This document shows, one piece after another, positions 1 through 64,000 of a stretch of 64,000 nucleotides of DNA. Location: positions 186,001 through 250,000 of the forward strand of contig NW_024704804.1 in assembly GCF_018977255.1 (NCBI RefSeq), in the 5' to 3' direction. A program made the translations under genes and the position numbers. The DNA is from Callorhinchus milii (lineage: Eukaryota). The stretch's first letter is position 1. The number at the start of each line of letters is the position of its first letter. The notes below the pieces were generated by a model that was not told where the DNA came from, ran no database searches, and saw nothing but the letters and a program-made list of their open reading frames with translations.

Positions 1-72
1 TCCCAGAATTGAACCGACAAACCAACCACAAGGTGCAGTTTCACTTTACAGTGTGATGATGTCTTATTTCAG

Positions 73-188
73 GGTCAGTGACGAGGGGTTTCATCTGTCA
101 GTGTGTGAGGCTGAGCTGCCGGTGGCCAAGTACAAATGGCCTTTGAAGAACACAGTCTGGAGACAGATTATAGATACCATCAGCCCAG
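73..188 (+). CDS. TRIM/RFP-like gene, penultimate coding exon (linker before B30.2)
   Basis: ttatttcAG acceptor ends at 72 and GTaaat donor starts at 189. It reads (x)VSDEGFHLSVCEAELPVAKYKWPLKNTVWRQIIDTISP, and its phase-1 end joins the 3400 exon in frame (G+CT = Ala, ...[15 protein letters not shown]). Upstream exons lie outside the window. Confidence 0.8.
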
Positions 189-265
189 GTAAATGTCTCC
201 CATTCTCAATCTGATGTCGTGTCAATGGCTTGACATTCACCTGGATTTCAAAACGTAATTGCTCT

Positions 266-600
266 TCCCCCCCCCCCCCCCCCCCACCCAACCCCCACAC
301 GCACAAATACACCCATCAGACACAGGAACCTCACAAACACACACCCACAGACACACATACCGTAACACACACACACAGTTCTCGCACACAACTCACAAAC
401 GCACAACCTGTCACACACAATCTCTCACTCACACCTTCACACAAAAAGCAAACATACACACACAACTCTTTCACAGACCTAACACACATCTCAAACATAC
501 ACGCTTCACACACACAGTCCTCAAACACACCATTCACACACACCGCTCTGACACACCTCACATACAAACACACTCACACACACCTCTTACACAACCCGTG
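266..600. repeat. Poly-C and CA-rich low-complexity tract (TRIM intron)
   Basis: C run followed by degenerate (CA)n. Confidence 0.9.
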
Positions 601-604
601 TATT

Positions 605-910
605 CCTTCAGCTCAATGATTGAAGCATTCACCTTGCAAGGGAGACACTTGTGTTCAATGCGGGGCAGGGCGAAACATTGGGCAAATTTCCTTACTCCAC
701 ACACGTCATATTAATCCCTCCAAAACAAAAAAACATTTAACGTTGGTCATTTTCGATCCACGACTGTTTGTGAGACACTGCTTTGCGTAAATTGCTGCCG
801 CGTTTTGCCCACAAATTTACGATCAATTCACTTTACAGTCTATCCTGTGAAGCGCTTTGAGATGTCGAGAAGACAAGAAAAGTGCAATGTCATATGCAAG
901 GATTATTATT
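605..910 (+). mobile_element. tRNA-derived SINE, diverged copy
   Basis: agctcaatgattga...gttcaat head, gggcgaaacattgggcaa, tgtgaagcgctttgagatgt..atgcaaggattatt tail. Confidence 0.8.
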
Positions 911-994
911 GCCTCTCTCACACACATGCACCGCTCACACATACACACATCACAAGCACAACTCTAATATACACAGCACTCACGCATACTCCCA

Positions 995-1725
995 TCACAC
1001 AGGAGGAGAGAAGATATATCTGTGGAGATGGAGCAGGAGGGGATGAAGTGGAGTTTGAAGTGGCCGAGGATAATGAGTGGATCGCAGCAGAGGCAGAGCA
1101 GGCGAGGCAGGTGGAGATAATAATAATAATAATAATCCTTGCATTTGATATAGCGCTTTTCACGTCGGGAGGACGTCCCAAAGCGCTTCACAGAACGCAC
1201 TGTAAAGTGAATTGACTGTATATTTGTGGGCGAACGCGGCAGCCAATTGCGCACAGCAATGTCCCACAAACAGTCGTAGAATGAAAATGACCAATTTAAT
1301 TATAGTTGTTGGTTTTTGGAGGGATTATTATTAGGCGTGTGGAGTAAGGAAACTTGCCCAAGGTTTCGCCCTGCCTGGAATTGAACTCAGGTCTCTCACT
1401 TGCATAGCGAGTGCTCTAACCACTGAGCTACAGGACTCCAGATGACAGAGATGAAGGTGGGGGAAGGTTTTCGTGGCAGCAAATTAGGATTTTTAGCGAG
1501 AGGTGGGAAGGATGGCAGAGGGTAAGGTGTTGGAAAGAGGGTAATGAGCCGTTGGAATAGGGGGTCAGGGCCAGTGATGCCCTGAAGCTAATGGCCACCC
1601 AAACACCATGACGGTTGGGGCTGGGGGCATGGAGGTAGGTGTAGCGGTTTGTGTGTCCTCAGTTATGGGGAAGGTGTCACCCGGGGTGAGCCAGGTTTCA
1701 GTGAGGGTCATAGTGTCAATGCTCT
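995..1725 (-). mobile_element. L2-like LINE ORF2 endonuclease fragment, interrupted by a SINE
   Basis: Minus strand near 1680-1720 reads IDTMTLTETWLTPGDTFP (APE-like LTETWL motif). Similar to the element at 18848-19100. Confidence 0.7.
1117..1440 (-). mobile_element. tRNA-derived SINE, young full-length copy
   Basis: Head ggagtcctgtagctcagtggttagagcactcgc..gagttcaattcc (Pol III A/B boxes), central gctgtgcgcaattggctgccgcgtt (Deu-like), L2-type tail ending in (ATT)n. Close to the 53706-54030 copy. Confidence 0.92.
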
Positions 1726-1729
1726 AACC

Positions 1730-3290
1730 CCTCGCCCACACCCTTAAACACACCGTCACACATTCCCACAAACGGACCCTCACACAGTCCCTCACACACA
1801 ACCCTAACATACCCCCTCATGCACACAATCAAGCAATCCCTCGCACAATCCCTCATAAGCAACCTCATGCACACCCTCACATACATCACTTACAAACACA
1901 ACCTCACACACACCGTCACACACACAGATATACACACACCCTCACAAACAGCTTCACACAGCCTCACAACACACTCATGCAGACCCTCACGTACACCCTC
2001 ACACACACTCTCACACATCTCCTCACACAAACCCTCACACATCCCCCTCACACACACCCTCACACCGACCGTCACACTGACCCTCGCACACTCTGACACA
2101 CACTCACACACACAACACTCACACACTCCATCACACACACTCTCACACAACCACTCATACAATCCCTCCACCAACCCTCACACATACCCTCACATAGATT
2201 CGCGTACACCCTGGAATACACCGCTGACAAACACATCCTCAGAGACCCAGTCACATACCCACACGCATCAGCAAACACCCTCACACACACACCCTCAATC
2301 ACAGCCTCACACACCCTTCCTACACACCCTCAGACACACACCATCACACACAAACCATCACACACAAACTTACGCACGTACACTCAAATACACCCTCACA
2401 TACACGCGGTCGAACATACGCTCACACAAAACCTCTCACATCGAAACTCACACACACACAACCATCTCACACCACCTCCTCACACACACAGCTTCACACA
2501 CACATTCACACACACCACACACACACACACACTCACACACATGCTCACACAGACAAACTTAACACATCCTTACACACACCCTCACACGCACACTGATACA
2601 CACCCTCACACAAACACTCACACACACCATCACTCATCCCCTCACATAGACCCTCACTCAAACCACACGAATTCTCACATATCCCCTCACACACACCCTA
2701 ACACAAGTCCTCACAGAACCCCTCTCACAGCCCCTCACACACAACCTCAGACACTCTCACACTCTCATTCTCACACTATCCCTCACATACGCTCAAACAA
2801 CCTCTCACATACCCTCACACCTTCCGCCACACACATCGCTCACACAAACTCTCACGCAAATACTCAAACCCTTCCGCACACATAACCCTCACATAATCCC
2901 ACACACAGACCCTCACACAGATCCTCAAACACCCCCGCACATAGCCCCTCATTCACACCCTCACACACCCGCTCCCAAACAACTGCGCACACACGTTCAA
3001 AAAACCCCTCTCATACATCCCCTCTCACAACCCCTCACACAGATCATCACACACACTCTTACACACACGGCAAAACACAGCCCTCACACATAAACCCTCA
3101 CACGCATCCCTCACAAACACACACTCAAAGACACCCCCTCACAAGCAAACTCACAAACAGCCTCACGCAGACTCCCACACACACTCTTCACACACATCCC
3201 TCACACAACTTCACAACCCCTCTCACACACACAAAATCGCACACAACCATCACACACAACCTCACACACAGACTCACTCGACGCTCAAAC
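1730..3290. repeat. CA-rich degenerate minisatellite (ccctcacacaca-like)
   Basis: About 1.5 kb of recurring ccctcacac motifs. It is the source of the His/Thr and Val/Cys pseudo-ORFs. Confidence 0.9.
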
Positions 3291-3399
3291 TGACTGTGAC
3301 CCTCTGAGCTGGATTGTGTCTCCAGGTGTTGGTGTGTTCACACACGGTCTGAGCTCCAGACGTCCCCTCACTACACTTTGTGTTGTTTCTCTCTCTCAG

Positions 3400-3941
3400 C
3401 TCCGGCCTCTCTGACTCTGGATCCTGACACAGCGAATCCCTACCTCATCTTGTCTGAGGACCTGACCAGCGTCAGAGACGGAGACACACGGCAGCAGCTC
3501 CCTGACTCCCGGAAAAGGTTTGATCCCTGTGTCTGTGTCCTGGGGTCTGAGGGCTTCACATCAGGGAGACATTACTGGGAGGTACAGGTGGCCAACAAGA
3601 CTGAGTGGGATGTGGGATTGGCCCGAGAGTCTGTCAGCAGGAAAGGAAAGATCACACTGACACCAGAGAACGGATTCTGGGCTGTGGTAATGAGAAACGG
3701 GGATCAATATCAAGCTGGTGCATCAGTTCTCCGCCTTTCCCTGAGAGAGAGACCCAGGAAGCTGGGAGTTTACCTGGACTATGAGGGGGGAGAGGTGACA
3801 TTTTACAACGCTGATAACATGTCTCATCTCCACACTTTCACACAGACTTTCACTGAGAAACTTTATCCTTACTTCTATCCCGGTGTTGATGATGGCGGCA
3901 AAATCTGTGATCCTCTGAGGATCTGCCGAGTGACAGATTAA
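3400..3941 (+). CDS. TRIM/RFP-like (TRIM39/TRIM27-type) terminal exon encoding the B30.2 PRY-SPRY domain
   Basis: Polypyrimidine tract plus AG at 3398-3399. Hallmark motifs [59 protein letters not shown] and LYPYF. Stop at 3939-3941. The N-terminal domains are not in the window, so butyrophilin-like cannot be fully excluded. Confidence 0.93.
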
Positions 3942-4023
3942 TGAGCAGGAAACCCTCAGCCATGACCTGTGTTTGGCGGCGATGGCCACGAGACCTAACC
4001 TTTTATAATCTGTGTCCTTATAC

Positions 4024-4029
4024 AATAAA
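4024..4029 (+). terminator. Candidate polyadenylation signal of the TRIM gene
   Basis: AATAAA about 83 nt after the stop codon. Confidence 0.55.
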
Positions 4030-4290
4030 GCTTGTGGTTTATATGACACCTTTCACACTGGGATCGCAGCTCAATCCTTTCTCGGAATCGACTGTGAAGC
4101 GACGGTTGTGTCTGTGAGCGAATATAAAGCTAATTTGCACGAAGAAAATCTAAAGTAAGTCAACTATGACATAATGAACATCAGTCTGGAGCTTTCAGCT
4201 CCTGATCTCGACAATAATAATCCCCACATTGTACACAGCTCCTCTTGACTTCTGCCAGACGTCTCAAAGCCTATCCCAGGCTTTATAAAT

Positions 4291-4630
4291 CTGCGTTAAT
4301 CCCAATGATACCCATGGGGTTTATCATTGACTTTCTGTTTAAATAATAACGCGCTCTCTGTGTACAACACGGGAAACGGTTTTAAAAGCCCCCATTTCCG
4401 CGGTGTTTCAAGTGCAATAGTTTAATAAACCCCAATGTTTGCGTTAATCACAATGATATAAATACGGTTTTGCGTTAACTTTGGGTTTTGATTGCAATCC
4501 CACAGCCGAGGACAAACACGGGAAACGGGTGTAAATTCCCCTCAGATCATCGGGGTTTAAAGTGCATCAGTGCAAAATATTCCCAATTCTGCATTAATCC
4601 CAAATATATAAACCGCTTTTTGCATTAACT
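4291..4630. repeat. Degenerate ~150-bp tandem repeat (about 2.3 units)
   Basis: tgc(g/a)ttaatc(c/a)caa recurs at ~4293, 4440 and 4590; aacacgggaaacgg recurs at ~4366 and 4515. Confidence 0.7.
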
Positions 4631-4719
4631 CTCTCCCTCTCTCTCACACTCACTCTCACTTTCTATCTTTCTCTCTGTCAATCAGCCGCTGTAGGCTTTG
4701 CTACAAACTGGAGACAAAT

Positions 4720-4840
4720 AGGGGCGGGGCTGGGTTTGGGGGCGTGGCCGGAGCTGGGGTCGGGCTGGATTGGGGCAGGGGCTGGGGCGGTTGGGGGGGG
4801 GGGGGGCGGGGCCGGGGCTGGGATTCGTTCACGGGGCCAG
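4720..4840. promoter_or_regulatory. GC-box cluster / G-rich tract
   Basis: Several GGGGCGGGG and GGGCGTGG boxes, a gATTGG, and many G runs. A shorter inverted copy lies at 63405-63470. Confidence 0.45.
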
Positions 4841-5567
4841 TGCAGGATTTTGATCTGTTGACCATATTCGGGATTTAAAGCGAGGCCGTCCCTCTCTTAA
4901 AGGGGAGAGGAGGTATTTTGGGGTTAAAGCCCTTTTTATAATAATGATAGTAATCCTTGTATTTGACACAGAGTGTTATCACGTCTTCGGAACGTCTCGA
5001 AGCGCATCACAGTATATACCGTAAACTGTCTCTGTAACAGGTCCTGTAGCTCAGTGATTAGAGCCCTCGCCTCGCAAGCCAGAGACAGGGGGTCAATCCC
5101 CAATTGGGGGCGAAACCTTGTGCAAGTTTCCTCTCTATGCACAGACACACCAAGACACACACACAGATTGAGACACGCGCACACAGGCACACACAAAGAT
5201 ACACCCCGATACACATAACGTCAGAGACACTCATACACAGAAACACAAACGCACAGACACACAGACACAGAGAGACACACACACATACCCAGAGACACAG
5301 ACACACACACACACAGTCCGGGACAGGCGGAGATCGCGATGTCCATCCGAGTGTCCATCACACAAGACTGGCTTGATTCCCACACTGGTTGCCAACCTCC
5401 AGATCAGCTCGAGGGAGACACTTTTCACCTCCCCTAAAGGAGTAGAAGGGATATTTTTTGCTAAACACGCGCTTTCAGGTGTCTGTAAGACGTCAACAGC
5501 CAATATCGAATGACAAGATTATTACTATTATTATTTGCTGAGAATACTGTGGGCAGTTACACAGTGC

Positions 5568-5604
5568 AGCACGCCCTCTGGTGGCAGTAAAGTGGTGCTG
5601 CAGG
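5568..5604 (-). promoter_or_regulatory. Candidate CTCF site (core plus upstream module)
   Basis: Minus strand ctgcagcacc-actttac-tgccaccagagggcgtgc matches the CCACCAGRGGGCG core with a TGCAG-type upstream module. Confidence 0.6.
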
Positions 5605-5869
5605 GTTTTGGCGGGGCATGAAAGGATTTCACTCTGTAACAATATAATAATAAAAATAATATAATTCTTGCATTTGAGCCAGTGCCTTATCACATCTTCC
5701 AGACGTCTCAAAGCGCTTTACAAAATATGCTGTAAAGTGATTTGACTGTCCATATGTGGATGAAACGCAGCAGCCAATTGCGCACAGCAGCGACCCACAA
5801 ACAGTCATGGATTGAGTGATCAAATTACCATTTTTTTTTCTTGATGGATCATTATTTGGCATTGATACA

Positions 5870-6280
5870 CCCAACCACTCCCATGTTTCTCCTGTATACA
5901 CAAAGACTCTCTGTGGGTCTCTTCTGTATAAACAGCCATTTCCAGTGCCTCCGGTTGTATACACACAACCTCTCCCAGCGTTCCTCCTTTACACACAATG
6001 AAATGGAGAAACTTCACACCTTCACACCTACCTCTCCCGCTGTCTCTCTTGTATACACACAGCCTCTCCCAGTGTTTCTCCTGTACACGTAGCCTCTTCC
6101 CGTGTCTTCCACTGTATAAACCAACCTCTTCCACTGACTCCCCTGTATATACACAGCCACTGCCAGTGTCCTGCCTGTATACACACAGCTCTCCCAATCT
6201 TTCTCCTGTACAAACAGCCTCTTCCAATATCTCCCACACACACACAGCCTCTCCCGGTGTCTCTCCTGTACACACACAGT
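5870..6280. repeat. ~32-bp minisatellite (tgtatacacacagcctctcccagtgtctctcc)
   Basis: Repeated degenerate units; a longer inverted counterpart lies at ~61830-62390. Confidence 0.8.
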
Positions 6281-6854
6281 ATAAAAATATAAATAACTCA
6301 GTATATCAAAACAATTGTATTCGTCTGACAGACTCACACGCTTCAAGGAAAGTAAAATAATTCAGCAAAGTCTTTTGCAAACTTAATCAGCCGTAAGTTG
6401 TGATTAACAAATTGAAACAGCCTAAGACAGGTATTACCTGATTTCTATCACAAGTGTTGGAGAAAATGTCTTATTTCCAAGGGAAGAAATGACGGATTTG
6501 GAATCAAACAAACTTATTTTGCCAATAATTTAATTTCTATTTGCACAATAAAAATCTTCATCATTAGAATATGAATCACTATCAAAAAACTGCATCAAAA
6601 AAAATTATATAAAACTGCAGACAGTATTTTGGATTTAAAGCGAGTCCGTGCTCTTCTTAAAGGGGAGACGTGGTGTTTTGGGCGATTAAAAAGTCTTTTT
6701 GTAATAACAATGATAATAATAATTGTCTTTATCCAAGCGCCTTATCACGACTTTGAGACGTCTCAATGCGCTTCACAGGATAGTGTCGTGACTGAGTTTT
6801 TACAGGATTCAATGCAAAGTGTTTTTGTAAAGTGTCTTGTAACTCAGGGTGTTA

Positions 6855-7114
6855 GACACACAACCACACACAGTCACACACATATACACACAGAGAGAGA
6901 GACACGCACACACACACACAAAGCACAAACATACACACACAGACAGCGATACACACGAGCATCAACGCAGACAGATACAGAGACAGACAGATGACAGACA
7001 CAGACACAGGCACACAGACACAGAAACGCAGACACAAACACACACAGAAACAAACAGACACACACAGACACACAGGACACACGCACAACACAGGCACAAT
7101 AATACACACTCTTA

Positions 7115-7145
<31 letters not shown>

Positions 7146-7203
7146 CACAGGCACAGAAACTCACACACAGACACGCACGCACACACACACACACACACAC
7201 ACA
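6855..7203. repeat. CA/CAGA-rich microsatellite
   Basis: (CA)n and cagaca runs; inverted copy at 60863-61240. Confidence 0.9.
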
Positions 7204-8339
7204 GCCCGGGACAGGCAGTGATCACAGTGTCCACCCGAGTGAACATCACGCAGGAATGGCTCCATTCCACATGAGTTGCAGAGCTCCAGATCAGCTCCAG
7301 GGAGACTCTGGTCACCTCCCCTCAAGGAGGAGAAGGGAATTGACTAAACAAGCGCTTCGAGGCGTCTGCAAGACGTGAGCAGCGCAATATCAAATGCCGA
7401 ATTATTATAAATAGTCTAAATACTCAGAATAAAGTGAACAGTTACACAGTGCAACACCAGCATCTGGTGGCAGTACTGTGGAACTGCAGGATTTTATTTG
7501 TAATTTGAACCCGAACTGAATCACAGCAAATGATTACTTCCCTCAAATCCACGAGGAGAGAAGGAGAAGCAGTGAATTGCTGTCTGTGTCTGACCGCTCT
7601 TTAGCACTAGACGCTGACAATCAGACCCAGGGACTGAGCAACACAATTAATGTCGTGGGATTCATTGCGAAAGAGTTTATTGACATAAACACATGAAAAG
7701 GAATGAAAATGGATTCGTCAATTATAAACCAAAACTGAGGAGAAGCTCCGAGTCCTGATCCTCCGTGAAGGAGGAGAAATAAATGCAGTTTATTGTTTGT
7801 TGTTGAGAAACTGCGAAGTAACTCGGAATCTCTGTCTGTCCGTCGGCCTTGGACATCCTCCCGACATGAAAGGCCTTTACACAAGGACATGTTGTTCCTC
7901 CCTCTCTCTCTAACACTCACTCTCACAATATTACACTCTGTCTCTGTCTCTCACATTCTTTATCTCACTCTCTCTCTGAGTGTCTCATATACACACACAT
8001 TCTCTCTCTCACTCTCTCCATTGTAGACAGGCAGAGTGCATATGGGAGACAGACAGTGAAGGAATGAGTGACTCTGTGTGTTCATGGACCTCACGTTTCA
8101 GGAGGTTGTCATCCCACAGCCATAGAGGATTCAGAGAGAGTATCTGTGCTTGTGGTAGGAAGAGGGGACGGTCAGTGCAGAATTCACATGAATGTGTGGC
8201 ATTAACACATTTGTCCCGTCAGGGTGATGACAACTCTGTGGAGAGGAGCCAATGGCAAATGGATGCTCTGTGGGACACAGAGAAGAGTTTCAATGAAACT
8301 GTCATTGGGGACAATCCCTTCAAAGGTATAGATAGATGT

Positions 8340-8800
8340 TTCTCCCGTGGTCACAGAAGATGCGGATGCAGCCAACGCAACAGTATCGGATACGCGGGCA
8401 GAGAAATTGTGTAGCTCAAGAATAAAACGAGAGAAATTTCGACAAATCAATCGGTGCTCAGGCTAGATAAGACACCCGGATCGCACGGGGTGAATGCTAG
8501 TTTACTAAAGGAAATAAGTGGTGCAATCCGGGACAAAATACATCTCCACAAAGAAAATTTTGGTTTAATTTAGAAGAGCCAATACAGTCCAACAAACCAG
8601 ATAATTTTTTTAATGAATTAACGAAGAGGGTGGAATAAGATTCTACAGTTGGTGTTGTTATGCATTTTAAAAAGGCGTATTAGATAGTATCATACAAGAC
8701 ACTTGTAAGCAAAATAGAAGCCCACGATTTTAAAGGGACAGTGGCAGCATGGAAACAGAATTGTCGCGGATACTGAAAGCAGACTGTAGAGGTGAACGGT
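8340..8800 (+). mobile_element. CR1-like LINE ORF2 fragment (decayed)
   Basis: Homologous to 59110-59750(-), which encodes KPGPDGMNPSLLKEI and NYRPVKLTS. Confidence 0.65.
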
Positions 8801-9842
8801 TATTATAGTTCCTAATATGAGGACTTGCAGATATGCAAACAATGCTGCAGGTGCAATCTATCGAATGATATGCACACATGTGCCATTGCCAGTGGACTTG
8901 TGCACACTCTGGTTCTACCTATAAAACCCAGTACACTGGCAGCTTTCACATAGAAATTTCGACACCCATTGATGGAAAGGTTTCACTTGGTGGCACTTTC
9001 AGTTTGGAGGGAAGTCTGCAGCGGTGTTCTCCATTTGTCTGTATTGGGACCACTGCTGTTTTTGATCGATATATATAATAAATATTCAATATATTAACAA
9101 AACGGGCAGCGCCTTCCTAGGTGAAGTATAGGAACGGAACATGGAGGCTGCTAGTAATTAAGAAATTAAATCCTGCAGCATTGTTTGCATATCTGCAAGT
9201 TCTCACATTAGGAACGATAATAATGTGTTGGAATGGAAACAGAAGAGCTGTACCAGAATGATACCAGGGATGTGGGCTGTTCAGTAAATGTTTCATTTTA
9301 GTTACCTGATGTTTGGTGGACATCTGATTGAAGACCGTGCAAATCTCTTTGCAGTCCAGAGCAGCCGAAATACACTGAGAGATTGAGCTCGGCTGCAGGA
9401 AAAACTTCACAGCTGGTCAACAAGGGCAGCATCTGGCAAAGAATTCAGCAACTGTCCTTCTAGCCAAACCCGAGAAGATTTGACGTTGCATCACTGGGCA
9501 CACAATAGGAGGCAAAGGATCGACAGAATGTATACCCACAGCGTAACGTGTGCTGATGACCTCAGATATTAGATATTGATGTGAGCAACAAAAATGATTC
9601 TATGAATGGAGGGCCTGGTCTCTGAGGTGTGCCTAAGTATATTGACCATTTTGACGCCGCAAAAGAGATTTTTGGGAGGCGACATGATTGCTTTCTTTAG
9701 TAATCTAAATGGGTGAAATTCAGAATAAATTTACACAAACACTATTTCAGTTCGCGGAGTGTTAATCTGTGGAAAATTCACGCTTGGGAGTCAGAGGCTT
9801 GAAGCAACGAGTGTTGTTTTTTTGAAACACGAATCACATATC

Positions 9843-10340
9843 TTATGAAATAACAATATGTAATTCAGCGCACAGAGAGATTGCGCAATCGGTGCATCCA
9901 CTCTGTGATAGTTTGGTACAATATTGGTTTCACTCTCACTGGGTAAGATCAAACCTGAGTGATGGATATTGGGCCAGAACAAGATCAACAGTTTCTTTAT
10001 CTCCAACTCACTAGCCTGATAACGAACCTCGTCTTATAACATTGAGCTCGGCCGCCATTCATTCCCTGTCATCACAACCCACAACCACAGGCATTTAATG
10101 CAACGTGCAATTGGCCTGAATCAGACACAGACACACCCTGACCACAACACGGGTTAGATTTCATTCCAGCTTTCTGTTGTTGCACACGTCACCTTGAATG
10201 TGGCTCAGCCCCCATGAGATCCTGCTTACCTCCCCCAAGGAATCCAGTCAGCAGTTGGTGCCAGCAGCGAAACATTGGCGTTACACAATCATTGGTGCAA
10301 ATAGCCTATTCCAGGTGGAGACAGTCCTGGGTTATAAAGA
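9843..10340 (+). promoter_or_regulatory. GPCR copy 1 proximal promoter: TATA box with C/EBP-like and RUNX-like sites
   Basis: TATAAA at 10333-10338 (~55 nt before the ATG), TTACACAAT at 10281-10289, palindromic GATTGCGCAATC at 9879-9890, AACCACA at 10083-10089. Confidence 0.6.
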
Positions 10341-10391
10341 CTGGCAGCTTTGAATGTCCAGGACTGAAAGTCTATCCGCTGCTGATAGACA

Positions 10392-10491
10392 ATGTTGAGG
10401 GCTGTAGCCTACTTTCCGTGGCAGTATTTGCCAACAATTTATCGGATACTGATAGTTTATTATCCTATTCTTGCAGCTATTGGTATTACAG
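10392..10491 (+). CDS. GPR139/GPR142-like GPCR copy 1, exon 1
   Basis: acaATG with an in-frame stop just upstream. Reads MLRAVAYFPWQYLPTIYRILIVYYPILAAIGIT (N-terminus and first half of TM1). Phase-1 donor G|GTAATA. Confidence 0.88.
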
Positions 10492-10969
10492 GTAATAAGT
10501 TACAGCAGCATTTTACTTGTTCTACAAGCTTTTTTATGGCACACTCATCTACGTTTCCTTGCCCAGCTGTGCCTCCTATTCCGCTGATGTCTTTTTTGAT
10601 GTCTCCAGAAGGATATGATTCTGTGGTTGGCTCAACCCTCTCTGCTCTCGCTGTGAGACTGATAGTGTGACCCTTATGTTTGATGGCCTGCTCGCTACCT
10701 CGCGTGTAACTTAGGTGACCATAGACACAATCCAAGCGAAATATCTTCCGGTCTGATCTGATGATCGCTCAAAATGGTGTGATGTGAAGACATTGAGCGT
10801 CCAGTGTTTCAGGACATATTGGCTGTAAGAATGTCTGACGGTGGGGATGTGTGAGCATATGAGCGAGTCAGCGGCTGGACGGGCCAGTTCTGTCAGTAGG
10901 TTGAGAGCCAGAGAGATTCCAGGGTAGGAACGGTTTGCAGATGTTTTGACAATCTTGATACCCTTGTAT

Positions 10970-11220
10970 CAAGGGCGAAACCTTGGGCAAGTTTCCTTAC
11001 TCCACACAGAGCCTAATAATAATCCCTCCAAAACCAAAAACAATAATAAATTGGTCATTTTCAATCCACGACTGTTTGTGGGACATTGCTGTGCGCCATC
11101 GGCCGCCGCGTTCGCCCACAAATATACAGTCAATTCACTTTACAGTGTGTTCTGTGAAGCGCTTTGGGACGTCCTCCCGACGTGAAAAGCGCTATATTAA
11201 ATGCAAGGATTATTATTATT
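10970..11220 (+). mobile_element. 5'-truncated SINE in the copy 1 intron
   Basis: agggcgaaaccttgggcaag...atgcaaggattattattatt. Absent from the introns of copies 2-4. Confidence 0.88.
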
Positions 11221-12214
11221 GTGTTTTCTAGGAAGGAGGCAGGGAAGCCTGGCAAGTACTAGATTGATGGAACTGCGGAGATTATAGGAGTGAGGATATG
11301 TTGGTGTTTTGAATGAGATGAATGTTGTGAACAGAATAGCTGGGCAGTCCACGGAGAAAAGCATTGGAGAACCACGGAATCATTGGTATCTGATCAACAA
11401 TAGAATGATTGAATTGTTTTCAATTATTTTGTAACTTCATTTTAATCAATGCAAGAAATGCTGGAAGCTTTCTTTCCCAAAATAAAATAACCAAGTAGAA
11501 CAGATACATGTGATCAAGTTTATTTGCGTTTAGATGCGAAATTTTAATGCGTGTGTGCCCTTTACATATTTTGATTTTATTGTGAATTATGCTTTCGTAA
11601 TGTATATTTTTAGCAATAATAGTGGAAATGTTATCTTCGTCTTAAACAATTGTAGGCGGATTTCCAATTCATGTTCTCGTATGAACGGAACACATATTTA
11701 TGTTAATTTTGATCCACAAATTTCAGGTTATCGTCAAAGCATTTACTTCACCAGATCCTACCAAATGTTGACATAATTCTGAATATAGAAGAATGATGAA
11801 TATTGCAATCTACCAACTTTATTTCGTGGATGCTTATCCAGGGAACGTGGAGAAACTTCATTCTATTTTATGGTAATGTCACAGGAGATCGTTTGTGTCC
11901 AAATGAATAGACGAAAGGCAGAGAATGAGTTTGAACATCTTATATGTTATTCGGTTTTCCTTAGTCTGTAGTTCATTGGTTAAATTATATATGTAGCTCA
12001 GTGGTTGGCGCAGTCGCCTAACAAGTGAGATAACTATGTTTGAACCCTTCAATCTCTCTTAATAATGCATTCAAAATATTTTTGAAAACAAATGATTAAT
12101 TCAATCCATGAACATTGGTGGAGAACAGCTCTGTGAATGCAGTTCGAGCAAAATACCTTCAAATTACGCAGCTAACAGTTAAATATGTTTGATTGCTGTT
12201 CACTTATCTCACAG

Positions 12215-13113
12215 GGAACTTGTTGGCCATTGTGGTCCTGTCCCGAGGAAAGTGTGGGCTCTCAAAATGTATCACCCTCTACATGGTGGCCATGGCAGTG
12301 GCCGATCTCCTGTTCGCCATCACCGAAGTGGTTTTGAACCACATACATTCTCTGTATTTCAATCACACATTTCTGGACATCACTCCCGTGTGTTCACTCA
12401 GATTGGTGCTGATGTCGGCGGTGACACACATGTCAGTCTGGTTCACAGTGGCTTTCACCTTTGATCGCCTGGTCGCCATCTGTTGGGTGAAACTGAAAAC
12501 GAGTTATTGCACCGAGAGAACAGCAGCCGTGGTTGTAGGAGTGATTTCTTCTCTGAGCTGTTTCATCAGCATTCCCTGGTACCTTATGTATGAGCCCAGA
12601 GAGATACTGAACAAAGTTCCTTGGTTTTGCAAGTTCAAAGTGGTTTACTACACCTCTCCCACATCGATTGTATTTCACTGGTTTGACACTATAATAACTC
12701 CGTTTGTTCCATTCTTTCTGATTCTGCTGATGAATGTGGTGACAGTCAGACACATTTTAGCTTCGAATAGAATCCGCAGAAACCTCCTGCAACAGAAAAA
12801 TGAAAATGGCATTGATGCAGAGATTGAGAATCGAAGAAAATCAATCATCTTACTCTTCGCAATATCAGGCAGCTTCATCCTGTTGTGGCTAATGTATGTT
12901 TTAAATTTTATATTTTTGCGAACCTTAGTCAATTACTTCTACCAAAGCTACAGAGACCCAGTGTTTGTTGTCCAAGAAGTGACTGACATGCTTAAGGTTT
13001 TGAGTTGCTGCACAAACACCGTCATTTATGCTTCAACACAATCTAAGTTCAGAGAGGATGTCAAATATCTTGTGATCTTTCCGTTTAAACACATATTTAA
13101 CCTATTTAAATAA
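12215..13113 (+). CDS. GPR139/GPR142-like GPCR copy 1, exon 2 (spliced product 332 aa)
   Basis: ctcacAG acceptor at 12213-12214; 100+899 nt = 333 codons including stop. Class A motifs GNLL, MAVADLL, TM3 Cys, FTFDRLVAIC, ECL2 Cys, PFVPF, NRRKS..LFAIS..F..LW and SCCTNTVIY. Confidence 0.93.
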
Positions 13114-14829
13114 AGGAAAATGCGTGGCACTCGATGTAATTTGTGAAATATTAACAACGAGCCATCGTCTATTGGGACAATTGGTAGCTTCCGAAAGTGT
13201 TTTACAGAATATACTGTGAAGTAGGTTCCAATTAACGGATGAATGGGGCTCCTTGGTCTATAAGCCTTCTTGTTGCTCCGTGAAAGTGCCTCCAGATACA
13301 TTCATATTTTTATTATTATTATTAATATCATTAATTTATTCCAGCTTCCTTTCAAACTACGCTCAGGAAAAGTCAACAAGGATCAATTACGTGTTGCCGT
13401 TTAACCAGAAAATTGTTTTAAACATAAACTCATCACGAGGAAAATCGTGAATTAAAGATAAATGAAACATTATTCAAATAATTGTTTGTTCGGCAAGTTG
13501 AGGTAACAGCCAATTTCATATGTTAAGAAGGTTAGAAATGCAAAAGGGAGAGGAGGGTGACGTGGCTCAGTTGGTAAGTAACAACAACTTGTACGTTTAT
13601 GTGAGGCTATTGGATGAGGAGAGGATCGTGGTGGCTTCTAAAATAAAGGAATTCAATCCTGTATTGGTATTTGGTTAATTTTAAAGGGAAGAAAATCGAG
13701 CCTTCTCTTGAGGACTGCATTTATCAGTCATTTACAGATGTTTCGAGAGTTGTGACAAATTATGTGGCAAATAAGCACTGAAAAGTTATCCTGTAAAACA
13801 TTTGCACCAGTAGCTGAATTGTATAGAGTTAACCGTTCCGCCTTTCGTTTTATTTGATGAGTTACCTTATCAGCTAATAAACAGTTCACCTAATTTGAAC
13901 AAAGCCATTGTGTCATGTTGTATTCTCTTGTTACTCTAAAGTTTGGCAATCACATGCTAAGCATGTGATTGATTAGAGAAATGCTCGCCTTCCTGACCCA
14001 CTGCACCAATGGCCGGTATTATTCCACTCTCCACACTGAGGCCTCCCAACAGTCGGCTCCTGCTGCTGCCACACGAGGAAGTTCAACAGGGAGGGAGCGC
14101 AAAGTTAGAAGGTTGTAAATGGTATCTCGTCAAATACTTTCACCACCGGGACACATGCGGCCGTCATTTGGACACCACTTTTGTAAAGTATCGAGGCAGT
14201 GTATTGTGCAAGTAATTGTGACTGACAAATTGCAGTGAAGTGAGCGTCCAATTTGTATTGATGGTGTTGTCAGCCAGGACTCCAGGAGAAACTCACTTAG
14301 ATTTTTGATGCATGTCATTGTGCAGAATATTGTCAAACAAATACACACATACAGACTTACCCAAAAACACACACACACACATCGACACACACACACAACA
14401 GCACAGAAGCACAGAATCACAAACACAGACAGATAAACACTCACAAACACACGCAGATATGTAAAGAGGGAACGAAACACATAGGCATATATGCAAACAG
14501 AGACACACACATACACACTCACAGAACACTCAAACGCGCACAGACAGGAACACAGTCGCAACCAACAACAAGAAAAACTTCAAATTGTATAGCGCCCTCC
14601 ATGCCGCGGGTTGTCCAAGTGACATACGCGCAGACAGAGAGAAACACACAGGAAACGGTATATTGGAAAGTATGATACATGTGATGCCAAGCAACTGCAA
14701 GAAGTTTGGAAGGAAAACGAGATGGATTTCCGTGATCTTTGGCTCAGGAGATTCCTATTTTCTTATGTTCTTATGATCGTATCCCAGACAGATGTGCAAC
14801 AAAGTCAAACGCCGTTAATATCTTATGGT

Positions 14830-15110
14830 TCCTGCTCATTAAACGGTCAGCGGGAAGATTCGCCACAGATCAGAGTTGATCCCGCTATCATTTGAACAGG
14901 GACTGCACTCTGTATAAAATTCTCTGTGCAAATGTGCTTGAATGTACAAGGATTATACTTGTTATCAGTGTTGCGGAATGCCACCTCTCCCCGCTCAATA
15001 TCCAGGTGTTCTCAAAGGACCAGTGATTCTCTCTCAGGCGGGTACTCGTTGAGGTCAGAGCTTCATATTCATCCCCAATTCTCAGTCACAATCGAAGATT
15101 GAATCTTGTT
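14830..15110 (-). pseudogene. Decayed B30.2/SPRY exon 3' half
   Basis: Reverse complement aligns by eye to 3680-3955 (gatgaatatgaagct..cctgagagaga..cctggatattgag..cacagagaa..ctga(c)agtttaatgagcaggaa). No open frame. Confidence 0.7.
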
Positions 15111-15608
15111 GTGAACTGTCACACAACGGGACAGGTATGAGCCCAAAAGTTCTTCATTTGATCGTCAGCGAGACACATTGGTGCTCAGGCAGCAAGAAGA
15201 ACGAGTTAGGACGACTTTAAAAAAACTGACACCCATCAAATCAATTTAATTTTTCACAGTACGGAACAATAACTTTGCAAATTCGTGAAAGAATTTTTTT
15301 TAAGTTGATTACAAATTTATATTAGTATAACGCATATCAATTTGAGAGGTCAAGGCAAATTCTCACCGTATTCATCAACTTGGGGATCAGAGCTGAATGG
15401 GGTGATTTGGGGAAAGATGATCCCTGGTGAGGGCAAACATATAGGTCTTGGGACAGACTTGGATAAGTTAAACCAGGGTGTCAGACAAAACAACTGCGAA
15501 ATGGAGATACAGAATTTGTCCAGAATGGCTGAAAGCCCCATGTGCGGGTAACGTGAGGTATTTCAAGCTGCCTGGCAATGCTGGAAGGTAGAAAGTACAT
15601 TCTTGCTT

Positions 15609-15935
15609 GTGGAGTCCTGAAGCTCAGTGTTTAGAGAACTCGCCTTGCAAGCGAGGCAGCTGAGTTCAATTCCAGGCAGGGCGAAACATTTGGTAATTTG
15701 ATTACTCCACACCTCACATAATAATCTCTCCGAAACTAAATATTCATACATTGGTCATATTCAATCCACGACTGTTTGTGGGACGCTTCTGTGCACAATT
15801 GGCTTCCGCTACTCGCCCACAAATACACAGTTAATTCACTTTCCAGTCTAATCTGTCAAGAAGACGTGAAAAGCGATATATCAAATGCAAGGATTGTTAT
15901 TAGTTTTATTATAATTATTATTATTATTACTATGA
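15609..15935 (+). mobile_element. tRNA-derived SINE shared by three duplication units
   Basis: Same head-side flank (cttcttgcttgtggagtcc) as the copies at 21945-22262(-) and 51780-52105(-), so it predates the duplications. Confidence 0.85.
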
Positions 15936-16949
15936 TAATTATCTGGATGTGACAGAAGTAGGTTGGTGGAGAAACGTTGATCCTTATGGATAGGGGCATG
16001 GATAGCCAATGGAGGACAGTTTACCAGCTGGTCGTGTACACAGCGGAATCCAGCGGACATGGCTTGCTGTTCGAGGGCTCAACTCAGCACCAATCTACGC
16101 AAACAGTATTTCAGTCAGCGAATAGCGAACTTGTGCAACAGGCTCCCGAGTGAGATGGTTGAAGCAGAAAGTGTTGATTCTTTGAAACACAGATTAAATA
16201 GTTTTATTTGAGGAAATAACACTGTGAGATATAACACACAGGTGTTCGGGACATATGTGCGTGCTACTGCATGGCAGGTGGAAGGCAAACTAGCTGGGTC
16301 TTGATCTTTTTCCATTCAGCATTTCGGATACTATTCTGTTCTTGAAACACATGAGTTACCGAGATCTTGATGTTTGGCCGGTTGTGCAGGGCAGAGCTGT
16401 GGAAGCTCACATTCAGAGCGTTAGTGCTGTCAATCCGATGTCTGTACAGAGCAAATACACCTTGCAATTGCACAGCGCCTCGCACATAGGGTAGGAGAGT
16501 AGTGGAGCACCGCTATGAGGCGGTGTGAACGGGGAATGACAGGGGCAAGGTCGACTCGGAAGTTCTTCAGAAGAGACCAGAAGACGGGAAGGATGGGGCA
16601 AAGATTGGGGATAGGGGAAGTGTGTTCCAGGATTTCGGGGCGAAGTGACTCAAAACATTGACCACAAATGGTGGAATGGAGAGCAAATCGAGGGACACAT
16701 GTTGTTGCGTGTTGGGTAGTAAACAGGTCACAAACGCAGCAATGTGCCTGGGCAAGAGTGGATTCAGTACACGAGTTTGAGTTTCTTGAAATCGACCTGA
16801 TGGTTGATGGAGAGAACTCGAATCCTTGGCTAGAAATAGTATGACAGGTGCTCGGAGAACAGTACCAGTCAGTATGCGGGCCCGATATTTTGGGATATCT
16901 ATCCTCCTCAGTCTTGACAATGCGAATGGATTCAGCAGCCGTAGCCACT

Positions 16950-18817
16950 TGCGGGAAAGTATTCTAGATTTCCATTGAAGCTTGGGTGAAAAATGCTCCT
17001 AATTTCCCTCTTAAATGGCCTAGCTTTAGTTATAACAACACGTCCCCTTGTTCTGGATTTCCCAACCAGTGGTAATAGTGTATCTGTATCTTCCGTATTG
17101 AATCACAGTACCAATTTAAAAGCCCTCAATGGGATCAATCTGCAACCTTCTCAAATCAGGACAACAGAGAACACGTTCATGTCATCTGTCTTCATAATTC
17201 ACCTATTTTATCCCAGGTATAATTTTGTTGAATCTGCCATGTACCCACTCCAGACCCAATATATCCTTTCTGTGGTGCGATGCCTAAAACTGAACTGATC
17301 TCCAGATGGGTCAGACCGTTCTATAAAGATGAGGCATCATTTCCTACCCTTTATATTCCAGCCTATATCTCATTTCTAAATAATAAATAATAATAGTAGT
17401 AATAATATACTATAATATATTAATAATAATATATAATAATAATATATAATCATTGCATTTGTTATAGCGCCTTTCACGTTTCCTAGACGTCTCAAGGCGC
17501 TTCACAGTATATATAATAAGGTAAATTGACTATATATTTAAGGTCGAAAACGGCAGCTATTTGCGCACAACAGTGTCTCACAAACAGTCCTGTAATAAGT
17601 GACTAAAGTATTAATATTTTTTTGTTTGGTGTTTTATTATCCCCGGAAAAGCGATCGGCCAATCGACTAAGAACCAGGTTCCTACTTAATGCTCAGTAAA
17701 CAGGTTCGTTGAGATTTGGGAAAGTTTCATAACATTTTGCATTTCTTTTATTGATAATCTTTTGTGACTGTGAGCTTGGCTTCAGTGAACTGTGTACGTG
17801 GGCTCACAAATCCCTTTGCGTTCCCGAGTGCTTAGTTTCTCACGCTTTAGAAATTTTCTGCATTGCTATATTTGGGGCCATCGTGGACGGTCTCACAAAA
17901 CCACACATTGAATTCCATCTGCCTCAGTTTTGTGCGCTCAATTTATCTCTCAAACTCACTTTGAAACCTTCTGCTTCTCTCTAAGAATTTACTGTGGGGC
18001 CTAATTTTGTGTCTTCTACAGATTTGGATACACATCTCTCAAATCCTTCATCCATGTCGTTTATATCTGCCCAAAAGCGGATGACCAAGCTCAAACACCT
18101 GGAGGAAACCGAATTTCCCGTCCTCTTAATCAGAGATTGTTCACTTTCTATCCTACCAACTGTTTCCTGCCTCGCACCCAATAACCGAGCCAAAGTGCGA
18201 TGTTTCCCCCAAATCCATTCTCTTTTTTTATTGCAATTGACATCTTGTGTGGAACTTAATCCAATGCCGTTTGAAAGAGCATTAGACGACATACATTGCC
18301 CTCTCTTAAGAACCATGTTCGTGGGCTTTTTCAGTCAATCAATCAGATTTGTAAGACATGATCTTCATTTCACAAATCAGCGCTGACGCTCTTTGATCTG
18401 TTCATATTTTCCAAATGCGGAGTTTCACGTTTTCTGATGAGAAATTCCAGTGATTTCCATACAAATGAAATGAAGCTGAAGAGCCTGTAGTTATTTCGTT
18501 TCTCTCTCTGTCCCTTCTTAAATAAAGGAGTGACATTGGCAATTCTCCAATCAAAGAGGACAATTCCCAAATGTAGAGAGGTTTGAAAAATTATGCATAA
18601 ATCATCTGGAATTTGATCCAATATTTATTTTCATGTGTGAGGTTGCAATATGTCGGGTCGTGGCGATGTGTTCATCCATATTTCCATTATATGCACAATT
18701 ACTGTGTTATTATTCACAATGAATCCATCTGATGCTTCTGTTTTCCTTATTTTTGCTTTCGCTTGTACCACCGTTATTTTGTCCTCTTCCTCAACTGAGA
18801 AAAGACAAGGAAACAAT
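16950..18817 (-). mobile_element. Decayed CR1-like LINE fragments with a partial SINE at ~17400-17630
   Basis: DWRIANVTPLFKKGQREKRNNYRL and INDMDEG...SKSVEDTKLG (degenerate RT FADDTKLG region). Confidence 0.78.
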
Positions 18818-18847
18818 NNNNNNNNNNNNNNNNNNNNNNNNNNNNNN
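18818..18847. other. Assembly gap (30 N)
   Basis: Run of N. Confidence 1.
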
Positions 18848-19620
18848 ACTGACGAGGAGGGTCCCAGAGGTGCACTAGACCCAGGATTGCATAGGGAGAA
18901 GCCGCAACTGCTTACCAAGATGTGGTGAGGTGTAGCCGGGTGGTGTGGCCTCCGTGAGGGGGAGGTGTCGCCTGGGGTGAGCCAGGTGTCCGTTAAGGCC
19001 ATGATGTCAACGGTCTCATCAAGGATGAGATCGTTGATGACCAGGGCCTCGTTACAGAGGGAGCGGACGTTTTGTAGTCCGACGTGGAGGCAGCGGTTGA
19101 CAGAAGGTTGTGTGGGAGGGGAGGGGGGTCCAGTTTGTGAGGCAGGGGTGTGGGAAACGGGGATAAGGGAGGACAGGTTGTCTCCACGGGCCTGTGTCCG
19201 GGGTGGCTGGTGAGTGTGGTGGGGAATGGGGCAGTCGGTGCAGCTGCTGCTGGACAGCCAACGCTAGTGCCACGGTGAGCCCGGCTGAGGATTCCCAGGC
19301 TGGAATAGTGGGAGTGTGTGGGATGGTCTAGTGGGATAGAAGGCGAGAGGTACGGAGAGAGGGGAGGACAGAGCGGGAGAGAAGCAGTGGGTGAAGGGTT
19401 TTGTGGGAGAGAGGAGGGGGGAGGGAGGGAGGGGATGTGCGGATGAGGGTCAGAGCGACAGTCATAGTGCGCAATCGCAGATCGGGAATGAGCGGTCAGG
19501 TGGATTGCATTAGCCCATAGGCTGGGGCTGGGGCAGCCAACCCAGCAGGACCATGGTGGGCCCTGATGCGAGCCCTGGGGGGTTGGGGGCTCAGAGTGAT
19601 TTTTTTGCTGTTGTGCGCTC
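18848..19620 (-). mobile_element. L2-like LINE, ORF2 N-terminal/endonuclease region, frameshifted
   Basis: VGLQNVRSLCNEALVINDLILDETVDIMALTDTWLTPGD on the minus strand. Confidence 0.82.
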
Positions 19621-20239
19621 ACACTCCTGAAACTAAACTATAACGTCAGCGGTTCCGCCCAACCCCACACACCCCCTACAGCCCCCACACTCCCCCACTC
19701 GCTGAACTCCCTACCGCCTCGTGCTTCAATACCTGAGAAGGTAGTCCCAGTCTTCTCCCCGCGCTGTCCTGCCGCCGCTCCCCGTCAACACATGCGGTTG
19801 ATGGCATACACGGACGTGTCATACACACGACGTGGTAAAGCACCATATTGTAAGCAAAATGTATCATTATTATTATGATCATGATCATACTAATGTTGGA
19901 TCTCGGAACAGAACAGCACCTTTAATTACGCTTCGATTAACCCGAATGCTTGAGCCAAACTCCCTCAAGAAGTTTGATTGACGGTTAAAACGTCCTCTAC
20001 GTAGATATCATAAGAGCTTCATGTGATCTGCACTGACCCTGCACAAACTCCATCATTGCAACTGGTTTCTCTCAGCGTCGGACGTATTGTTTCATAGGGG
20101 GGAATTCAGATTTGTGAATTTCACGCCTTCCCCCTGACTCCCAGTCCATGTTTTATCTGAGCACTTATTTCCCCGGTTTTGGGCAATCACACCAACTTCT
20201 TTCCTCCCGTAAACTTGGTAACTAATGAGTTTGGAGATC

Positions 20240-20540
20240 ATAAGAATATCAGAAATTTAGACGGAAAAAGTTCAAGTTCCATCTTGTTCGCCTTCCACAT
20301 TCCTGCCGGTTGCATGCGCAGATGTCCCGAACTACTTATGTGCTATATCCCGCAGTGTTACTTCCTAAAAGAAAACTGTCTAATCTGTGGTTGAACGCTT
20401 CAACACTTTCTGCTTCAACGGTTTCACTCGGGATCCTGTTCCACAGCTTCACTATACGCTCACTGAAATAGCCTTTGTGCAGATTCATTCTGAGTTTAGA
20501 CCCCTCCAATCGCAAGTTGTGTGCGCTGGATTGTGCTCTG
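20240..20540 (-). mobile_element. CR1-like LINE 3' end
   Basis: HNLRLEG...YFSERIVKLWNRIPSETVEAESVEAFNHRLDSFL, typical of the CR1 ORF2 C-terminus. Confidence 0.75.
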
Positions 20541-21184
20541 TGCAAAATGCTCGACGAGCTTTTAACCGACTTTCCAACTGTCCTGTTCTGGCTTTCCATC
20601 CTCCTGTGGATCAAAGTTTGACCACCACCCTAATACTGCCAATTCCGGATATCCAACACGGAAGATGCACACTGCACACAAACACTGCCAGACTGCTTCA
20701 ACAGCCTTACATTACGCACCACAACATGGGACTTTCAGTCATTCAAGACACGCTCTGTAACTCCATCCCAATGTTGTTTTCACTCATACCTTGGCTTAAA
20801 TTATCAAAGTATGCTTCAAGTACTATCTCTTTGCCATCGCCAATAATCTTCATCTTTCCCTTTCTCAACCCATTCAGCTCTAACCCCCAGCTTGGTATTG
20901 TTAGCATGGTAAGCGTTTTATCTTGAACTCTCAAGTTGAAAGACGGTAGGTTAGTCTAAATTAGTGTTGAAGGCGAAACAATTTTCTGTGAAGAATTGCA
21001 GAATATAGCTTCCACAATTTTGTAACATACAGTAAAAAATGTACATTGATATCATATCCTTCATTTTCTGAAGACGTCTTTATACGCTCCGTTTGCTGCC
21101 AGGGCAGAGTTGTGTCGTGGTGATGTTCAACTGAAGAAAGTTAGATCTCCAACGGGTTGTTCGACAGTTTAGAGCGAGATTCAC

Positions 21185-21430
21185 TCTTGAATTCTGACTG
21201 AGAAACGTGGATCATATGAAGCTCTGATCTCAACTCGTAACCGCTTGCCCCAGAGAGAGAGAGAGAACCGTGGAGCCGGCCCACGGATAACACGTTTCGT
21301 CTCTAGACTTTCGCACACTTTCACACAGAAATGTATTTCTACTTTAGTGCTTGTTTCAATAACTGCGGAACAAACACTGAGCCTTTGATAATTTGCTCGC
21401 TGACAGTTTAATGAGCAGTAAAACCCTGAG
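21185..21430 (+). pseudogene. Decayed B30.2/SPRY remnant within an older duplicate of the 22330-23050 block
   Basis: gagaaacgtggatcatatgaagct..cacactttcacacagaaa..tgacagtttaatgagcagtaaaaccct resembles 3690-3957. Confidence 0.62.
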
Positions 21431-21944
21431 ATATTAACGGTGTTTGACTGTAATTTACACCTGCCTTAGTTCTAATGATCTTATTCCAGATCCCATTCAT
21501 AGCCGAGATTTACCGGCTCCCCTTTCAATGATGGGGTAAATTTCAAGATCCTCAAACTCCTTTCCAAATCACTACTTGTCCTGGTGCCTTCCTACATTTG
21601 TGATCAATTTACCACCCAAACCCACTCCCATCTTTGGCCGCTTTTTTTGAGTCACTTCGCCCGCAAACCTGCAACAAACTTCCTCTCTCCCCAAAACTTG
21701 GCCCTTCTTTCCCCATCTTTTGGTCTCGTCTGAAGAGCTTCCTATTCGACAGTGACTAAAGTCATCTTCCACTCCTCCCGTCTCAGAGTTGTGCTGCACC
21801 ACTGTCCGGCGGTAGAAAATGATTCCCTGCGTGAGGTGAGCTGTTTAATTGCAAAATGTTTTTCTTGTACACAACACATCGGAGTGACAACAGTCAAAGG
21901 TTCGCCAGCACCCTACCTCTGCCACAATCAGATCACAATAATAA

Positions 21945-22262
21945 TATAATAAATAGTAATCCTTGCATTTGATATGGCGCTGTTCACGTCTTCTCGACGT
22001 CTCAAATTGCTTCACAGAATAGACTGTAAAGCGAATTGACTGTATACTTTTGGTCGAAACGCGGCAGCCACTTGCACACATCAGCGTCCCTCAAACTGTC
22101 GTGGATTGAAGTTGACCAATTTATTGTTGTTTCGTTTCGGATGGATTATTATTAGGCGCTTGGAGTAACTGAACTTACCCAAGGTTTCGCCCTGCCTGGA
22201 ATTGAACCCAGGTGACTTGCTGGCAAGGCGAGTGCTCTAACCACTGAGCTACAGGACAGCAC
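21945..22262 (-). mobile_element. tRNA-derived SINE
   Basis: Full head-to-(ATT)n structure. Confidence 0.85.
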
Positions 22263-22769
22263 AGACAAGAAGGTACTTACTACCCTCCAACATTACCAGG
22301 ATGCTTGAAATACCTCACATTGCGAACACTATGGTTCTGTCAGCTATTCTGGACTCACTCTATATCTCCATTCCGCAGTTGTTTTGTCTGACACCCTGGT
22401 TTACCTTATCCAAGTCTGTCCCAAAAACTGTATCTTTCCCCTCGCCAGGGATCATCTTTCCCCAAATCACCCCATTTAGTTCTAACCTTCCGGTTGATGA
22501 ATACCGTGAGCATTTGGCCTCCGAAATTGCAACACAGTATATTAATATAAATTCGTAATCAACTTGAAACAATTTTCTTTCAAGAATTTGCGATACTGTT
22601 GTATCGTACTGTGAAAAATTTAATTGATGTGATGACCGTCAGCTTTTTTAAGACGTCCTAATACGTTCGTCTTGCTGCCTGAGCACCAGCGTGTCTCGGT
22701 GATGATCAAATGAAGAACTTCAGGGCTCATACCTGTCCCGTTGTGTGACAGTTCAGAAAAAGATTGAAG

Positions 22770-23045
22770 CTTGGATTGTGACTGAGAATTGGCGATGAAT
22801 ATGAAGCTCTGACCTCAACTGGTACCCGCCTGAGAGAGAAGCCCTGGTCCTGGGAGTCCACCTGGATATTGAGGGGGACAGATGGCATTCTGCCGCACTG
22901 AAAATATATCTCATCCTTAGGCTTTCAAGCACACTTCCACAGAGAAGTTTATCCTGAGTTCAGTCCCTGTTCAAATGATAGCGGGATTAACTCTGATCCG
23001 TGGCAAATGTTCCCGCTGACAGTTTAATCAGAAGGAACCATTAGA
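22770..23045 (+). pseudogene. Decayed B30.2/SPRY exon 3' half
   Basis: cctgagagagaagccc..ctgggagtccacctggatattgagggg matches cctgagagagagaccc..ctgggagtttacctggactatgagggg at 3740-3790. Confidence 0.78.
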
Positions 23046-24406
23046 TATTAACGGCGTTTCACTTTATTTCACATCTGTCTGCGATACGATCATAAGATCA
23101 TAAGAAAATAGTAGGAGTTTCCTGAGCCAAAGATGACGGAAATCCATCTCGTTTGCCTTCCAACCTTCTTGCAGTCGCTTGGCATGACTTGTACCAAACT
23201 TTATCATGTATCTGTTCAATGTGTGTTTCTCGCTGTTCGCGTGTATGTAACTTGGACAACCCGTGGCATGGACGGCGCTATACAATTTGATGTTTTTCTT
23301 GTTGTTGTTTGCGACTGTGGTTGTGTCTGTGTGTGTGTTCTGTGAGTATGTGTGTGTGTCTCTGTTTGCGTATGTGCCTGTGTGTTTCATTCCCTCCTTG
23401 CATATCTGTGTGCGTTTGTGAGTGTTTATCTATCGTTGCTTGTACTGCTGTGTTTCTGTGCTGCTGTGTGTAGGAGTTGCTGTTTGTGCGTGTGTTTGTG
23501 GGTAAGACTGTATATATATACTTGTTTGACAATATTCTGTACAATGACGTGTGTCAAAATAGAAGCGAGTTTCTCCTTGTATCCTGGCTGACAATACCAT
23601 CAATACAAATTGGACGCTCACTTCACTGCAATTTGACAGCCACAACTACTTGCACAATACACTGCCTCGATACTTTACAAAAGTGGTGTCCAAATAGCGG
23701 CACGCGGGCCGCATGTGTCCCGGTGGTGAATTTTTTTGGCGAGATACCATGTATAACCGTCTACCTTCCGCTCCCTCCCTGTCGAACTTCCTCGTGTGGC
23801 AGCAGCAGGACCCGGCGGTTGGGAGGCCTCAGTGTGGAGAGTGGAATAATAGAGGCCATTGCTGCAGTGGGTCAGGAAGGCGAGCAAATCTCTAATCAAT
23901 CACATACTTAGTGACCGCCAACTCCTCCATCAGCAGATAGTGATTGCCGCGCGGCTGATAACAGCAATACCTAACTCCATCATCGCTGGGGTCAACATAC
24001 TTACAGACTCGAATTGAACTGCCAATTTTTCGAATAACAAGAGAATGCAATATGACACATTTACGGTGTTCAAATTATGTGGTTTGTTTATTGACTGATA
24101 TGGTAACTCAGCAAATAACGAAAGACAGAAAGGAAACTGTGTACAATTTAGCTGCTAATACAAGTATTCTGCAGGATAAAATTCCAGCGTTTATTTGCCA
24201 CATAATTTGCAAAATCCTCGAAGCCTCTGTCATTGACTAAAAAATACCAACGTGAAGAGAACACTTGATTTTCTTCCTTCAAACGTTACCCAAAGAAGGA
24301 TACATGATTGAATTCTTATATTTTAGAAGCCACCTCGATCTTCTCCTCACCCAATAACTCAACTAAAACTACACATCTATGTCTTCTTCCCCACTGATCC
24401 ACATCT

Positions 24407-24646
24407 CAGGCAGGGCGAAACGTTGGGCAAGTTTCCTTACTCCACACGGCTAATAATTATCCCTCCAAAACCAAAAACAATAATAAAATTGGTCATTTTC
24501 AATCTACGACTGTTTGTGGGACATTGCTGTGCGCAATTGGCTGCCGCGTTCGCCCACAAATATACAGTCAATTCACTTTACAGTGTGATCTGTGAAGCCC
24601 TTTGGGACGTCCTCCCGACGTGAAAAGCGCTATATCAAATGCAAGG

Positions 24647-24675
<29 letters not shown>
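24407..24675 (+). mobile_element. 5'-truncated young SINE with a short target duplication
   Basis: Flanked by atctc...atctc. The empty site cacatctctcgccc is seen at ~40449. Confidence 0.88.
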
Positions 24676-24677
<2 letters not shown>

Positions 24678-25188
24678 CTCTCGCCCTCTCTCTCTCTGTT
24701 ACATATCTAACCTTCTTAACATATGACTTTGGTGAATAATTCAACTTGCCTCATCAAAACCTATTTGAATCTCCTTCTCATTATTTTTTTTTTACGTTTG
24801 AGCGCATGATTAGTTTATGCTTAATACAATTTTCTAGTTAAACTGCAAAAAGTAATTGCTGCTTGTTGACTTAGGGTGAGCCTAGTTTCAAAGGAATCTG
24901 GAACAAAATAATAATAATAATAATATCAAAGAATCTGGAAGAACGTTCACAGAGCAAAAGGATGCTTAAAAACCAGTGAGCCGCATTCATCCGTTAACTG
25001 GAATCTACTTCACAGTATATGCTGAGAAACACTTTCAGATGGCGTGGCAATGCTCTATATCGATTACAAGGATTATTTTATTGCAGCGCACAGATTGAAA
25101 TCAAAGCCAGTCTATCGGTTGACTCATTAAATTATGATTATTCGTTGTCAACATTTCAAAAATTACACCGTGTGGCACACATTTACGT

Positions 25189-26087
25189 TTACTTAAATAG
25201 TTTAAATATGTGTTTAAACGGATAGATCACTAGATATTTCACATCCTCTCTGAACTTAGATTGTGTTGAAGCGTAAATGACGGTGTTTGTGCAGCAACTC
25301 AAAACTTTAAGAATGTCTGTCACTTGTTCGACAACATACACTGGGTCTCTGTAACTTAGATAGTAATAACTGTTTAACGTTCGCATTAATATGAAATGTA
25401 AAACTTCCATCAGCCACAAAAGGATGAAGCTGCCTGATATGGCGAACAGTAAGATGATGGATCTTCTTCGGTTCTCCATTTCTGCATCATTGCCACTATT
25501 ACTTTTCTGGTGGAGGAGATTTCTGCGGATTCTGTTGGCCGCTAAAATGTGACTGACTGTCGACACGTTCATCAGCAAAATCAGAATGAATGGAAGAAAC
25601 GGAGTTATTATAGTGTCAAACCAGTGAAATACAATCCATGTGGGAGAGGTGTAGAAAACCGCTTTGGGCACGCAATCCCAAGGCACTTTGTTCAGTATCT
25701 CTCTGGGCTCATGCATAAAGTACCAGGGAATGCTGATGAAACAACTCAGAGAAGAAATCACTCCTACAACCACGGCTGCTGTTCTCTCGGTGCAATAACT
25801 TGTTTTCAGTTTCACCCAACAGATGGCGACCAGGCGATCAAAGGTGAAAGCCACTGTCAACCAGACTGACATGTGTGTCACCGCCGACATCAGCACCAAT
25901 CTGAGTGAACACACGGGAGTGATTTCCAGAAATGTGTGATTGAAATAAAGAGCATGTATCTGGTTCAAAACCACATCGTTGATGGCGAACAGGAGATCGG
26001 CCACTGCCATGGCCACCATGTAGCGGGTGATACATTTTGAGAGCCCACACTTTCCTCGGGACAGGACCACAATGGCCAACAGATTCG
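25189..26087 (-). CDS. GPR139/GPR142-like GPCR copy 2, exon 2
   Basis: Acceptor ttctcacAG, 899 nt, intact 7TM motifs. Confidence 0.93.
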
Positions 26088-27405
26088 CTGTGAGAAAGTG
26101 GAACAGCAAACAAACTTATTTACCTGTGCGCTGCGTAAGTTGATGGTATTTAGCTCAAAGTTCATTCACGCAGCAGTTTCCCATCAATACTCATGGATTG
26201 ATGGGCCCATTTTAAAAAAATTCAAAGCATTAATAAGGAATATTTAAATGATCAAACACAGGAATCAGGCTTGACAGGCGACTTCGGTAACCACTGAGCT
26301 GCAGATATTATTTAACCAATGAACTACAGACGAAAATAACCAGTAACATGTAAGAAGTTCTGCCGAATTCCCTGTCTGTCGCCTGTTCTGTTGGACATGA
26401 AAGATCTCCTGTGACACTACCAGAAAATAGAATGAACTATGTCCACATTTCCTGGCTATGTGTACACCAAATAATGTGTGTATTCTCAAATATGTATCGC
26501 GCTTCTCTGGTTACAATCATGTTAACATCTGACAGGACATTGTCAACTATATGCATTGAATATCATCTTAAAAATGTGGAACTTATTCAGTATCAACATG
26601 TGTTCCTGCAGATCAGAACATAGGTCCGAATATTCACTTCCACTAACGGAAGATGGCGTTAAAAATTCAACTGTGTAAATGTGAAAAGAATTCGGCTCAC
26701 GCACAGCATAATTCGCAGTAACGTCAAAAGAAATAGAGGGCTCAATCGAGCTATTTATAGTCGGACATGAAAATATCCAGATTCTCTATTTTCCACACTG
26801 GTCACCCCAACCCCCTCCATTCACAACATCCAACTCATTGAAAACAATTCCAAACAAGTCCACTCTCACACAATCTCCGCACTTCCATCACTCCAGTCCT
26901 CGCCAGGATTCCCTGCCTCCTTTCCAGAAAACACATTGAAATAAAGATACTCAACATATTTGCAAACCATTCCTTGCCCTGGCATAGCTCTGTCTCTCAA
27001 CCTACTGACAGCCCTGGCTCGCTCATCCGATCAATCCTTCCTCACCGCCAGACATTCTTACAGCCAATGTGTCCTGAAACACTGGAGGCCCAATGTCTCC
27101 AACTCACACCCTTTTGAGCGAACGTCAGATCAGACCGAAAGATATTCTTTTAGGACTGTACCTACGGTCACCATTGTAACACACGTAGTAACGAGCAGAC
27201 CCTCAAAGAAGAAAAGACACACTATCAGTCTCACAGCGAGAGTGGAGAAGGTTCAGCAAACGACAATATCTTATCTTTATAGAGACATCAAAAAAGACAT
27301 CAGCGGAACAGAAGTCACAGCTGGAGAAGTAGAAGTAGATGTGTGTGCCATACGCAAACTTCTGGTACATCGAGATACAAGTAAAAATTGTATCTAACTA
27401 ATTAC

Positions 27406-27505
27406 CTGCAATACCAATAGCTGCAAGAATAGGATAATAAACTATCATTATCCGAAAAAGTGTTGGCAGATACTGCCACGGAATGAAGGCTATAGCCTTC
27501 AACAT
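27406..27505 (-). CDS. GPCR copy 2, exon 1
   Basis: ATG at 27505, MLKAIAFIPWQYLPTLFRIMIVYYPILAAIGIA, donor G|GTAATT. TATAAA at 27564-27559. Confidence 0.88.
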
Positions 27506-30500
27506 TGTGTATCACCAGCGGATAGGCTATCAGTGCTGGACTCTCAAAGCTGCCAGTCTTTATATCCCAGAACTGTCTCCAATGGGAATAAGATATTTGC
27601 ACAAATCATTGCGAAATACAAATGTTCCTCTTCTGCCACGAACTGCTGACTGGATTCCTTGGGGGAGGTTGGCATGATCTCATGGGGCCTGAGCCAGCGT
27701 TAAGGTGACGTGTTGAACAACAGAAAGCTGGAATGAAATCTAACACGTGTAGTGGTCAGGGTGAGCCTGTTTCTGAGTCAGACCAGTTACATGTTGAGTA
27801 AATGACTGTGGTTGTGGGTTCTGATCAGAGAGCATGAATGCTGGCTGAGGTCAATGTTATAAGACGGGTTTCGTTACTAGGCCTGTGGGTTGGATATAAA
27901 GAAAGCGTTGGTCTTGTCCTGGCACAATATCCACCAAAAAGAATTGTTCTTACACAGTGAGAGTGAAACCAATATTGTCCTAAACTAAGTCACTGGGTGA
28001 ATCTGTTGTGCAATCTCACTCTGTGCCAAATCACGTAATGTTATTTCATAAAAGAAAAATATGTGATCCATGTTTCAAAGCATCAACACTCCCTCCTTCA
28101 AGCTTCTGACTCCCTATGGTGCATTATCTCCAGATATACTATTCGCTAACGTTGTCTAACTACAATGGAAATTTGTTTTCTTGGGATCAAAAACAGCAGT
28201 GGTCCCAATACACATCACTGCGGGACAGCATTGCAGAATTCCCTCGACAGAGAAAAACAACCTTTCACCACCACTCTCTGCTTTCGTTATCCGAGACAAT
28301 TCTCTTTCCATGCTGCCACCGTCGCTTTAAAATCGTGGGCTTCTGTTCTGTTACAAGTGTCTTATATAGCACTTTACTGCAAGCCTTTTGTTATTCCATG
28401 TCAAGTGCACGATCTGTATAAGCTTCCTCCACCCTCTTCGTTACTTCATAGATAAGCTATCCGCTTTGTTAGAACGTGATGGCTCTTCTTTATTACTGCT
28501 ATCTATTGATTCTTGTTCCACACTCCCAGATAACTGAGCAATAAAGCTGAATGAATTTTGATTGACTGTTTGTTTGATTGATGCATATTCTTATAACCCC
28601 ACTTTCAATAACTGATACTCTATTACGAGTGGAGGCCACTGTATAAGTATAATTTGATGTTGATTTTAAAACATCTGACAAAGATCCATATATATATATT
28701 ACAAATTGAAATAAGACAGTTTCTGTAATTGAATGCTCATTCTCTCCCTGCAGACTCACAATCCTATTAATTAATACCGGAGAGTATAAGGCACAGATTT
28801 GCTAGAAGAAATGCTTTGGGTCCCCGGAGTAGTTGCTCAGGTGCATCTTAGATTCTGTCCGAGTTTAACAAGTTCAAAGTGAATCATTTGTCACAGAAAA
28901 ATATATTCCATAGAATTTCAAAATTATTTCAACACAGTATTTTGTCTGCTTTTGGGATATTGCTGTGCAACTGCACAGACGTGTTTCCTTACAGATGCAC
29001 AACGACATCATGTGAAGCATTCGGATATTCTTTTGACGTGAAAAACAAAGTGCCTTTGACCAGTAGATACGCTTCACGAGAAAAAAAGGTGCATCCAGTT
29101 CGTCCAACTCTCTGGCGGTGAAGTGCACATATGCCCCGAACAATCTATGTACTATATTTCATTTTGTTATATTCCGAATAAAATCTCTCTAGTGTGTGCT
29201 TGAAAGAATCAACACTTGCTGCTGCAACCATCTCCCATGGGAGTCTGTTCCACGTGTTCACTAATCGCTCACTGAAATAATATTTTCGGAGAATCGTACT
29301 GAATTTACCCCCTTCATTTGCAGGCCGTGTCCTCGGGTTTTGCTATTCTGGACAAGTTGAGACAGCCTGTAATGATCTGTGTTATCTGGCCATGTTAGAA
29401 TCTTAAGGACAGCAATCGTTTTGTTCTTCTTCCAGTGTAAACATGATTACTTAGTCCCTTCTCCCATTCCAGTACCGCTGTTCCCTAAATCGTTCAAGTT
29501 GCCCTCTTCTGCATCTAACAGCCGAGTTCATCAGCACATACGAAGCAATCGATATATATTCTTGCTATATTTTCTCTCCGATCATGTAATCAGTTTCACA
29601 TTTTCTGTGTATGTTATGTGACGCGACAAGCACAGGCATCTGGATGCTTGCCAGTCAGTTCTCTCAGTGAGAGGCGTTGAAGTAGTTTCTGGCTAATCTG
29701 CAGCCGAGCTCAATCACACAACCTGTTATTTTCTGCTCTGGACTAATCAGACAAATGACCTCCAAATATTAGGCAAAACCTAATCAGATATTTATGAACT
29801 GGCCCTCTTCACTGACACCATTCTTGTACATCTCCTTTGCATCCATTCCAATACCTTATACTCTTTTCTAATACGAGAAATCTGAACACAGTGCGGCAGT
29901 TGCAATGTAACGAATGATATGCACAAATATGCCATTGGAAGCTGAAATTTGCATCTATGATTCTACCTATACAACCAAGAATACTCTCAGCTATCCACAG
30001 ATATTTCGACATCCAACAATCGGAAGGATATGCTGCTTGCCACTTCCAGTTACAGAGATAAAGCCACCACTAATGTGCCTTTGCTCCTCTGCTACTCGCA
30101 AGATACTGCCAGTCAGTATGTATAACCTTCGCTCATCTTTTCTGCCCAAATGTATAATCTTCCATTTTGCTTGATTCAGCTTCAGCTTCCACCGATCTGC
30201 CCATTCTGCTGATATATTGAATTCCTTCTGCTTGTACACGTTGATATAACATTTAGTGTTCTCCTTAATATTGTGGGATAGAGATCTTCGAGCTCCGCCT
30301 GTTATCTCAAAAGAAACTGAGCCATAATATAATGACTAAATACAGCAGAGTGATTTTATGTTGAACACAGTTTCTTCCATTGCTTGCAGCTGTTAAAAGT
30401 ATGATAAAGCACTATTTTCATGAAATCGAATCACATAATTTATGATCTGAAGCCTGTGCTGTATTTGTGCAACAAATTATATAATTGAAAGCAATTAAAA

Positions 30501-30829
30501 GGCAGAATTTTTTAAAAAGTGTTTGATTAATTAACATGGAAGCTTCATGAACGAAACCTCCTATCTAACGGCCAGTTTTTCAGTTAGGATCAGTTCAGTT
30601 GGTGCTCGGGACTGGATTTTGTCATTGGGAGAATCATAGGATCACAGAAGTACACAGAACAGAAGGAGACCATTCGGACCATCGTGTCTTTGCCGTCTAT
30701 CTGAAAGCGGATATCCAAACCAACTCTCCTCACCCGCACTCTCTCAATAGCTCAGGAAACGTGCCCACACCCCACCCCCACCCAACACACAACCCCACCA
30801 CCCCCACGCCCTATCCCCACACCCACATA

Positions 30830-31255
30830 ATAGGTTTTGATTGAATCGGCTTCTAATACCCTTTCACGCAATGCATTCCAGATCGAAACAACTTTCTGCT
30901 TGAAAACAAATTTCATCATCTCCCATCTGTTTCTTTCAGCAACTATATTAAATTGTGCCCTTGGATTACCGACCGACAAGCCAGTGGCAATATTTTCTCC
31001 TTGTTTACTCTGTCGAACCCCCTTAAAATTGGGAATACTTCTAATAACTCTGCTCTTGAACTTCTTTGCTCCAGGGAGATTAATGCTTCCATAGCCTGTC
31101 CTGATAACTGAAGTTGCTCTTTCTCGGTACCATCCTGGTCAATCTCATTTGCATCCTGTACAATGCCTTGACATTCTTCCTTATGTTTGGTGCCGAGAAC
31201 CGAAAACATTACAATAGCTGAGGCTTAACCAATGATTTATATCAGTACGTCATAC
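30830..31255 (-). mobile_element. CR1-like LINE 3' fragment
   Basis: FKQKVVSIWNALRERVLEADSIK; paralogous to 46890-47330. Confidence 0.7.
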
Positions 31256-31311
31256 CCTTCTCCGACATTTTATGTTAAGTTATGTTAGGACTCAAACAGG
31301 TCCAGTTGTCT

Positions 31312-31500
31312 GACACTATGAGGGGATAAAGGTGTAATTTTACAACACTGAAGATATGCCTGAACTTGACGCTTTCTAACACACTTGCACGGGAAAAATT
31401 AAACTTATTTCAGTCCCTATTTGAATGATGGCTTGACAAACACTGAGGCATCGCGAGAGTTATTGCTGACAGTTTAAACAGGAGGAAAACCATTAGATAT
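31312..31500 (+). pseudogene. Decayed B30.2/SPRY remnant at the start of the deleted unit
   Basis: actatgagggg..ttttacaacactga..tgacagtttaa; closest to 38905-39070. Confidence 0.62.
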
Positions 31501-33371
31501 TAACGTGTTTGACTTTACTTGACACCTGTCTGGGATACGATCAAAAGCACATAAGAATGTAGGAATTTCCTGAGCCAAAGAAGACTGAAATCCATCTAGT
31601 TTGCCTTCCAGCATTCCTGCAGTCGCTTGGCATGACTTGTCCCAAACTTTCTAATGTATTTTTGTGCGTGTGTCTCTCTCTGTCTGCCCGAATGTAACTG
31701 GGACAACAAGTGGCATGGAGGGCGCTATTCAAATTGAAGTTGTTCTTGTTGTTGTTTGCGACTGTGTTCGTGTCTGTGCGCGTTTGAGTGCTCTGTGAGT
31801 GTGTATATGTGTGTCTCTGTTTGCGTATGTGCCTGTGTGTTTCATTCCCTCTTTACATATCTGTGTGTGTTTGTGAGTGTTTATCTGCCTGTGTTTGCAA
31901 TTCTGTGTTTCTGTGCTGTTGTGCGTGTGAGTCGGTGTTTGTGTGTGTGTGTTTGTGGGTAAGTCTGTGTATATATATTTGTTTGACAATATTCTGCACA
32001 ATGACATGAATCAAAAATAGAAGTGAGTTTGTCCTGGTGTCCTGGCTGACAACACCATTAATAAAAATTGAACGCACACTTCACTGCAAATTGACAGCCA
32101 CAATCACTTGCAGTGTCTCGATACTTTACAGCAGCGGTGTCCAATTGGCTGGACGCAGGTGTCCCAGCGGTGAGTTTTTTTCACTCGATACCATTTCCAA
32201 CCATATAACTTCCGCTCCCTCCCTGTTGAACTTCCTCGTGTGGCAGCAGAAGGAGCCGACGGTCGGGAGACCTCAGTGTGGAGAGTGGAATAATACCGTC
32301 CATTGCTGCAGTGGGTCAGGAAGGTGAGCATTTCTCTAATCAATCACATACTTAGTCAGCGCCAACTCCTCCATCAGCAGATAGTGATTGCCGCGCGGCT
32401 GATAACAGCAATACCAATCTCCAGCATTGCTGGGGTCAACATACTTACACACACGAATTGAATTACCAAACTTTAGAGTAACAAGAGAATACAATATGAC
32501 ACAATTGCTTTGTTCAAATTAGGTGAATTATTTATTAGCTGATAAGGTAACTCATCAAATAACGAAAGTCGGAACGGAAACTGTATATACTTCAGCTACT
32601 AGTACATGTGTCTTACAGAATAAAATTCCAGTGTTTGTTTGCCACATAATATGTCACAACTCTCGAACCCTCAGTCAATGATTAATAAATACCAACCTCA
32701 AAAGAACACTTGATATTCTTACCTTTAAAATTAACCAAAGGCCAGTACGCGATTGAATTCTTCTATATTTGAAACCACCTCGAACCTCTCCTCACCCAAT
32801 TATCCCACATAAACGACACATCTATGGCTCTTTCCCCGCTGATCCACACCTCCCGTCCTCTCTCTCTCTCTGTTACATTTCTAAACTCCTTAACATATGA
32901 CTTTGGCCCTTAGTTCAACTTGTCTAATCAACACCTATTTGAATAATCTGCTCATTTAATTTTTATTCACGTTTGAGCACGTGATGAGTTTACGTTTAAA
33001 ATAATTTTCTGGTTAAGCAGCTACACGTAATTGCTCCTTGTTAACTTTGGCCGCCTCAATGGCTCCACCCGACACCCTTTCCAGCGACCATCAGATCTCA
33101 GCTGAAGATATTTCTTTTGGACTGTGTCTTCGGCCACCATTTATACAAGACTGGTTCGCGAGCAGACCCATAAAGAAGAAGGGACACACAGTCAGACACA
33201 CAGCGAGAGCAGAGAGGGTTCAGCCAACGATAAAAACTTATCTTTATAGAGACGTCAAAAAGCCATCAGCGGAATAGGAGTCACAGCTGGAGGAGGAGAA
33301 GCAGATATGGGTGCCATGCGCAAACTTGTGGCACATCGGGATAGAAGTAAAATGTGGCTGTAACTCATAAC

Positions 33372-33471
33372 CTGTAATACCAATAGCTGCAAGAATAGGA
33401 TAATAAATTATCATTATCCGAAAAAGTGTTGGCAGGTACTGCCACGGAAAGAAGGCTATAGGCCTCAACAT
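33372..33471 (-). pseudogene. Orphan GPCR exon 1 (own exon 2 deleted); possible alternative first exon
   Basis: Intact ATG, MLRPIAFFPWQYLPTLFRIMIIYYPILAAIGIT and a G|GTTATG donor. Intron homology stops at ~33080 and abuts sequence matching the 3' flank of the other copies (~33050 and below). Confidence 0.82.
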
Positions 33472-34099
33472 TGTCCATCACCAGCGGATAGGCTGTCAGT
33501 GCTGGACACTCAAAGCTGTCAGTCTTTATTAACCAGAACTGTCTCCACTGGGAATAGGCTATTTGCACAAATGATTGCGTAACGCCAATGTTTAGCTTCT
33601 GGCACTAACTGCTGACTGGATTCCTTGGGCTAGGTAAGCAGGATCTCAGGGGGGCTGAGTTGGCTTTAAGATGACGTGTTCAACAGCAGAAATCTGGAAT
33701 GAAATCTGACCCGTATATTGGTCAGGCTGTGTCTGTGCTGAGGCAGGCCAGTTACATGTTGCATTTAATGACTATGGTTGTGGGTTGTGATCTGCGGTCA
33801 AGAGTGGCCGCTGAGGTCAATGGTCGCTGTCGAGGTAACTTATCGCACTTGCGGTTTGTCGGTGAAGAGAGGGTTGGTCTTGTCTTGCCCCCATATCAAC
33901 CATAAATATTAGTTCTTACCCAGTGAGAGTGAAAACCGTATTGCCCAGCTTTTATTGCCCAGCCCGTATTGACAGCTTTTACATAAACATTTCGCACCCA
34001 TTGATGGGAAGGATATTCAAGTTGACAATTTCAGTTGCTTAGTTACTGTCAGTCTCCAAGTCCCTTCCCCAATCTGCACCGAGCAAGGCGCTGCACGTA

Positions 34100-34860
34100 T
34101 TCTTAATATATTGAAATTTAATATATATAGATCAAAAACAGCAATGGTGCCACTACAGAACACACCACTGCAGACTTGCCCCCATGCAGTAAAACAAATG
34201 TTCACCACAACTCTCTGCTTTCAATACCCTAGACCATTCTGTTTCCACGCTGGCAGCGTCCTTTTAAAACTCTGGGCTTCTATTTTGCTTACCAGTGTAT
34301 TTTAAGGCACTTTCTAATACGCCTTTTCAAAATCCGTGTAAGCTACAAATGTACAACTTTTATTCACTCCCTCCGACACGTCATAAAACAAACTTTATCC
34401 GGTTTGTTAGACCGTGATGGCTCTTCTTTATTAGACAATATTTTTCTCAGTGAAAATGTATTTTTATCCAAGAAGATTATCGTCTACAGAATTTGCCACA
34501 CTATGAAGTGAGTCTGACTGGTGTGTACATGATTTATCCTTCTGCCACATTTTGTACAGGGGACTAACACTTGGATTACTTCCGTTGTCTGGTAGTACTC
34601 TGGCGTCCAAATAGAATTGACACATTTTGCCCAAAGCCTCCGTTACTTCCACGCTTTCTTCCTTCAGTAAACTTGGATTCGTCCTATCCTGTTCGGGTGA
34701 CTTATCTGCTCTGAACAGCGATTGATTTTCAGTAACTTCTCTTGGTTTATCCTAGACTTTCCCGTATTCTCTGCCCTTTAACAGATACTATAGCATTGGC
34801 TGTATCCTAATCTTCTGTGAGGACAGGAGAAACATCTACCTATTCCTTTGAAGGTGGTGT
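34100..34860 (-). mobile_element. Decayed CR1-like fragment
   Basis: Homologous to 59110-59750 and 43950-44570. Confidence 0.6.
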
Positions 34861-35269
34861 CCACAAAGACAGTTTCACTCAAACCCTTCTCTGTGTCTCA
34901 CTGTGCTTCCTGTTTGCTTTTGGCTCCTCTACCCAGTGTTGTCATCACCATAAACGGTAGTCGGTACGCAGAAGATGTTTCTCAATGCCACACTTTCATG
35001 CGAATTCTGCCGTACCCCTTAACTCTTCCTACCACAACCGCAAACTCTCCTTCTGAACCCTCTGTGGCAGTGGGATGAAAAACTACTGAAATCTTAGGTC
35101 CATGAGCTCCTCAGCAATAATAGCAAAATCTAACAGTCGCCCTCCACACACGATAGCGACTCAGGACCTGTCATGTAGACATGGAGTTGTGTGGACAGGT
35201 GGCCGTAAGAACGGTTCGAATGGAGCTTTTACAGGCATCACTTGAAAAGTGAGAGGGAATGGTAAATGC

Positions 35270-35590
35270 TGAGTTATGGAGGGATGAGTGTTGCAAATCT
35301 ATCGGCCTTGTGTCTGAAACTACAACCTCTGATGCTGGGACGGAAGGTCTTTGGGTCTTGTAGGATGCTTGTGAGAGTCGAACGGAGTAGCTGGGTGGTG
35401 AATTGGGTAGTGCGGAGGTCAGAGAGTTAGGGAGATGCCAGTGTGTGAATGTATTTGAACACATTTATGAGGATCTTACAGTGGATCCTTTCGGTTTTCG
35501 GGAGCCAGTGGGCAAAGGTGTGCAAACTGGTGAGCAGTGATTGTGGATATTGTCGTTGGGAACTGATCAATCGACAGCAAGATGCAGACA
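35270..35590 (-). mobile_element. Old L2 3' ORF2 fragment
   Basis: LHTFAHWLPKTERIHCKIL...FKYIHTLASP. Confidence 0.6.
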
Positions 35591-36111
35591 TCATCATTGT
35601 CATCCTATCTATCACAAGCTTCTTCGTAACTTGCTTTATATGGAGGCATAAGAAATAATGCCTTCTCAACAACTTTGTTCCAAATTCGCTATAACATGAT
35701 ATATATTTACAGCTGGCCCATAGTTGCGATTAACTACATCAAATAATCTGTCAATATAACAAATTGCTTGTACGTTGGCAGCTTTGCTACATTTTTCAAA
35801 AATAACATGAGGATCTCCATTGTCATATTCCACAGCTACCATAACGGCTCTACACAAACCAAGCATAGAAAGTCAGAAGAGATGCACAAAGGGACTATGA
35901 TAATAAAAAAAAGCAATTACACGGGAAATCAAGAGCAGCAGGAACTTTTTATCAATGCATTTATAAAACGGAGTTTGAGAAGTGGAAATGTGAGCGAAAC
36001 AAAGATAAATATAGTTAGACTGTAGTGGACACTAATGAAATGACAGTCCTGTTAAATTAACACATTACTTCAGCGGTTATAGTAGATGAAGAGGCCAAAT
36101 TACAAGCTGCA

Positions 36112-36400
36112 GCAATAATATAACAATAACAGTAATTCTTGCATTTAGTATAGCCAACAACACGTCTTCCTGACGTCTCAGAGCGCTTCAAGGAATATGC
36201 TTTAGTCAATTGACTGTATGGGCGAAACACGGCAGCCAATTGCGCACAGCAGCATCCATCAAAAAGTCTTGGATATGAAAACGACCAAATTATTATTGTT
36301 TTGTGTTCGAGGGATTATTATTAGACGTTTGGCGTAAGAAAACTTGCCAAAAGTTTCGACCTTCTGTGTACCTTCCTCAGGTCTCTCCTTTGCAAGGCGA
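36112..36400 (-). mobile_element. Diverged tRNA-derived SINE
   Basis: cttgcatttag..gagcgcttca..ggcagccaattgcgcacagc..aaacttgccaa. Confidence 0.75.
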
Positions 36401-36749
36401 GTTCCCGAGTTCCAAATCTCCATAATGAGTAGAATTTATAACGCATAATAATTCAATGTGCCCCAGACCACAGGCAGTTTTTAGCATTCAGATTATTTTG
36501 GATATTGACTTACTTTCTTCAAGAATAATTGTCCTGAGTCTTCTACTGTGTCATACAACAATATTGTGAGAGCTGAAGCTAAAGCAGATCGAAGTTCTGT
36601 AAATGCTATGTACTGATTACAAGATGTTCATTTTGGTTGGGAGGAAACACATGTAATGACATTTTGTAAAGCAGGCATTCACCTTAGCGACGACAGTGCC
36701 TATAAATAAGCTTTATATTCAAAATGAGTGCAATGAAACATTTGACGTA

Positions 36750-37300
36750 AGTGATAGGTTGCTTGTCGGCCTCACCAACTCCTTCCTCCACAGGATGCCA
36801 TTCATCCAGGACACAGCAGCCCGTGTCATCTCCGGCACCAGGCTCTGTAAACTTATTACCCCCATCCTCGATATACTCGACTGGCTTCCTATAACACAGA
36901 GCACACAAGTCAGGATCCTTGTCCTCAACTTCAAAGCCCTCCATGGAATTGCTCCCCCCGAACTCTGCCACCTCCAAACCCCCTACCATCGTACTCACTC
37001 CCTCCGCTCAGCGGGCTCAGGGATGCTTCACGCCCCACGCCTTGCTCGCCCCAATATTGGAGGGTGGGCCTTCCGCCACTCTGCCCCCATCTTCTGAAAC
37101 TCCACCCCCAGTCCCTCCGCCTCATCCCCATCTTTATCACCAACCTGACCTATCTCAAGACTAAATTATTCGACCGTGCTTTCGGTTTCCCGGCTTCCAC
37201 CTCTGCACCGATCCCGACTCCCAGCTCCGGTCTGAAACCCTTTCTATCCAGCGCCTCGTAACGTCCTCCCTTCGTGAAAGAGCTATCGACATGTAAATTA
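36750..37300 (+). mobile_element. L2 LINE 3' end
   Basis: IQDTAARVISG...ITPILDILDWLPI...FKALHGIAP...HSLRS...AFRHSAP (L2 ORF2 C-terminus) followed by an L2-type tail. Confidence 0.85.
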
Positions 37301-37769
37301 TTTTTGCTGTTTCTTCTCTGCGAAATTATCCCTATGTATGTCTCTTACCCGTCTCTCTGAAAAGCGCACAGTTACACATACAGAGCGGGCAATCCTCGGC
37401 TCTCTCATTCACTCACACACACAACTGCACATACACGGAGGAGCACTCTGATGCTCCGACATAGACGCTGAATCACACACGAACATATATATGGCAGTAT
37501 AATAACCTTCTTATTGGTTCACCCCAATCATACACACCCAGAAGCAGGGAGAGCAATGCACTCACACACAGAGTCATTTGTAATAATTCCCAATGAAAAA
37601 CATTGGTTTTTATGTAAGTTCCTTTATTATCAACTAAAAAGAGTCCAATCCAATAAATATAACAACAACAATTATCCCATCCCCAGTGTCCAATTGTACT
37701 TCCTGTCTTTATCTCGTTAACTTTTTTTCCGAATTCCCATTTGCTTCTAAAAGCTATGAGCTACACAAA

Positions 37770-38445
37770 GGCTTGGACGTTAAGCTTTAATGTGGCTCTA
37801 ATCCTGATCCGGGAGCGATGTCGGATATTCTGTTGGGAGCATTACAGGATGTCGAACCATGATTTTGGAATGTGGTCTTATATTGTAGGGGTATCTTTAC
37901 TGTATTCTCCAAACGTGACCTGGGAGTGTGGAAGCGCAGTATAGATCGAGCTGTTCCATGCCTGTAACTCAGAAATTATAGTAAGACGAACAGAGTATAG
38001 GGAGCTTTAATGTGTTTCAGTACATGAACTTAGTGGATGCACATTGTAAATGGAGATTTGTTCTGTCTCTGTTCTTGAACTGTGAGTTTCGACGGACAGT
38101 AGAAGGACCTTTGTTTTGTTTGTAACCTTGAAATGTGAGTGCGGGCGCACAGTGTAGATGAAGCTTTGTTGTGTCTGCATCAGTGAACTGGGATTGTGGA
38201 ACCGCAATATATAGTGAGCCATATTCTCTCTCTTAAGCTGACATGGGAATTTGGATGCACAGTGCAGAGGTAGATCTATTCGGATTGTAACCCCAACATC
38301 GAAGAGTGGACAGAGATTGTAGATTGAGATTTAGTCTCTCTTTATCCGTGTCCTGGAAATGCGTACGATAGCCTGGAATGAGTTTTACATTGTCTTTAAA
38401 AATGACTTGTGAGTGTGGACAGACATTTTAGGGATTTACTGATTT
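37770..38445. repeat. Highly degenerate ~55-bp tandem repeat
   Basis: An acagtgtagagggagcttt-like core recurs at about 37937, 37991, 38041, 38096, 38149, 38205, 38259 and 38314. Confidence 0.6.
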
Positions 38446-38499
38446 CTTTTATTCAGGCAGCAGGTCATCGGCATCGATGAACACGTTGTTAACGAAATA

Positions 38500-38858
38500 A
38501 TCTAACGATTATTAGAAATGGAAATGTCAACGCGATTTTCAGCTGCTCTCTGAATTTAGTCTGAGTAACGGCATTATATACACGTGTTTGTACAGGAATT
38601 CAACAGCTGCAGCATTGCGCCAGTTTCATACAAAATGTGCAAAAGATCATTGGAGTCTATGTGGTGATCTTTATTCAAAATCGTCCAATATAAGATAACC
38701 GATACTTGTGTCATCCACAATAATGTAAAACTGGCGGAAACAGCAAATAGTAAAACGATGGATTTCCTTCTGTTCTTTATCTCCGGATCTCTGTCACTCG
38801 CTCCTCTATTCCAGTCCCCAGTGCTGTATCCCCGCAATCTACTGCGGGCTCGACTGGC
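38500..38858 (-). pseudogene. Truncated, frameshifted GPCR of a divergent GPR139-like subfamily (ICL3 to C-terminus)
   Basis: ASRARSRLRG...DPEIKNRRKSIVLLFAVSASFTLLW...MLQLLNSCTNTCI, then a +1 frameshift at ~38575, then AVTQTKFREQLKIALTFPF. Confidence 0.85.
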
Positions 38859-39080
38859 CTGACCCTGAGTGAGAGACCCGAGGATCCAGTAAGTCTCCCT
38901 CGTCTATGAGAGGATAAAGGTGTAATTTCACAACATTGAAGATATTTCTGATCTTGACGCTTTCTTGCACACTTGCACGGAGAAATTTATATTTCTTTCA
39001 TTCCCTGTTTGAATGATGGCTTGACAAACATTGAGGCATCGCGAGAGTTATTGTTGACAGTTTAATGAGGAGCAAAACCA
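38852..39080 (+). pseudogene. Decayed B30.2/SPRY remnant
   Basis: accctgagtgagagacccgagga..ctatgagagg..cacggagaaatttat..tgacagtttaatgag matches 3739-3950. Confidence 0.68.
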
Positions 39081-40966
39081 TTGGGTATTAACGTGTTTGA
39101 CTTTACTTGACACCTGTCTGAAATACGATCATAAGAACATAAGAATGTAGGAATCTCCTCAGCCAAAGTAGACAGAGACCCATCTCGTTTGCCTTCCAGC
39201 ATTCTTGCAGTCGCTTGGCATGACTTGTTCAAAACTTTCTTATGCATCTTTGTATGTGTGTCTCTCTCTGCCTGTGCGTATGTTACTGGGACAACCCGTG
39301 GCATGGAGGGCGCTATGCAATTTGATGTTTTTCTTGTTTCAGCTTGGGACTGTGTTTGTGTCTGTGCGCGTGTGTGTGTGTATTCTGTGAGTGAGTATGC
39401 GTGTGTGTCTCTGTTTGCGGAGGTGTCTGTGTGTTTCATTTCCTCTTCACATATCTGTTTGCGTTTGTGAATGTGTATCTGTCTGTATTTGTAATTTTCT
39501 GTTACTGTGCTGTGGTATGTATGATTCGATGATTGTCTGTGTATTTGTGGGTACGTCTGTATATATATATTTGTTTGACAATATTCTGCACAATGATATG
39601 TATCAAAAATGGAAGTGATTTTCTCCTTGTGTCCTGGCTGACAACACCATCAATAAAAATTGAACACATATTTCACTGCAATTTGACATCCACAATCATT
39701 TGCAGAATTCACTGTCTCCATACTCTACAAAAGTGGTGTCCAAGTGGCGGCACGCGGGCCGTATGTGTCCCGGTGGTGAATTTTTTTGGCGAGATACCAT
39801 TTTCAACCGTCTACCTTCCGCTGCCTCCCGGTTGAACTTCCTCGTGTGGCAGCAGGAGGACCCGACGGTTGGGAGGCCTCAGTGTGGAGAGTGGAATAAT
39901 ACCGGCCATTGCTGCAGTGGGTCAGGAAGACGAGCATTTCTCTAATCAATCACATGCTTAGCCACCGCCAACTCCTCCAGCTTCAGATAGTGATTGTCGC
40001 GCGGCTGATAACAACAATACCAAACTCCAGCATTGCTGGGCTCAACATACTTACAGACTCGAAATGAACTGCCCAACTTTAGTGTAATAATAGAATGCAA
40101 TATGACACAGCTGCGTTGATGAAATTACGTGAAATGTTTATTGGCTGATAAGGTAACTCAGCAAATAACGAAAAACAGAAAGGAGACTGTACAATTCTGC
40201 TACTGGTCCAAGTATTTTACAGGATAAAATTCCAGTGTTTATTTGCCACATAATTTGACACAGCTCTCGAAGCCTCTGTTAATGTCTAAAAAATACCAAC
40301 CTGAAGAGAACACTTGACGTGTTTCCCTTCAAAATTAAGTAAAGACCGATACATAATTGAATTCTTATACTTCTGAAGCCACCTTGATCCTCTTCTCACC
40401 CAATAAACCTACACAAACGACACATCTATGGCTCTTTCAACACTGCTCCACATCTCTCGCCCTCTCGCTCTGTTACATTTCCAACCGTCTTAATATATGA
40501 CTTTGGCCGGAAGTTTAACTAGCCTAATCAATACCTATTAGAATAATCTACACATTTGTTTTTTTATTCACGTTTTTGCCGGTGAAGGTTTAGGTGTAAC
40601 ATATTTTTTTGGTTAACCAGCAACACGTAATTGCTGCTTGTTGATGTTGGGTGAGCGAAGTTTCAAAGGAATCCGGAATAAAATAATAATAATAATTAAT
40701 AATATCAAAGAATCTGGAGGAACGTTCACAGAGCAACAAGGATGCTTACAAAATCATGGAGCTCCATTCAGCCTTTAACTGGAACCTACTTGACAGGATA
40801 CTCTGTGAAACCCTTTCAGATGGCATAGTAATGGTCCATATCGATTACAAGCATTATTTTATTGCAGCGCACCGCTTGAAATAAAAGTCAAGCTATCAGT
40901 TGCCTCATTAAATTATGATTCGTTGTCAACGTTTCAAAAATTACACGGAGTGGAACACATTTACCT

Positions 40967-41865
40967 TTACTTAAATAGTTTAAATATATGTTTAAACGGA
41001 TAGTTCACGAGATATTTGACATCCTCTCTGAACTTAGATTGTGTTAAAGCGTAAATGACGGTGTTTGTGCAGCAACTCAAAACCTTAAGCATGTCTGTCA
41101 CTTGTTGGACAACATACACTGGGTCTCTGTAACTTTGGTAGAAATAATTGTCTAACGTTCGTAATAATATGAAATCTAAAACATACATCAGCCATAACAC
41201 GATGAAGCTGCCTGATATGGCGAAGAGTAAGATGATGGATTTTCTTCGATTCTCCATCTCTGCATCGTTGCCACTATTACTTTTCTGGTGCAGGAGGTTT
41301 CTGCGGATTCTGTTGGCAGCTAAAATGTGTCTGACTGTCACCACGTTCATCAGCAAAATCAGAAAGAATGGAACAAACGGGGTTATTATTGTGTCAAACC
41401 AATGATACACAATCCATGTGGGAGAATTGAAGTAAGCCACTTTGTACTGGCAATACCAAGGCACATTGTTCAGTATCTCACTGGGCTCAAACATAAAGTA
41501 CCAGGGAATGCTAATGAAACAGCTCAGAGAAGATATCACTCCTACGACTACAGCTGCTGTCCTCTCGGTGCAATAACTTGCTTTCAGTTTCACACAACAG
41601 ATGGCGACCCAGCGATCAAAGGTGAAAGCCACTGTGAACCAGACTGACATGTGTGTCACCGCCGACTTCAACACCAATCTGAGTGAACACACGGGAGTGA
41701 TGTCCATAAAAGTGTGATTGAAATAAAGAGAATGTATCTTGTTCAAAACCACATCGTTGATGGCGAACAGGATATCGGCCACTGCCATGGCCACCATGTA
41801 GATGGTGATACATTTTGAGAGCCCACACTTTCCCCGGGACAGGACCACAATGGCCAACAGATTCG
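40967..41865 (-). CDS. GPR139/GPR142-like GPCR copy 3, exon 2
   Basis: 899 nt and intact, with a DRW variant and Lys in mid-TM3. Confidence 0.93.
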
Positions 41866-43185
41866 CTGTGAGAAAATGGAACAGCAAACAAACATATTTA
41901 CCTGTGCGCTGCGTAAGTTGATGATATTTTGCTCAAAGTTCATTCACGCAGCATTTTCCCATCAATACTCATGGATTGATGGGTACATTAAAAAAACAAT
42001 TCAAGGCATTAATGAGGAATATTTAAATGAGCAAACACAGGTTTCCAGCTTGGCAGTCGACTCGGGTAAGCACTGAGCTGCAGATATTATTTAACCAATG
42101 AAGTACAGACGAAAATAACTGGTAATATGTAAGAAGTTCTACCTAATTCCACGTTAGTCGCCTTTTCTGTGGGGCATGAAAGGTCCCCTGTGACACTACC
42201 ATAAAATCTAATGAACTATCTCCATATTTCCTGGCCATGTATACACCAAATATACTTTGTATCCTCAAACATTTACTGCGCTTCTCTGGTTACAATCATG
42301 TTACTTTCTGATAGGATAATGTCAAGTATATGCATTGTGTATAATCTGAAAGATGTGGACTTCATTTAATGTCAATGTGTGGAGCTGCAGATGAGAACAT
42401 AAAGCAGAAAATTCGCTTGCATTAATTGAAGATAATGCTAAAAATTCCACAATATTAATATGAAAAGAGTTCGACTCACGCACAGCACAATTCGCAATAA
42501 CGTCAAAATAAATGAAGGGCACAACCGTGCTATTTATGGTCAGACAACGACAATTTCGAGATTCTCAAATGTTTTTCTCACTTGTCACCCCAACACTCTC
42601 CATGTACAACATCCAGCTCATTCATAACAATTCCAACCATGTCCACACTCACAAAATCTCCGCACACCCTTCACTCCAGTCCTCGACACGATTCCCTGCC
42701 TCGTTTCCAGAAAACATATTGATATCAAGATACTCAAAACATATGCAAACCATTCCCTGCCCTGGCATGCTTCTGTCCCTCAACCTACTGACAGAATTGG
42801 CTCGCTCAACTGTGCAATCCTTCCTCAACGCCAGATATTCTTACAGCCCATGTGTCCTGAAACACTGGAGGCTCAATGTCTCCAACTCACACTTTGAGCG
42901 ACCGTCAGATCAGACCGAAAGATATTCTTTTAGGACTGTACCTACGGTCACCATTGTATCACGCGTAGTAACGAGCAGACGCTCACAGAAGTACGGACAC
43001 ACTATCAGTCTCACAGCGAGAGTGGAGAGGGTTCAGCAAACGCCAAAATTTTATCATCATAGAGACATGAAAAAAGATATCAGCGGAACAGAAGTCACAG
43101 CTGGAGAAGTAGAAGTAGATGTGTGTGCCATGCGCAAACTTATGGTACATCGGGATACAAGTAAAATTTGTATCTAACTAATTAC

Positions 43186-43285
43186 CTGCAATACCAATAG
43201 CTGCAAGAATAGGATAATAAACAATCATTATCCGAAAAAGTGTTGGCAAATACTGCCACGGAAAAAAGGCTATAGCCTTCAACAT
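43186..43285 (-). CDS. GPCR copy 3, exon 1
   Basis: ATG at 43285, MLKAIAFFPWQYLPTLFRIMIVYYPILAAIGIA, donor G|GTAATT. TATAAA at 43344-43339. Confidence 0.88.
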
Positions 43286-46200
43286 TGCGTATCACCAGCG
43301 GATAGGCTGTCAGTGCTGGACACTCAAAGCTGCCAGTCTTTATATCCCAGAACTGTCTCCACTGGGAATAAGATATTTGCACAAATGATTGCGAAATACC
43401 AATGTTCCTCTTCTGCTACGAACTGCTGACTGGATTCCTTGGGGGAGGTTGGCATGATCTCATGGGGCCTGAGCCAGCGTTAAGGTGACGTGTTGAACAA
43501 CAGAAAGCTGGAATGAAATCTAACACGTGTAATGGTCAGGGTGAGCCTGTGTCTGAGCCAAGCCAGTTGTATGTTGAGTAAATGACTGTGGTTGTGGGTT
43601 CTGATCAGAGAGCATGAATGGTGGCTGAGGTCAATGTTATAAGACGGGTTTCGTTACTAGGCCCGTGGGTTGGATATAAAGAAAGGGTTGGTCTTGTCCT
43701 GGCACAATATCCACCAAAAAGAATTGTTCTTACACAGTGAGAGTGAAACCAATATTGTCCTAAACTATGACAGTGGGTGAATCTATTGTGCAATCTCACT
43801 CTGTTCCAAATCACGTAATGTTATTTCATAAGAGAAAACTATGTGATCCGTGTTTCAAAGAATCAACACTCCCTGCTTCAAGCTTCTGACTCCCTGTGGT
43901 GCATTATCTCCAGGTATACTATTCGTCAACGTTGTCTTACTACAATGGAAATTTGATCTATAGGGATCCAAAACAGCATTGGTCCCAATACACATCACGA
44001 GGGGACACCATTGCAGAATTCCCTCTTCAGAGAAAAGCAACCTTTCACTACCACGCTCTGCTTTCGTTATCCGAGACAATTCTCTTTCCATGCTGCCACC
44101 GTCCATTTAAAATCGTGGTCTTCTGTTCTGTTAAACGTGTCTTTATAGCACTTTTCTAGAAGCCTTTTGAAATTCCATGTAAACTGCACGATCTGTATAA
44201 GCTTCCTCCGCCCTCTTCGTTACTTCATAAATAATATATCCGTGTTGTCTGTTCTTTATTAAACCATATATTTCTTAGTGAATATGTATTTTGTCTCTGG
44301 AAGATTGTCATGTCTGGAAGTTGCCCAACAACTGAAGAACTTACGACTGGCCTCCAGTAAACGGGTTAATCCATCTGCCAGTTTTTGTACTGGGGACTGT
44401 CAGTTGCATCACTTCCGTCCGCTGGCAGCACGCCGGTGTTCAAAGAAAATTTAGATATTTTGCCCAGAGACTCCGTTAATTCCACCCTTACTGCTTCAGT
44501 AAACTATGATGCATTCCGTCGGGTCCGGCTGGCACATCTACCCGGAGCACCGATTAAATTTTTCAGTAACTGCTATCTATTGATTCTTGATCAAAACTCT
44601 CACAGAGCTCAGCAATAAAGCTGAGTGAATTTTGATTTGCTGTTTGTTTGATTGATGCATATTCTTTTAACCCCACTTGTAATAACTGATACACTATCAC
44701 GAATGGAGGCCACTGTACAAGTTTAATTTGCTGTTGATTTTAAAACATCTGACAAAGATCCATATATATATATTAAAAATTGAAATAAGACAGCTTCTGA
44801 AATTGACTGCTCATTCTCTCCCTGCAGACTCACAATCCATTTAATTAGTACCGGAGTGCATAAGGCACAGATTTGCTAGAAGAAATGCTTTGGGTCACTT
44901 GTGTAGTTGCTCAGGTGCATCTTAGATTTTGTTCGAGTTTAAGAAGATCAAAGTGAATCATTTGTCACAGATAAATATATTCCATAGAATTTCAAAATGA
45001 TTTCAACACAGTATCTTGTCTGCTTTTGGGATATTGCTGTGCAACTGCACATACGTGTTTTCTTACAGATGCACAACGACATCATGTGAAGCATTCAGAT
45101 ATTCTTTTGACGTGAAAAAACAAAGTGACTTTGACCAGTAGATACGCTTCGCGAAAAAAAAAGTTGCATCCAGTTCTTCCAACTCTTTGGCGGTCAAGTG
45201 CACATATGCCCCGAACAATCTATGTACTATATTTCATTTTGTTATATTCCGAATAAAATCTCTCTCATGTGTGTTTAAAAGAATCAACACTTGCTGCTTC
45301 AACCATCTCCCATGGGAATCTGTTCCACGTGTTCACTAATCGCTCACTGAAATAATATTTTCGTAGAATCGTACTGAATTTACCCCCTTCATTTGCAGAC
45401 GTGACCTCGGGTTTTGCTATTCTGGATAAGTTGAGACAGCCTGTAATGATCTGTGTTATCTGACCACGTTAGAATCATAAGGACAGCAATCCGTTTGACT
45501 GTCAATGTTCTTCTTCCAGTGTGAACCTGATTACTTAGTCCCTTCTCCCATTCCAGTACCGCTGTTCCGTAATTCGTTCAAGTTGCCCTCTCCTGCATTT
45601 TACAGCCGAGTTCATCAGCACATCCGCTGCAATCGATATATATTCTTGCTATCTTTTCTCTCCTATCATGTACCCAGTTTCGCATAATCTGTATATGATA
45701 TTTGATGCGACAAGCACAGGCATCTGGATGCTTGCCAGTCAGTTCTCCCATTGAGCGGCTTTGAAGCTGTTACTGGCTAATCTGCTGCCGAGCTCAATCA
45801 CACAACCTGTTTTTTTCTGCTCTGGACTGATCAGACAGATGACCACAAAATATTAGGCAACACCCAATCAGATATTTATGAACTGGCCCTCTTCACTGAC
45901 ACAATTCTTGATCATCTTCTTTGCATCCATTCCAATACCTTGTAATCTTTCCTGATACGATGAAATCTGAACACAGTGCTGCAGTTGCAATGTAACCAAC
46001 GATATGTACAAATATGCCATTGTTAGCTGAATTTTGTATTCTATAATTCTACCTCTAGAACCAAAAATACTGTCAGCTTTGCACAGATATTTCCACATCC
46101 AACAATCGGAAGGATATACTGCTTGCCACTTCCAGTTACAGATATAAAGCCAACTCTAATGTGCCTTTGCTCCTCTTCTACTTGCAAGATACTGCCGATC

Positions 46201-46889
46201 AGCATGTGTGACCTTCCCCCGTCTTTTCTTCCCAAATGAATATCTTACATTTTGTTTGATTAACCTTCAGCTTTCACCGTTCTGCCCTATCTCCTAATAT
46301 ATTGAATCCCTTCTGCTTTTACACGTTGATATAACATTTAATGTATTCCTTAATATTATGAGATAGACATCTTTGAGCTCCGCCTCTTATCTCAAATTGA
46401 ACTGAGCCGTGATATAGTGAATAAATACAATAGTTTGTTTTTATGTAAAACAGTTTCTTACACTGCTTGCAGTTGTTAAAAATATGATCATGCAGTAATT
46501 TTTTTGAACCGAATCACAAAATTTATGATCAGAAGCCTTTACAGTATTTATGCAACAAATTATATAAAACTAAAGGAATTAAACGGTAGAATATTTTTAA
46601 AAAGTCAATGATTAATTAACATGGAAGCTTCATGAGTGAAACTTCCTATATCAAGGCCAGACTTTCAGTTAGGATCACTTCAGTTGGTGCGTGGCATTGT
46701 ATTCTGTCTTTGGCAGAATCATAGGATCACAGATTTATACAGAACAGAAGGAGGCCATTCAGACCATCCTCACATTGCCGGCTATCTGAAAGCGGCTAAC
46801 AAATCAACTCTGCTCACCTGCACTCTCCCAATAGCCCAGGAAACTTTCCCCCACCACACACCCCACCCCTCATGCAACACCCTCACCCC

Positions 46890-48600
46890 CACATAAATAG
46901 TTTTGATTGAATCAGCTTCCAACACCCTTTCACTCAATGCATTCCAGATCGAAACAACTTGCTGCTCAAAAAAAAATTTCATCATCTCCGATCTGTTTCT
47001 TTCAGTAACAAGTTTAAATTGTGCCTTTGGGTTCCCGACTGACAAGCCAGTGGCAATATTTTGTCCTTGCTTACTCTGTCGAACTCCCTCAAAATTGGGA
47101 ATACTTCTATTAACTGTCCTCTTAAACTTCTTTGCTCTACGGAGATTAATGCTTCCATAGCCTCTCCTGATAACTGAAGTTGCTATTTCCTGCTAACATA
47201 ATGGTCAAACTCGTTTGCATCCTATGGAATACCTTGACATCCTTCCTGGTGTTTGGTGCCGTGATGCTAATGAGAATACATTAGCTGAGGTTTATATCAT
47301 TCGCTGAGATTTATACCAGTACGTCATATATTCGTGACGTTTGTATAATATGCCCCTGTTGATCAAGCTTGGAATCCAGTACGCTTTTTTTTAAACAGTT
47401 TTCTACCTGTCCTACCACCTTCAAACATGTGTTTATATGAATCCTCAGGCTTCCCTGTTCCTTCTCTCACTTTCAGATTGTACCATCAGGTGATATAGCC
47501 TCTCCTCAGTATTCTTCCTCTCAAAATGCTTCAGTTCGCATTTCTCTTTTTTAAACTTCATCTTCAACTCTCTGTCCGTTTTCCCAGTCTGACTATATCC
47601 ATCTGCAGTCTGCCACTTTCCAACTTACAGTTTCCTACTTTTCTTAGCTAAGTATGATCTGCAATTTTGGAAAATGTAGAGCCTGTGGACAAGTCCAGGT
47701 TATTTTAGTAGATTAGAAAGTGCAGTGATCCCAATACTTACCCCTGGTGGAAACTATTGCACTTTTCGCTCCAGTCAGAAAAACAATCGTCCGCCAGTAT
47801 TCTCTGCTTTCCTTCTTCTAGACCCGTCTGCATCCATGTTTAAAACCCACATGAACTACATAAACTGCACTACTTTCATCCATCGAAACTCTCCAGCAGC
47901 TTTGTGAGACACGATTTGCCTTCAGCAATGATGTGTTGGCCTCTCTTACATTAAACGATATTATCCTTAGTGAGAATATGATTTTACCTGGATTACATTC
48001 TCTAGATTTTTTCATGCTACTAAATTTGGGCTGAATGGTCTGTTGTTCCCGGGATTATCTATATGATCCGTTTTGTGCAGTAGAGTTACATTTGCGAAAC
48101 ACCAGTCCACAGGCAGATACCCACTATCCAATGAGGCTGGAAAGATTGAGGATGGATCAAACAACCCTTACTTTTCTAAGTCAAAATTTACTTTGCCCCG
48201 GATTACTGCAACTCTCCAGCCCTATGCTATCCCCTGTTGTCCAAGGAGAATTGAAGGTTTGTGGCCAGAGTTGCCGTCATTTCAACACTTACTATCCTCA
48301 GTAATCTAGGATGCATCTGGTACTGACCGATTGAATTATCTAACGTGAGCACCGACAAACATTTTATTAACTCCTCTCGGTTTATTCTTATCTCATACAA
48401 TTTATTTACCCTCTCCTCGTATAATGCGGCATTCGATGCCTCATCTTCTTTTAATAAAACAGATGCAAAAAACTCCTTTAGCAAGCCAGCCATGCCCTCA
48501 CCTCCAAAAGAAGATTTCTTCGTTTGTCCCTGATTAAGCCCACCCTAAATTTACTTACCTTATATTATAAATATGATTATGAAATACTTTCAACTTCCAA
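46890..48600 (-). mobile_element. Decayed CR1-like LINE ORF2
   Basis: MAGLLKEFFASV...SIGQYQMHPRLLR near 48300-48490 and VVSIWNAL..VLEADSIK at the 3' end. Confidence 0.72.
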
Positions 48601-48849
48601 TTAATCTTATCAGGTGCTCATTTTTGTATAATCTCTTGATCACTCTAATTTGACAAAACTTAAAAAGAAAATACTAAGATGTGAAAAATCGACTTAGGCC
48701 AAAAACTTGCAAGGCTTAGCAATGGCAACACTAAAGTTTCTATCATTACGCTAAGAGAAAGCAAGTACTCAAGTTAAGTGTGGGACAGTTACAGTCAGAT
48801 GAGGAATAACTATACTGTGCAATAAGGAAGCGGGAGGATTGAAGAATAA

Positions 48850-50700
48850 ATGTTTGCCTTCTCTTTTCACAGTAGAGGAAGTGGACAAAATAACGGAAAC
48901 CAAAAATAAGCGAAACCGAAGCATCAGATGTATTCATTATAAATAAAAACTCAGTAATTGTGCATATAATGGAAATAAGGATATAGCACATCGCCACGAC
49001 CCGACATATTGCAACCTCGTATATGACAACAAACATCGGAGCAAATTGCAGATGCGTCAGTCATAATTTTCCAAGTCTCTCCACATTTGGGAATTGTCCT
49101 CTTGGATTGGAGAATTGCAAATGTCACTCCTTTATTTAAGAAGGGATAGAGGGAGAAACGAAGTTACTGAAGGCTTTTCAGCTTCATTTCACTTGTATGG
49201 AAATCACTGGAATTTCTCATCAGGAAAAGTGTGACTCTGCATTTGGAAAATATGAATTGATCAAAGTGCGTCAGCGCGGATTTGTGAAAGGAAGATCATG
49301 TCTTACAAATCTGATTGATTAACTGAAAAAGCCCACTGACATGGTTCTTAAGAGAGGACAATGTATGTCGTCTAATGCTCTTTCAAAAGGCATTGGATTA
49401 AGTTCCACACAAGATGTCAATCGCAATAAAAAAGGAGAATGGATTTGGGGGAAACATCGCCCTTTGGCTCGGTAATTGGGTGCGAGGCAGGAAACAGTTG
49501 GTAGGATAGAAAGTGAACAATCTCTGATTAAGAGGACGGGAAATTCGGTTTCCTCCAGGTGTTTGAGCTTGGTCATCCGCTTTTGGGCATATATAAACGA
49601 CATGGATGAAGGATTTGAGAGATGTGTATCCAAATCTGTAGAAGACACAAAATTAGGCTGCACAGTAAATTCTTAGAGAGAAGCAGGAGGTTTCAAAGTG
49701 AGTTTGAGAGATAAAGCGAGCGGACAAAACTGAGTCAGATGGAATTCAATGTGGGGTTTTGTGAGGACATCCACGATGGCCCCAAATATAGCCATGAAGA
49801 ATATTTCCAAATCTTGAGAAACTATGAACTGTGCAAGGCAAAGGGATTTGAGAGCCCACGTACACAGTTCACTGAAACCAAGCTCACAGTCACAAAACAT
49901 TATCAATAGAAGAAATGCAAAATGTTATGAAACTTTCCCAAATCTCAACGACCCTGTTTACTGAGCAGTAAGTAGGAACCTGGTTCTTAGTCGATTGGCC
50001 GATCGCTTTTCCGGGGATAATAATACACCAAACAAAAAAATATTAATACTTTAGTCACTTATTACAGGACTGTTTGTGAGACACTGTTGTGCGCAAATAG
50101 CTGCCATTTTCGACCTTAAATATATAGTCAATTTACCTTATTATGTATACTGTGAAGCGCCTTGAGACGTCTAGGAAACGTGAAAGGCGCTATAACAAAT
50201 GCAATGATGATATATATATTATTATTAAACATTATTATTAATATATTATAGTATATTATTAGTACTATTATTACTTATTATTTAGAAATGAGATATAGGC
50301 TGGAATATAAAGGGTAGGAAATCAAGCCTCATCTTCATAGAACGGTCTGACCCATCTGGAGATCTGTTCAGTTTTAGGCATCGTACCACAGAAATGATTT
50401 GTTGGGTCCTGAGTGGGTACATGGCAGATTCAACAAAATTATACCTGCGATAAAATAGGTGAATTATGAAGACAGATGACATGAACGTGTTCTCTGTTGT
50501 CCTGATTTGAGAAGGTTGCAGATTGATCCCATTGAGGGATTCTAAATTAGTACTGTGATTCAATACGGAAGATACAGATACACTATTACCACTGGTTGGG
50601 AAATCCAGAACAAGGGGACATATTGTTAAAACTAAAGCTCGGCCATTTTAGAGAGAAATTAGGAGCAGTTTTCACTCAAACTTCAATGGAAATCTAGAAC
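48850..50700 (+). mobile_element. CR1-like fragments with a partial SINE (inverted copy of 16950-18817)
   Basis: ggattggagaattgcaaatgtcactcctttatttaagaaggg; YINDMDEGFERCVSKSVEDTKLG. Confidence 0.78.
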
Positions 50701-51779
50701 ACTCTCCCGCAAGTGGCTAGGGCTGCTGAATCCATTCGCTTCGTCAAGACTGAGATGGATTGATATCCCAAAATATCGTGCCCGCATACCGACTGGTACT
50801 GTTCTCCGAGCACCTGTCACACTAGTTCTAGCCAAGGATTCCTGGCTCTCCGTCAACCATCGGGTCGATTTCAAAAACTTATACTCGTGTACTGAATCCA
50901 CTCTTGCCCAGGCACATTGCTGCGTTTGTGACCTGTTTACTACCCAACACGCAACAACATGTGTCCCCTCGATTTGCTCCTGCTTTCTTCATATCCCTCG
51001 TGCTGCCCATTCCACCATTTGTGGTCAATGTTTTGATTCAGCTCGCCCCGAAATCCTGGAGCACACTTCCCCTATCCCCAATCTTTGCCCCATCCTTCCA
51101 GTCTTCTGGTCTCTTCTGAAGAACTTCCGAGTCGACCTTGCCCCTGTCATGACCCGTTCACACCGCCTCATAGCGGTGCTCCACTACTCTCCTACGCTCT
51201 GAAGTGCCACCCTATGTGAGAGGCGCTGTATAATTGCAAGGTGTATTTGTTATGTGCAAAACATCGGCTTGACAGCACTAACTCTCTGATTGCGAGCTTC
51301 CACAGCACTGCGCTGCACAACTATTAAAACATCAAGATCTCGGTAACTCATGTGTTTCAAGAACAGAATAGTATCCGAAATGCTGAATGGAAAAAGATCA
51401 AGACCCAGCTAGTTTGCCTTCCACCTGCCATGCGGTCGCATGCACATATGTCCCGAACTCCTGTGTGTTATATCTCACAGCGTTATTTCCTCAAATAAAA
51501 CTATTTAATCTGTGTTTCAAAGAATCAACACTTCTTGCTTCAACCGTCTCCCTCGGGAGCCCTGTTGCACCTGTTCCCTATTCGTTGACTGACATAGTGA
51601 TTGCGTAGATTGGTGCTGAGTTGTGCCCTCGAACCGCAAGCGGTGACCGCTGGATTCCGCAGCGGACAAAATACACGACCAGCCAGTAAACCACTGTCTA
51701 ACTGTCCTCCATTGGCTGTCCATGCTCCTGTCCATGAGGATCAAAGTTTTGCCACTAACCTACTTCTGTCACATCCAGA

Positions 51780-52105
51780 TAATAATAATAAAAATAATTA
51801 TACTTGCATTTGATATATCGCTTTTCACGTCTTCTCGACACCTCAAAGTGCTGCACAGAATAGACTGTAAAGTGGTTTGACTGTATATTTGTGGGCGAAT
51901 AGCGGAAGACAGTTGCGCACAGAAGGGTCCCACAAAGAGTGGTGGATTGAAGATGACCAATTTATTTTTGTTTTGTTTTGGAGGGATTATTATGTGGCGT
52001 GTGGAGTAATGAAACTCACCGAAGATTTCGCCCTGCCTGGAACTAAACACAGGTGTCTCCCTAGTAAGGAGAGTGCTCTAACCACTGAGTTACAGGACTC
52101 CACAA
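51780..52105 (-). mobile_element. tRNA-derived SINE
   Basis: Same insertion site as 15609-15935. Confidence 0.82.
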
Positions 52106-52616
52106 GCAAGAAGGTACTCTCTACGCTCCAACATTACGCGGCTGCATGAAATACCTCACATTACACACACCGTGGGGCTTTCAGCCATTCTGGACACACT
52201 CTGTATCTCTATTCCGCAGTTGTTTTGTCTGACACCTTGATTTAACTTATCCAAGTCTGTCTCAAGACCTCTATCTTTGCCCTCATCAGGGATCATCTTT
52301 CCCCAACTTACCCCAGTTCAGCTATGACCCCCCCACTTCGATGAATGCGGTGAGCATTTACCTTGAGCTCCCAAATTGATACGCGGTCTATGAGTGTAAA
52401 TTTGTAATCAAATTGCAACAAATTTCTTTCAAGGATTTGCAATATTATTGTATCGTATTGTGAAAAATTAAATTGGTATGATGGCTTCAGTTTCTTTAAG
52501 AAGTCCTGATAGGATCATCTTGCTACCTGAGCCCAATGTTCTCGCTGACGATCAAATGAAGAACTTCAGGGCTCACACCTGTCCCGTTGTGTGACAGTTC
52601 AGAACAAGACTCAAAC

Positions 52617-52890
52617 TTGGATTGTGACTGAGAATTGGGGATGAATATGAAGCTCTGACCTCACCTGGTACCCGCCTGAGAGAGAAACGCTGGTCCTCGG
52701 GAGTCCACCTCGACACTGGGGTGGGACAGGTGGCATTCTGCAGCACTGATAATATGTCTCAACCGTACGATCTCAAACACACTTGCACAGAAAAGTTTAT
52801 TCTTACTTCAGTCCCTGTGCAGATGATTGCGGGATCAACACTGATTCGTGGCGAATGTTCCCGCTGACAGTTTAATGAGCAGGAACCATT
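52617..52890 (+). pseudogene. Decayed B30.2/SPRY exon 3' half
   Basis: Paralogous to 22770-23045 and 14830-15110. Confidence 0.72.
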
Positions 52891-53705
52891 AGATATGAAC
52901 GGCGTTTGATTTTTTTCACCGCTGTCTGGGATACGATCATAAGAACATAACAAAATAGGAATTTCCTGAGCCAAACATGAAATCCCTCTCGATTGCCTTC
53001 CAACCTTCTTGCAGTCCCTTGGCATGACTTGTACAAAACTTTCCAATGCATCTATGTCTATGTGTGTCTCTCTCTGTCTGTGCGTATGTAACTGGGACAA
53101 CCCTGCAAGGAGGGAGCTATACAAATTTATGTTTTCCTTGTTGTTGTTAGCGACTCTGCTCGTGTCTGTGTGTGCGTTTTGTGAGTGTGAATGTGTGCGT
53201 CTCTGTTTGCATATGTGCCTGTGCATTTCATTCGCTCTTTACATATCTGTGTGCGTTTGTGTGTGTTTATCTGTCTTTGATTGTAATTCTGTGATGTTGT
53301 GTGTGTGTGCGTCGGTGTGTGTGTTTGTGGCTAAGTCTCTCTATATATATTTGTTTGTCCATATTCTGGAGAATGACATGTATCAAAAATAGAAGTGAGT
53401 TTCTCCTGGTTTCCTGGCTGACAACACCATCAATAAATATTGGACGCTCACTTCACTGCAATTTGATAACTACAATCACTTACGCAATACACTGCCTCGA
53501 TACTTTACAAAAGGCATGTCCAAATGGCGTCACGCGGGCCACATGTGTCCCGGTGGTGAATTTTTTTGGCGAGATACCATTTCCAACCTTCAACCATCCC
53601 CTCCCTCCCTGTTGAACGTCCTCGTGTGGCAGCAGGAGGACCCGGCGGTTGGGAGGCCTCAGTGCGGAGAGTGGAATAATACCGGCCATTGCTGCAGTGG
53701 GTCAC

Positions 53706-54030
53706 GAATAATAATAATAATAATCCTTGCATTTGATATAGCGCTTTTCCAGTCGGGAGGACGTCCCAAAGCGCTTCACAGAACACACTGTAAAGTGAAT
53801 TGACTGTATATTTGTGGGCGAACGCGGCAGCCAATCGCGCACAGCAATGTCACACAAACAGTCGTAGATTGAAAATGACCAACTTATTATTGTTTTTTTT
53901 TTTGAAGGGATTATTATTAGGCTCTGTGTGGAGTAAGGAAACTTGCCCAAGGTTTCGCCCTGTCTGGAATTGAACTCAGGTCTCTCGCTTGCAAAGCGAG
54001 TGCTCTAACCACTGAGCTACAGGACTCCAC
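53706..54030 (-). mobile_element. Young full-length tRNA-derived SINE specific to the copy 4 unit
   Basis: Interrupts gcagtgggtca|gcgagcatt, which is contiguous in the other four units. Confidence 0.92.
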
Positions 54031-55065
54031 AGCGAGCATTTGTCTAATCAATCACACCGTTAGCCACCGCCAACTCCTCCAGATGCAGATAGTGATTGCC
54101 GCGCGGCTGATAACAGCGATAACAAACTCCAGCATTGCTGGGGTCAACGCACCTACAGACTCGAATTGAATTTCCAAACTTTAGAGTAACAAGAGAATAC
54201 AATATGAAACAGTTGCTTTGTTCAAATTAGGTAAATTGTTTATTAGCTGATAAGGTAACTCAGCAAATAACGAAAGGCGGAACAGAAACTGTATACAATT
54301 CAGCTACTAGTACAAGTATCTTACAGGTAAATTTTCAGTGTGCCTTTGCATCATAATTTGTCACAACTCTCGAAGCATCTGTAAATGACTAATAAATGCA
54401 GTCCTCAAGACAACACTCGATTTTCTTCCTTTTAAAATTAACCAAAGACCAATACACGATTAAATTCCTTTATTTTAGAAGCCACCTCGATCCTCTCCTC
54501 ACCCAATAGCCCCACATAAACGAACAAGCTGCTGTTCCTTCCCAATTGAACCACGTCTCCCTACTCTCTCTTTTGCATTTATAACCTTCTTAACATATAG
54601 GGTTGGCCGTTACATCAACTTGCCTAATCAACAAGTATTTGAATAATCTATTCATTTATTTTTAGTCACATTTTTGCTCGTGATGAGTTTATGTTTAAAA
54701 AAACATTCTGGTTAAACAGCAACACGCATTTGCTCCTTGTTGATTTTGTCTGAGCGTATTTTGAAAGGAATCTGGAATAAAATACTAATAGTAGTAATAA
54801 TTATATCAAAGTATCTGGAAGCAATTTCGCTGAGCAACAAGGTGGCTTACAGATCATGAAGCCCCATTCATTCGTTAATTGGAACCTATTTGACAGTATA
54901 TTCTGTGAAAGCCTTTCAGATGGCGTGGTAATGTTCTATATCCATTACAAGGATTATGATTAGTGCAGTGCACCGATTTAAATAAAAGCCAGGCTATCAG
55001 TTGCTCATTAAATTATGATTCGTTTTCAACTTTTCACAAATTAAACGAGTGGCACACGTTTCATT

Positions 55066-55964
55066 TTACTTATTTAGATTAAATATGTGGTTAAACGGAT
55101 AGATGACAAGATATTTGACACTCTCTCTGAACTTAGATTGTGTTAAAGCATAAATGACTGTATTTGTGCAGCAACTCAAAACCATCAGCATGTCTGTCAC
55201 TTGTTGGACAATAAACACTGGGTCATTGTAACTGATGTAGAAATAATTGTCCAACGTTCGTAATAATATGAACTCTAAAACATACATCAGCCATAACACG
55301 ATGAAGCTGCCGGATATGGCGAAGAGTAAGATAATGGATTTCCTTCGATTCCCCATCTCTGCATCACTGAGACTATTGCTTCTCTGGTGCAGGAGTTTTC
55401 TGCGGATTCTGTTGGCCGCTAAAATGTGACTGACTGTCACCACGTTCATCAGCAAAATCAGAAAGAATGGAACAAACGGGGATATTATAGTGTCAAACCA
55501 GTGGAACACAATCCATGTGGGAGAGGTGTAGAAAACCGCTTTGGCCTTGCAATACCAAGGCACTTGGTTCAGTATCTCTCTGGGCTCAAACATAAAGTAC
55601 CAGGGAATGCTGATGAAACAACTCAGAGCAGAAATCACTCCGACAACTACGGCTGCTGTTCTCTCGGTGCAATAACGTGTTTTCAGTTTCACCCAACAGA
55701 TGGCGACCAGGCGATCAAAGGTGAAAGCCACTGTGAACCAGACTGACATGTGTGTCACCGCCGACATCAGCACCAATCTGAGTGAACACACGGGAGTGAT
55801 GTCCAGAAATGTGTGATTGAAATAAAGAGAATGTATCTGGTTCAAAACCACATCGTTGATGGCGAACAGGAGATCGGCCACTGCCATGGCCACCATGTAG
55901 ACGGTGATACATTTTGAGAGCCCACACTTTCCCCGGGACAGGACCACAATGGCCAACAGATTCG
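55066..55964 (-). CDS. GPR139/GPR142-like GPCR copy 4, exon 2
   Basis: 899 nt, intact 7TM motifs. Confidence 0.93.
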
Positions 55965-57275
55965 CTGTGAGAAAGTGGAACAGCAAACAAACATATTTAC
56001 CTGTGCGCTGCGTAAGTTGATGGTATTTAGCTCAAAGTTCATTCACGCAGCAGTTTCCCATCAATACTCATGGATTGATGGGCCCATTTAAAAAAAATTC
56101 AAAGCATTAATAAGGAATATTGAAATGATCAAACACAGGAATCGCGCTTGACAGGCGACTTCGGTAACCACTGAGCTGCAGATATTATTTAACCAATGAA
56201 CTACAGACGAAAATAACCAGTAACATGTAAGAAGTTCTGCCGAATTCCCTCTCTGTCGCCTGTTCTGTTGGACATGAAAGATCTCCTGTGACACTACCAG
56301 AAAATAGAAAGAACTACGTCCACATTTCCTGACCATGTATACACCGAACAAAGTGTGTATCCTCAAATATTTATTGCGCTTCTCTGGTTACAATCATGTT
56401 AATTTCTGATATGATAATGTCAAGTATATGCATTGCGTATAATCTGAAAGATGTGCACTTCATTTAATGTCAATGTGTGGAGCTGCAGGTGAGAACATAA
56501 AGCCGAAAATTCGCTTCCACTAATTGAAGATAACGCTAAAAATTCCACTATATTAATATGAAAAAGTTCGACTCACGCACAGCACAATTCGCAATAACGT
56601 CAAAATAAATCAAGGGCACAACCGTGCTATTTATGGTCAGACAACGAAAATTTCGAGATGCTCAAATATTTTTCTCACTTGTCACCCCAGCCCCCTCCAT
56701 GCACAGCATCCAGCTCATTCAATACAAGTCCAAAGGTGTCCACTCTCACACAATCTCCGCACACCCTTCACTCCAGTCATCGCCAGGAATCCCTGCATCC
56801 TTTCCAGAAAACACATTGATATAAAGATATTCAAAATATTTGCAAACCATTCCTTGCACTGACATACCTCTGTCTCTCAACCTAATGACAGAACTGGCTC
56901 ACTCATCCGATCAATCCTTCCTCACCGCCAGGCATTCTTACAGCCAATGTGTCGTGAAACACTGAAGTCTCAACGTCTCCAACTCATACCCTTTTGAGCG
57001 ACCGTCAGATCAGACCGAAAGATATTCTTTTAGGACTGTACCTCCTGTCACCATTGTAACACGCGTAGACACTCAACGAAGAAGGGACCCACTATCAGTC
57101 TCACAGCGAGTGTGGAGAGGGTTCAGCAAACGACAATATCTTATCTTTATAGAGACATCAAAAAAGACATCAGCTTAACAGAAGTCACAGCTGGAGAAGT
57201 AGAAATAGATATGTGTGCCATGCGCAAACTTGTGGTACATCGTGATACAAGTAAAATTTGTATCTAACTAATTAC

Positions 57276-57375
57276 CTGCAATACCAATAGCTGCAAGAAT
57301 AGGATAATAAACTATCATTATCCGAAATAGTGTTGGCAGATACTGCCACGGAATGAAGGCTACAGCCCTCAACAT
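57276..57375 (-). CDS. GPCR copy 4, exon 1
   Basis: ATG at 57375, MLRAVAFIPWQYLPTLFRIMIVYYPILAAIGIA, donor G|GTAATT. TATAAA at 57434-57429. Confidence 0.88.
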
Positions 57376-58552
57376 TGTGTATCACCAGCGGATACGCTGT
57401 CAGTGCTGGACACTCAAAGCTGTCAGTCTTTATATCCCAGAACTGTCTCCACTGGGAATAGGCTATTTGCACAAATGATTGTGCAACACCAATGTTTCTC
57501 TTCTGGCACGAACTGCTGACCGGATTCCTTGGGGGAGGTAAGCAGGATCTCTTGGGAGTTGAGACTAATTTAAGGTGTCGTGCTCAACAAAAGAAAGCAG
57601 GATTGAAATCTAACCTGTGCAGTGTTCAAAGTGTGTCTTTGTCTGATTCAGGCCATCTACATCTTGTATTAAATGACTGTGTTTGCGGGTTGTGATCAGA
57701 GGGCATAAATGGCGGCTGAGGTCAATGATATAAGAAAAGTTTCGTTATCAGGCTCGTGGGTTGGGGATAGAGAAAGTGCTGATCTTGTCCTGGCCCAATA
57801 TTCACCATAAATATTTGTTTTTACTAAGTGAGAGTGAAACCAATATTGTCCCAAACTATGACAGAGTAGATGCACCTATTACGCAATCGCTCTGTGTGTT
57901 AAATCACATAACGTTATTTCATAAGAGAAAATATGAGATTCGTGTTTCAAAAAACCAACATTCGCTGCTTCAAGCTCTGACTCTGTAACTTGCATTTTCC
58001 ACAGATTCACTATTCGCTAACTGAAATAATAATTGTGTAAATTTATTCTGAATTTCACCCATTTAGATTACTAAGGACAGCAACTATGTCGCCTCCCAAA
58101 CATCTCTTTTGTGGTGTGAACATGGCCAAAATACTTAGCCACACCTCAGGTTCTAGGCCCTCCATACATTGAATCATTTTTGTTCCTCAACTCCACATCT
58201 AATAGCTGAGGTCATCAGCACACGTTGCGCTGTGGGTACACATTCTGTCCATCCTCTGCCTCCTATTGTGTGCCCAGCGATGCAACAGCAAATCTCCTCG
58301 GGTTTGGCAAGAAGGACATTTGCTAAATTCTTTGCCAGATGCTGCCCTTATTGACCTGCTTTGAAGTTTTTACTCCAGCCGAGCTCAATCTCTCAGTGTA
58401 TTTTGGCTGCTCTGGACTGCTCAGAGATTTGTACGGTCTTCAGTCAGATGGCCACCAAACATCAGATAACTGAAATGAACCATTTACTGAACAGGCCCAC
58501 ATCCCTGGTGTCATTCTGGTACATCTCCTCTGTTTCCATTCCAACACATTAT

Positions 58553-59112
58553 TATCATTCCTAATGTGAGAACTTGCAGATCTGCAAACAATGCTGCAGG
58601 TGCAATCTGTCCAATGATATGCATACATGTGCCATTGCCAGTTAACTTGTGCTCACTATGGTTCTACCTAAAAAGCCCTGTACACTGGCAGCTTTTACAT
58701 AGATATTTAGACACGCATTGATGGGAAGGTTACACGACGTGGCACTTTCAATTTATTAGTTATTACCAGCCATGTTCCGTTCCTCTTCTGCAGCTAGGAA
58801 GGCACAGCCCGTTTTGTTAATATTTTGAATATTTAATATATATCGATCAGAATTAGCAGTGGTCCCAGTACAGACAAATGGAGAACACCACTGCAGACTT
58901 CCCTCCATACTGAAATTGCCACCCAGTATATCCTTTCCATCAATGGGTATCGAAATGTCTGTCTAAAAGCTGCCAATGTAATGGGTTTTATAGTTTGAAC
59001 CAGAGTGTGCACAAGTCAACTGACAATGGCACATTTGTGCACATCATTCGATAGATTGCACCTGCAGCATTGTTTGCATATCTGCAAGTCCTCATATTAG
59101 GAATGATAATGA
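58553..59112. repeat. ~200-bp local inverted repeat with a ~160-bp spacer
   Basis: 58553-58750 (tcattcctaatgtgagaacttgcaga...gtggcactttca) is the imperfect reverse complement of 58910-59112. Confidence 0.82.
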
Positions 59113-59750
59113 CCGTTCACCTCTACACTGTGCTTTCAGTAACCGAGACAATTCTGTTTCCAAGCTGCCACCGTCCCTTTAAAATCGTGGGCTTCTATTT
59201 TGGTTACAAGTGTCTTATATGATACGATCTAATATTTTTAAAATGCATAACAATACCAACTGGAGAACCTTACTCCACCCTCTCCGTTACTTCATAAAAA
59301 AACTGTATCCAGTTTGTTAGACCGTATTGACTGTTCTGTATTATACCATAATTTTCTAAGTGGAAATGTATTTTGTCTCGGATTGCAGTCTCCACAGTTT
59401 TCCCCAGGAATGAAGTGAGTTTGACTGGCCTATAATTATCGGTTTTATCGTTCTGCCGCATTATGTACAGTGGACTAACACTTACATCACTTCCGACATC
59501 TGGCAGCACACTGGTGTCCAAAGAGCTTTAAGAGATTTTTCCCGGAGCCTCCGATATTTCACCACTTATTTCCTTCAGTAAACTAGGATTCATCCCGTCC
59601 GGTCCGGGTTTCCTATCTACCCTGAGCACCGATTGATTTGTAGTAATTTCTCTCGGTAATTCTTGACCAAAACAATTTCTCTGCTCTCTTATTCGATACT
59701 GTGGCATTGGCTGCATCCTCATCTTCTGTGACCACGAGAGAAACATCTGT
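59113..59750 (-). mobile_element. CR1-like LINE ORF2 fragment
   Basis: KPGPDGMNPSLLKEI; PLY...NYRPVKLTSFLGKTVE..IRDKIHFHLE..IIQNSQYG. Confidence 0.8.
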
Positions 59751-60873
59751 CTATTCCTTTGAAGATTTGTCCCCAATGACAGTTTCATTGAAACTCTTCT
59801 CGGTGTCCCACTGAGCATCCGTTTGCCATTGGCTCCTCTCCACAGAGTTGTCCTCTCCCTGACCGGACATGTGTGATAATGACACACATTCATGTGAATT
59901 CTGCACTGCCCGTCCCCTCTTCCTACCACAAGCACAGATACTCTCTCTGAGCGCTCTGTGGCTGTGGGATGACAACCTCCTGAAACGTTAGGTCCATGAA
60001 CACACAGAGTCACTCATTCCTTTACTGTCTCTCTCCCACATTCACTCGGCCTCTCTACAATGGAGAGAGTGAGAGAGAGAGAAAGAGAGAGTATGAGAGG
60101 CACACAGAGAGAGTTAGATAATGAATGTGAGAGACAGAGAGAGAGTGTAAAATTCTGAGAGAAAGTGTTAGAGAGAGAGAGAGAAACAACATGACGTGGT
60201 GTAAAAGTCTATCATGTCGGCTGGACGTCCAAGGCCGCAAAACAGACAGAGATTCCGAGTTAGTTCGCAGTTTCTCATCAACAAACAAACAAACAAACTG
60301 CGTTTATTTCTCCTCCTTCACGGAGGGTTGGGGTTCGGAGCTTCTCCTCAGTGTTGGCTTATAATTGACGAATCCATTTTCAATCATTTTCGTGTGCTTA
60401 TGTCAATAAACAGTTTCGCACTGAATCCCATGACATTAATTGTGTTGCTCAGTCCCTGGTCTGGTTATCACCATCTAACGCCAGAGAGCGGTCAGACACA
60501 GACAGCAATTCATTGCTTCTGCATCTCTCCAGGTGGCTGTTGTGGATTTGAGGGAAATAATCATTTGCTGTGATTTAGTCTGGGTTCAAATTACAAATAA
60601 AGAGGGTGGTGTTGTAGTGTGTAACTGCTCACAATGTTCTGAGTAATTATACTATTTATAATAATTCGGCATTTGACATTGCGCTGTTCACGTCTTGCAG
60701 ACGCCTCAAAGCGCTTGTTTAGTCAACTCCCTTCTCCTCCTTGAGGGGAGGTGACCAGTGTCTTCCTGGAGCTGATCTGGAGCTCGGCAACAAATGTGGA
60801 ATGGAGCCATTCCTGCGTGATGGTCACTCGGGTGGACACTGTGATCTCTGCCTGTCCCGGGCTGTGTGTGTGC

Positions 60874-60922
<49 letters not shown>

Positions 60923-61829
60923 CGTGTCTCTGTGTGTTTTTCTGTGCCTGTGTGTGTGTGTGTTTGTGTGTGTGTCAGTGTGTGTATTACTGTGACAGTG
61001 TTTGTGTGTGTGTCGTGTGTTCCTGTGTGTGTCTGTTTGTTTCTGTGTGTGTTTGTGTCTGCGTTTCTGTGTCTGTGTGCCTGTGTCTGTGTCTGTGTCT
61101 GTCATCTGTCTGTCTCTGTATCTGTCTGCGTTGATGCTCGTGTGTATCGCTGTCTGTGTGTGTATGTTTGTGCCTGTGTGTGTGTGTGCGTGTCTCTCTC
61201 TCTCTGTGTGTATATGTGTGTGACTGTGTGTGGTTGTGTGTCTAACCCCCTGAGCTACAGGACACTTTACAAAGACAACTTTGCATTGAATCCTGCAAAA
61301 ACTCAGTCACTACACTGTCCTGTGAAGCGCATTGAGAAGTCTCAAAGTCGTGATAATGCGCTGGGATAAAGACAATTATTATTGTTGTTGTTACAAAAAG
61401 ACTTTTTAATCGCCCAAAAAAACACGTCTCCCCTTTAAGAAGAGGACGGACTCGCTTTAAATCAAAATACTGTCTGCAGTTTTATATAATTTTTTATGCA
61501 GTTTTTTGATAGTGATTCATATTCTAATGATGAATATTTTTATTCTGCAAATAGAAATGAAATTATTGGCAATATAAGTTTGTTTGATTCCAAATCCGTC
61601 TTTTCTTCCCTTGGAAATAAGAGATTTTCTACAACACATGTGATAGAAATCAGGTAATACCTGTCTAAGGCTGATTCAATGTGTTAGTCACAACTTACGG
61701 TTGATTCAGTTTGCAAAAGACTTTGCTGAATTATTTCGCTTTCCTTTAAGCGTGTGAGTCTGTGAGTGAGTGAGTTAGTGAGTGAGATAGTCAGTTAGTG
61801 AAATAGTGAGTTGTTTATATTTTTATACT

Positions 61830-62390
61830 GTGTGTGTACAGGAGAGATACCGGACAGGCTGTGTGTGTGTGGGAGATATTGGAAGAGGCTGTTTGTACAG
61901 GAGAAAGATTGGGAGAGCTGTGTGTATACAGGCAGGACACTGGCAGTGGCTGTGTATATACAGGGGAGTCAGTGGAAGAGGTTGGTTTATACAGTGGAAG
62001 ACACGGGAAGAGGCGACGTGTACAAGAGGCTGTGTGTATACAACAGAGACAGCGGGAGAGGTAGGTGTGAAGGTGTAAAGTTTCTCTATCACGTTGTGTG
62101 TAAAGGAGAAACGCTGGGAGTGGCTGCGTTTATGCAGGAGTAACACTGGGAGAGGCTGGTGTATACATTGGGAAACACTGGAAGAGGCTGTGTATGAAGG
62201 AGGAACACTGGGAGAGGTCGGGTGTCCACAGGAGAGACCCTGGGAGAGGTTGTGTGTATACAACCGGAGGCACTGGAAGAGGATGTTTGTACAGAAAAGG
62301 CCCACAGAGAGTCTGTGTGTATACAGGAGAGACACTGGGAGTGGCTGTGTGTATACAGGAGAGACACTGGGAGCGGTTGGGTATATAAAT
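61830..62390. repeat. ~32-bp minisatellite (inverted copy of 5870-6280)
   Basis: tgtgtgtatacaggagagacactgggagaggc units. Confidence 0.8.
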
Positions 62391-64000
62391 GCTAAATAAT
62401 GATCCATCAAGAAAAAAAAAAGAGAATTTGATCACTCAATCCATGACTGTTTGTGGGTCGCTGCTGTACGCAATTGGCTGCCGCGTTTAATCCACATACA
62501 GACAGTCAAATCACTTTACGGTATATTCTGTAAAGCGCTTTGAGACGTCTAGAAGATGTGATAAGGCACTGGATCAAATGTAAGCATTATTATTATTTTT
62601 ACTATTATTATTACAGAGTGAAATCTTCTTCCTGCCACTCGCAAAACCCTGCAGCACCACTTCACTGCCACCAGAGTGCAGTGCTGCGCTTTGTAACTAC
62701 CCACAGTATTCTCATGAAACATAATAATAATAGTAATAAACTTGTCATTCGATATTGCGCTGTGAGAGTCTCACAGGCGCCTCAAAGCGCCTGTTTAGTA
62801 AAAACAATCCCTTCTACTCCGTTACGGGAGTGAACAGGGTCTCTCTCGAGCTGATCTGGAGCTTGGCAAACAATGTGGGAATCAAGTCAATCTTGTTTGA
62901 TGGACACTCGGGTCGACAATGCGATCTCTGCCCGTCCCGGGCTGTGTATGTGTGTGTGTGTGTGTGTGTCTGTGCATGTCTGTGTGTCCCTCTGTGTCTA
63001 TGTGTCTGTGTGTTTGTGCATCTGTGTGTGAGTGTCTCTGACGGTATGTGTATCGTGGTGTATCTTTGTGTGTGCCCGTGTGCGCGTGTCTTGGTGTGTC
63101 TGTGCGTAGAGAGGAAACTTGCACAAGGTTTCGCCCCCAATTGGGGATTGACCCCCTGTCGCTGGCTTGCGAGGCGAGGGCTCTAATCCCTAAACTACAG
63201 GACCTGTTACAGAGATAGTATACGGTATATACTGTGAAGCGCTTTGAGACGTTCCGAAGACGTGATGACACTCGGGTCAAATAAAAGGATTACTATTATT
63301 ATTATAAAAAGGGCTATAACCCCATTAAACCTCGTCTCCCCTTTAAGACAGTGACGGCCTCCCTTTAAAACCCAAATATGGTCAACAGATCAAAATCCTG
63401 CTCTGGCCCCGTGACCGAACCCAGCCCCGCCCCCAGCTCAGGCCACGCCCCTAACCCTGGCCCCGCCCCTATTTGTCTCCAGTTTGTAGCAAAGCCTACA
63501 GCGGCTGATTGACAGAGAGAAAGTTAGAAAGTGAGAGTGAGTGTGAGAGAGAGGGAGAGAGTTAATGCAAAAAGCGGTTTATATATTTGGGATTAATGCA
63601 GAATTGGGAATATTTTGCACTGATGCACTTTAAACCCCGATGATCTGAGGGGAATTTACACCCGTTTCCCGTGTTTGTCCTCGGCTGTGGGATTGCAATC
63701 AAAACCCAAAGTTAACGCAAAACCGTATTTATATCATTGTGATTAACGGAAACATTGGGGTTTATTAAACTATTGCACTTGAAACACCGCGGAAATGGGG
63801 GCTTTTAAAACCGTTTCCCGTGTTGTACACAGAGAGCGCTTTATTATTTAAACAGAAAGCCAATGATAAACCCCATGGGTATCATTGGGATTAACGCAGA
63901 TTTATAAAGCCTGGGATAGGCATTGAGACGTCTGGCAGAAGTCAAGAGGAGCTGTGTACAATGTGGGGATTATTATTGTCGAGATCAGGAGCTGAAAGCT

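Follow-up and report, generated by a model that had tools for sequence, protein, structure and literature searches.

Classic myeloid promoters, such as those of CSF1R, ELANE, and MPO, are built on C/EBP, RUNX1, and PU.1, and C/EBP combined with a TATA box is equally compatible with genes of granulocytes, acute-phase liver, fat, and epithelia. The FPR and MRGPR/MAS1 families arose by tandem expansion of GPCR genes in particular lineages and have variable ligand pockets. Olfactory-receptor promoters use O/E and homeodomain sites, and we know of no characterisation of shark olfactory promoters. Cartilaginous fishes have been described as relatively GPCR-poor, and MAS1 relatives are reported to be absent from them (PMC8455134); a functional gap is therefore possible in this group. 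Their olfactory repertoire is also small, and the term 'GPR' is absent from the main text describing it (PMC11979771). The closest characterised relatives of the receptors considered here are GPR139, described as neural, and GPR142, described as pancreatic and gut (PMC7318219), which have a common origin with the MIP, FMRFamide, and related receptors of protostomes (PMC8514136).

The locus described here carries five copies of what is probably a real TATA and C/EBP promoter, to judge from the features and tests given below. A promoter of this kind is ordinary; its significance lies in the receptors that it drives and in being the first clue to their cell type.

Gene copies and receptor family

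The window, that is, the whole 64-kb stretch of DNA that was analysed, contains five promoter copies (c1 to c5), four of them belonging to intact two-exon class A GPCR genes and one (c3) without exon 2. Copy c1 lies on the + strand with its ATG at 10392, and c2 to c5 lie on the − strand with ATGs at 27505, 33471, 43285, and 57375, respectively. In each intact gene, a coding exon 1 of 100 bases and an exon 2 of 899 bases flank a GT-AG intron of 1311–1723 bases, and the product is 332 aa with zero internal stops; Pfam 7tm_1 was matched by the exon 2 frames of all four. In c1, coding exon 1 (10392..10491, +) comprises 33 codons plus one base and is followed by a GT donor at 10492, and coding exon 2 (12215..13113, +) completes the 332-aa 7tm_1 gene. 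The same exon 1–exon 2 join is also present in the database paralogues P0004 and P0006. The other intact genes with their promoters, all on the − strand, span 25189..28014 (c2; exon 1 27406–27505, exon 2 25189–26087), 40967..43794 (c4; exon 1 43186–43285, exon 2 40967–41865), and 55066..57887 (c5; exon 1 57276–57375, exon 2 55066–55964). The promoters of c2 and c4 are 93–98% identical.

In the truncated c3 (33055..33946, −), approximately 470 promoter bases are left, together with an open exon 1 (33372–33471), a GT donor, and the start of the intron. A deletion of approximately 2.2 kb removed its exon 2, and its distal C/EBP-type site is also missing. Exon 1 of c3 is phase-compatible, and its donor (33371) is on the same strand as the acceptor of c2 exon 2 (26087), approximately 7.3 kb upstream of it; c3 could thus be a candidate alternative promoter and first exon for c2. 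Both the splice donor and the TATA of c3 are weakened. Between c4 and c3 lies a frameshifted 3′ remnant of a distant paralogue, running from TM5 to the C-terminus (38492..38858, −; 37–39% identical), showing that another subfamily was formerly present in the cluster. The upstream flanks of c1 and c5 match over approximately 6.5 kb at 83–88% identity in inverted orientation (4190–10960 vs 56820–64000), indicating a large inverted duplication within the cluster. A young SINE-like element is found in the intron of c1 only (10972–11220) and is 94–96% identical to copies at 1117–1440, 24407–24666, and 53707–54029. An assembly gap of 30 N lies between c1 and c2 (18818–18847).

When a 42-sequence profile was searched against solved structures, six hits were obtained at 1e-10, the best of which was human GPR139 (E 6e-18; 68 bits vs 54 bits for the next). 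With a single member as the query, GPR139 (E 9e-12) was second of 54 hits, below the prolactin-releasing peptide receptor. By these matches, GPR139 appears to be the nearest characterised receptor, and the genes fall among the broad GPR139/GPR142-related class A GPCRs. The Trp/Phe pocket of GPR139 has been assigned to E3.32, F3.33, H5.43, W6.48, R6.51, and N7.38 (PMC7318219). At these positions the window copies have M/K, S, D, W, Y/E, and D, and only W6.48 is kept (1/6); by this comparison the receptors are therefore distant GPR139 relatives, not orthologues, and probably bind ligands other than those of GPR139.

A protein search gave 1898 matches among 4504 candidates. Database paralogues of the window genes carry the label 'probable GPR139'. 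The best 120 of the 1898 were all from cartilaginous fishes: horn shark (39), sevengill shark (35), sawshark (12), Rhinoraja (9), elephant shark (8), and others (17). The closest database relatives were Callorhinchus milii proteins, up to 92% identical, which places the window in a holocephalan. In a tree of 41 rows, none of them GPR139 or GPR142, the window genes grouped with elephant shark proteins (100/100) and were enclosed in a 32-row chondrichthyan clade (99/97), followed by two salamander proteins on a long branch (96/87) and then by a coelacanth and teleost group. The coelacanth protein has relatives in a wide range of fishes, amphibians, and reptiles, among them shark genes that are only 27–32% identical to the window genes. 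A further GPR139-labelled group (P0227, P0282, P0283, and others) occurs in sharks, teleosts, amphibians, and reptiles, separate from the expanded clade; it gave 145 hits at E 1e-20, and the named rows of the best 120 include neither mammals nor birds. No loci of relatives were found in viral, prokaryote, or metagenome contigs. Likewise, no description of the chondrichthyan GPR139-labelled family, its promoter, or its expression was found in the literature searched, which included few subscription journals, and passages of PMC7677710 and PMC12294341 contained nothing relevant.

Among the four intact copies, pairwise dN was 0.065–0.078 and dS was 0.14–0.21, giving a dN/dS of about 0.3–0.5. Variable residues were more frequent in the outer halves of the receptors (39/130) than in the inner halves (31/169; P = 0.02). 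Positive selection was considered and rejected, as regional dN/dS ranged from 0.21 to 0.80 and was nowhere above 1. All four proteins lack the usual proline of TM6, reading W-L-M at 6.48–6.50, and have NTxxY in place of NPxxY. Across the family rows, proline is not among the six commonest residues at 6.50, and T occupies 7.50 in 98 of 102. The changes in TM6 and TM7 suggest an unusual activation switch.

TATA box, C/EBP-type sites, and their conservation

In c1, a TATA box with the sequence TATAAAG lies 59 bases above the ATG (10333..10339, +). The same word at the same spacing was found in four of the five copies (c2 27558–27564, c4 43338–43344, c5 57428–57434), and the corresponding position of c3 reads AATAAAG (33524–33530). 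Based on spacing, the predicted start region is 10357..10366 (+), 24–33 bases below the TATA. A TATA-type core promoter upstream of an intact exon 1 and GT donor is supported by this arrangement.

The first-pass annotation had listed distal C/EBP-type sites and a proximal pair, and a direct sequence check found every quoted word in its position. The distal words are ATTGCGCAAT (9880), GTTGTGCAAT (28005), ATTGTGCAAT (43785), and ATTACGCAAT (57878), and the proximal words are TTACACAAT (10281), TTTGCACAA (27596) with ATTGCGAAA (27608), ATTGCGTAA (33574), and ATTGTGCAA (57478). The distal site of c1 (9880..9889, +; −512 from the ATG) has retained matches at 28005–28014 in c2, 43785–43794 in c4, and 57878–57887 in c5; the observation that it varies in sequence and still fits C/EBP thus holds in all four intact copies, c3 being without the site. 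Of the proximal pair, the upper site (c1 10280..10289, +; −112 from the ATG) occurs as four variants among the five copies and matches in all of them (c2 27608, c3 33574, c4 43388, c5 57478). The lower site (10293..10303, +) is C/EBP-like in c2 to c5 and is broken in c1 (TGGTGCAA), where a single change abolished it. An extra paralogue in sequencing run X1 (two contigs, at 43770) has GG at the centre of its distal site, which fits the loose pattern and not the ten-base pattern described below. A dispersed repeat fragment (43802–43892 in c4, with a matching part in c1, c2, and c5) forms the upstream edge of the shared promoter. A transposon origin of the distal site was rejected, the repeat stopping approximately 8–25 bases above it.

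For the statistical analysis, we took RTTDCRYAAY as the ten-base C/EBP pattern, which was composed after the sites had been seen. It has 13 matches in the 64 kb, nine of which coincide with distal or upper proximal sites of the promoters. Among 469 promoter positions, 2 match the pattern in every one of the four intact copies, compared with 0 of 1706 aligned intron and 3′-flank control positions. Permuted patterns averaged 0.00, and the resulting P = 0.002, which is the floor of 400 permutations, would become about 0.1 when corrected for the 39 patterns tried. Of these 39, 8 had a site that all four intact copies retain, and two such sites were found only for the three versions of the C/EBP pattern (controls, 0 in 1706–1768 positions). 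The four matches outside the promoter sites yield a Poisson estimate of about 5e-4 before multiple-pattern correction. Against dinucleotide shuffles, C/EBP matches exceeded chance, with P = 0.001–0.03 per copy for an 8-base pattern and P = 0.005–0.16 per copy for the looser TTNNGYAA.

The two kept sites carry 3 and 4–5 substitutions, all of them at tolerated positions. Because the central CpG of C/EBP sites decays to tolerated variants, CpG mutation was weighted in the simulation of this retention; CpG columns were variable in 47 of 81 cases vs 197 of 762 for other columns, which corresponds to a weight near 3. For the ten-base pattern, the joint simulated P was 0.0004, 0.005, and 0.016 at CpG weights of 1, 3, and 6, respectively. 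Retention was weaker with 8-base patterns (joint P 0.004–0.24; 0.08–0.24 at CpG weights of 5–10). These probabilities are subject to the caveat that the copies are not independent (47 runs vs 91 expected). On this evidence, the sites at −512 and −112 are quite likely functional C/EBP-type sites, apparently kept by selection.

Conservation along the promoter was uneven. Positions −170 to 0 were more conserved (130 of 170 columns invariant in five copies) than the distal promoter (P = 5e-5) and the intron (P = 3e-4), whereas the distal promoter (166 of 288 invariant) equalled the intron portion next to exon 1 (168 of 280; P = 0.61, five copies). Invariant motif columns (43/55) did not exceed the other promoter columns (357/491) in the four intact copies (P = 0.43), and in the proximal part the counts were 29/40 for motif columns vs 62/80. 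The first-pass annotation had named motif conservation no higher than in flanking duplicated DNA as a refuting outcome, and this outcome was partly observed; only −170 to 0, as a region, is more highly conserved.

The equal divergence of distal promoter and intron would fit motifs that are mere passengers, that is, ancestral sequence that was recently duplicated, homogenised by gene conversion, and altered by CpG decay, and that is uninformative on tissue. The copies are indeed sequence-exchange mosaics: their 160 informative sites fall into 47 runs vs 91 expected, and the phylogenetic grouping of the copies changes from promoter to intron to 3′ flank, with nearly all informative sites from −700 to −100 grouping c2 with c4. 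Passenger motifs are also compatible with the low synonymous differences of exon 1 and codons 34–105 (pS 0.055–0.09, vs 0.13–0.28 further 3′) and with the private changes of c3, which from distal promoter to intron number 30/150, 14/138, 7/170, 3/100, 8/153, and 23/127; the truncated c3 has the same conservation peak as the intact copies. The conservation of −170 to 0 may therefore be partly due to gene conversion. Three results speak against passengers. Two ten-base matches would have to arise in one 500-base ancestor, vs four others in approximately 61 kb (the Poisson estimate above); the CpG-weighted retention P is still 0.005–0.016; and the similarity of c1 to the other copies is lopsided, at 81–91% for −170 to −60 and only 75–80% in the intron just past exon 1. 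This drop from promoter to intron favours real constraint on the promoter side, and we consider a passenger origin of the motifs rather improbable. Copies c1 and c5 have an identical stretch of 146 bases.

Accompanying motifs and cell type of expression

The first-pass annotation had read the promoters as a conserved combination of C/EBP, RUNX, Ikaros-like, and TATA elements suggestive of myeloid or leukocyte expression, a reading that was overstated: the full set (C/EBP, RUNX, AGAGGAAC, Ikaros-like, and TATA) is present only in c2 and c4, and neither RUNX nor PU.1 nor Ikaros is kept in all four intact copies. Since c2 and c4 are near-identical, the composite code amounts to one observation. 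The RUNX word TGTGGTT was correctly reported for c1 (10083..10089, −), c2 (27807), and c4 (43587), and it is not conserved, differing at the aligned place in c3 and c5 (3/5 copies; the window background for RUNX-type words is 0.33 per 600 bp). The ETS-like AGAGGAAC, an incomplete PU.1 word, was likewise located in c2 and c4 and is limited to this one promoter pair (2/5), and c5 has neither this word nor the RUNX word. The Ikaros-like TGGGAATA occurs in the minus-strand copies c2 to c5, as described, and is absent from c1, the very copy on which the description was centred (4/5). RUNX, PU.1, and Ikaros patterns gave 0 sites kept in all four intact copies, including 0 for the PU.1 core GAGGAAGT; all four do retain a bare AGGAAT core at −154, within chance (P = 0.33). 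The RUNX-, ETS-, and Ikaros-like words, variable between copies, would be modulators at most. None of the patterns for MYB, GATA, AP-1, STAT, NF-kB, ISRE, GFI1, the exact octamer, or PAR-bZIP was kept in all four copies, and these candidates were rejected.

The strongest conserved promoter block had been overlooked in the earlier description. It lies at 10234..10256 (+), with 22 of 23 positions invariant in five copies, and combines a GGAA core with a large-MAF half-site-like word, both labels being post hoc. A 13-base block at 9928..9940 (+) is identical in five copies and bears a resemblance, which may be due to chance, to an IRF/PRDM1 site. IRF-half-like and MAF-half-like words, also post hoc patterns, are kept in all four intact copies. 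GTGCAAATA at 10295–10303 can be read as forkhead or as a one-mismatch octamer, again post hoc. These labels lean toward haematopoietic factors, yet a single stretch allows several readings.

Myeloid expression is the leading single reading of the promoter, though a minority one. C/EBP alone is not specific for myeloid cells, because cebpb and cebpd mark non-myeloid cells of the bamboo shark: in the single-cell marker table of this species they are listed for epithelial and goblet cells and for kidney tubule, whereas c-Maf is a T-cell marker (PMC11372145). In the tongue sole, the neutrophil or macrophage clusters have C/EBPalpha, C/EBPbeta, PU.1, and MafB among their markers (PMC11372145 supplement).

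The shark cebpb and cebpd markers would fit equally a promoter of the same TATA and C/EBP type that is active in epithelial or endodermal cells, such as endocrine cells of gut or islet, chemosensory cells of gill or skin, kidney tubule, or hepatocytes. The receptors would then be diversified nutrient or chemical sensors like GPR142, whose pancreatic and gut expression (PMC7318219) is in line with such a role, and Srw/FMRFamide-receptor-like clusters are among the nearest Atlas neighbours. Moreover, GTGCAAATA at −97 is invariant, is retained even in c1, which has lost the C/EBP reading that overlaps it, and fits the forkhead pattern. This forkhead match is within chance, however (one site kept in four, P = 0.13), and, of the HNF1, HNF4, and FOXA sites that accompany C/EBP in hepatocyte promoters, HNF1 and HNF4 gave 0; GRHL, TEAD, and p63 patterns also gave 0 sites kept in all four copies, and the GPR139 Trp/Phe pocket residues are kept only 1/6. 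We regard epithelial or endodermal expression as a possibility that comes not far behind the myeloid reading.

Clustered, recently duplicated GPCRs with variable outer halves also call to mind an olfactory or other neuronal repertoire that would compensate for the small odorant-receptor set of cartilaginous fishes, and GPR139 itself is neural (PMC7318219). No O/E (EBF) or homeodomain pattern was kept in all four copies, however, and the promoter has a clear TATA, which makes a neuronal repertoire very unlikely.

The entry 'receptor 139' is not in the bamboo shark marker table (PMC11372145), a blank of little weight, since PU.1 and the C5a receptor are missing for the shark as well and the table is thus insensitive. 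There were 0 matches for GPR139 in one file of the supplement of the elephant shark genome paper and 0 matches in the searched part of the supplements for whale shark, thymic mimetic cells, and nurse shark spleen; the searches extended to part of the supplements of PMC3964593, PMC12286861, and PMC10529500. Contigs of X1 and X2 (runs presumed, like X3, to be RNA), aligned to c4 at 80%, were unspliced across promoter and intron, which is evidence on neither expression nor start. The 15 joints listed at c4 in runs X1 to X4 included no exon 1–exon 2 joint, and run X3 left the mid-intron and exon 1 of c4 uncovered; neither is evidence on expression. Summed X4 depth was highest on exon 2, exon 1, and the proximal promoter, a depth that does not equate to copy number.

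We propose that the locus carries a compact promoter for RNA polymerase II, serving orphan receptors related to GPR139 in a tandem cluster that evolves by birth and death. The TATA would set the start approximately 30 bases above the ATG, judging by spacing, and the constrained part of the promoter would extend roughly from −170 to 0. According to the sequence tests, a bZIP factor of the C/EBP family probably acts at −112 and −512, perhaps assisted by a factor on the invariant block at −158 to −136. Unequal exchange and gene conversion would have spread one promoter design while the outer receptor halves diverged. The result would be one C/EBP-rich cell type with a set of receptors for different ligands, a cell type that is most plausibly myeloid, with confidence below even.

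Comparison with known promoters and receptor families

Compared with the classic myeloid promoters, the window promoter is similarly compact, with C/EBP-type sites within approximately 100 bases of the predicted start and a RUNX word approximately 280 bases upstream in three copies. Unlike in those promoters, neither RUNX nor PU.1 words are conserved from copy to copy, and AGAGGAAC differs from the GAGGAAGT core.

Of the close comparators GPR139 and GPR142, human GPR139 (PDB 7vug, 9m42) provides the best solved-structure match to the receptors, and the two-exon structure is shared with GPR139 (PMC7318219). The window family is distant, whereas human and zebrafish GPR139 are 70% identical (PMC7318219), and it forms a multi-copy cluster in contrast to the single GPR139 gene. 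The expansion is apparently undescribed and is more interesting than the promoter itself. It also contrasts with the reported GPCR paucity of cartilaginous fishes, as the family has at least 39 distinct members in the horn shark and at least 35 in the sevengill shark. If the receptors are expressed in epithelial or sensory cells, they would represent an unrecognised chemosensory repertoire; if they are expressed in leukocytes, the oldest lineage of jawed vertebrates would possess a system of innate sensing that has gone unrecognised.

Like FPR and MRGPR, the window cluster is a tandem, lineage-specific GPCR expansion. Neither family was among the 6 profile hits or the 54 single-sequence hits; there is no sequence kinship, and the comparison can therefore only be functional. 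As such, the analogy depends entirely on the putative leukocyte expression. A tentative possibility, which we put forward with reserve, is a leukocyte sensor repertoire of dozens or more genes per species that arose from the GPR139-related peptide-receptor lineage, with a shared promoter of TATA and C/EBP, possibly with MAF, and with diversified ligand-facing halves. Such a repertoire might be an independently evolved counterpart of the FPR and MRGPR clusters, hidden under the label 'probable GPR139'.

Follow-up and report, generated by a model that had tools for sequence, protein, structure and literature searches.

What are the four closely similar receptor genes in this part of the Callorhinchus milii genome, and what might they sense? 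The window, i.e., the whole 64,000-nucleotide stretch analysed here (contig NW_024704804.1, positions 186,001 to 250,000), was described in an earlier note as a tandem array of four intact GPR139-like paralogues diversified at their ligand pockets. The four paralogues do share one architecture: in every case exon 1 is 100 nt long, exon 2 is 899 nt long and the protein has 332 residues. Their GT-AG introns span 1311-1723 nt, and they are 85-88% identical in amino acids and 90-92% in nucleotides. Every ECL2, TM6 and ECL3 motif quoted earlier was found where it had been placed, and the M/K change in TM3 falls on residue 100, which is position 3.32. However, the array is not purely head-to-tail, because g1 is inverted relative to g2-g4, and the count of four overlooked two dead copies, one reduced to exon 1 and the other a remnant of a distant subfamily (Table 1). 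Receptor genes are interleaved with RING-B-box-SPRY TRIM genes; the RING/B-box exon of the PRY-SPRY neighbour lies immediately left of the window.

Table 1. Receptor copies, remnants, promoter elements and a neighbouring gene in the window
Feature	Position	Strand	Description
g1 (copy 1)	10392..13113; exon 1 10392-10491, exon 2 12215-13113	+	332 aa class A GPCR; Pfam 7tm_1 E 9e-25
g2 (copy 2)	25189..27505; exon 1 27505-27406, exon 2 26087-25189	-	332 aa; Pfam 7tm_1
g3 (copy 3)	40967..43285; exon 1 43285-43186, exon 2 41865-40967	-	332 aa; K at 3.32; Pfam 7tm_1
g4 (copy 4)	55066..57375; exon 1 57375-57276, exon 2 55964-55066	-	332 aa; Pfam 7tm_1
Fifth copy, promoter and open exon 1 only	33372..33471	-	exon 2 removed by deletion
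Decayed 3' remnant, distant subfamily of the receptor family	38492..38885	-	55-63% identity to L078 (a family locus); stops and frameshift
Neighbouring TRIM gene, PRY-SPRY exon	3360..3938	+	context only, outside the receptor set
TATA box of g1	10333..10340	+	59 nt before ATG; same place in all copies
EBF/O-E-like site, g1 promoter	10210..10219	+	motif match
Palindromic C/EBP-type site, g1 promoter	9880..9889	+	second at 10280-10289

The Pfam 7tm_1 domain in g1-g4 identifies them as class A (rhodopsin-like) GPCRs. The microswitches D2.50, C3.25, DR3.50, P5.50, W6.48, N7.49 and Y7.53 are each present in 120-122 of the 122 aligned family proteins. C3.25 and the ECL2 cysteine each occur in 121 of the 122, whereas P6.50 and P7.50 are missing from all of them; for the two cysteines and P6.50, GPR139 shows the reverse. 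An AlphaFold model (pLDDT 83, pTM 0.79) has seven helices and an ECL2 hairpin. The hairpin and the expected C3.25-ECL2 disulfide, which GPR139 lacks, point to an open pocket of the peptide-receptor type.

Automatic annotation names the family members 'probable GPR139', and this label is wrong. In vertebrates, the orphan receptors GPR139 and GPR142 respond to L-Trp, L-Phe and certain peptides, and among solved structures theirs come nearest to the profile of the family (7VUG/9M42, E 2e-17). The family resembles both in its phase-1 intron, two bases before N1.50, in its short N-terminus and in lacking P7.50. However, its identity to them is only about 30%. The GPR139 pocket residues E3x32, F3x33, H5x43, R6x51 and N7x38 are replaced in the family by M/K, S, D/V, Y/E and D, and of 14 pocket residues g3 has W6.48 and V7x30 alone in common with GPR139. 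The genome carries its own GPR139 (at C16) and a GPR142-like gene (at C20), both away from this locus, and in a tree with GPR139 and GPR142 a joint clade was rejected (p-AU 0.000175). Reciprocal matches and the AU test thus ruled out orthology to either gene; the earlier note had likewise held that these are not GPR139 orthologues.

The note had recognised an expanded repertoire, and this stood, but its scope was understated. A genome motif search gave 500 matches against 1 in the control, and a protein search returned 2081 relatives, the best 120 of which all came from chimaera, sharks and rays. By these matches, the family comprises about 500 predicted loci in this chimaera genome and extends across chimaeras, sharks and rays; it can also be assigned to a named lineage, GPR210-like. 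In the tree, the sister of the chondrichthyan expansion is a low-copy amphibian/sturgeon gene, present once in amphibians and 66-74% identical between a salamander and frogs and a caecilian. Expansion and sister together nest among GPR210 lineages, in a clade that holds coelacanth GPR210A and GPR210B and excludes GPR139/142 (support 98/96 in one tree and SH-aLRT 96 in another); amphioxus genes fall outside. The GPR210 names were tied to sequences by accession arithmetic, as the two coelacanth UniProt accessions lie 1393 apart, the same as the gap between the Ensembl identifiers given by Rinne et al. 2019 (PMC6504862), and the assignment of each name is presumed on this ground. Working with genes of coelacanth, gar and teleosts, that paper named GPR210A and GPR210B as orphans; it mentions no shark or chimaera (0 occurrences) and describes no expansion. 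The two receptors share C3.25 and the ECL2 cysteine with the family but, unlike it, are low-copy and retain R6.51. In this genome, GPR210A has one match (L076), and a search for a GPR210B orthologue found none. In cartilaginous fishes, a single ancestral GPR210-like gene gave rise to the family through local duplication, often in inverted orientation. The proposed birth-and-death evolution was borne out by 8 broken loci among 58 close ones (the other 50 have open frames), by the two dead copies in the window and by lineage-specific subfamilies, including a chimaera-only one with 100/100 support. Many old subfamilies are kept in holocephalans and elasmobranchs alike. Our literature search did not find a paper on this receptor family.

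Among g1-g4, differences cluster on the outer side, as had been claimed: 15 of 46 sites vary in TM4top-ECL2-TM5top and 15 of 38 in TM6top-ECL3-TM7top, compared with 2/32 in TM1in-ICL1-TM2in and 6/45 in TM3in-ICL2-TM4in. The description of TM1-TM4 as nearly invariant is too strong, because TM2top-ECL1-TM3top varies at 7 of 39 sites and includes residue 76 (2x62), where the support for selection is best. ICL3 does vary, at 10 of 16 sites, but not above its own synonymous rate (omega 0.40-0.64), and it was dropped as a selected region.

For the selection analysis, 15 of the 58 close loci were dropped for want of a full 899-nt exon 2 and a clean acceptor, as were 2 exact duplicates; 9 outer members were then excluded, leaving 32 sequences (the 41-sequence set behaved similarly in single-tree tests). 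Site models were run with custom code, using a fixed kappa and branch lengths derived from nucleotides and rescaled, and pocket positions were mapped by sequence alignment to GPR139 and a published residue list rather than by superposing structures. At the 14 GPR139-pocket positions omega was 1.16-1.31, about threefold that of other helical positions (0.36-0.38; other outer-half helical positions, 0.50-0.52), and 24 distinct pocket residue strings occurred among the 32 paralogues. The outer half as a whole evolved faster than the inner half (omega 0.70 vs 0.43) at similar dS, and the cytoplasmic half is under purifying selection. Divergence was concentrated at the pocket, as the note had predicted (permutation p 0.0003-0.007), and the site models did not return uniform purifying selection. 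Across three trees, however, the pocket interval was 0.86-1.48, and because it includes or touches 1, relaxed constraint may fit most pocket sites. Paralogues exchange segments by gene conversion, and mosaic ancestry is enough by itself to inflate the signal of single-tree site models, which were therefore not used to decide the matter. The 2dL was 57 with one tree and 49 with three segment trees, whereas the maxima of 40 mosaic-ancestry simulations were 27 and 7. Positive selection thus outlasts the recombination-aware null, though the signal is inflated by gene conversion. Only 2x62 and 2.41 (residue 55) are individually robust, and the latter is intracellular. The ECL2 and TM6/ECL3 hotspots are fast, as stated earlier, but their omega>1 is not individually supported once gene conversion is modelled.

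The promoters carry a further clue. An EBF/O-E-like site within 40 nt before the TATA box was found in 8 of 16 promoter lineages, which share ancestry and so are not 16 independent cases, vs 8 of 352 intron bins; the match allows one mismatch (exact in 1/16), and none of the 4 GC-donor lineages has it. The g1 sites in Table 1 are classed as EBF/O-E-like and C/EBP-type by their similarity to the consensus sequences. Mouse OR promoters are marked by O/E and TATA enrichment (PMC3247239). The homeodomain site is the partner of O/E in OR promoters. Here, the homeodomain site TAATKR occurred in 7/16 lineages vs 46/185 bins (p 0.09), and E-box, RFX and homeodomain motifs showed no corrected enrichment across the 16 lineages. 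EBF is also a B-cell factor, which counts against an olfactory reading; the predicted TATA plus EBF/O-E-like promoter would fit olfactory neurons and B cells too. Seven presumed-RNA contig sets compared with g3 or g4 contained no exon 1-exon 2 joint, but their cover is low and partly unspliced and bears on neither tissue nor silence. In two presumed-RNA sets from one study, a GT-AG joint connects exon 2 with a donor inside the intron, and one set has a second joint close to the exon-2 acceptor. A search of the window and the genome did not find the upstream letters of the spliced contigs (5 one-mismatch matches vs 14 in the control).

With some 500 copies and its fastest change at the predicted ligand-binding positions, the family is likely a set of chemical sensors. 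We put the chance that it works as an overlooked repertoire of chemosensory type at roughly one half, possibly for smell. Each receptor would have its own water-borne ligand, either a peptide or a small polar molecule, and sensory neurons would be the most likely site of action; the constant G-protein-coupling face combined with a variable pocket would give many ligand specificities and one output, and through their shared promoter the members would be expressed in a single class of cells. The main rival is immune sensing, with the family as innate, FPR/MRGPR-like sensors on leukocytes diversified by microbial or parasite peptides, which we regard as possible but rather unlikely. Pocket diversification and gene conversion suit such an arms race, TRIM genes are interspersed among the receptors, and EBF together with forkhead, of which like sites occur in 9/16 lineages, fits B cells. 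The g1 promoter also has two C/EBP-type sites, and such sites lie within 150 nt in 3/16 lineages vs 7/185 intron bins (uncorrected p 0.035). However, this last enrichment among the 16 lineages is gone after correction for 30 tests, and no corrected enrichment of RUNX, PU.1-like, NF-kB, IRF, Oct or GATA motifs was found there. TRIM adjacency may also reflect common use of a duplication-prone region, and to our knowledge known leukocyte GPCR repertoires are far below 500.

It is improbable that the receptors read the animal's own or conspecific peptides (neuropeptide, reproductive or skin) in brain, gonad or epithelia, as protostome relatives do. Receptors for such ligands tend to be conserved and to exist in few copies, a pattern that the amphibian sister gene follows, and we know of no matching ligand-gene expansion, even though EBF is active in many neurons and the predicted model has a peptide-receptor-like ECL2 hairpin. 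In the wider clade, too, the receptors have as ligands peptides whose C-termini are aromatic and amidated (PMC8557429). Still more doubtful is that the copies are largely by-products of a duplication-prone region, redundant for one ligand class and drifting under relaxed constraint. The whole-gene omega is high (0.52-0.59), about 40% of sites are consistent with omega=1, clustering at 99% identity reduces 43 sampled exons to 31, and recombination by itself produces a false 2dL that averages 10.5, all of which drift could accommodate. Drift does not, however, predict the pocket excess over other helix positions, the residual selection signal exceeds all 40 null runs, and open frames and old subfamilies have been kept.

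In published accounts, cartilaginous fishes have few GPCRs and few olfactory receptors although their noses are large (PMC8455134, PMC10116579). Hundreds of intact receptors with fast pockets, filed under 'probable GPR139', alter that GPCR count whatever the tissue. Should they prove olfactory, they would add a new class to the chemoreceptors of vertebrates; should they prove immune, they would form a germline set of GPCR sensors of unusual size. More tentatively, at somewhat below even odds, the chemosensory repertoire may be a further, unrecognised vertebrate chemoreceptor family of cartilaginous fishes, derived from a neuropeptide-receptor (GPR210-like) lineage, more than 10 times the size of the V2R set, with each sensory neuron expressing one member or a few. 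If true, the noses of sharks, rays and chimaeras would have this family as their dominant receptor class, and the view that a few dozen V2Rs serve smell in these fishes would be overturned. The low-copy amphibian sister gene offers a tractable route to the ancestral ligand.

Chondrichthyans have large olfactory organs, very small OR, TAAR and V1R sets and modest V2R sets (PMC10116579). Like vertebrate OR, TAAR, V1R/ORA, V2R/OlfC and rodent vomeronasal FPR repertoires, the present family has hundreds of clustered copies, pseudogenes, a variable pocket and a TATA plus O/E-like promoter. Unlike these repertoires, its coding region is interrupted by an intron and homeodomain sites are not clearly enriched; it is also a lineage separate from OR, TAAR, V1R and V2R, among GPR210-like genes, with only PF00001 detected at E<=0.01. 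Protostome FMRFamide/MIP/myosuppressin-type receptors and nematode Srw belong to the same ancient superclade (PMC8557429), and Atlas neighbours of the family carry Srw domains. In the snail Lymnaea, FMRFamide-receptor-like relatives have grown to about 450 copies (PMC11589774); that expansion is independent, whereas the chondrichthyan one arose from a chordate GPR210-like gene.

The window holds four intact receptor genes, and the single architecture claimed for them in an earlier note was borne out: each has a 100-nt exon 1, a GT-AG intron and an 899-nt exon 2, and encodes 332 amino acids. All motifs quoted in that note were found in the four copies. Pfam detected 7tm_1 in all four and no other domain at E<=0.01. 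The copies share 85-88% amino acid and 90-92% nucleotide identity, with pairwise dN/dS of 0.35-0.57. Blocks within 4190-18815 match 64000-48851 at 81-88% identity as an inverted duplication, and TRIM genes (RING, B-box, PRY-SPRY) lie on either side of the cluster. The cluster is real and ordinary-looking, and is part of an apparently undescribed, very large chondrichthyan receptor repertoire.

Features of the receptor cluster and its flanks (window positions unless a sampled locus, L155 or L157, is named)
Feature	Position	Strand	Intron (nt)
Receptor copy 1	10392-13113	+	1723
Receptor copy 2	25189-27505	-	1318
Receptor copy 3	40967-43285	-	1320
Receptor copy 4	55066-57375	-	1311
Fifth copy, promoter and exon 1 retained, exon 2 lost	33471-33372	-	
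Broken piece of a distant subfamily	38885-38492	-	
TRIM exons (RING-B-box / PRY-SPRY) flanking the cluster, inverted orientation	3360-3938; L157:8682-9596; L155:253-894 and 4998-5525	+; +; -	
SPRY remnants within the duplicated units	about 14829-15007 and 52628-52908		

In contigs of presumed-RNA runs, an intronic donor is joined to an acceptor inside exon 2, and an intronic segment is also joined to the exon-2 acceptor (joints at 41334-41902 and 41864-42893). The letters further upstream in these contigs were not found in a search of the assembly; the contigs may represent spliced, non-coding transcripts from a paralogue.

The best named protein matches to the window genes are from Callorhinchus milii itself (93% and 87%). 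Among the 120 listed of 2081 protein matches, all are from chimaera, shark or ray, and most carry the automatic name 'probable G-protein coupled receptor 139'. A protein search of the 0.99-Gb assembly gave 1110 candidates; 132 were scored and all 132 were matches. The TM3 motif of the family is present in 112 of the 120 listed proteins and absent from GPR139, GPR142 and GPR210A/B; searched for as a DNA pattern, it matched 500 times, against once for the reversed control. Because this count takes in pseudogenes and perhaps alleles, and 43 sampled exons fell into 31 groups at 99% identity, we estimate 350-500 distinct loci. In a sample of 58 close loci, skewed toward good matches, 8 were broken and 50 had an open exon 2; with the dead fifth copy and the remnant in the window, this supports the birth-and-death evolution proposed earlier.

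Omega is 0.70 (0.58-0.88) in the outer half of the receptor and 0.43 (0.35-0.52) in the inner half, with similar synonymous rates. ICL3, earlier noted as variable too, reaches only 0.40-0.64 and was rejected as a region under selection. An alignment was used to place on the family the 14 helix positions contacting the agonist in GPR139, as given by Zhou et al. (PMC8807744). Taken together, these positions evolve at omega 1.16-1.31, compared with 0.36-0.38 at the remaining helix positions (permutation p 0.0003-0.0013) and 0.50-0.52 at those of the remaining positions that lie in the outer half (p 0.002-0.007). Six of the 14 vary among the four window genes; of the 194 helix positions outside this set, 30 do. 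The 32 paralogues carry 24 distinct pocket strings. S3x33, W6x48 and F6x55 never vary, and D7x38 almost never does. The excess of change at pocket positions is firm.

The selection tests used 32 close paralogues. Site models run on one tree gave 2dL of 76 (M7/M8) and 62 (M8a/M8), with 8% of sites at omega 3.0 and 12 of 13 flagged sites in the outer half. However, the copies are mosaic (incompatibility test, p 0.004), which inflates such statistics: M1a/M2a fell from 57 with one tree to 42, 49, 25 and 37 with 2, 3, 4 and 6 segment trees. A null set of 40 simulations, which had no positive selection and modelled conversion as mosaic trees of six blocks, peaked at 27 for a single tree and at 7 for three trees, against the observed 57 and 49. 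Omega above 1 is established gene-wide and at two individual sites: residue 55 (position 2.41, intracellular) and residue 76 (aligned with GPR139 F85, 2x62). These two alone scored above 0.9 in all four segment schemes; residues 79, 159 and 277 did so in one scheme only. Omega was not shown to exceed 1 at each ECL2 or TM6 site; the sites emphasized earlier change rapidly but are not supported one by one. At residue 55 (for example 12275-12277), single-base changes exchange L, R, V, F and I across all copies, and the pocket model does not explain this robustly selected site.

Attempts at 64 loci, a few of them sampled more than once, recovered 27 TATA-anchored promoters, collapsing to 16 lineages; in the remaining loci no exon 1, no intact exon 2 or no TATA could be recognized. 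An EBF/O-E-like site, searched for by consensus with one mismatch allowed, lies within 40 nt ahead of TATA in 8 of the 16 lineages versus 8 of 352 intron bins; an exact match occurs in 1 of 16. Across a panel of 15 motifs and two window sizes, only this loose motif holds after correction (6/16 versus 6/185 bins, p 7e-5). Enrichment is weak (p 0.01-0.04) for the forkhead-like and C/EBP motifs and for one homeodomain motif, and RUNX, PU.1-like, GATA, NF-kB and IRF motifs show no enrichment in the 16 lineages. Relative to TATA, the copy 1 promoter carries two C/EBP-type sites (-452 and -52) and one EBF-like site (-123). One large subfamily (L123, L131, L134, L135, L138, L143, L144) uses a GC in place of a GT donor at the single coding intron; its four promoter lineages lack the proximal EBF-like site (0/4), and it may therefore be regulated differently. 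EBF also rules B cells. The promoters thus do not decide the tissue, although O/E with TATA fits mouse OR promoters, typically enriched in both according to the accessible part of PMC3247239.

As the results above indicate, many receptors arise by duplication, conversion and loss, with the cytoplasmic face constrained and the pocket variable. Each would respond to ligands of its own. Likely ligands, judging from the polar pocket and the hairpin held by a disulfide, are peptides or amino-acid-like molecules, as for receptors of the wider clade (PMC8557429). GPR139 couples mainly to Gq/11 (PMC8807744); if the family shares this coupling, it would be well matched to the microvillous, trpc2-positive neurons in the nose of sharks (PMC11979771 and PMC10116579). 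We give a probability of about one half to the receptors working in sensory neurons. Work in leukocytes, the main rival, is rather unlikely. It is doubtful that the receptors read endogenous or social peptides, and improbable that the copies reflect drift.

The accessible literature, covered for the broader searches by the top-ranked results (40 of 2644, 30 of 95 and 25 of 1314), yielded no description of the family under GPR139, GPR142, GPR210 or orphan-GPCR expansion with shark, chimaera or chondrichthyan, nor in connection with expression. It is unmentioned in the accessible parts of the catshark (PMC11979771), whale shark (PMC8455134, including part of the supplements), silver chimaera (PMC12952989), elephant shark (PMC3964593, supplement) and shark olfactory repertoire (PMC10116579) papers and of a 2026 olfactory-receptor preprint (10.64898/2026.08.31.747588). 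The family is apparently undescribed; a description may exist in subscription journals.

The true GPR139 of this genome lies on contig C16 and a GPR142-like gene (55% to GPR139) on C20. L101 and L102 (G000:C14:11.64-11.66 Mb) are single-exon receptor genes in a small tandem cluster, putatively leukotriene-B4-receptor-like. A 32-protein tree, in accord with a quick tree of 71 proteins, recovers the expansion as a single clade (support 100/99). Its sister (100/99) is a gene present in roughly one copy in each species among frogs, salamanders, a caecilian and sturgeon. Next outward are a coelacanth/teleost clade (97/95), the clade of locus L076 (98/96) and amphioxus genes (93/85), with GPR139/142 outside all of these. 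Grouping the expansion with GPR139/142 was rejected (p-AU 0.000175). The window genes are thus not GPR139 orthologues, as the earlier note held, and the tree places their family beside the amphibian/sturgeon gene. In the three proteins aligned, that gene (P0217 and relatives) has N for D at 2.50 and a basic residue at 6.51; it is a candidate for finding the ancestral ligand. Orthologues of L076 (G000:C3:52770786-52771628), a conserved orphan receptor also mislabelled GPR139, occur in sharks, rays, coelacanth, lungfish, sturgeon, gar and many teleosts, and none of the 120 listed matches comes from a tetrapod; L076 is likely GPR210A. The names GPR210A and GPR210B were given by Rinne et al. 2019 (PMC6504862) to two coelacanth genes whose Ensembl ids differ by 1393. 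Because the coelacanth UniProt accessions in the coelacanth/teleost and L076 clades show the same spacing when O is left out of the letter count (1433 when it is kept), we take the two clades to be, by inference, GPR210A and B. The third, unnamed gar/coelacanth subtype in the same source may be the amphibian/sturgeon sister gene.

Among 122 aligned family proteins, C3.25 and the ECL2 cysteine are each present in 121, and P6.50 and P7.50 are absent. Cytoplasmic cysteines at residues 47, 123 and 132 (ICL1, ICL2) are invariant (122/122), possibly as a lipid or metal site. An AlphaFold model (pLDDT 83) has seven helices and an ECL2 hairpin. Family members are ~30% identical to GPR139, share with it, GPR142 and L076 an intron two bases before N1.50, and have GPR139 as the nearest solved structure by family profile.
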